Part shown: positions 1 to 32,000 of the stretch, piece after piece | Numbering within the stretch: the first letter of the stretch is position 1 | How the letters are laid out: each line of letters opens with the position of its first letter | Source of the DNA: Candidatus Saccharimonadota bacterium | GTDB taxonomy: Bacteria > Patescibacteriota > Gracilibacteria > BD1-5 > UBA6164 | Direction of reading: 5' to 3' | Length of the DNA: 32,000 nucleotides | Assembly: GCA_963677765.1 (NCBI GenBank) | Contig: OY782392.1 | Location: forward strand, 270,001 to 302,000 | Notes under the pieces: model-generated | Database searches by the model: none | What the model was told of the DNA's origin: nothing | The model's input: only the letters and a program-made list of their open reading frames with translations | Translations under genes and position numbers: made by a program

Positions 1-580
1 CAACATATAAGTAAAATCTAGCTCAAGCAACATAATTATCTCTAGAAACTTGTTCTGATTTTGGTAATATAATTTGATTACCTTGATAATCAAATATAAC
101 TTTTGAACCTTCTACTAATTCAATTTTTACATTTATAACATCACCTTGTTTTCATTCAAACAACTCATATATTTTTTCTTTTTCACTATCACCAATTTTT
201 TGAATAATAACTTGTCTAGCAGCTTGTGATGCGATTCTACCAAAACTTTCTGCTGAATCACTGTTTTGAATTTCTTCAGTAACATCTAATTCTACAGTAT
301 CTCATTCTTCAAAACCTTCTGCATCATCTCATAATTCTTCAAAACTAATTTCCAAAGCAGGATTAGTTACTTCTTTAACAAGAGTTTTTTCTAAAGTTAT
401 TTCTAAAGATTCATTTTCTAAATCAATTTTTACATTAACTTCTTCATCTCTGTTACCATAATCTTTTTTATATGCTGTTTTTATTGCAGCTTCTATTATT
501 TCTATAAGTTTTTCTTGAGCTATATTTTTTTCTTTTGATATAAGATTTACAGCTTGTTTAATTTGTTTTATATCTAACAT
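1..580 (-). CDS. nusA: Transcription termination/antitermination factor NusA, N-terminal part (gene runs off the window start)
   Basis: ATG at 580-578. N-terminus is MLDIKQIKQAVNLISKEKNIAQEKLIEIIEAAIKTAYKK. Reading TGA (331-329 and later) as Gly keeps the frame open to position 1. This yields GRIASQAARQVIIQKIGDSEKEKIYELFEGKQGDVINVKI, the NusA N-domain/S1 junction. Confidence 0.9.
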
Positions 581-716
581 AATTAATTTTAATTAATATA
601 TAATTTTAAAACAAAACGAGAACTTGCCTATGCAAATCCCCGCCTTTGGTTGTCTTAATTACAAATATTATTATATTGTTTTATTTTTTTTTGCAATAGA
701 TATTTTACAAAAAAGT

Positions 717-745
717 AAAAGCAGAATTTATAAATTCTGCTTTTT
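717..745. terminator. Bidirectional intrinsic terminator (A-tract, GCAGAATT/AATTCTGC hairpin, T-tract)
   Basis: aaaa-gcagaatttataaattctgc-ttttt. The stop of mini-gene A (746-744) abuts the T-tract. Confidence 0.7.
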
Positions 746-920
746 AGCTAACGACAGGTTGTCCTGCAACTGGTTTTTTACCAAAGTCTTTAACAAAAGT
801 TTCAACTGACATATCACAAGTAGATTCACCACCATGTGCATCTGATTTTGCAACAACAACTCTACCGAAAGAAACACTTTTTACTTTATACCCATAATAT
901 GGTTTATTTGCTTTGAGCAT
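744..920 (-). CDS. Mini-gene A: uncharacterised 58-aa protein, SD-led and TGA-free
   Basis: ATG 920-918 and TAA 746-744. Product: MLKANKPYYGYKVKSVSFGRVVVAKSDAHGGESTCDMSVETFVKDFGKKPVAGQPVVS. AAGGAG lies 5 nt upstream, with a consensus promoter and its own terminator. All 6 Gly are GGN. Below the size cut-off of the ORF track. Confidence 0.65.
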   Translation of the reverse strand: MLKANKPYYGYKVKSVSFGRVVVAKSDAHGGESTCDMSVETFVKDFGKKPVAGQPVVS

Positions 921-925
921 AAAAA

Positions 926-931
926 CTCCTT
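926..931 (-). promoter_or_regulatory. Shine-Dalgarno AAGGAG for mini-gene A
   Basis: Plus-strand ctcctt equals AAGGAG on the minus strand, with a 5-nt spacer to ATG 920-918. Confidence 0.6.
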
Positions 932-941
932 TTATTTTTTT

Positions 942-957
942 TGTACAATAATGTACA
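942..957. promoter_or_regulatory. Operator-like element TGTACA-N4-TGTACA in the leader of mini-gene A
   Basis: tgtacaataatgtaca: two palindromic hexamers 4 bp apart. It starts 5 nt downstream of the -10 box, overlapping the expected transcription start. Confidence 0.4.
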
Positions 958-962
958 CATAT

Positions 963-991
963 ATTATAAATAATTTTTATTTTTAAGTCAA
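963..991 (-). promoter_or_regulatory. Sigma70-type promoter of mini-gene A
   Basis: On the minus strand: TTGACT (991-986), 17-nt spacer, TATAAT (968-963). Confidence 0.6.
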
Positions 992-993
992 AT

Positions 994-1020
994 AAAAAGA
1001 AGCTTTAAAAGCCTCTTTTT
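994..1020 (-). terminator. Candidate terminator downstream of ftsZ
   Basis: Minus-strand AGAGGC-uuuuaaa-GCUUCU (one mismatch) followed by UUUUU, just after the ftsZ stop. Confidence 0.45.
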
Positions 1021-1026
1021 ATAAAA

Positions 1027-2214
1027 TTACATTTTTTTTCTTAAAAAACTTGGAACATCTAAATCATCTTCTGGTTTAGGAGTAGCTGGAGTTTGAGGAG
1101 CAGAAGGTGTAACTCTAGAATCAGTTACAGGTTTTCTACCAAATGGATTTGTTTTTAATGGTCTACTAGATTCTCAAGCATATTGATTATTTGATTCTTC
1201 ATCAAATCAAGTTGCTACTACAGTAATTTTTAATTCACCATTATATTCTTCATTGATAGTTGCACCAAATATAATATTAGCATCAGAATCAACAGTTTCA
1301 GTAATAATTTTAGCAGCTTCATCAACTTCAAACATTGATAAATCAGTACCTCAAGTAATATTAAATAACAATCATTTAGCTCAAGCTATAGAAAGTTCTA
1401 ATAATGGAGAGTCTATAGCTGATCTAGCAGCTTCAGTAGCTCTATTTTCACCACTACCATAACCTATACCCATTAATGCAGAACCAGCATTTTGCATAAC
1501 AGAAGTAACATCAGCGAAGTCAACATTAATTAAACCTGGTTGAGTAATTAAGTCAGAAACACCTTGTACTCATTGATTTAAAATTTCATCTACTATTGAG
1601 AATGCATCTAATAATGGAGTTTTTTTATCAATAATTGATAAAATTTTATCATTAGGAATTGTTATAAGAGTATCAACTTTTTCTTTTAAATTAGTAAATC
1701 AATCTAAAGATTTACTCATTCTATTTTGTCATTCAAAACTAAATGGTTTTGTAACTATTCATACAGTTAAAGCTCATAATTCTTTTGCAACTTCAGCAAC
1801 AACTGGAGCAGCTCAAGTACCAGTACCTCAACCTAAACCACAAGTAATAAAAATCATATCTGCTCCTTCTAGAGTAGATTTAATTTCTTCTCTTGATTCT
1901 TCTGCAGCTTTTTTACCAATTTCTGGATTAGCTCAAGCTCATAATCAATTTGTTATAATTTTTCAGATATTTAATTTAGTTGGAGCTAAAGAATTATATA
2001 AAGCTTGAGTATCAGTATTAATAGAAACAAATTCTACTCATTCTAAACCTCATTCTATCATTCTATTAACAGCATTTTGCCCAGCTCAACCTACTCATAC
2101 AACTTTTATTTTTGCAACTGGTGATATTGTATTGTTTAATTTAATTTCTTGAGGACCTGTATCTTGGTTACCTCATAAAAGATTTTTTAATTTATCTTCT
2201 CTTCTAGTAGTCAT
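1027..2214 (-). CDS. ftsZ: Cell division GTPase FtsZ
   Basis: 396 codons are open with TGA=Gly. Tubulin signature [37 protein letters not shown], with two of its Gly encoded by TGA (rc of 1828-1830 and 1813-1815). Also NVDFADV and the C-terminal tail [16 protein letters not shown] at 1029-1027. Confidence 0.97.
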
Positions 2215-2243
2215 AATATTTTTTTATTTGTTAGATATAAAAT

Positions 2244-3479
2244 TTAAGGTAGTAATTTTTTGAATAATTTTTTTAGAGATTCTATAAATCAAGCAATATT
2301 TATAGAAAACATTGGTCAGTTATTTCAATACATATTTGAAAATATCATTGTTCAAATAACTGCAGAGAAAACTGGATCTGATATTGAAGCATCAACTAAG
2401 TCATCTTGTGATACAGGTAATCCTATAAAAACAGGTAATCTTAATCATTTTTTAGCTGACTCTACAAATCATTTCATTTTTGAAGCTCATCATACACATA
2501 CAGCTCATTCTGGAAGCATACCATCTTTTCAGATTTTTTTAAGTTCTTCCCTAACAAAATGAAATATCTCTTCATATCTAGCAGTAACTATTTTTGATAA
2601 ATATTCTCTAGAAACTACTCATTCTTCTCACATATTTAATTCTGAAAGATCAAATTCACTATCTGTAAATCAATCTCTATTTTCTAAATCAAGTTCAGCA
2701 TATTCAAGTTTGATTTTTTCTGCAACTCAAGTAGATGTTCTCAATCATAATGCTATATCATTTGTAACATTATCTCATCAAATAGGAATTATAGTTGAAA
2801 AATGTAATACTCAATTTTCATAAACTGTTATTCATGTAGTAGATGCTCAAATATCTATACAAACAACTCCTAACTCTTTTTGTCTTTTAGTTAAAACTCA
2901 TTCAGGACTTGATAATAGATTTGGATAGATATCATATATTTCAATACCTATATCACTAACTGCCTTTTTAATATTTGTTAAAACATTTAGATTCATAGAA
3001 AAAATATTAGCAACAACTTCTAATTTTCTAGCAGTCATTCATACAGGATTTTTAATTCATTCTTCTAAATCAACAACAAAGTTTTCAGGAACTACTTTTA
3101 GTATTTCTTTATTTGGCATATCAACTCAGCTTTTTGCTTTATCTAAGGCTCTTTCTATATCTTCTTCTGAAACTTCTGAACCTGAAATAGATATAATACC
3201 TTTACTTCTTATAACCTCAAAACTTGAAGAGTTAAATGAAACATAAGCTCATGAAACATGTTCTCAAGCCATTTTTTCAGCTTCTTCTAGTGATGAATCT
3301 AGATTTTTTTTGAATTCTTCCATATCAAGTATATTTCATTTTCTCATTGCTGTAGAACTTGAAATACCAACACCTAATATATTAAAGTCGTCATTTCTTT
3401 CTTTATCAAAATATCATATAATAGTTCTAATTTTAGAACTTCATATATCTATTGTAGTTATCGTGTTAGATGATCACAT
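2244..3479 (-). CDS. ftsA: Cell division protein FtsA
   Basis: MGSSNTITTIDIGSSKIRTIIGYF (actin-fold phosphate-1), VCIDIGASTTGITVYENG, GGDNVTNDIALGL and GAVCVGGASKMKGF. 412 codons. Ends 29 nt upstream of ftsZ. Confidence 0.93.
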
Positions 3480-3767
3480 TATAAATTACATTAAAAAATA
3501 TATTGTTCAATTTTTTTATACAGATTTTTTGGCTTAAAACCAAGATTTATTTATTTATTACCTATGTTTAGGTCCTATAAATTATATTTAGCAATATATC
3601 TTTATCAAAACAAGTTAATTAATTAATGTTAAAAAGTAGTTTTTTAACTTATAAATTAGTAGAAATAGTGTTTATTGAAATTAATTTAGTCTTTTTTTGC
3701 TTTTTATAAAAATATATATTATCATTATATTAGTTTTTAAAATAATTTATTATACAATTAATAAAAT

Positions 3768-4967
3768 ATGAAGTCATTTTATACAATATTTCAGGCAGTT
3801 CTATTTTTGATTCTGATAAGTAATTCAGTGGCTTTTTTCTTGTTCCCAAAAATTATAAAAAATGTATCTGATATTAACCAATTAGTTATATTTATACTTA
3901 TATCAGTTATATACTTTTTAGTTATAATGATGTTAATAAATAGATACTTCCACAATCCCATAAAACAATTAGAATTAACTATAAAAAAATTTTTAGTCTG
4001 AAATCTAAAAGAAAGCAAAATAACATTTGAAAAATCAGATAACTCTCACATAAACTATATAACAAGTTTCTTCTCTAAGACACTAAATACTTTAAAAAAT
4101 ATTAAAGATGAATTCATACATGGTAAAGAAATAAAATGAGAAGTAGAATTAGGTAAAGAAATTCAATGAAAAATGCTAAAAAAGAAACTACCTGATGTTC
4201 CTAGCCTAGAAGTAGTAGCAAAATCAAAACCTGCATGAGAAATTGGTTGAGATAGTTTTGATATAATACAACAAGATGATAATTATTATATTTATGTTTG
4301 AGATGCTACATGACATGGTGTTTGAGCATGATTTATAATGATAATGGTAAATGCATTAGTTAGTTGATTTTCAAAAGTATACAAATCTTGATCATTGATA
4401 TTATCAAAAACAAATGAGATAATTAAACCTAGAGTAAAAGCAAATTTACTTATGAGTATGCTTTTAGTAAGATGGAATGAAAAAGAAAAAAGATTATTCA
4501 TGACTTGAGCATGACATGAATATTTGATGATTTACAAACACAAATTAGGAAAAACATTTAGAATAAAATCATGATGAGTAGCTATTTGAATGATTAGAGA
4601 TTCAAGCAAATTATTAAAAGATAAAGAAATAAGTTTTGAGCCAGGAGATATAGCTGTTTTATACTCTGATTGAATAACAGAAGCTATAAATAGACCTGCT
4701 AGAGATTGAACTGAACAAATATTTTGAGAAGATAGATTAGAAGAAACAATAAATAAGGCTCCTAATGTACCATGAAAAGAATACAAATCTGCTAGAAGTG
4801 TTTTCAACGAAATAACAAAAAGTTTATCAAAATTTATGTGATATAAACATATACAATTAGATGATGTTACTTTGGCTGTTATACAATATAAACCAGACTG
4901 ATATAATAAAGAACAAGATTTTAGTGATGAAATACCAAAAGATTTTATTACTGAATGGAATTGGTAA
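3768..4967 (+). CDS. Membrane-anchored PP2C-type (SpoIIE/RsbU family) serine phosphatase
   Basis: Two N-terminal hydrophobic segments. PP2C motifs: AGEIGGDSFDI, YIYVGDATGHGVGAGFIM, VLYSDGITEA and DDVTLAVIQY. 400 codons, ending EWNW-TAA (TGG used for Trp). Confidence 0.85.
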
Positions 4968-4997
4968 AAACTAGATTTTTAAAAATCTAGTTTTTTA
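4967..4997 (+). terminator. Intrinsic terminator after the phosphatase gene
   Basis: aaaaactagattttt/aaaaatctagtttttt palindrome with T-tract. Confidence 0.75.
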
Positions 4998-5018
4998 TTT
5001 AAATTATAATTTTAAAAG

Positions 5019-5060
5019 TGTAAAGTCAGTATTAAACATCTATCTTTACATTTTTTTTTT
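5019..5060 (+). terminator. Second hairpin plus T10 run (back-up terminator or 3' end of a short RNA)
   Basis: tgtaaag (5019-5025) pairs with ctttaca (5044-5050), followed by 10 T. The 18-nt loop makes it weaker. Confidence 0.35.
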
Positions 5061-5105
5061 AATAACTAAAATAAAACAAAATATTATATATTTACTTTTA
5101 TCATA

Positions 5106-6956
5106 GTGGACAAACAAGAAAAAATAATAAACCTTGTGAAACAAAGAATTACTTGAGATACTTACTGATATAACAAAATAAAAAAAGATGAAAAATCTAC
5201 TAAAAAAGTAGATGAATCTAAAGAGTTATTAGAGTCAGAAAAAGAATATAAAGCTGCCCTTGCTTATATAAAAGACATAATATCTCCTGCTTTTATGAAA
5301 GTTAGTCAAGATAGAGTTAAGATAAATAATACTATAGCAAAAACATTTTTCATATATGCTTACCCAAATTTTTTAGAATGAAACTGGCTATCTCCAATCA
5401 TAAATTGGGATATTAAGTTTGATATGAGTCTTTTTGTCTACCCTATTGAATCTGCTTTTGTTCAAAAGTATTTGAAAAAGAGATTAACTCAACTTTATTC
5501 TGAAAGAAGTATTAATGCTGAAAAAGGTTTATTAAATGACCCTGCAATTGAAGCTCAAATACAAGATGTAGAAGAACTTAGACAAAAATTAACTAGATGA
5601 ATAGAAAAGTATTTTCACCTATGACTATATATAACTATATATGGAGAAAGTGATGAACAAATAGATAAAGTCTGAAAAGATGTTGAAACAATATTAGCAG
5701 GTAGAAATGTACTACAAAAACAAGCATTTTTAAGAAGTGAACAATGATTTATTTCTACTGGTCCTTTTTGTAAAGATGAGTTATGAGTATACAGAAATAT
5801 TTCTACATGATGACTATCAACTACATTTCCATTTTCTTCAAGTACTCTAAGTCATGATGATTGAATTCTTTATTGAATAAATACTCACAATAATTCACTT
5901 ATTATATTTGATAGATTCAAAACTGAAAATGCAAATATGACAGTATTTGCTAAATCTGGTTGAGGTAAATCTTTTGCTGTAAAACTAGAAATACTTAGAA
6001 GTTTGATGTTTTGAACTGATGTAATTGTAATAGATCCTGAAAACGAATATAAAACACTTATAGAAAAAGTATGAGGTAGTTATTTAGATGTTTCACTAAA
6101 TTCAAATCAAAGAATTAATCCTTTTGACTTACCATTATGATTAAAAGACCAAGATGAAAAACCTTGAGATTTATTAAGAAGTGCTGTTATAAATCTTTTA
6201 TGACTTATGAATTTAATGCTTGGTAAAATGTCAGCTGAAGAAGCTTCTATAATGGAAAAAGCAATAATAACAACATATAGTTTAAAAGGAATAACTCTTG
6301 ATGATGATGATATTATTGGAAAAGATATTCCTACTATGAAAGATCTACAAGATGTTTTAGAAACAATGGATTGAGCATCAGGACTAGTAAAAAGAATGGA
6401 AAAATATACTATAGGTATATTTAGTTGAATTTTTTCTCAAAAAACAAATGTAGATTTATGAGAATGATTACAAGTATTCTCTGTTAGAGATCTTGATGAT
6501 ATGATGAGACCTATAGCCATGTATGTTATACTTAATCATATATGGAATAAAGTTAGATCTAGTAATAAAAAAAGATTATTAGTTGTAGATGAAGCTTGGA
6601 ATGTTATGCAACATGAAGATTCTGCTAAGTTCTTATTTTGATTAGTTAAAAGAGCTAGAAAATATAACTTATGAATTACAACTATTACTCAAGATGTTGA
6701 AGATTTCGTATGAAGTCCTTATGGTAAACCAATTATGACCAATTCTTCAGTACAATTATTATTAAAACAATCTAGTGCTTCTATTGATGTACTTCAAAAT
6801 ATATATAAATTAACAGAGCAAGAAAAATATATACTACTAAATGCAGCAGTATGACAATGATTATTTTTTGCCTGAACTGAACATGTATGAATACAGGTTG
6901 TAGCAAGTTATTATGAATCTCAAGTTATAGACACAAACCCAAATACAAAAAGATAG
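5106..6956 (+). CDS. VirB4/TraC-like (AAA-like, DUF87-type) secretion ATPase
   Basis: Walker A FAKSGGGKSFAVK (middle Gly is TGA 5961-5963), Walker B RLLVVDEAWNVM, then GITTITQDVEDF. The N-region LSPIINWDIKFDMSLFVYP is typical of CPR VirB4-like proteins. The frame opens at 5070. The first plausible start is GTG 5106, so the start is uncertain. TAG at 6954-6956. Confidence 0.8.
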
Positions 6957-6976
6957 ATTTTTTCTATCTTTTTTTG
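6947..6976 (+). terminator. Intrinsic terminator
   Basis: aaaa-agataga-ttttt-tctatct-ttttttt. Confidence 0.7.
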
Positions 6977-7033
6977 TTTTATAAAATTAGATATGTTAAG
7001 ATGAAAGTATATTATAAATATAACAAATAAAAA

Positions 7034-8275
7034 ATGTCTAAAACACTAGTCTTTTTTAAAAGACTTGAAGTACAGGTAGTAAGTGCATTAATTTTAGCAA
7101 TTATATTTTGAATTAATTTTCCTCAATTTGTTGAATATATATCATGGATGTGAGATGCATTTATGAAATTATTAAAATCAATGCTTTGACCTCTATTATT
7201 TTTATCAGTTACTGTTGCCGTTTTATGATTATGAGATTTCAAAAAATTATGAAACATATGAGCAAGAACATTTATATACTATATGGCTACAACTACAATA
7301 GCTATAACTGTATCTCTAATTTTGATGAACATATTCAAACCTTGAAAATGAGTAGAATTTTGATTTGAGGAATGATTTAATTCTGCATGAGTAGAAGCAC
7401 TAAGTTTTTGAGGTTTTATTCAATGAATTATTCCTGAAAATATAATTGAATCATTTGTAAACTTTAATGCTATGCAAATAGTAGTAATGTGAATAATATT
7501 ATGAATAGCTATTTTAGCAACTAAAAAAAGTAGCCAAATTGATGCAGTAGAAAAGGTCTTTAAATGAATAAATGATTGAATTTTAAAATTTATAGAATTT
7601 GTTATTAAACTTACTCCCCTTTGAGTTTTTGCTATAGTATCAGTTGTAGTAAAAGAAAACTGAGTTGAATCAATGATAAACTTAATGCCTTTTGTATTAG
7701 TTATATTAGCAGCATTATTTATACATGCTTTTATATCTTTACCTTTGTTATGACATTTTATAGGAAAATTTAATCCTTATAAATATTTATTACAAGTAAA
7801 AGAAGCAATATTAGTTTGATTTTCAACTGCATCAAGTAGTGCAACAATGTGATTGTCTATGAGTGTAGCAAAAAATAAAGCCGAATTAAGCGAAGAAGTA
7901 GTAAATTTTACATTTCCCATATGAACTACTGTAAATATGGATTGAACAGCATTATACCAAGCATGAGTAGCTATATTTGTAGCTCAAGTTTTATGAATTG
8001 ATATGAGTATAATGCAACAAATAACAATAACTGCTATAGTAATACTTGCTTCTGTTTGAGCTGCATGAATTCCTTGAGCATGAATATTAATATTAACAAC
8101 TGTATTTTTAAGTGTTTGACTTCCAGTTGAAGCAATTATGATAATACTAGCTGTTGATAGAGTTTTAGATATGTTTAGAACTGCTGTAAATGTATGGTGA
8201 GACTTATTAACTGCAAAAGTAGTAGATACATATTATAAATCACAAAAAACAATATTTGAAAAAGTAAAATTATAA
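7034..8275 (+). CDS. Dicarboxylate/amino acid:cation symporter (DAACS, GltP/DctA/SstT-like)
   Basis: FSTASSSATMG, NMDGTALYQ, SVGAAGIPGAGILIL and AVDRVLDMFRTAVNVWGD. 414 codons with many TGA=Gly. Confidence 0.9.
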
Positions 8276-8307
8276 AAAAAGATGAAATAAATTTCATCTT
8301 TTTATTT
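8274..8307. terminator. Bidirectional terminator shared by the convergent symporter and DUF1846 genes
   Basis: aaaaaaa-gatgaaa-taaa-tttcatc-tttttatttt. The DUF1846 stop (8304-8302) lies in the T-tract. Confidence 0.7.
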
Positions 8308-9354
8308 TAATCTAGATTTTAATTTATTACATCTTTCTAACCATATATTTGAACCATTTCATCTATCTATTATTTTTTTATACCAATTTATTCTTCTATC
8401 TATTTCCTCTATTGAAGCTTTTTTTACTATTTCTTCATCCAAAATACAAAATCAAGCAGTATTAATTCACATATCAGTTGGTGATTTATATTTATTAGTA
8501 AAATTTGTTTCTTCTAAAAATTCAACTGATAATTTTTTTACTATATCAAAAGCTTCAATATCTCTATTATAATTAACACTCAGCATTTTATATGCATCTT
8601 TATGATAACTATCTATAACATTATAATCTCATATATCAGCTGTTGCTGCTTCATAAGCCAAATTAACTGGATGATCAAGTGGCAAATTCCAAATTGGGAA
8701 AGTTTCATATTTAGCATATCAAGAATCTTTTCAATCAATAGTTTCTAGATATATTTGTCATAAACAAGTAGACATTTTTCAACTAGAACTTGCAGCTCAA
8801 GTTACTAATACTATATCTTTATTTACCGGTATATAATCATCTCTTCAATAACCCAAATCAGATAAAACATATTTAACATCATTTGGATATCATTTTATAT
8901 CAAATCTAAAATATGAATTATATCATTTTTGTTTTAATAATTTAGAAAAATCTTTTACATAAGATAAGTTATCATCATTAACCCTATTTATAGAAATATA
9001 TGAAATTATTCATAATTGATTCTTTATATCATCAATCATTGATAAACAATAATCATTATAACTTATATCATCACTTGATAATTGCCTATTTAATTTTAAA
9101 TCAATAGCATTTATACAAAAAATAACATCAGCTTTTTCTTTTATTTTTGAGAAAATTCTTTTTTTAGAATCTGGAAAAAATCATGGTAAGACTCTTGATG
9201 CATGTGGATCATATAAAAACTTTCAACCTATTTCTAAATATAGTCTATTTTCAAATTTTTCCATCCTATCCAAAATAGAATTTGATTGCATATCTATATA
9301 TTTATATCAATCAAATCATACTTTATCATAAGTAATTATATCATTTGTGCTCAT
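8302..9354 (-). CDS. DUF1846 (UPF0371) family protein, short form
   Basis: [83 protein letters not shown] and SPTDMGINTAGF match my memory of Firmicute UPF0371 proteins. 350 aa. Confidence 0.85.
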
Positions 9355-9421
9355 TAAATTATTAATTATTTTATATTCATTTATATTTTAACATAAATAA
9401 AAATAATTGTATAAATTAAAC

Positions 9422-9449
9422 TTGATTTATTTAATATTTTTTATATAAT
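9422..9449 (+). promoter_or_regulatory. Candidate promoter for rplK
   Basis: TTGATT (9422-9427), 16-nt spacer, TATAAT (9444-9449). This implies a 5' leader of about 145 nt. Confidence 0.45.
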
Positions 9450-9600
9450 TTGCGAGCTTCTAGAAAATAATATTACTTTTATTATAATAATTAGATTAAG
9501 TTTTTCCCGAAAGCTAAACAAAATCAATTATTAATTAAATAATAAAACATATTATTTATATAAAACAAAATAAAATATTTAAATATTAATCAAAGATATT

Positions 9601-10065
9601 ATGGCATGAGCTATTAAAGGATATATTAAATTACAAATCAATTGAGGACAAGCTAATCCAGCTCCTCCAGTTGGTCCTGCATTAGGTCAATACGGAGTAC
9701 CTATCCAAGAATTTACAACTAAATTCAACGACCAAACTAAAGATAGAATGGGTGTTAAATTACCAGTAGTTATTACTGTTTATGAAGATAGAACATTTGA
9801 TTTTATCGTAAAACAACCACCAATGTCTACTTTAATAAAAAGTAAATTAAACTTAAAATCAGGTTCAAGTGTACCACAAAAAGATAAAGTTGGTAACTTA
9901 ACTTTAGAACAAGTTAAAGAAATAGCTGAAGAAAAAATGCCAGACTTAAATGCAATTGACTTAGCAGGTGCTATGATGATTGTTAGAGGTACAGCTAGAG
10001 CTACTTGAGTTACTACTGATATTGATGGTATGACTAAAGAAGATGTTGCTGCTAAATTAGCATAA
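9601..10065 (+). CDS. rplK: 50S ribosomal protein L11
   Basis: [57 protein letters not shown] and GTARATGV (the last Gly is TGA; E. coli has Gly there). 154 aa. Confidence 0.97.
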
Positions 10066-10069
10066 TTCA

Positions 10070-10098
10070 AAAAAACTAGGATAATTCCTAGTTTTTTA
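10070..10098. terminator. Bidirectional terminator shared by rplK and the convergent ATP-grasp gene
   Basis: aaaaaa-ctagga-taat-tcctag-tttttt. The TAG stop of the ATP-grasp gene (10090-10088) is inside the right arm. Confidence 0.75.
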
Positions 10099-11338
10099 TT
10101 TTGATTAAATTTTTATAATTTTTTTCTAAAAATAAATAATCTGATTTAAAAATATCTAAATCATTATTTTTTAATCTTACAGCAGCTAAACTTCAAAATC
10201 AATCTTTTGTAGATCAATACATATTCCCTATGTTTTGTTTTGATAATCTAAGAGAACTAAAAGATTTTAATTTTTGAATCATAGACAGTAATTCATTATC
10301 ATATCAATCAAAAATTCATTTTGATAAAGCATAAAACACAAATACAGCATTAGAAAAATCAGAATTTGGTTCCAATGTTTTTCACAAAGGCATCTCCAAT
10401 AAATTGAATCCGTATAAGTTTTGCATCATTTCTAACCTGTAACCTCAAATTCTAGCATTTAATTCAATATTTTTTAATACTCATTTAGAGTTTAATTTAA
10501 AATCTTGAAATATATAAGTATTTTTTATTCAAAATGCTTTAACTTGTTTATCTACAAATTCTTTTACCATATCTATCGGAAGCTCTGAATCTATTATTTT
10601 TCAGTTTAATCTAACATAATTAAAAAAATCATCTATTCATATTTTTTCTGCTCAGTTAACTTTTACAACTGGAGAATAAAATATTTCTCAATCATTATTT
10701 ACAAAATAAACAATAGTATACATTTCTCAATCTATAAACTCCTCAATTAAATAGTTATTATTAACTATTCATCTATTTGTCATATTTGTTTCTAAGTCTT
10801 TAGCATTTGCTATATATTTTTTTAAATCATCAATATTATTAATTTTACTAACTCAAGAGCTTTGTACTCAAGAACTAGGTTTAATAATATATGGAAAATC
10901 TAAATAATATGCATAATCTTCAATATCTTGATCCAAATCAATAGATTTATACTTCACTGTTGTTTCAGGATAGCTTTTTAATAGAATATCTCTTTGCTTA
11001 TCTTTTTTTCTAAAAGATTCATAATGAGTTGAAACATTTAGTCATAAATTCAACCTTAAATCATGTACAGTAGGAACAATTACTTCATCAAAAGTATTTA
11101 TATAAAATATATTATCTATATTTTTTATTTGATTTAGTAAATCATTAAAAGAGTCATAAAAAAATATTTTTAGAAAATCATTTTCTTTTAATTCAACAAT
11201 TTTAGAAAAATCTGTAGTTTTTCTTTCAAAAAATGCATATGTAATTATAGAATTATTTTTATACAATTCGTTGTAAGCAAACTCATAATAATCATGCATT
11301 TTGTATCATCTAGATACATTTACAAAGATTTTATTCAT
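10088..11338 (-). CDS. ATP-grasp domain ligase (substrate unknown)
   Basis: YIIKPSSGVQSSGVSKI, LIEEFIDGEMYTIVYF and IELNARIGGYR, which fit the ATP-grasp fold motifs. 416 aa. Confidence 0.75.
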
Positions 11339-11447
11339 TAATTTGATTAGTTTTAATTTTTTCCAATTCTATTAATTTTTTAAAATAATCAAATCAAAAT
11401 ATTGATTTTATAAAAACTTGAATATAATAAACAAGCTAAATATTTTA

Positions 11448-11522
11448 GCTCCTATCGTCTAGTGGCTAGGACGCGACCCTCTCACGGTCGAGACAGGGGT
11501 TCAATTCCCCTTAGGAGTACCA
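11448..11522 (+). tRNA. tRNA-Glu (anticodon CUC), CCA encoded
   Basis: Acceptor GCTCCTA/TAGGAGT. D-arm TCGTCTAGTGGCTAGGAC is as in bacterial tRNA-Glu. Anticodon stem-loop CGACC-CT-CTC-AC-GGTCG. T-arm AGGGG-TTCAATT-CCCCT, then discriminator A plus CCA. Confidence 0.9.
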
Positions 11523-11532
11523 AAAGTGAAAC

Positions 11533-11568
11533 AAAAAAACCACTACTTTTAAAAGTAGTGGTTTTTTA
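11533..11568 (+). terminator. Intrinsic terminator after the tRNA; copy 1 of a duplicated hairpin element
   Basis: aaaaaaac-cactac-ttttaaaa-gtagtg-gtttttta. 11541-11568 is identical to 13153-13180. Confidence 0.8.
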
Positions 11569-11626
11569 AATTGATAAATAATTATAAAAATTATAATTGA
11601 ATTATATATTTATTAATCTTTTAATT

Positions 11627-12448
11627 ATGTTGAAAAAAATCTTATTAGTTTTTATAATATTTAGCTTACAATTTTCAAACTTATTAGCAAACTATATCGA
11701 TACTACAATAGAAAGCTTCCCTAAATATCCATTGTATATAAATGATGATATTTCTATAAAATTTGATAGCAATATAGAAATTGAAAAAAATAAAAAAACT
11801 AGCTATATATATAATGATTTATCTATAGATATACCAAGATTATCTTGATTAGTAAAAGATATTTCTGATAAATTATGAAAAGAAAACTTTATAGAGTTAA
11901 GAAAAAAATGAATTATTAATGTAAGATGAGACTTATTAAAGTTTTGAAAAACTCAAGATTATTGATGAGTTTATTGAGCTTCAGAAGAGTATTTTAAATG
12001 AAATAGTGATGATTTACTTAGTATAGAATGAAACTTTATTGAAAATAAGATTTCGTATACAATAGATTCTAAAAATGATAATAACAAAATAATTATTAAT
12101 CCATTTGATAAAAAACAATTAGGTACTATGTTCACTTCATGAATAGAGTGACCTATACCAAAAATAACTATATACGATGATATAAAATTACCAATTGATT
12201 TAGTTATAAAAATAAAAGATAATTGATGAGAAGTTTATAAACCTGAAATAAAATATAATATATATAAATATTTAGTTAATATACCTGATAACACTTGAGA
12301 AAAATTAACTACTAATTCATATATAATAGCTCCCTATTATGAATTTGATTTACCTAAAATAAATTGAAAAAAAGAATTAGAAATTTTTTATAAAATATAT
12401 AAATGAAACAATAACTCATTTCAAATTATAGAATATAATATAGATTAA
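11627..12448 (+). CDS. Orphan secreted protein (273 aa)
   Basis: Signal peptide MLKKILLVFIIFSLQFSNLLA|NY. 274 codons with many TGA=Gly and no recognised family. The ORF-track TTG 11597 start is less likely than ATG 11627. Confidence 0.7.
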
Positions 12449-12458
12449 TAAAATTAAA

Positions 12459-13139
12459 ATGAATATTTATAAATATAAAATAGATGCTAAAAGTGTTAAT
12501 ATAAAATATGAATTATTATATTTTATAACTAATGAATTTTATTTTCAAAATATCAGTGAAGAAGATGAAGAACATAAAACAAAATATTTATATTTATGTA
12601 TAAAAAGTATGTTTGAACCAGAAATGGAAATTATTGAAAAGTATTTATATTTAATAAATTGAATATATTCATTTTTTAATTTAAAACATAAAAATATAGA
12701 ATTAATTAATAATAAATATATTCAACATAATAATATAAATATAGAAAAAGATATTAATATTAAAGGAGAAGATAACTTAAAATTAAGCCTTATATATAAA
12801 AAAATATTATGAAATAAAGAATATGAAGAAATTTTTATAATTTTATGAAATTGAATAACATTTTATAATATATATAAGATAACTGATATTTTTCATAGCA
12901 TGTGAATAAAAGAGAGCCCAGAAATAAAATTAATTAAACATACTGCAAACTCTACTGCTATTTGATTAGAATCTAGGCATTGATGAATTAAAAACAAACC
13001 TCCAAAAAACCCAATTTCACTAGATGAATCTTTTATGGTAATTAAAAATGTTATAATCAATGAATTAGGTATAAAAAAAGAAAAAGATATAGACGAAAAA
13101 TATAACCTATATCAAGAAACCAGTAAGTGGAAAATATAA
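12459..13139 (+). CDS. Orphan hypothetical protein (226 aa)
   Basis: 227 codons are open with TGA=Gly, which is improbable by chance in this AT-rich DNA. No signal peptide and no recognised motif. Confidence 0.65.
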
Positions 13140-13143
13140 AATC

Positions 13144-13180
13144 AAAAAAAAACACTACTTTTAAAAGTAGTGGTTTTTTA
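13144..13180. terminator. Bidirectional terminator; copy 2 of the duplicated hairpin element
   Basis: aaaaaaaaa-cactac-ttttaaaa-gtagtg-gtttttta. The stop of the convergent membrane-protein gene (13180-13178) lies in its T-tract. Confidence 0.8.
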
Positions 13181-13831
13181 TTTTGAATAAAATTTAGTGA
13201 AATATAAAATTATTCAAATAAAATATATTATTAAAAAAGGTCAAATTTCAGTATATAGTAACCTTTCGTTCTGCCACCATAAATTATCATTTAAAATCTC
13301 TGAACGATAAAACCAGTCAATATTATTTAGAAATCATCAAATTATAATGAAAGAAAAAATTAAGTTAATACTTGAAATAATAACTCCTGTAGATAATTGT
13401 CTTACCGAAAGCTTATTTGTAAGTCATATCCTAAAACTATATAAGTAACCTAAAATAGGAATAAATTTAGCATACATAAAATAATAACGAAGTTGTTTAT
13501 TTGATAGTTTTTTAAAATGATTATATTTTTTAAAAATATATCAAATAAAATACAGTATAATATCTAATATAATAACAAAAATTATATATTTAGCATTCAA
13601 AAAAAATAAAGAAAATAAAAATAAAAGCATAAAAAAATAATCTATTTTTTTATTGTTTATATATTTATATGGAATATAAAAGAATAATCATAATAATATA
13701 AGGTTTATAATTATTATGATTATTAGATTACTTGTGATATATGAAAAGAAAGAAAAATACCACATACCGCTAAACAAATAATCACATGTAACTCATAGTA
13801 ATCATAAGTCTGTATTTCAGATATCACACAT
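13178..13831 (-). CDS. Multi-pass integral membrane protein, uncharacterised
   Basis: 218 codons are open with TGA=Gly. There are several hydrophobic stretches (NLIIIIIINLILLGLFFYI, FFMLLFLFSLFFL, IIFVIILDIILYFIGYIF, VIISSINLIFSFIIIGGF, IGPFLIIYFIGIILYF). The start is uncertain between ATG 13831 and a downstream Met. Confidence 0.6.
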
Positions 13832-13881
13832 TAGTATTCATTTCTCTAATAAGTTCATCATTTTTGAATTATAAAATATTT

Positions 13882-14574
13882 TTAATCCACTCAAATTCAA
13901 TGTTCTAATAAAAACTCTCTATACTCACCTGCTTGAACAAAATACTCAACATTTTTTTCTTTGAATTCATCATCTTCTTCTGCAAGAATAGCATTTGGTT
14001 TTATCCATTCAATTAGTTGTCAGTTATTAAAATAATAACGATTATCTACTATAGATTCTACCTTAAAATCATCAAAAGTAATAGGTTTATCATAGTAAGT
14101 TTCTCTAGAGAAAACAAAAAATAATTCTTTGTCCCAAAAATAATACTCTACTATTCATTTTCACATATCTCAATAATATTTTTCGATTATTTTATCAAGA
14201 TGTCATCAATTATCTTGATTATAATATCAGATTATCTCACTTCATCAACTCGTCTCTCAATAAGTTGTAGCTGATAATTTCATATAGTGATCTTCTGAAG
14301 TATTTATTACACCAAATTTACGCTTAATTTCTTTTATTATTTCTTCTTTCGTTAGACTATTCTCTTCTTTATATACAATGCTTCATGAATTATAGATTTC
14401 AGCTTTTCAAGCAGATATACTTTCTAGTTTTTCTATTTTTTCTGATTGATTATTAATCATTTCTTGTTGTTTTTCTAATTTATTTTTTATATCACTTATT
14501 TCACTATTATCATTATTTATAACTACACATGATGATAAAAAAATAAGTAAAAATAGTATAATAGGCTTTTTCAT
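13882..14574 (-). CDS. Lipoprotein, uncharacterised (230 aa)
   Basis: MKKPIILFLLIFLSSC lipobox, followed by a coiled-coil-like EISDIKNKLEKQQEMINNQSEKIEKLE. Starts 15 nt after the stop of the upstream transporter gene. Confidence 0.75.
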
Positions 14575-14589
14575 TTTTGTTTTAATTAA

Positions 14590-15705
14590 TTATTTAATAA
14601 TAGTTTTTTTAGTTTCTAAATATTTTCATAAAAAAACTTGGATAACTGCTGCTGCAGGAACTGAAAATATTATTCAAATAATACCAAATAGACTAGCTCA
14701 GATTGTCATAGAAATAAGTACTGTAAATGGAGATAATGACAAAGTTTTTCACATTATATATGGAATTAATATATTTCACTCTACTTGTTGAATAATTAAA
14801 TAAACTATAAGTATTGCGAAAAATCATTCAACTCAAGCTCATAATCATACCAATAATGCTATAGCAAGAGATATAAAAGTTCAGATATAAGGTATAAACT
14901 CCATAAATCAAGCTATCAAAGCAAGTGTAAATATTCATTCTATTTCAATTCAGAATAACTTTAGTATAAAAAGTGAAATAAGTGTTATAAAAAACATTGC
15001 TATTGATATTATTATTTGTCATTTAAACCATTCACCAAGAGTAGAAACAACATCTTTTTCATTATTTAATAAGTATTTTGAAAAATCATAAGGTATTATT
15101 TTATAAAAAAACTTTCTTATAGATTTTCTTTCTAAACTTATAAAAAAAGTAAATATAAAAACCATAACTAGATTAAATAAAACTGATGTAACTCAAGTAA
15201 TAATTCAAGCTCAACTAGAGATCAATCATGATAGATTATCACCAAAAAACTTAGATATTTGTGATATATTATCTTTTAAAGAATTCAAAACTTGTTCTAT
15301 TTCTATTTTTGATATTATATTTTCTAGATAAATAGGCAATCAAAATCATGATACTCCTGATTCTTTATAAATACTTAACCATCAATTAACACTTTTTGAT
15401 AAATAATCAAAAAATCAACTAACTTGATTAGCTACAAGTGGTATTACAGAAAACAAAAATATAAATATAAGTAAAGAAATTATAAAAAATATAATTATCA
15501 TTCAAAAGAAATCATTTATTTTGTATCTATTTAAAAAATTCAAAAATGGTGAAAATAATACAACTATAAATATAGAAAATAATAATATAAATATTATATT
15601 TATAATACTAAATAACAAATAAGCCAAAACAGCAAATAATAAAATTATCAACAACTTTGAAATAAATAATTTATTTGAATCAAATGAAAGTATATTTTTA
15701 TTCAT
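14590..15705 (-). CDS. AI-2E family transporter (PerM/YhhT-like)
   Basis: 371 aa polytopic protein. FMEFIPYIGTFISLAIALLV and LIIQQVEGNILIPYIMGKTLSLSPFTVLISMTIGASLFGIIGIIFSVP are typical of PF01594. Confidence 0.88.
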
Positions 15706-15731
15706 AGTATTTAATTAATATATATTTATAT

Positions 15732-15774
15732 TATTGTATTTTTTATTTAAAACATATCAATAAAAAATACAATA
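15732..15774. repeat. Perfect 16-bp inverted repeat with 11-bp spacer in the perM/Na-Pi divergent intergenic region
   Basis: tattgtattttttatt (15732-15747) and aataaaaaatacaata (15759-15774) are exact reverse complements. It lies 27 nt upstream of the perM ATG. Confidence 0.8.
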
Positions 15775-15861
15775 TATTTAATGATTATAAAACTATAAAT
15801 AGCTTAATCACATATATCTTAAAAAATTTAGTAAAATTAAATTAATATTATATTCAATTTA

Positions 15862-15890
15862 TTGACATATATAATTATTTATGTTTTAAT
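15862..15890 (+). promoter_or_regulatory. Promoter of the Na/Pi cotransporter gene
   Basis: TTGACA (15862-15867), 17-nt spacer, TTTAAT (15885-15890), preceded by TG at 15882-15883 (extended -10 like). The 16-mer TTGACATATATAATTA is shared with the mini-gene B promoter. Confidence 0.5.
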
Positions 15891-15925
15891 ATATTAAGAC
15901 TTTATTAATTAAGAAAAAAGAAGAA

Positions 15926-17893
15926 ATGTTTAAGAATATATTTAATAGGCTATTTTTTATAGCTATTTTATCTGTTTTATCATATGGTTTTTGGATTAGT
16001 CCAGATTTTAAAGATATATCTGCATGAGTAGCGATATTTTTATTTTGAATGATGTTTTTACAACAATGATTCAAAGCTTTTACATGATGAACATTGGAAA
16101 AAATTCTACAAAAAAGTACAAATAAAACATGGAAAAGTATGTTATTTTGATTTGTGGCATCTTCTACTATGCAATCTAGCTCTTTAGTTGCAGTTTTAAC
16201 TATATCATTTTTAAGTGCAGAGCTAATAACTCTTATACAATCACTTTGAATAATATTATGATCTAATATATGAACAACTACCTGAGCATGGCTAATAGCA
16301 GGTTTTTGAATGAAAGTAAACATATGAGCATATGCTATGCCAATGATAGTATTTTGACTTATTTTTTCTTTTAGAAAAGAACAAGTCATGAAATGAATGT
16401 GAAACATATTAGCATGATTATGATTCTTGTTTTTGTGAATTCACTATATGAAAATATGATTTGAATCATTTCAAAGTAGTATTAATCTAATAGATTTTGC
16501 AATGACTTGATTTGTATGAGTATTAATATATGTATTAATATGAATGATTGCTACAATTGTTATGCAATCAAGTCATGCAACTATAATATTAGTAATTGCT
16601 GCCCTAGCAACATGACAAGTAACATATGAGAATGCCTTAGCATTAGTTATATGAGCAAATATAGGTACAACAATAACTGCTGTTATATGATCAATAACTG
16701 CTAATGTTAACTGAAAAAGACTAGCTTTAGCGGATGTGATGTTTAAAAGTATAACAGGAGTATTATTTATAGTGTTTATATTTCAAATTACATGAGTAGT
16801 AGATATTATAGCAAACTTTTTAGGAATATGAGCTGAAAACTATACACTTAAACTAGCAATTTTTCATACACTATTTAATATAGTTTGAGCAATTTTTATA
16901 GTTCCCTTATTGCCTAAATTGATAAAATTTATTACAAAAGTATTTCCTGATAAAAAAGAAAACCAAAATGTATATACAAATAAATATTTAAATGAAGCAG
17001 TATTTGAGTTCCCTGATACAGCTATTATATCTCTTATAAAAGAAACAAGGCATTTGTATCAAAATACTATAAGTGTAGTATTAGAAAGCTTATGATTAAA
17101 CAAAGAAGATATAAAATCATGATATAATTTTGAAGATATAAAAGATAAAATAAAAGTTATAGAAGCAGAAGAAATAGATGATTTATATAATAGAAAAATT
17201 AAATTCCTATATTCAGAAATAATTAATTATTCTACTATAGCTCAATCTAATAATTCAGAAAAATACTACAATAATTTTTATGATATAAAATTAGCAAATA
17301 GAAATTTAGCAGAGGTTATAAAAGCTATAAAACATATGCAAAAAAACCTTAAAAAATATCTAAAGTCAAAAAATAATGAAATAAAAAAACAATACGAAAA
17401 AATATTATTGGACTTATTTGAATTATTACAACTAATACAAGAATTAAGTGATTCTACAAAAAATGAGGAAAAATTATTAATTATAGCTAGAATAGAAAAA
17501 TCATTAAAGAAAAATGATATAATAGCAAACTGAGAAATAGATAGACTAATAAGAAAAAACCTTATAACAAACGAAATGGCAACATCATTAATGAATGATA
17601 GTTACTATAAAAATGAAATATTTGATGATTTATTAGAAGTTTCTCAAATAATATTTAATAATGATATAAGTGATAATATTACACAATTAAAAAATACAAA
17701 AAAGATAAAAAATTGGTTTAATAAATCTTTTGGTTTATCTGAAAAAAAATTGGAAAAATCTTTATTAAAATTAAAAAGAAAAAAATCTAATTTAAAACAA
17801 AAGCTAAAGAAAATAGAAGATAATCTAGATAGAAATAAAATAGTTCAAGAAATTGAAAATATAGATTTTGTAATAAGAAAATACAAAAGTTAA
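15926..17893 (+). CDS. Na+/phosphate cotransporter family protein (NptA/YjbB-like) with long C-terminal PhoU-like/coiled-coil region
   Basis: Two Na_Pi_cotrans repeats: STMQSSSLVAVLTISF with GSNIGTTTGAWLIA, and VMQSSHATIILVIAAL with GANIGTTITAVIGS. 655 aa with a Lys-rich helical tail. Confidence 0.88.
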
Positions 17894-17917
17894 GATTTAA
17901 ATATCTTAACTTTTTTA
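17889..17917 (+). terminator. Intrinsic terminator (the stop codon is in the stem)
   Basis: gttaagat-ttaaat-atcttaac-tttttt. Confidence 0.7.
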
Positions 17918-17964
17918 TTGACTAAAATAAAAAATAAATATACTTAAAAAGTTATTTATTGACA
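17918..17964 (+). promoter_or_regulatory. Candidate zur promoter with overlapping AT-rich dyad (possible Zur operator)
   Basis: TTGACT (17918-17923), 15-nt spacer, TATACT (17939-17944). The dyad AATAAATA(T)ACTT-aaa-AAGTTATTTATT (17933-17960) is a 12-bp inverted repeat with one bulge. A second TTGACA (17959-17964) has no usable -10. Confidence 0.3.
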
Positions 17965-17979
17965 CTAAGTCCCAATAAT

Positions 17980-18375
17980 ATGAATATAGAAAAAATTTTA
18001 AAAGATAATAAAAACAGAGTTACTCCTGAGAGAATAGCTATTTTTAATTTTTTAAAAACAAAACATTTATTTACATATAACGATATAACTAAGAATTTTT
18101 CAAACATATGAAGATCTAGTATTTTTAGAACTCTAAACTTATTTTTAGATATTTGAGTTATTAGAAAAGTAGATATATGAGATAATACAAGTACTTATGA
18201 ATTAAACGACCACAATCATCATCATGAGCACATGAAATGTAGTAATTGTAATGATATAATTAGCTTCCATTCAGATAAAATTTGTAATCAAATATTTGAA
18301 GAAGCAAAAAAACTATGATTTGAGATAAAACAACACAATATATGAATTGTATGAACTTGTAAAAAATGTATATAA
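17980..18375 (+). CDS. zur: Fur-family metalloregulator, probably Zur
   Basis: N-terminal winged helix (RVTPERIAIFNFLKTKHLFTYNDI, SSIFRTLNLFLDIGVIRKV). HHHEHMKCSNCNDI and GTCKKC form the CxxC...CxxC site. The Zur assignment comes from the adjacent Zn genes. Confidence 0.8.
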
Positions 18376-18394
18376 TTAATTAAAAAACAAAAAA

Positions 18395-19600
18395 ATGAAA
18401 AAAATACCTGTTACAGTGTTATCATGATTTTTATGAGCATGAAAAACAACTCTATTAAACCATATATTAAAACAAAGATGAGATAAAAAAGTTGCTCTTA
18501 TAGTTAATGATATGTGAGAAATAAATGTAGATGCAACCCTAGTAAAAAATTGAAATAACCTATCAAAAACAGAAGAAAAGTTAGTAGAAATGGATAACTG
18601 ATGTGTATGTTGTACACTTAGAGAAGATTTACTTATAGAAGTAGAAAAATTAGCCAAAGAAGGAAAATATGACGCATTAATTATAGAATCATCTGGTATT
18701 TCAGAACCAGTACCTGTAGCACAAACTTTTAGTTATATAGATGAAGAAACAGGTGTTGATTTAACTAAATGGGCAGAATTAGATTCTATGGTTACAGTAG
18801 TTGATGCTTATAATTTTTTAGACCAATTTTGAAGCGATAAAACTCTAGCTGATATAAAAATATGACTTAGCGATGAAGATGATAGGCCTTTGGTTAACTT
18901 AATAGTAGAACAAATAGAGTTTTGTAATATAGTTATTCTTAATAAATGTGACTTAGTATCAAAAGAAGAGTTAAAATATATTAAATGAATTATAAGATGA
19001 TTACAAGCAGATGCAAAAATCATAGAAACAACTAATTCTAAAGTAGATATATCAGAAATAGTTGATACTAAACTATTTGATTATGATAAAGCTACTATGA
19101 GTCCATTATGGATAAAAGAATTAGAGTCATGATGACATCACACTCATGTATCTGAAACTGATGAATATTGAATTACATCATTTGTATACAAAAGATATAA
19201 ACCTTTTCATCCAGAAAGATTTTTAGAAATCATAAATAAAACATGGCCTTGAGTAGTTAGATCAAAATGATTAGTATGGATTGCTTCTAGAAATGATTAT
19301 GCATGAAACTGGAGTTTGGCAGGTTGAAGTATAAAACTTGATGCTATGTGAAGATGGATGGCAAGTTTTTCTAGAGAAGAAAGAATTGCTTACGACCCTG
19401 TTCAAAATATGGAGTATGAAAAAGAGTATGTATGAAAAAGATTTTGAGATAGAACTAATGAATTTGTAGTTATATGAGTAAAAATGGATAATCAAGAAAT
19501 AGAAAAATTATTAGATTATGCATTAGTTACTGATGAAGAAATGAATAATCCAGAAAAATGGTCAGAATTTGAGGATAATTTACCAAAGTGGTTTATATAG
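18395..19600 (+). CDS. COG0523 (CobW/ZigA/YeiR-type) zinc metallochaperone GTPase
   Basis: GFLGAGKTTLLNHIL, with three of its Gly encoded by TGA (18425-27, 18434-36, 18440-42). CxCC motif GCVCCT, plus ESSGISEP and NKCDL. 401 aa, TAG stop. Confidence 0.92.
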
Positions 19601-19624
19601 TTTATAAATTAATAATAATTAAAA

Positions 19625-20611
19625 ATGAAAAAAATAATTTTAAGTTTAATTGCCTTAATATTTCTTAGTTCTTGTACACAACAAGCAAAAATAGAAGATA
19701 ATAATAAAGAAGTCGAAAATAAAAAAATAAATATAACTACTTCTATAATCCCTTTAGCTTCAATTTCAAACTATATAGGTTGAGATTATGTAAATGCTAG
19801 TTCTCTAGTTCCAGTTTGAGTAAGTGCACATTGATATGATATGAAAGCTAATCAAATGGTTCAAATACAAGATTCTGATTTAATAGTATATTTATGATTA
19901 GAACACATAGATTGATTTTTAGAAAAAGCTTTAAATGAAAATAATAATTATATTAAAGTAGCTGAATGAATTAATCTTATAGAATGAGAAGAACATAATC
20001 ATGAACATGAAGAAGAAAGTCATGAAAATGATGAAGAACATCATGATGAAGAACATGAAGATGAACATAGTGAAGAAAATCATGAAGAAGAATCTCATAC
20101 AATAGATCCACATGTATGGACAAGCTCAAAAAATGCTATATTAATAGCTCAAAAAATAACAAATGAACTTGTTAATATAGACTCTAAAAATGCTGATTAC
20201 TATAAAAGTAATTTAGATAATTTTACTAATGAATTAGATACTATAAAAAATGATTTCATTCAAAAAAATAAAGATTTAAATCAAAAAGAATTTATTATAT
20301 TTCATGATGCTTATAATTACTTATTTGAAGAATTATCTATAAAACAAGAAAATAAAATCATATTTCAATCAAATGTTTTAAGTGATCCAAATTCAAAAGA
20401 AATGAAAGAATTAGTTGATGAAATAAATTTACATTGAATAAATATAGCATATAAAGAACCTCAACTAAATGATAGTAATTTACAAATGCTTGCAAATGAA
20501 TATAATATAAGAGTTGAAGTATTAAATCCCCTATGAGATGATGAGTCAAAAGATTGATATATAAACAACTATAAAAATAACCTAGAAAATTTAAAATATA
20601 TTTATGAGTAA
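19625..20611 (+). CDS. znuA: Zinc ABC transporter substrate-binding lipoprotein ZnuA with His/Glu-rich loop
   Basis: Lipobox LIFLSSC, plus DPHVWTS and FHDAYNYL. The acidic/His loop EEHNHEHEEESHENDEEHHDEEHEDEHSEENHEEESH is encoded at about 19983-20100. Confidence 0.9.
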
Positions 20612-21347
20612 AGATAAATCAAAACAAGAAATACTAAAACTAGAAAAAATAAATTTATCATATAACAATAAAAAAACTTATGTCTTAAAAGACATAAGTT
20701 TTTCAGTGTTTTCTTGAGAAATATTAAGTATTATTTGAGTTAATTGAGCTTGAAAGTCTTCCCTATTAAAAATAATAGCTTGAATTCAAAAGCAAAATTC
20801 TTGAAAAATTATAAAAAACTATAAAAAATTATCTTATGTTCCTCAAAAAATAAGTATAGATAAGAGTTTCCCTATCTTGGTATCTGAGTTTATAAAAATA
20901 TATAATATCTGAGTAAAAAAAGATGAAATAAAAAAACTATTAATTGAGTTTGATGCAGAAGATTTATTTGATAAAAAAATATGAGATTTAAGTTGATGAC
21001 AATTACAAAAAATTTTAATAATATCTGCTCTTATTTCTTCTCCAGATATTATATTACTAGATGAACCTACAGCATGAATAGATATAATTTGAGAAGAAAC
21101 TTTTTATAAAATAATAAAAAATGTACAAGAAAAATACCCTAAATTATCTATAATACTTGTATCTCATAATATAAAACTAGTTTATAAAAACAGTGATAAA
21201 GTTATATGTCTACATGAAAATAATTTTTGCTGCCACTGAACACCATTAGAGGTATCGTCAAATAAAATAACAGAAAGTTTATTTTGAAAATATACTCTTC
21301 CCTATAAACATAATCCACATAATAAAAATAATCATAAAAATATATAA
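20604..21347 (+). CDS. znuC: Zinc ABC transporter ATPase
   Basis: Walker A GVNGAGKSS (Gly from TGA at 20736-38, 20745-47, 20751-53), signature LSGGQLQK and Walker B ILLDEPTAGID. The start ATGAGTAA overlaps the znuA stop by 8 nt. Confidence 0.92.
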
Positions 21348-21350
21348 AAT

Positions 21351-22154
21351 ATGTTAGAAATATTACAATATAGTTTCTTTCAAAATGCTATAATATGATG
21401 AATACTAATTTCATTAATTGCTAGTATACTATGAACTTTCATAGTTATGAGAAAAGAAGCAAACATAACACATTCAATAGCAAATTTTTTATTTTTGGGT
21501 ATAGCAATATCATTATTGCTATCAGCTAATTATTATTTGTTAGCATTTATATTTGCAATTATAGCTAGTTTAATAATTTTTTTCATTGAAAAAACTAACT
21601 TTATATCAAAAGAATCTACAAAAGAAATAATATCTCAAGCATGAATAGCATGATGAATATTTACTACTTGATTTATATGAAACTTAAGCCTAGATATAAA
21701 TAACTTCTTATTTTGATCTATTTTGTTTATAAATAAAACTGATATAGTATTTTTAATAATATTTACAATTATTTGTTATATATTATTTTTTATATTTAAA
21801 GAAAAGTTTTTAAGCATAATAATAAACGAAGATATAGCTAAGTCTAAATGAATAAAAGTAGATTTATATAACTTATTATTTTTAATATTTTTATCATTAT
21901 TTATATCAATAAGTATAAAAATATTTTGAATATTATTAATTGGAGCATTCTTAATAATACCAGCAAATACTGCAAAACTAATATCTCCTAATTTAAAATA
22001 TGTATTTATAATCTCTATAATTATTTCTTTAATATCAGTTATAATTTGATTATATAGTTCATATTTATTAGAAACTTCTTCTTGAGCAACTATAGTATTA
22101 ATTTTATTACTATTTTTTATAACTTCTCTAATAATAAAAAACACTAGAAATTAA
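21351..22154 (+). CDS. znuB: Zinc ABC transporter permease (ABC-3 family)
   Basis: 267-aa polytopic protein with LIGAFLIIPANTAKL. Begins 3 nt after znuC. Confidence 0.88.
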
Positions 22155-22170
22155 ATTCTAGTGTTTTTTA
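22137..22170. terminator. Bidirectional terminator between znuB and a convergent secreted-protein gene
   Basis: aaaa-acactagaa-attaaa-ttctagtgt-ttttta. The znuB stop is in the loop. Confidence 0.75.
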
Positions 22171-23076
22171 TTATTTAAGTAATGCATCTATAATATCATA
22201 AGCTCTAATACTTTGTATTTGATTTTTAACTGCTGAATTTAAACTATTCAATAATTGTGTAGTTTCAGTTAATGCTTGATATTTATCAAGATTTTTTTCA
22301 AAATCTGATTCTTTATTTATAGAGTTTAATAATGTTTCCATAGTATCATTATTTTTTTCTATAGATGATTTTATTCTAGAGTCAGCTTTGTTTAATATTT
22401 TTTTATATTGTTCTCTTGATAATTTATCTCAAAATTCTAATAAATAATCTTCCAATTTTGAAGTATTATAATAACCATAATATCTGTCAGGATTATTTTT
22501 TGATAACAAGTTAGATAAAGTTCATCTTTTATTATTTATATCAATATATACTGGATTAGATAAAACCATTTTTGTAGCATCTTTCATATCAGCCATTAAA
22601 GTAATTGAAACTCATACATAATCATCATCTCAAAAATTTTTAACTAAATCTTTATTTTGAAATAAATATTCATCTTTAGATTCTGTAAAATCTACAATTT
22701 TATAATTATAAACATCTTTTACTTCACTAGAACCTCACTTTCAAGAAAGCATAGAATCTTCCATATAAAAAATTCTAGATCATTCTTCAACTAAAAAATA
22801 AATTTTATTTGATTCATTTTTTATATCCTCTGGAATAACTATATTCTCTGCCTTAATTTTTGAAGTATAATAATTTATATTATTATATTCATAATCAGAT
22901 TCAATTTTATTATTTCTAATAATTAATTTATTTTCATCTGATAAATCAGTTTTTTCAACACTTGTAGTAATATCATTACTTATAGGCATAATTTCCATAT
23001 AATCAGCTCATGCAAAAGATATTGAAGGGACAACTATCAAAGCAGAAGCTAAACTAGTAAGTATTATTTTTTTCAT
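22171..23076 (-). CDS. Orphan secreted protein (301 aa)
   Basis: Signal peptide MKKIILTSLASALIVVPSISFA|GA. 302 codons are open with TGA=Gly. The C-terminal third looks helical. No recognised family. Confidence 0.7.
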
Positions 23077-23132
23077 AATAAAAAAATTAATAAATTAAAA
23101 TACACTATTTAAAACGATATTATATTAAAAAA

Positions 23133-23175
23133 GTGACATAATTTAATTGACATATATAATTAATTATTTTATAAT
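23133..23175 (+). promoter_or_regulatory. Tandem consensus promoters of mini-gene B
   Basis: P1: GTGACA (23133-38), 16-nt spacer, TATAAT (23155-60). P2: TTGACA (23147-52), 17-nt spacer, TATAAT (23170-75). TGACATA is directly repeated 14 nt apart. Confidence 0.6.
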
Positions 23176-23203
23176 AATAAAAGCTAGTATTATAACAAAT
23201 GAT

Positions 23204-23209
23204 AGGAGG
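23204..23209 (+). promoter_or_regulatory. Shine-Dalgarno AGGAGG for mini-gene B
   Basis: AGGAGG followed by a 6-nt spacer to ATG 23216. Confidence 0.65.
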
Positions 23210-23215
23210 TGTAAT

Positions 23216-23416
23216 ATGAGCTGGGAAAAAATGGTACATAAACCTAATGGTAAATATGTAAAATTAAAGGTTGGTTTTGGTAATAAAATCTACTTGGATG
23301 GCTCTGAAACTGGCTATAAAGTTGGAGGAGACAACAAAATTTATACAACTGCCGGGACTTATGTATCAAACGATAATGTAGAAAATTTTTGTAGGTCACA
23401 AGGGCTTATAAAGTAA
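23216..23416 (+). CDS. Mini-gene B: uncharacterised 66-aa Gly/Lys/Tyr-repeat protein, SD-led and TGA-free
   Basis: MSWEKMVHKPNGKYVKLKVGFGNKIYLDGSETGYKVGGDNKIYTTAGTYVSNDNVENFCRSQGLIK. All 9 Gly are GGN, including GGC and GGG. Trp is TGG. The ORF-track start at 23147 is the TTG of the -35 box. Confidence 0.7.
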   Translation: MSWEKMVHKPNGKYVKLKVGFGNKIYLDGSETGYKVGGDNKIYTTAGTYVSNDNVENFCRSQGLIK

Positions 23417-23427
23417 TTTTCTACAAA

Positions 23428-23460
23428 CAAAAAAAACTCAAGATTTACTTGAGTTTTTTA
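23428..23460. terminator. Bidirectional terminator shared by mini-gene B and convergent copA
   Basis: aaaaaaaa-ctcaag-attta-cttgag-tttttta. The copA stop (23460-23458) is in the T-tract. Confidence 0.75.
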
Positions 23461-25593
23461 TTTAAAGTTTTTAAGTCTAAGACTATTAGCTAATACACTA
23501 ACACTACTCATAGCCATAGCAAAACTTGCGAATATAGGATTAAGTAATCAAAATGCAGCTAAAGGAATACATACAGAGTTATATAAAAATGCCCAAAATA
23601 AGTTCTGCTTAATAGTTAACAAAGTTTTTTTAGATAAAATTATAGAACTATAAACCTTATCTAAATCTCATTTAACTAATACTATATCACTTGACTCAAT
23701 TGCTACATCACTTCAAGTTCACATTGCAATTGATAAATCTGCTTGAACCAATGCTGGAGCATCATTTATTCAATCTCAAACAAAAGCTACTTTTCTATTG
23801 TTTTTTTGATATTCTTTTATATAAAATAATTTATCTTCTGGCATTACCTCCGATATAACTGTATCAATTCATATAGATTTAGCTATGTAGTTAGCAGTAT
23901 TTTTTGTATCCCCTGTCAACATAACTGTTTTTATTCAATTTGAATGAAGACTATTTATAGTTTTTTCAACTCATGCTTTAGCTAAATCCAATAATGCTAA
24001 TATTCAATATATTTCTTGATTAGTTCCGATTATTATTGGAGTTTTTCATTCTAAAGTTAATTTATCAATAAATTTTTCAACCTTAAAATCCAAACTTGGA
24101 AATAATTTTCTATTTCATAATAATATAGTTGTTCATTGATATTCAGCTTTTATTCATTTTCATTTTATTTCTTCAAAATTATTTAAATCGAATTTAGAAA
24201 TATTACTAGCATATGAAGAAATCGATTTAGATAATGGATGGTGAGATAAATCAGATAATGAAACTCAATACTTTAATATTTCATCCTTTGTTTTAGATAC
24301 TTCAATTATATCTGTAAGCTCTGGTTTTCAATTGGTAAGTGTCCCCGTTTTATCAAAAAATATAACATCAACTTTTGAAGTTTTTTCTAAAGTAGCCGCA
24401 TTTTTTATTAGTATTCATGACTTTGCTCATCTTCAAGTTCATACCATTATTGCTGCTGGAGTTGCAAGTCATAAAGCACAAGGACAAGCGATAACCAAAG
24501 TAGCGACAGCAGGAACAATAGAGGTTTCAATACTTCATGTTATATAATACCATGAAATAAATGTAACTATGGATATTAATATAATAATAGGAACAAATAT
24601 TCATGATACTTTATCAGCAACTTTTTCAATTGGAGCCTTAGAGCTTTGAGCTTCTTCTACCATTTTTATAATATTTGAAAGAGTTGAGTTTTCATTTGTT
24701 TCAGTTACCTTTATATTCAAGCTTCAATCATTATTTATAGTTGCTCAAAAACATTTATCTCAGATTTCTTTATAAACAGGAATACTTTCTCAAGTTAACA
24801 TTGATTCATCAACATTAGCAGATCATTTTATAACTTCACCATCTAAAGCAATCTTTTCTCATGATCTAACTACCAAAATATCTCATACTTTTATATCATC
24901 TATATCCTTTTCAACTATACTTCAATTTATATCTATATATGCTTTTTTAGTTCAAAGTTGTAATAGTTTTGATATAGAATCTCATGCTTTAGATTTTGCT
25001 TTATGCTCTAAATATTTTCATAAATTAATAAGAGTTATAATGGCAACAGCAGCTTCAAAATAGACATGTTTATCATAAAACATAGCAACTGATGAATATG
25101 AAAAGGCACTAAATGTTCATAAAGAAACTAAACTATCCATATTAAAATGAAATTTTAATAAAGAAGAAAAAGCACTTTTATGAAAATGAAATCAAAATCA
25201 AAAAACTACAATAAAAGAAAGTATAAAATATATATACATTAATATATCTACACCCAAAAACTCTATTCATATCATAAAGTTTCAAAACATCATTGAGAAT
25301 ACAGGAATAGAAAACAATGCCGAAAATAAAAATCTATTAAATATTTTTTTATTTTGAGACTCTTTATTTTTATCACTTATTTCGATATTTTCTTCTATAG
25401 AAAATCAATTTGATTCTATTATTTTTTTTATATCAGAAAAAGATATTTCTGATTGCGAATACTCAATACTAGCAGTATTAGTTGCTAAATTTATTTTTAC
25501 TTGGTTTATTCAATTAGTATTTAACAAACTTTTTTCATTTAAAACAACACAGCTAGCACAAGTCATTCATTTTATTATAAATTTTTTATGCAT
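23458..25593 (-). CDS. copA: Copper-translocating P1B-type ATPase
   Basis: N-terminal HMA domain KGMTCASC, TM6 CPC (VIACPCALGLATP), DKTGTLT, and GDGINDAP (both Gly are TGA, rc of 23776-78 and 23770-72). Also MLTGD. 711 aa. Confidence 0.95.
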
Positions 25594-25598
25594 ATTAA

Positions 25599-26942
25599 TT
25601 ATTTAATTATAATTTGTCACTGTGTCATTCACATACTAGCACAAACCATACTATATTTTCATGGTTTAGCATCATATATTTCATAAACTATAGGCTCTCA
25701 TGCTTTTACTTGATGTATTTCTGTAGAAATTCAAGGTAAAACCAAAGTAGACATACATCAAAGACCATTTGATGTAGGCATTATAGTTATTTTATAGTTT
25801 CATCATGCTTCTAGTTCAACTATTGCTGGACTTGTTTGATATCAGTTATGCTTAACAAAAACTTCTTCTAAGCTAACATTTTCTTTTTTATCTCATGATG
25901 CATTTAATAAATCTTGTACTTCTGAAGAGCTATTAGTACTAGAGTTAAAAGGATTAAAATCAATAAATTTTATTAAATTATAAGAATTAATTAATGTGAA
26001 AATTCAGAAAAATACTACTATAGATCAAAGTATTTTTGTAAGTATGGTAAATTTTTTTCATTTAAAATAACTAGATCAAAGTCAAAGTGCCAAAAATACT
26101 GGAGTTGTTCATAATGCAAAAAGGAACATAACTAATCATCCTTGCCAAAAACTTCAACTTGATATAGCTAATAGTTGCATAGTTTGAGTAAATCAACAAG
26201 GTAAGAAAAATGTTAAAGCTCAAACTATAGGTGCAAATTTTGGATGTCAAAAAGATTCTATTTTCTCAGTAAATCATTTAGGCATATGAATTCAATACTT
26301 TGTTATACTTGGAACAATTCCCAAGATATTTAATCACATATAAAAAAGTAAAAAACCTACTAAAAATGTTATAATAGAATTTATAGTAAAGTTTATACTA
26401 AAAAATGAACCAAAATATCATAAAATTCAACCAAAAATAAAAAAACCTAATAGTCTTCATATTTGAAATGAAGTTTGAACTTTTAAATGACCTAAAAATC
26501 AATGTCATTTATCTAAATATCTAGAAAAACCTACTATTATTCATCAAGTTATAGCCAAACATGTAGAAACAGAAGCTATAAGTCATATAATAATTGCACT
26601 AAAATAATTTATACTAGAAGTATCAGGAATAATACTATATATATCAAATAATTTTGAAGATATTAAAAGAATAATAACAAATAAAAATGCTATTATATTT
26701 CATAATATATTATCCAATGAAACTTCTTGTTTTTTGTCAGTTTCTAATACACTAAAATTATTTTTTTCTATAATTTTTACTAATTCTTTATATTTAGATT
26801 CATCTAAGTACTCTACTTCCATAATCCCCTTCTTATAACTTAGCATAAGAAGTTTTACTCATTCTAAATTTTTTATTTCTCTATCTAAAATAGTTTCACA
26901 ACTTATACAATGCATTCATTTAATCTGTATCTTTTTTTTCAT
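25599..26942 (-). CDS. HMA domain / DsbD_2 (UreH-TauE-like) membrane domain / C-terminal cupredoxin-like domain fusion protein
   Basis: IKGMHCISCETILDREI (HMA). Polytopic core with STCLAITGG and FFLPCGFTQTMQLLAISSGS. C-terminus YKITIMPTSNGLGCMSTLVLPGI...AKPGKYSMVCASMGMTQG. Its stop lies 5 nt before the copA ATG. Confidence 0.82.
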
Positions 26943-26985
26943 TTATTTTTTATTAAAAACTAAGAATTATTAAAATTAAATAATT

Positions 26986-27387
26986 TTAAGTATTAGATTT
27001 AATGATTCAGATCAAAGATATATAGTTATATTCAATATTTTTTTCTTCTAAAAATTTACCTGGAGGAGATATATTTGATAAAAAATTATTTTTTTCTATT
27101 TTTTTTGAAATATTATCCAAATCTATAAAACTAATAATAAATTTTTTATATTTTTTTTCTTGATTTAAACTATTAGGTGATACTATTAAGAATTCGTTAT
27201 CACAACAAATTTTTACAAAATCTTTGGCAAATTTTTTATCACAAAAATGATCTAAATTATTTCATAAATCAGTTGAATAAGTTAAATTATATTTTTCTTC
27301 ATCATTAAAAGATGCCATAACTTGGTTATGACAAAAATTAATAAAAAAAATAGCAAGAAATAAAAATAATGAAATAATTTTTTTCAA
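26986..27387 (-). CDS. Small secreted Cys/His-containing protein (133 aa)
   Basis: A TTG start gives the signal peptide MKKIISLFLFLAIFFINFCHNQVMA|SF. No in-frame ATG exists before the stop-bounded 5' limit. Contains HFCD and ICCD. No recognised family. Confidence 0.55.
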
Positions 27388-27451
27388 AATATATTATTAA
27401 TATTTAAATTCAAAATAATATTATATAGTAATCATAAAAAATCAATAATTT

Positions 27452-28657
27452 TTACTTTCTAATTCATAACTTAGAACTAAATCATTTTCATATAAGATCC
27501 ATTCAAAAACAAATTTTATGACTATTATATTTTTTGTTTATAGAGTTAACCAATGTATATAGTCAATTATTCATATTATTTTCGTTTTTATAGTTTTCAA
27601 ATAATTGTATTTGATGAAAACTATTATTTTTTAAATCAGAAAATATTAATCAAGTACTTCTATATAAATTAGAACTATTATATGAAAAGTAAAAAAGTTG
27701 TTTTACTATCTCCAATAAAATTCTTCTATCACTTGTATGATAAGATAATTTCTTTTCAAAAAAATAAGTTTTTTTATCCAAATATCTATAAAATAAAATA
27801 ACTTTTTTTGTTTCATACTCTTTTATGATAAATTCTTCAAATAAATAGTTAAAATTTATAATAAGCTGTTTATATAAGAAGTCTTTATTATTTGTAATAT
27901 TTTTATTGAAACTTCTTCATCTACTAATTGATTTTGAAATCTTATTTTTTTTAACTACATAAGAATTAACTCAATTTAATTCTAACCATAAATCACAATA
28001 TGTTTTTCATAGATTATTTTTTATGTACCAAAAACCTAAAGATAAAAAATCATATATATTATCACACTTAAATTTTAATTTTTGAACACTTGCTTTTCAT
28101 ATAAATGGTACTTTAGATAAAGATAAGCTTTTATACAAATCATTATTAGTATCTATTTCTATAAAAATTCAATTAGGCTTATTTATTTCAGAAAAAATCT
28201 TAGATTTTATTCTAGTATTACTTACTCAAATACTAACAGGAATTCAAATATATTTTTTGATATCTTGTTGTAGTTTTTTAATATATTTATACAAACTAAG
28301 ATTATTTAATTCAGCTATTCAAGTTATTTCACAAAAAGCTTCATCTATAGAAAATTGTTCAACAGAAATAAGATTTTCCTCTAAATATGTCATTAATCTA
28401 GAAGATACTATACTATAATAATCATGATCAATATCTAAAAAAATAGCTCAAGATTTTAAAATTTCTTTTGCTTGCCAGACAGGTGTTCAGGTTTTAATAC
28501 CCAATGCTTTAGTTTTATAATTACACGCTAAAACTATTTCTTTTCAAACCAAAACATATTTATTTTTCAAACTAGGATTTCTTAATATCTCACACTCTGC
28601 AAAAAAACTATCACAATCTATATGAGCAAACAATTTATTTGATTTTTTAAACTTCAT
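27452..28657 (-). CDS. dinB: Y-family DNA polymerase IV
   Basis: FAHIDCDSFFAECEILRNPSLKNK, FSIDEAFCEITG, VSIGVSNTRIKSKIFSEINKPNG and SKVPFIGKASVQKL. 401 aa. Confidence 0.9.
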
Positions 28658-28713
28658 AATATTATATATACAATATATATACTATATTATATATTTTTTA
28701 AAAACAAATACAA

Positions 28714-28741
28714 TAAAAAAAGACTATAATAGTCTTTTTTT
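28714..28741 (-). terminator. Intrinsic terminator downstream of the 89-aa membrane-protein gene
   Basis: aaaaaaa-agactat-aa-tagtct-tttttt palindrome. Confidence 0.65.
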
Positions 28742-29009
28742 ATATTTTGAAACCAAAAAATGTTTTCTTTTTTGTTTTAACATAAACATAATCCCACCAA
28801 TGCTCTGCTAATATATAACCACAAACTACAATATATACAGATAAAATAATTCTTTCTATATTTAAGTCTTGATTAAAATATGATAACACAAGATATGGAA
28901 AAACAGTAACCATGTATAATAAACAAATTACACATAAAAAATAAATAGCTTTTTTCAAATATAACATTTTTAAAAATTTAATTATAAAATATATAAATAA
29001 TTTTATCAT
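28740..29009 (-). CDS. Small membrane protein (89 aa), uncharacterised
   Basis: Standard-code ORF with a TAA stop. Contains 2-3 hydrophobic helices and a WW pair encoded by TGG TGG. Divergent from mini-gene C. Start choice is uncertain. Confidence 0.5.
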   Translation of the reverse strand: MIKLFIYFIIKFLKMLYLKKAIYFLCVICLLYMVTVFPYLVLSYFNQDLNIERIILSVYIVVCGYILAEHWWDYVYVKTKKKTFFGFKI

Positions 29010-29048
29010 ATAAAAAAATCAAAAGCAAAAAACAAAAAAAATAGAATA

Positions 29049-29075
29049 TTGACATTTGTGTTTTTTTATTATAAT
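29049..29075 (+). promoter_or_regulatory. Promoter of mini-gene C
   Basis: TTGACA (29049-54), 15-nt spacer, TATAAT (29070-75). Confidence 0.5.
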
Positions 29076-29079
29076 AAAA

Positions 29080-29102
29080 ATCTCTAAATTTAAATAAGAG
29101 AT
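29080..29102 (+). promoter_or_regulatory. Leader hairpin/dyad immediately upstream of the SD of mini-gene C
   Basis: ATCTCT (29080-85) and AGAGAT (29097-29102) flank the 11-nt loop aaatttaaata. Confidence 0.35.
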
Positions 29103-29105
29103 GAA

Positions 29106-29111
29106 AGGAGG
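29106..29111 (+). promoter_or_regulatory. Shine-Dalgarno AGGAGG for mini-gene C
   Basis: AGGAGG followed by a 4-nt spacer to ATG 29116. An in-frame ATG at 29101 has no SD. Confidence 0.55.
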
Positions 29112-29115
29112 ATTT

Positions 29116-29265
29116 ATGACAATATTATTATTGTTAAAAAAAATATTTGTTACAATAGCTTTTATGATTGCTTTTCTGAGTATAGGCATAGTCAGTGATG
29201 ACCAATATCAAAATGCTGTTATAACACCGGGTGATCAAATGATAATTGATTTTTTCAAGAAATAA
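29116..29265 (+). CDS. Mini-gene C: 49-aa single-pass membrane/secreted peptide, SD-led and TGA-free
   Basis: MTILLLLKKIFVTIAFMIAFLSIGIVSDDQYQNAVITPGDQMIIDFFKK. Uses GC-rich codons that are rare elsewhere (CTG, GGC, GTC, CCG). Has its own promoter and a strong terminator. Not in the ORF track because it is under 60 aa. Confidence 0.5.
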   Translation: MTILLLLKKIFVTIAFMIAFLSIGIVSDDQYQNAVITPGDQMIIDFFKK

Positions 29266-29277
29266 AATCACCTATAA

Positions 29278-29320
29278 ACTCAGTTATTATTAATTAATAT
29301 AATAATTGAGTTTTTGTTTT
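29278..29320 (+). terminator. Strong intrinsic terminator after mini-gene C
   Basis: 13-bp stem (29278-29290 pairs with 29299-29311, one G-U), 8-nt loop taattaat, then tttttgtttt. Confidence 0.75.
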
Positions 29321-29373
29321 GTATTAAAATAAAAAAATATTAAAATATAAAAAATATTTATATAAAATTAAAA

Positions 29374-30117
29374 ATGATATCAAAAGAAAAACAAAAATTT
29401 ATAAGAAGCTTACATAAAAAATCAAACAGAATAGATTTATGATTATTTTTAGTAGAGTGAGAAAAATCTATAAAAGAACTAATAAACTCTAATATAGAAA
29501 TAAAAAATCTATATATAAGTGAAAAATTTGAAGAAAAAAACAAAGATATATTAATAAATATAGAATATAATATATCAGATGAAAAAACTATAGAAAAATT
29601 ATCCACTATAAAATCAAATAATTCAGGTATAGCAATTGCTATAACACCAAAAAATAAAGAACTAAAAATACAAAAAGATGCTATAACTATAATACTAGAT
29701 ACAATAAATGACCCAGGAAACTTAGGTACAATAATAAGAATATGTGATTGGTACTGAATAAAAAATATAATTGCAAGTAAACAAACTGTTGAGTTCACAA
29801 ATCCCAAAGTAATATCTTCAACTATGTGATCAATATCTAGAGTTAATATAACATATACTGATTTGGAAAATTATTTATCAAATAAAAATGATGATTTAGA
29901 TATATATTGAGCATTTTTAGAATGAGAAAATATACACAAAATAAAAAATGAAAAAAATATATGAAAATATCTTATAATATGAAATGAATCAAATTGAATA
30001 AGTAAAGAAATAGAAAAATTTGTTACTAAAAAAATAACTATTCCCTCTTTTGGATGAGCTGAAAGTTTAAATGCATGAGTAGCTTGTTGAATTATTATAG
30101 ATAATCTAAAAAGATAA
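29374..30117 (+). CDS. SpoU/TrmH-family RNA 2'-O-methyltransferase (RlmB-like)
   Basis: ILDTINDPGNLGTIIRICDWYG, IIGNESNGIS and GGAESLNAGVACGIII. 247 aa. Confidence 0.88.
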
Positions 30118-30148
30118 AAGCCTTAGCTATCTGCTAAGGCCTTTTTTG
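30116..30148. terminator. GC-rich bidirectional terminator lying inside the 3' end of the convergent patatin gene
   Basis: gccttagc-tatct-gctaaggc followed by cttttttg. The hairpin encodes the last codons (KKALADS-stop) of the minus-strand gene. Confidence 0.75.
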
Positions 30149-30914
30149 TTTCTTTATATCATAAATCTATAAACTCTTTTATTTTATCAAAACTATAATA
30201 ATCTAAATCTCAAAAATTTGGTTGAATAATTACCCCTTTTCATTTGGTATTTTCTATAGATTTTAATTCATTTTGTTTCATCATAAGCAAAGTCATTCTA
30301 TGAAAAACTTCATAATTATATTCAAAAAATGATTTTTTAGTATTAAATCATAAAAATTTTTTCATTTTTGATAATCTTCAAACTTTTTGTTTTAATGCAC
30401 TTATTCAAATAATATTTTCTCAGTCTAATATATCTACAGGTAAATTATTTACTATTCAACCATCCATATATGTATTATCTCATATTTCATAAGGCATAAA
30501 AATTCAAGGAAGACTTAAACTAGCTCTAACTGCATCGGATATTTTTCATTTAGTAAAAACTTCTTTTTCTCAAGTTTCTATATTAGTTGCTACTATTTTT
30601 AAATCTATATCTAAATCTTCTATATTTTTATTTCAAAAAAGTTCATCCAAAGTTTTTTGAAGTTTTTTTCATTTTATAAATCAAAAATTAAATCAAAAAT
30701 CTATAAGTTTATAAATCTTTAGTTCATTAGCAATATTTTCTATTTCAGCTGAATTATTTCAACATGCATATAATGCTCAAACAATAGCTCACATTGAAGT
30801 TCATGAAATTTCTTTTATTTCATAATCATTAGTTTCAAGATATCTTAACACTCATATATGTACTAGTCATCTTGCAGCTCATCATCAAAGAGCTAATGAT
30901 ATTTCTTTTTTCAT
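30123..30914 (-). CDS. Patatin-like phospholipase (RssA-like)
   Basis: LALGGGAARGLVHIGVL (oxyanion hole, four of its Gly are TGA), GTSMGAIVGALY (GxSxG) and MDGGIVNNLP (catalytic Asp). 263 aa. Confidence 0.9.
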
Positions 30915-30924
30915 AATTTTAAAA

Positions 30925-31374
30925 TTAAATTCATTTAGAAGACAAACTTCAATTTGATAATATATTATTGATACTATTTTTTATTTTTTCAAAGTCTATT
31001 TTATTTTTCTTTTTAGCTAAAACATCATATACTAGTGTATCTTGTTTTTCTGTTCAGTAATTTTCTATAAAAACTTTAAATCAAATAAGAATTTTACCTG
31101 ATTTAACTTTTTCTATAGTATCTTTGTCATAGGCTTTTTTTTGAGAATTATTTAAATTTATAGATTCTACATTATATCATTTATCTTCTAAAAAATTATA
31201 AATACCTAAAAAACTAGTTCAATTATAATCATTTAAAAGTTCTATAAATGATAAGTTTCTTTCAATAATAGATTCTTTTATTCAAGGGAAAGCTTGTTTT
31301 AAGGCATAAGTATGTTGTTCTCTCATATCATCAAGACTAAGAGATGATTTAAAATGATTTGGATTCATAGTCAT
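30925..31374 (-). CDS. Hypothetical protein (149 aa), co-transcribed with the patatin gene
   Basis: 150 codons are open with TGA=Gly. Its stop is 10 nt before the patatin ATG. No recognised motif. Confidence 0.65.
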
Positions 31375-31406
31375 AATATACATTACAATAATTTAAACTA
31401 AATTTA

Positions 31407-31434
31407 TTTATAAATATTTTTTAAAACTTTGCAA
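31407..31434 (-). promoter_or_regulatory. Candidate promoter for the hypothetical-patatin operon
   Basis: On the minus strand: TTGCAA (31434-29), 16-nt spacer, TATAAA (31412-07). Confidence 0.35.
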
Positions 31435-31442
31435 GTTAATTA

Positions 31443-31470
31443 AAAAGAAGACTAATAAAGCCTTCTTTTT
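31443..31470 (-). terminator. Terminator downstream of tex
   Basis: Minus-strand AGAAGGC-uuuauua-GUCUUCU (one G-U) followed by UUUUU. Confidence 0.55.
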
Positions 31471-31471
31471 T

Positions 31472-32000
31472 TTAATTAAGTCATTTCATAGAAAGTTGAA
31501 TCTTTCAAGTTTTTTCATCTATAGAAGTTACTTTAACTTTTACATTTTGTCACACTTCTAATACTTCTTTTGGATCTGATATAAATCTATCAGTAATTTG
31601 ACTAATATGTACTAATCAATCATTTTTTGTACCTATATCTACAAATGCTCCAAATGCTAAAACATTTCTTACAACTCATTCTATAATATCTCATTCTTTT
31701 ATATCAACACTATCTCATGATAAATTAGCCTTTTTATGAGTAGAATTAACTCTTTTTTCTTTTCATATTTCATTATATGATTTTATAATAAAATCTATAG
31801 TTTCTGAATTTGCATCACTATATAATGAAGTAATGGCTTCTTTATTTTTTTCAAAATCTCAAGGTTTTATATTGTTTTCAATTATATATGAAGCAAGACC
31901 ATATTGTTCTGGATGAATATCAGTATTATCTAATTTTTCTTCACTATCAGGAACTCTTAAAAATCATACAGCTTGTTCATAAACTTTTTCTGATAATTGT
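31472..32000 (-). CDS. tex: Tex-like RNA-binding transcription accessory protein, C-terminal part (gene starts beyond the window end)
   Basis: AVGFLRVPDSEEKLDNTDIHPEQY, then the C-terminal S1 domain GDIIEGVVRNVLAFGAFVDIGTKNDGLVHISQITDRFISDPKEVLEVGQNVKVKVTSIDEKTGKIQLSMK. TAA at 31474-31472. Confidence 0.88.

Follow-up and report, generated by a model that had tools for sequence, protein, structure and literature searches.

Gene content of the window

When TGA is taken as a sense codon, the window, by which we mean the whole 32-kb stretch of DNA analysed here, contains 29 credible genes and a single tRNA gene (Table 1). Besides ftsZ, ftsA, rplK and the 5' part of nusA, these include a zinc-uptake cluster and a copper-type ATPase. 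The hypothetical genes g11–g14 have no Pfam match, and their frames are stop-free only with TGA as sense. All coordinates given in an earlier note on this DNA, for motifs of FtsZ, ZnuC, the COG0523 GTPase, the VirB4-like ATPase, CopA, the patatin and L11 and for the EWNW terminus of g05, were reproduced exactly.

Table 1. Features of the window, with in-frame TGA codons counted per gene and motif positions given for the TGAs they contain
Feature	Position	Strand	TGA	Remarks
nusA, 5' part (g01)	1–580	-	4	off window start; Pfam NusA_N, E = 4e-27 (TGA as X); 29% identity to E. coli NusA
ftsZ (g03)	1027–2214	-	21 of 43 Gly codons	395 aa; Pfam Tubulin, FtsZ_C; 44% identity to E. coli FtsZ; T4-loop GGGTGTG, 1828–1830 and 1813–1815
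ftsA (g04)	2244–3479	-	30	411 aa; Pfam FtsA, SHS2_FTSA; syntenic in the three relatives
SpoIIE/PP2C-type phosphatase (g05)	3768–4967	+	22	N-terminal membrane segment; Pfam SpoIIE; C-terminus EWNW
VirB4/TraG-like P-loop ATPase (g06)	5106–6956	+	29	616 aa; GTG start, aligned to V-start of relatives; TAG stop; Pfam P-loop_TraG/AAA_10/DUF87; Walker A SGGGKS, 5961
Sodium:dicarboxylate symporter family transporter (g07)	7034–8275	+	33 (94% of Gly codons)	413 aa; Pfam SDF 2–386/387, E = 8e-93; also aligned to E. coli GltP/DctA
DUF1846 protein (g08)	8302–9354	-	17	Pfam DUF1846, E = 9e-102
rplK, ribosomal protein L11 (g09)	9601–10065	+	3 of 14 Gly codons	154 aa; Pfam Ribosomal_L11_N, L11; 46% identity to E. 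coli L11; TARATG, 10006
ATP-grasp protein (g10)	10088–11338	-	19	TAG stop; Pfam ATP-grasp_4
tRNA-Glu(CUC)	11448–11522	+		CCA encoded; ARAGORN; Rfam tRNA, 62.6 bits; syntenic in the three relatives
Hypothetical genes g11–g14	11627–14574
g11	11627–12448	+	17
g12	12459–13139	+	8
g13	13178–13861	-	11
g14	13882–14574	-	14
AI-2E/PerM family transporter (g15)	14590–15705	-	23	Pfam AI-2E_transport
Na/Pi cotransporter family protein (g16)	15926–17893	+	32	655 aa; Pfam Na_Pi_cotrans; aligned to E. coli YjbB
Zinc-uptake cluster g17–g21	17980–22154	+	65 in total
Zur/Fur regulator (g17)	17980–18375	+		Pfam FUR
COG0523 GTPase (g18)	18395–19600	+		TAG stop; Pfam cobW, CobW_C; GFLGAGKT, 18425, 18434, 18440
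ZnuA (g19)	19625–20611	+		His/Glu-rich loop; Pfam ZnuA
ZnuC (g20)	20604–21347	+		Pfam ABC_tran; Walker A GVNGAGKS, 20736, 20745, 20751
ZnuB (g21)	21351–22154	+		Pfam ABC-3
Copper-type P1B ATPase CopA (g23)	23458–25593	-	43	711 aa; Pfam E1-E2_ATPase, Hydrolase, HMA; 33% identity to E. coli CopA over residues 3–711; GDGINDAP, 23776–23778 and 23770–23772
HMA domain fused to DsbD_2-type membrane protein (g24)	25599–26942	-	35	447 aa; Pfam DsbD_2, HMA
Y-family DNA polymerase, DinB-like (g26)	27452–28657	-	17	Pfam IMS, IMS_C; aligned to E. coli DinB
SpoU-family RNA methyltransferase (g28)	29374–30117	+	12	Pfam SpoU_methylase
Patatin-like phospholipase (g29)	30123–30914	-	25 (93% of Gly codons)	263 aa; Pfam Patatin; GGGAARG, 30885, 30882, 30879, 30867
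Tex/YhgF-like protein, 3' part (g31)	31472–31999	-	10	off window end; Pfam S1, HHH_9; 33% identity to E. coli YhgF

The best named matches of the window's FtsZ are all from "Candidatus Gracilibacteria bacterium" (74–88% identity), and the gene order rplK, VirB4-like, SpoIIE, ftsA, ftsZ, nusA is common to the window and the three NCBI Gracilibacteria genomes used for codon-for-codon comparison (L054, L055 and L056; GCA_028689115.1, CP042461.1 and GCA_010119145.1). Both observations support the placement in BD1-5/Gracilibacteria proposed earlier. Translation with table 11 fails to reproduce the recorded FtsZ protein in any of the three.

Meaning of TGA in the window

Under the standard code (table 11), 24% of the window lies in open reading frames of 60 aa or more, versus a coding density of 0.894 for the credible genes obtained with TGA as sense. 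The number of frames that run for 100 aa or more without a stop is 19 (longest 184 aa) in the former case and 57 (longest 714 aa) in the latter, and the conserved genes are indeed broken under the standard code, as had been claimed. TGA occurs in frame about 507 times in the credible genes, or once every 19 codons; base composition would predict about 194, against 508 observed. With TGA masked as X, Pfam profiles match end to end across dozens of these codons, as in the SDF transporter and the E1-E2 ATPase and Hydrolase domains of CopA. Together with the coding density, such full-length matches require read-through of TGA. Gene ends comprise 27 TAA, three TAG and no TGA; the TAG stops close the three genes named in the earlier note (g06, g10 and g18).

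The scoring of residues at TGA columns that had been suggested was run with 16 homologues from E. coli K-12; every TGA was written as X in the alignments, so that no meaning was presupposed. Glycine occupies 168 of the 306 TGA columns (55%), compared with a background of 8% (binomial P = 8e-100), while Trp and Cys occupy one column each. The log-likelihood for Gly exceeds that for the next-best amino acid, Ser, by 233 and that for Trp by 360. The 45% of TGA columns facing other residues are expected, since pairwise identity is 20–45% and ordinary GGN codons, 68% of which face Gly in the same alignments, also miss it in 32% of cases. Proteome Gly content is 6.6% with TGA read as Gly and 1.4% without it.

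The same correspondence is seen at motifs whose invariant glycines had been reported as encoded by TGA; each of the listed TGAs, from FtsZ to L11, was confirmed. X stands opposite G in the GGGTGTG loop of E. coli FtsZ (GMGGGTGTGAAP in the alignment), in GPNGAGKS of ZnuC, in GFLGSGKT of YeiR, in GDGINDAP and TGES of CopA, and in L11. In the patatin-like protein, where four TGAs build GGGAARG and GTSMG is likewise built from TGA, X also faces G in GGAARG and GTSMG of Pseudomonas aeruginosa PlpD (PDB 5fqu), with eight of nine TGA sites in the N-terminal motifs matched by Gly.

Codon-level alignment with the three relatives provides evidence that is independent of any translation table. Among 373 window TGAs, 191 face TGA, 135 face GGN and none faces TGG (87% TGA or GGN), whereas all 23 window TGGs face TGG and none faces TGA. 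TGG thus still encodes Trp, as had been argued from the two TGG codons of EWNW (4953–4964).

If the standard code applied and the TGAs were real stops, the region would have to be pseudogenised or mis-sequenced, or every site would need selenocysteine or programmed read-through. The fragmentation of every conserved gene under table 11 is compatible with this reading, but the in-frame TGAs are Gly-specific in position, end no gene, are crossed by full-length Pfam matches and lie in essential genes (ftsZ, ftsA, rplK and nusA), and only the one Cys/Sec column noted above was found. In relatives with 60–88% protein identity, half of them are still TGA and a further 36% are replaced by GGN, a pattern that genes in decay would not display. 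This vanishingly improbable reading is refuted.

Table 4, with tryptophan for TGA, is the code of Mycoplasmatales and several insect endosymbionts. It would fit an AT-rich genome in which TGA is plainly sense, and the public protein collection applied it to this contig, so that all 21 TGA sites appear as W in the database copy of the window's FtsZ (P0001). TGA is likewise read as Trp in 94 of the 120 most similar FtsZ entries, each with at least five Trp. These residues appear because the gene caller chose table 4 and are not evidence for Trp. Against it stand the likelihood difference and the absence of any TGA/TGG interchange among the relatives, as well as the single Trp among TGA columns, versus 31% (5 of 16) at TGG columns in the E. 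coli homologues (P = 7e-48 if TGA behaved like TGG). Trp content would moreover reach 5.7%. The extremely unlikely table 4 reading is refuted by the column counts, in agreement with the earlier exclusion of a Mycoplasma-type code; its use would put Trp at 508 glycine positions in the window.

The window is therefore almost certainly a piece of chromosome from a Gracilibacteria/BD1-5 member (GTDB class JAEDAM01) that is very AT-rich (22.8% G+C) and uses table 25, with UGA as an ordinary glycine codon and UAA and UAG as the only stops. The E. coli columns and the alignment with relatives both bear out the claim that TGA is glycine throughout, and none of the evidence contradicts this assignment. 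Unless table 25 is applied, every gene of the window is mis-annotated.

Glycine codon usage and decoding of UGA

TGA is the main glycine codon of the window, with 508 TGA and 134 GGN codons (79% TGA; TGA/GGN = 3.8). The TGA share is 21% in rplK, 36% in nusA and 49% in ftsZ, and 75–100% in most other genes; the earlier estimate of about half held for ftsZ, while that of 3 in 13 for rplK has to be corrected to 3 in 14. GGC, CGA, CGC and CGG are absent from the roughly 9,700 codons of the window, the four CGT codons all lie in g13 and g14, and CpG is strongly depleted (observed/expected 0.18). Compared over one set of six genes, TGA accounts for 0.33, 0.45, 0.56 and 0.61 of the Gly codons at locus G+C of 0.330, 0.302, 0.244 and 0.228, respectively. 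AT mutation pressure has driven TGA up in this lineage until it became dominant for glycine, GGA to TGA being a one-base change that is synonymous under table 25. High TGA usage among code-25 hosts was noted earlier (PMC10746230).

In Gracilibacteria and Absconditabacteria, UGA encodes Gly, with a tRNA-Gly(UCA) and without RF2 (PMC8629427); the claimed restriction to these two lineages agrees with this source and likewise with the gTranslate preprint. Since ARAGORN found no tRNA-Gly(UCA) in the window, where tRNA-Glu(CUC) is the sole tRNA, and no release-factor gene lies within the 32 kb, we infer the decoding machinery from knowledge of the clade. Decoding of UGA would fall to a tRNA-Gly of its own (anticodon UCA), which would keep the GlyRS identity set G1:C72, C2:G71, G3:C70, U73 and C35. 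In the wider group, other genomes (L029, L042 and L045) encode a tRNA(UCA) that folds as a cloverleaf and carries the Gly acceptor set. RF2 (prfB), undetected in any available BD1-5 genome (PMC6851277), would be lost, leaving RF1 as the sole terminator.

A variant of table 25 would make UGA functionally ambiguous: mainly Gly, yet appreciably misread, through the near-cognate tRNA-Trp(CCA) or through wobbling of tRNA-Gly(UCA) onto UGG, with selection keeping GGN at critical or highly expressed sites. The low TGA shares of rplK, nusA and ftsZ point this way, as does the somewhat lower conservation with E. coli of TGA than of GGN glycine sites (55% vs. 68%, Fisher P = 0.04; P = 0.07 in the pooled test without paralogous second comparators; per-gene stratified odds ratio 0.56 as a point estimate). 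In a BD1-5 proteome, single peptides were reported with Trp, Ala, Asp or Lys at UGA (PMC4032931), and U34 wobble ambiguity has been raised as possible (PMC8629427). However, TGA is used freely for invariant catalytic glycines, including all three in the Walker A motifs of ZnuC and the COG0523 GTPase, both in GDGINDAP and, in the patatin, those of GGG and GxSxG. An ordinary bias to GGT in highly expressed genes accounts for the gene-level trend equally well, and the statistics are weak. Appreciable ambiguity thus appears rather unlikely, and UGA as an ordinary glycine codon is preferred; judging from the sequence, low-level misreading, for example as Trp, may occur.

Comparison with known systems

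Table 25, the Candidate Division SR1/Gracilibacteria code, is a well-documented code known since 2013 (Campbell 2013 and Rinke 2013, as cited in PMC8629427) and confirmed by proteomics (Hanke 2014; PMC4032931), so that the window offers nothing new in kind. It shares with these systems the in-frame TGA at glycine columns, TGG for Trp, termination at TAA and TAG only, low G+C, a small genome (contig of 1.05 Mb) and placement among "Candidatus Gracilibacteria bacterium". The difference is one of degree, TGA being the dominant (79%) rather than an "additional" glycine codon.

Taxa using table 4 (Mycoplasmatales, Hodgkinia, Nasuia, Zinderia and Stammera) resemble the window in the capture of UGA from stop to sense in AT-rich, reduced genomes. 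Loss of RF2 is expected in both cases and gene callers give identical ORF boundaries, but the captured codon encodes Trp there and Gly here.

Reassignment of CGA/CGG to Trp in Absconditabacterales, and of CGG in some Gracilibacteria, was inferred with Codetta (PMC8629427). These lineages belong to the same wider clade and share with the window the precondition for such a change: a very low G+C, near extinction of CGN and Arg encoded via AGA. Because the window contains no CGA, CGC or CGG, the meaning of these codons is not readable here; in the relative L056, CGA faces window AGA in 19 cases, as ordinary Arg.

A close counterpart is the closed Gracilibacteria genome 28_42_T64 (CP042461.1; Sieber 2019, PMC6851277), whose FtsZ is 82% identical to that of the window by BLASTP (80% in our own alignment). 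It shares the order rplK, SDF, VirB4-like, SpoIIE, ftsA, ftsZ, nusA as well as tRNA-Glu(CUC), uses code 25 and is reported to lack prfB (PMC6851277). It is, however, less AT-rich (G+C 28.9% over the whole genome, 30% at the locus), with a TGA share of Gly codons of 0.45–0.48 vs. 0.61–0.79 in the window and a CpG observed/expected ratio of 0.45 vs. 0.18, and it still uses GGC, CGT and CGA.

Reading frames, gene content and taxonomic position

At a G+C content of 22.8% (32 kb), the window contains 19 stop-free frames of at least 100 aa under table 11, in which TGA is a stop, the longest being 184 aa. Reading TGA as sense raises their number to 57 and the maximum length to 714 aa. Treating TAG as sense brings no gain (25 frames, none beyond 184 aa), and with TAA as sense the lengthening is far smaller (70 frames, the longest 300 aa versus 714 aa with TGA). 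ORFs of 60 aa or more called with table 11, running from ATG, GTG or TTG to a stop, account for 24% of the window. With TGA as sense it is tiled by 31 frames, of which 29 represent credible genes with about 507 in-frame TGA codons. The two others, g02 (630–986) and g27 (28740–29189), were dropped as doubtful ORFs: both sit in gaps between genes, have no homologues and show an unusual composition. Across the 9,744 codons of all 31 ORFs, TGA is found in frame 508 times, where base composition predicts ~194. The 30 ORFs with a 3′ end inside the window terminate at TAA (27) or TAG (3) and never at TGA. The TAG stops fall in exactly the three genes named in the earlier note (VirB4-like, COG0523 and ATP-grasp), and all motif coordinates listed there were reproduced to the base.

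For the Pfam searches, every TGA was translated as X, leaving its amino acid open. Matches were obtained for NusA, FtsZ, FtsA, a SpoIIE phosphatase, a VirB4/TraG-like ATPase, an SDF transporter, DUF1846, ribosomal protein L11, an ATP-grasp protein, AI-2E and Na/Pi transporters (the latter a cotransporter), the zinc cluster proteins Zur, COG0523, ZnuA, ZnuC and ZnuB, as well as CopA, an HMA-DsbD_2 protein, DinB, a SpoU methylase, a patatin and a Tex-like protein. The profiles are matched over their full length even where dozens of TGAs intervene; in the SDF transporter, for example, positions 2–386/387 are covered with 33 TGAs. This coverage, along with a coding density of 0.894 (89.4% of the window) from the 29 credible genes versus 0.24 under table 11, upholds the view that in-frame TGA is needed for full-length conserved products.

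The best 120 FtsZ matches show 74–95% identity and include the closed genome 28_42_T64 (PMC6851277); all named entries among them are “Candidatus Gracilibacteria bacterium” (74–88% identity). The gene order rplK, VirB4-like, SpoIIE, ftsA, ftsZ, nusA is conserved in the syntenic loci L054, L055 and L056 of three NCBI Gracilibacteria assemblies (GCA_028689115.1, CP042461.1 of 28_42_T64, and GCA_010119145.1, respectively). These loci also retain the tRNA-Glu(CUC) gene, and L055 additionally shares the SDF transporter gene, which lies between rplK and the VirB4-like gene. The VirB4-like gene starts with GTG at 5106, the same start as in the relatives. FtsZ identity and gene order argue for placing the window in Gracilibacteria/BD1-5 (GTDB class JAEDAM01), in agreement with the taxon anticipated from the genetic code alone.

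The znuA gene belongs to a complete zur, COG0523, znuA, znuC, znuB cluster, and its product (g19, 19625–20611) carries a long His/Glu/Asp-rich loop (…EEHNHEHEEESHENDEEHHDEEHEDEHSEENHEEESH…). The cluster is adjoined by genes for CopA and an HMA-DsbD_2 fusion (25599–26942). The gaps 581–1026, 23077–23457 and 28658–29373 are non-coding and unusually long for so compact a genome. The ftsZ-nusA spacer comprises 446 bp in the window versus 140–165 bp in L054 and L055, and the 716-bp gap between the divergent dinB and spoU contains the doubtful g27, whose C-terminal ~75 aa resemble a small two-helix membrane protein. An Rfam search over the window matched tRNA only, with no family found in the long gaps.

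Amino acid encoded by TGA

The X-masked window proteins were aligned to 16 homologues from E. coli K-12. At 306 TGA columns the E. coli residue is Gly in 168 cases (55%), Ala in 30, Ser in 15, and Trp and Cys in one each. The background frequency of Gly is 8.0% (binomial P = 8e-100 for the excess), and GGN codons of the window fall on Gly columns in 68% of cases in the same comparison. The claim that TGA columns would be enriched for Gly is thus confirmed. In a BLOSUM62-based likelihood analysis, which recovered the standard meaning of GGT, TGG, AGA, ATA and TTA, Gly is ahead of Ser, the next best residue, by 233 lnL units at TGA. The masked codons stand opposite Gly in FtsZ GGGTGTG, ZnuC GPNGAGKS, YeiR GFLGSGKT, CopA GDGINDAP and TGE, and in L11. 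Comparison of the patatin with PlpD (PDB 5fqu) likewise places them opposite Gly in GGAARG and GTSMG.

A codon-by-codon comparison with the ftsZ neighbourhoods L054, L055 and L056 was made with no translation table assumed. Window TGA codons in these alignments (n = 373) are opposite TGA in 191 cases, GGN in 135 and TGG in none. This conservation of TGA positions among relatives speaks against pseudogenes or sequencing error as their source. Among these relatives TGA exchanges synonymously with GGN and not with TGG. All 23 window TGG codons in the alignments are opposite TGG, and E. coli has W at five of the 16 TGG columns, which supports the proposal that TGG remains a Trp codon. Under table 4, where TGA encodes Trp, W would be expected at TGA columns; it occurs at one of the 306 (enrichment 0.5), and lnL(G) − lnL(W) is 360. 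Selenocysteine or Cys at TGA fares no better, with a single column of 306. The Gly share of residues is 6.6% with TGA as Gly and 1.4% without, and the Trp share would be 5.7% if TGA encoded Trp, compared with 0.46% from TGG alone.

Taken together, the comparator, codon-level and composition results establish that table 25 holds and rule out table 4, pseudogenisation, and a reading of TGA as selenocysteine or Cys. The reading of UGA as Gly in the window is correct and useful for annotation, and it is already known, being table 25 in the clade known for it, Gracilibacteria/BD1-5 and Absconditabacteria, where it has been validated by proteomics (PMC4032931). In biological terms, it adds a further case to a reassignment that has already been described.

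The choice of code governs every annotation in the window, and under table 11 all genes fall into fragments. P0001, the window FtsZ as stored in the database, is located on a 1,048,296-bp contig; it shows Trp at each of the 21 TGA sites and was therefore called with table 4. The presence of at least five Trp in 94 of the best 120 FtsZ entries points to the same table-4 call; Gly is present instead in NCBI entries such as P0003. Table 4, which the public collection applied to this contig too, gives the right ORF boundaries; in the window it writes Trp at 508 glycine positions, among them those of Walker A, GDGINDAP, the FtsZ T4-loop and the patatin catalytic motifs. Such translations harm homology searches, structure prediction and residue-level inference for the clade.

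Decoding of UGA

Decoding by tRNA-Gly(UCA) and a missing RF2 have been described in the clade (PMC8629427), and prfB is reported to have gone undetected in all BD1-5 genomes available (PMC6851277). By analogy with the clade, UGA in this host would be read by tRNA-Gly(UCA) (PMC8629427), and RF2 is probably absent (PMC8629427, PMC6851277). A tRNA of this kind would carry the glycine identity elements G1:C72, C2:G71, G3:C70 and U73. The 32-kb window contains no release-factor gene and no tRNA-Gly(UCA), its sole tRNA found by ARAGORN being tRNA-Glu(CUC); the same tool found tRNA-Glu(CUC) only in L054, L055 and L056.

All GTDB species genomes were scanned with an IUPAC pattern describing a tRNA(UCA) of the Gly type, which gave 38 matches. 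Five of the matches were checked with ARAGORN: three, in loci L029, L042 and L045, are real tRNAs and belong to genomes other than that of the window, and at the remaining two no tRNA is present.

Glycine-type tRNA(UCA) genes at pattern matches in other genomes
Locus	Positions	Feature
L029	4485-4561	tRNA(UCA), cloverleaf, glycine-type acceptor stem (G1 C2 G3 / U73)
L045	507-580	tRNA(UCA), cloverleaf, glycine-type acceptor stem (G1 C2 G3 / U73)
L042	2420-2493	tRNA(UCA), cloverleaf, glycine-type acceptor stem (G1 C2 G3 / U73)

L042 is the only one of the three that adjoins TGA-rich ORFs. L029 comes from a MAG that bears the label Gracilibacteria (G+C 38.5%); two conserved neighbour genes there, 947 codons in all, lack in-frame TGA. 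The same is true of five conserved neighbour genes (2,309 codons) in L045, from a Patescibacteria MAG (G+C 44.5%). TGA does not serve as the stop of any of these genes either. The L029 and L045 tRNAs are weak support because almost no in-frame TGA occurs nearby. A tRNA(UCA) accompanied by no TGA use may represent a rare-codon stage of the reassignment.

Glycine codon shift, unused codons and CpG depletion

TGA accounts for 79% of the glycine codons in the window (508 versus 134 GGN), and frequent use of TGA by hosts with code 25 was already on record (PMC10746230). Within the same six genes, the TGA share is 0.33, 0.45, 0.56 and 0.61 at a locus G+C of 33%, 30%, 24% and 23%, respectively. This rise fits AT mutation pressure on the now-synonymous change from GGA to TGA. 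Most genes have a TGA share of 75–100%; it is low in rplK (21%; 9601–10065), nusA (36%; 1–580) and ftsZ (49%; 1027–2214), where GGT is favoured instead. Two causes are possible for the low share: the codon bias that is usual in strongly expressed genes, or selection to avoid a codon prone to error. Where a Gly site is conserved with E. coli, TGA is marginally rarer than GGN (P = 0.04–0.07, confounded by gene), and selection against TGA at such sites is not claimed.

The codons GGC, CGA, CGC and CGG are not used in the 9,744 codons of the 31 window ORFs, and CTC, CCG, CTG, GCG and ACG have at most four uses each. CGT occurs four times, in the hypothetical genes g13 and g14 only (13489, 13306, 14322 and 14040), and AGA makes up 91% of Arg codons. 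In L054, the nearest relative, CGA, CGC, CGG and GGC are likewise absent from 5,624 codons, and these codons may have no assignment. The resulting quantitative picture is clear: AT pressure makes the captured stop the majority codon while the arginine box empties.

The window contains 76 CG dinucleotides versus 414 expected (symmetrised observed/expected 0.18), while the ratio is 1.39 for GpC and 1.13 for TpG/CpA. The CpG ratio climbs with G+C in L054, L055, L056 and L029 (0.22, 0.45, 0.63 and 0.99, respectively). Methylation-driven decay and restriction avoidance are possible causes of the depletion.

It appears rather unlikely that the sub-lineage of the window and GCA_028689115.1 stands at the far end of code-25 evolution, with UGA as the principal glycine codon and with CGA, CGC, CGG and GGC truly unassigned, or CGA and CGG already reassigned. 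If so, it would be a natural codon-capture intermediate driven by extreme CpG depletion (observed/expected 0.18). For a change of CGA and CGG to Trp of the Codetta-type reassignment in Absconditabacterales, the window and L054 offer zero columns to score, both codons being absent.

Follow-up and report, generated by a model that had tools for sequence, protein, structure and literature searches.

Three mini-genes in a 32-kb window of DNA, the whole stretch that was analysed, are shown by comparison with their relatives to be real genes for small proteins, passed down vertically in a Gracilibacterium that uses code 25, and the codon found at the stop position in those relatives hints that TGA may carry a second meaning besides glycine. 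The reading that we favour, tentatively and at somewhat less than even confidence, is that these genes encode native, very highly expressed small proteins started by Shine-Dalgarno (SD) pairing, and that the terminal UGA of the 66-aa family is a special, possibly conditional, stop.

The window has a GC content of 22.8% and comes from a genome of the Gracilibacteria type in which TGA encodes glycine. The FtsZ motif GGGTGTGAAP and the CopA motif GDGINDAPAL appear only when TGA is translated as Gly (table 25), and 493 in-frame TGA codons are distributed over 27 long ORFs of the window, making up 493 of the 615 Gly codons (80%) of its ordinary genes. BD1-5 genomes lack the release factor gene prfB (PMC6851277). 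An earlier, sequence-only reading of the window had described three short ORFs, each with an SD 4-6 nt before its ATG; all three lie where it had placed them. Their elements are as follows.

963-991, minus strand: promoter of mini-gene 1, TTGACT (991-986), 17-nt spacer, TATAAT (968-963); identical in the relative L009
921-957, minus strand: 5'UTR of mini-gene 1, with a small 5' hairpin TGTACATTATTGTACA (957-942) and the SD AAGGAG (931-926), ATG 5 nt on
744-920, minus strand: mini-gene 1 (pep1), 58 codons plus TAA, TGA-free, 6 Gly codons, all GGN
705-744, minus strand: intrinsic terminator of mini-gene 1, 12-bp stem (744-717), then a T-tract; dG -12.8 kcal/mol
23147-23175, plus strand: promoter of mini-gene 2, TTGACA, 17-nt spacer, TATAAT
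23182-23215, plus strand: 5'UTR of mini-gene 2, SD AGGAGG (23204-23209), ATG 6 nt on
23216-23416, plus strand: mini-gene 2 (pep2), 66 codons plus TAA, TGA-free, 9 Gly codons, all GGN
23430-23461, both strands: bidirectional intrinsic terminator, A7-stem-loop-stem-T6; dG -12.2 kcal/mol
29049-29075, plus strand: promoter of mini-gene 3, TTGACA, 15-nt spacer, TATAAT; kept in the relative L010
29082-29115, plus strand: 5'UTR of mini-gene 3, SD AAGGAGG (29105-29111), ATG 4 nt on
29116-29265, plus strand: mini-gene 3 (pep3), 49 codons plus TAA, TGA-free
29276-29320, plus strand: terminator of mini-gene 3, 15-bp AT-rich stem, then TTTTTGTTTTG; dG -14.6 kcal/mol (fold)

The near-consensus promoters that had been described, with spacers of 17, 17 and 15 nt, are unique to the three ORFs in the window: TTGAC[AT]-N15-18-TATAAT has three matches in 32 kb, one upstream of each ORF, against a mean of 0.47 in 100 shuffles, none of which (0/100) reached three. 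The mini-gene 2 promoter is the sole 12/12 consensus match in the window, and its TTGACA-17-TATAAT is kept in L001-L006 and L014; the spacer is 19 nt in L008 and L016, a promoter consensus is not visible at L015, and the L012 sequence ends before the promoter region. The further claim that each ORF is closed by its own hairpin and T-tract likewise held. The terminator of mini-gene 2 is common to pep2 and the convergent copA, whose stop codon lies at 23458-23460 on the minus strand, and that of mini-gene 3 was missed by a simple terminator scan because its stem is AT-rich (3 G-C pairs) and its tail window holds no run of five T.

SD strength was expressed as duplex energy with CACCUCCUUA, the assumed anti-SD of this genome. 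The duplex energies were -8.2, -14.0 and -11.6 kcal/mol for mini-genes 1, 2 and 3, whereas all 28 ordinary starts gave values weaker than -3.3 kcal/mol, in line with the statement that the longer genes lack an SD; at 17 of these 28 starts G is entirely absent from positions -22 to -1. Loss of the anti-SD has been reported only for a Parcubacteria subgroup (PMC9297842). The sequence-only reading had also put the places with an SD-led ATG at only three, which holds for gene starts able to pair with the anti-SD but not as a motif count: AGGAG-N3-8-ATG has six matches in the window (2.1 expected), the three additional ones, a number at chance level, all lying inside long genes, among them an in-frame AAGGAG-5-ATG within ftsZ at 1868 on the minus strand. 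In the relatives, the 5'UTR hairpin and SD of mini-gene 1 are retained (L009), GGAGG or GGAG is kept in 15 of the 15 pep2-family loci examined, and the L010 orthologue of pep3 has AAGGAG 5 nt before its ATG. Since L010 lacks the upstream in-frame ATG that gene model P0012 (NCBI/ENA) chooses as the pep3 start, we place this start at the SD-led ATG. In folds, an AGCT in the pep2 5'UTR is able to pair with the AGCT directly 3' of the ATG, and a CTCT upstream in the pep3 5'UTR with the SD. From these signals we infer that classic SD/anti-SD pairing is used to start the three genes.

Codon usage sets the mini-genes apart in the same way. None of their 17 Gly codons is TGA, as had been noted, and GGC, which occurs in 0 of the 615 Gly codons of ordinary genes, accounts for 3 of the 17. 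The chance of finding 0/17 TGA is 1e-12 at the bulk rate and 9e-5 at the combined rate of ftsZ and rplK; even against the highly expressed rplK alone, in which TGA makes up 3 of 14 Gly codons, the absence has a probability of 0.017. The description of the ORFs as small GC islands fits only modestly, with GC contents of 0.35, 0.33 and 0.26 that do not stand out above rplK (0.32) or ftsZ (0.30). The mini-genes have an NNC/(NNC+NNT) ratio of 0.38, close to the 0.34 of rplK, whereas bulk genes have about 0.09; among pep2 orthologues TGA is found in 0 of 104 Gly codons, at a GC3 of 0.32 versus 0.10. A cold-shock gene of L001, which has no SD, uses TGA in 0 of 8 Gly codons. The codon bias of the mini-genes thus resembles that typical of high expression, as in rplK and unlike bulk genes, and together with the expression signals it suggests that the three small proteins are very highly expressed.

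The chromosomal position of each of the three genes is conserved among related genomes of the Gracilibacteria. The pep1 gene lies between ftsZ and nusA and has an orthologue of 86% identity in L009, likewise after ftsZ; pep2 is convergent with a copA/multicopper-oxidase operon in L001, L002 and L012, and other close pep2 loci have flanking metal-transport genes in common, pointing to the same synteny; pep3 has an orthologue (L010, L011) of 69% identity at the same position, adjoining a SpoU methylase gene. Synonymous divergence (dS) is 0.37-0.39 in the mini-genes and 0.27-0.36 in flanking genes, and the estimated dN/dS is below 1 throughout (0.18 for pep1, 0.16 for pep2 and 0.48 for pep3), which shows that, by this estimate, the three genes are under purifying selection. 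AlphaFold predicted three strands and a helix for pep1 (pLDDT 86), a fold for which no significant match was found, and six strands with a C-terminal helix, forming a compact beta domain, for pep2 (pLDDT 95). In pep3 the N-terminal helix is hydrophobic, and conservation lies in the 17 soluble residues at the C-terminus (YQNAVITPGDQMIIDFF). When 1.8 billion representative proteins were searched with a profile, the only matches were small proteins of the pep2 family; in our searches this family was found only in Gracilibacteria-type contigs, with TGA recoding in every family contig examined, and collections of phages, plasmids and viral contigs yielded no relatives. Of the origins that had been offered for these units, the best supported is therefore that of native small proteins, made in abundance and started by a special route, given the synteny, the dS values, dN/dS below 1, the conserved SD and promoter and the rplK-like codon bias.

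The window's three genes all end in TAA, so they would terminate normally, with nothing conditional in this genome, and the proposal that they are code-neutral stands for them; it fails for the relatives of two of the three. In the pep2 family, 10 of the 10 other distinct orthologues have TGA at the stop position, directly after the last conserved residue, as do most of the distant relatives and a tandem paralogue. Six loci, belonging to divergent relatives, have TAA or TAG instead, and a sense codon other than TGA was found at this position in no family member examined. Of the 19 small representatives listed, each standing for one cluster at 50% identity, 10-11 have W immediately after the conserved core. 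TGA is probably the ancestral codon here, with at least six switches to TAA or TAG. The terminal codon lies 12-17 nt upstream of the terminator, and no pep2 TGA variant has an in-frame TAA or TAG ahead of the terminator T-tract; the mRNA would therefore be non-stop under code 25. T always follows the terminal codon, Lys is usually the last residue before it, the four preceding codons have all changed at synonymous sites, and family divergence extends down to 35% identity. Because spacer indels are not multiples of three, the tail beyond the TGA is not a conserved peptide. In the closest relative of pep3 (L010), too, TGA takes the place of the window's TAA, but an in-frame TAA follows four codons later, which means that this message would not be non-stop. 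TGA was found at the stop position in 0 of 13 ordinary orthologue families.

On the favoured reading, each mini-gene would be a self-contained high-output unit in which a sigma-70 consensus promoter and a strong SD, set in a short structured 5'UTR, precede a UGA-free body closed by its own terminator. The cell's own ribosomes would translate it by SD/anti-SD pairing, a route apparently given up by the rest of the genome, where the start regions of ordinary genes consist of A and T only. The absence of UGA from the coding body may represent the extreme of an expression-linked codon bias also visible in rplK and in a relative's cold-shock gene. In the 66-aa family the terminal codon, mostly UGA and otherwise only UAA or UAG, would not be an ordinary Gly codon, and termination at this UGA is possibly conditional.

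Alternatively, the genes may simply encode abundant small proteins, with a terminal TGA that is read as Gly and a short junk tail that is added or removed without consequence. The window genome and six divergent relatives fare well with TAA or TAG, the tail of the pep3 relative has only 4 residues, and replacement by TAA or TAG only is weakly expected (about 0.01 for 6/6, a rough estimate) because AT pressure makes G-to-A the most frequent mutation. A neutral G, however, should not persist at a GC3 of about 0.10 in most lineages of so diverged a family when the four codons before it have all changed synonymously, other sense codons never occur at the position, the tails would run from 16 to more than 270 residues or else leave the mRNA non-stop, and the ordinary families lack the pattern. 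We consider this explanation unlikely.

UGA could also be dual, encoding Gly within genes and acting as a true terminator at the end of SD-led messages through an unknown factor or a special context. The interchange among TGA, TAA and TAG only, at least six times, would fit, as would a TGA-free interior ending in TGA, the constant +4 T, the frequent terminal Lys, the unconserved tail and a mild depletion of +4 T after sense TGA (20.2% versus 26.7% after GGN). Ciliates (Condylostoma, Parduczia) provide a precedent (PMC4967479), and the likeness extends to a pep2-family TGA placed 12-17 nt before the terminator and interchanging only with TAA/TAG; yet the ciliate system is eukaryotic, genome-wide and dependent on the poly(A) tail, whereas here one or two small gene families are concerned, in bacteria without RF2. 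With prfB missing from all BD1-5 genomes (PMC6851277), the TGA-TTT context of pep2 relatives occurring within ordinary genes at no less than the expected frequency (81 observed, 77 expected), no bacterial precedent found in the literature searched, and TGA predominating where AT pressure should favour TAA among equivalent stops, this explanation is rather improbable.

A very unlikely possibility is that the cassettes are meant for expression in a standard-code host or prey cell, the terminal TGA blocking the proper product in the producer. The conserved 66-aa product of the relatives arises only under table 11, the promoter, SD and terminator, which in the window are unique to these genes, have the textbook form known from ordinary bacteria, and a preference for TGA before TAA, and for TAA before any sense codon, fits genes silent in self and active elsewhere. 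The genes are nevertheless scattered at conserved chromosomal sites, without repeats or borders evident on reading the flanking sequence or transfer genes among the called neighbours; their codon usage is the organism's own very AT-rich high-expression style, relatives are absent from the standard-code genomes, phages and plasmids searched, and the window copies, all ending in TAA, would be made by the producer. We are not aware of any means by which symbionts of this kind could pass DNA or mRNA into a host. Recent acquisition from a standard-code bacterium or phage, another origin that had been offered and one to which the raised GC3 and codons such as GGC might point, can be practically dismissed in view of the kept gene order, the neighbour-like dS, the selection, the TGA-recoded relatives, the lack of phage, viral-contig or plasmid matches and a codon bias that is that of the same genome's rplK.

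Among known systems, the ribosome-rescue proteins ArfA of E. coli and BrfA of B. subtilis likewise come from small ORFs (55-72 codons) whose frame enters a hairpin or terminator before a stop, and under code 25 the pep2 relatives have exactly that layout. ArfA and BrfA are extended basic peptides, whereas the predicted fold of pep2 is a compact beta domain, and scans of Pfam, NCBIfam, PHROGs and PADLOC detected no match for any of the three peptides, and hence no resemblance in sequence to ArfA or BrfA. The pep2 of the window, moreover, ends in TAA, and in the family the first read-through codon is a conserved TGA, no requirement of the ArfA design. Such a design works with any sense codon and alone leaves the retention of TGA unexplained. 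ArfA and BrfA are made from non-stop mRNAs with the terminator inside the ORF, and their products are tmRNA-tagged and accumulate only when trans-translation fails (PMC6881298). Both need RF2, which is missing from this lineage (PMC6851277). For pep3 only, a length of 49 residues, a single hydrophobic helix and a strong SD with which a 5'UTR segment can pair are reminiscent of type I toxins and small membrane peptides; its conservation, however, lies in the soluble C-terminal part, at the dN/dS given above.

In Flavobacterium johnsoniae, rpsU (bS21) is reportedly a rare SD-led gene in an SD-avoiding Bacteroidetes genome. The likeness is to a genome nearly free of SDs, though the anti-SD is retained, in which very few small genes carry a strong SD. 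An identity of the three peptides with bS21, which is often missing in Gracilibacteria (PMC9297842), was ruled out by the lack of a Pfam or NCBIfam match. By comparison with rpsU, a strong SD on a few small genes could give them privileged or self-regulated translation.

The window has a GC content of 22.8%, and its long ORFs are open only when TGA is read as sense. Since TGA = Gly restores the FtsZ motif GGGTGTGAAP and the copper-ATPase motif GDGINDAPAL, the code in use is table 25. Across the ordinary gene set (27 called long genes and the 5' part of nusA), in-frame TGA occurs 493 times and makes up 80% of all glycine codons, and GGC does not occur. The relatives found are annotated Candidatus Gracilibacteria MAGs of 22-24% GC with the same recoding. 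Three small ORFs are considered here, all of which end in TAA within the window:

920-744, minus strand, mini-gene 1 (product pep1), 58 codons
23216-23416, plus strand, mini-gene 2 (product pep2), 66 codons
29116-29265, plus strand, mini-gene 3 (product pep3), 49 codons

The positions of the three ORFs and of their Shine-Dalgarno (SD) sequences, promoters and terminators were exactly those of the sequence-only reading. The pattern TTGAC[AT]-N15-18-TATAAT occurs three times on both strands of the 32 kb, each time 5' of a mini-gene, against 0.47 expected, and none of 100 shuffles reached three matches. Computed pairing with a standard anti-SD amounts to -8.2, -14.0 and -11.6 kcal/mol for pep1, pep2 and pep3, respectively, and each ORF is followed by its own hairpin and T-tract terminator. 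Ordinary genes do lack an SD, as had been proposed, all 28 ordinary starts pairing more weakly than -3.3 kcal/mol. The accompanying claim that a strong SD is unique to the three sites holds for real gene starts but not for the sequence as a whole: AGGAG-N3-8-ATG has six matches versus 2.1 expected, the three extra ones lying within long genes and one of them being an AAGGAG-5-ATG in frame in ftsZ. Because the SD is kept in all 15 pep2-family loci read and is absent from ordinary genes, it needs a special explanation.

The 22 nt 5' of the 28 ordinary starts are nearly G-free (17 without any G) and pair with the anti-SD more poorly than random positions. This pattern suggests that SD-like sequence is actively avoided and that translation starts on A/T-rich leaders without structure. 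Upstream of nusA (window 580-700, minus strand), a GC-rich hairpin with a U-tract (dG -23.9 kcal/mol, z -4.6) comes after a TTGCAA-N15-TATAAT promoter; the region is 100% identical in the related locus L009, versus a difference of about 30% at synonymous sites, and resembles a terminator or attenuator in the nusA leader. A 20-nt core, CACTACTTTTAAAAGTAGTG, is common to two terminators that lie about 1.6 kb from each other, one at 11534-11567 after tRNA-Glu(CTC) (11448-11522), the other at 13153-13172 between two convergent genes. The tRNA-Glu gene was the sole match above threshold when the window was scanned with Rfam; no mini-gene matches a known RNA family above the Rfam thresholds, and near pep1 there was just one sub-threshold match, of 24.6 bits versus a cut-off of 90.

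All three mini-genes have been inherited together with their surroundings. The pep1 orthologue in L009 is 86% identical and occupies the same site between ftsZ and nusA with promoter, 5' hairpin, SD and terminator all kept, and a pep3 orthologue (69% identical) likewise adjoins the gene for a SpoU-type methylase. Homologues of pep2 comprised nine from a word-indexed search, six loci from species-representative genomes and six loci from metagenomes, and searching 1.8 billion representatives with the family profile returned 26 matches, of which 19 are small proteins. Among close relatives with downstream genes listed (L001, L002, L012), pep2 is convergent to the copA/multicopper-oxidase operon. 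Relative to the closest relatives, dS and dN/dS are 0.385 and 0.18 for pep1, 0.379 and 0.16 for pep2, and 0.366 and 0.48 for pep3; flanking genes, with the copA pair left out, give 0.27-0.36 and 0.06-0.17. At the level of sequence comparison, these values show a history shared with the neighbours and purifying selection, with somewhat faster protein evolution. Recent acquisition from a standard-code donor or phage, one of the origins first proposed, is rejected, as is a phage or plasmid gene, because synteny is conserved, dS equals that of the neighbouring genes and no relatives of the three peptides were found in the phage, viral-contig and plasmid collections. The part of that interpretation that is supported is that these are native small proteins, probably abundant, that use a special route of initiation.

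In the window, pep2 and copA converge with no 3'UTR separating them: the stop codon of copA (23458-23460, minus strand) falls within the T/A tract of a bidirectional terminator (23430-23461) common to both genes. Instead of copper genes, a prepilin peptidase gene is the neighbour of two divergent pep2-family members (L019/L020, 919-1119; L022, 780-974), which lie directly 5' of it. L001 also has an unannotated tandem paralogue of pep2 (5306-5527; 73 codons, about 44% identity), which comes with an AAGGAGG and a terminator of its own and ends in TGA.

TGA is absent from the three coding bodies, as had been noted, with 0 of 17 glycine codons being TGA; at the bulk rate the probability of this is 1e-12, and it becomes 9e-5 when ftsZ and rplK combined set the rate and 0.017 when rplK sets it. 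In 11 pep2 orthologues, TGA accounts for 0 of 104 glycine codons, versus 67-92% in neighbouring genes, GC3 is 0.32 versus 0.10, and the C-ending fraction of two-fold codons is 0.38, against values of 0.34 for rplK and about 0.09 for the bulk. The proposed GC islands are modest, the GC of the mini-genes being no higher than that of rplK or ftsZ. Since rplK (3 of 14 glycine codons are TGA) and a cold-shock gene of a relative (0 of 8), which has no SD, show the same bias, the internal avoidance of TGA appears to be the far end of the usual expression-linked choice of codons and needs no special explanation.

The AlphaFold model of pep2 has six strands and a C-terminal helix at a pLDDT of 95; for pep1, three strands and a helix are predicted (pLDDT 86), and pep3 has one hydrophobic helix and, at its C-terminus, 17 strongly conserved residues. 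No detectable homology links pep1 and pep2 (profile comparison probability 1.4%). Scans of the three peptides against Pfam, PHROGs, NCBIfam and PADLOC gave no match save two PHROG matches at E ~0.2 for pep3, and Foldseek returned nothing at E < 0.1 for the pep2 model in PDB and BFVD or for the pep1 model in PDB. The best Foldseek matches of pep2, both at TM ~0.5, are a sialidase blade and the Streptomyces tyrosinase 'caddie' copper chaperone; the latter is tempting because pep2 adjoins copper genes, but as conserved metal ligands are absent from pep2, no weight is placed on it. The sole match in a PDB sequence search with the pep2 family profile is the marginal YdcD (8wj5, E = 0.021). The profile also matches four to seven repeats in the large proteins P0025 and P0030-P0033 (300-1329 aa, without Pfam domains; P0037, which has a Pfam match, was left out), where the common motif is approximately D-K-(L/I)-Y-x-x-S-G-x-F, and the beta hairpin of pep2 may be a free-standing copy of this repeat unit. 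Judged from the predicted model, pep2 is a confidently folded small-protein family, confined among the contigs examined to TGA-recoded Gracilibacteria-type genomes.

Several familiar classes of small gene were rejected. The ribosomal protein bS21 is encoded by the SD-autoregulated rpsU, but none of the three peptides has a Pfam or NCBIfam match. Attenuation leaders are short ORFs, unconserved as proteins, at a terminator controlling downstream genes on the same strand, which disagrees with dN/dS values of 0.16-0.48, the confident pep2 fold and the convergent genes 3' of pep2. Selenoprotein genes combine UGA with a SECIS hairpin that has a conserved loop motif at a fixed distance, but the hairpins here are ordinary T-tract terminators, variable both in loop (ATTTA, TTCG, AAA, ATG and others) and in distance (12-17 nt).

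As read from sequence comparison, what is new and of most interest is that the terminal codon of the 66-aa pep2 family behaves much as it would under the standard code. The codon at the position of the window's TAA is TGA in all ten other distinct pep2 orthologues, including the closest (88% identity), and is followed after 12-17 nt by a strong intrinsic terminator. Several database homologues accordingly extend beyond ...SQGLIK with W or G and then junk. The conserved core is followed immediately by W, from which we infer TGA, in 10-11 of the 19 small representatives, which stand for one 50%-identity cluster each; five representatives read as DNA have TAA or TAG, and none continues past the core with any other residue. 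The apparent ranking at this position is TGA > TAA/TAG >> any other sense codon. A neighbour-joining tree points to TGA as the ancestral state and to its replacement by TAA/TAG on at least six occasions. In the pep3 orthologue, too, TGA stands in place of the window's TAA, with a TAA four codons further on, whereas TGA occupied the stop position in 0 of 13 ordinary orthologue families. Not counted as an exception was the L002 copper ATPase (copA) ORF (3224-6460, minus strand), in which a single TGA leads in frame to a further domain of 369 residues that opens with a hydrophobic, signal-like segment of its own; it was read as an in-frame domain fusion and, if not a true fusion, would be another gene end with TGA.

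The tail after the terminal TGA is not a conserved peptide, because indels in the spacer to the hairpin are not multiples of three. Under table 25 and with predicted transcript ends, no in-frame TAA/TAG comes before the end of the T-tract in any of the eight distinct TGA-bearing pep2 variants, whose ORFs then run to 82 to 337 codons; in-frame stops between TGA and terminator number 0/8, versus 4/16 in the other two frames, which is not significant. Synonymous sites vary in all four codons preceding the terminal one, and within the TGATT at the pep2 end the T, the A and the next two Ts are invariant, the G being altered in the window only. The survival of this G in most lineages despite a GC3 near 0.10 argues that it is under selection. 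Neither a plain glycine codon nor a plain stop fits, because the former would drift among sense codons and the latter to TAA. The conserved pep2 product of the relatives would arise only with the last TGA as a stop, and under table 25 the message would be non-stop.

One reading of these observations, which we consider unlikely, is that UGA in code-25 Gracilibacteria is not purely glycine and serves as a conditional terminator where a few SD-led messages with UGA-free bodies end. It could take the form of true context-dependent termination in a bacterium without RF2, or of a code-integrity switch. With normal UGA decoding the ribosome would reach the terminator, and the product would be tagged and then degraded; failure of UGA decoding, or reading of UGA as a stop, would let the mature protein accumulate. 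Such a switch would be triggered by loss of tRNA-Gly(UCA), by a phage imposing the standard code or by expression in a standard-code cell.

A candidate explanation is trans-translation control of the pep2 relatives in the manner of arfA/brfA. ArfA and BrfA are extended basic peptides that fill the empty mRNA channel and act by recruiting RF2. Their genes are small ORFs in which the reading frame enters a terminator and which trans-translation controls (PMC6881298), a non-stop layout that table 25 would predict for 8/8 TGA-bearing pep2 variants but that is absent from the window, where TAA precedes the terminator, and from the pep3 relative. However, pep2 does not resemble those proteins, having no Pfam, NCBIfam or significant Foldseek match, no PDB-sequence match beyond the marginal YdcD, and a predicted fold of a six-strand beta domain plus helix; the design needs no TGA specifically; and an RF2-dependent mechanism is implausible, because all BD1-5 genomes reportedly lack prfB (PMC6851277). 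Residual context-dependent termination at the pep2 end, a second candidate, has a eukaryotic precedent in ciliates (PMC4967479), but its prediction that TGA-TTT would be depleted inside ordinary genes failed. In the long ORFs of the window and 12 loci, the base after sense TGA is T in 20.2% of cases, versus 26.7% after GGN glycine codons (z ~2.8), the most depleted following codons being the serine codons TCT (13 versus 35 expected) and TCA (13 versus 32 expected). Expression of the cassettes in a standard-code cell, the boldest option of the sequence-only reading, is also a candidate; within the window the mini-genes are ordinary terminating genes, because all three end in TAA.

UGA is treated as cleanly reassigned to glycine in code-25 bacteria, and their initiation, judged from this window, is SD-free. 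The mini-genes form a very small class that breaks the latter pattern and provide a natural handle on initiation in uncultured symbionts, in which the anti-SD appears to be retained for a handful of messages. For annotation, table-25 calls give these genes 16 to 270 residues of junk tail, and several database entries are affected (P0002-P0010). Finally, the terminal TGA/TAA/TAG pattern, with TGA held against AT pressure ahead of a terminator, makes a stop-like or regulatory role of UGA after reassignment testable.
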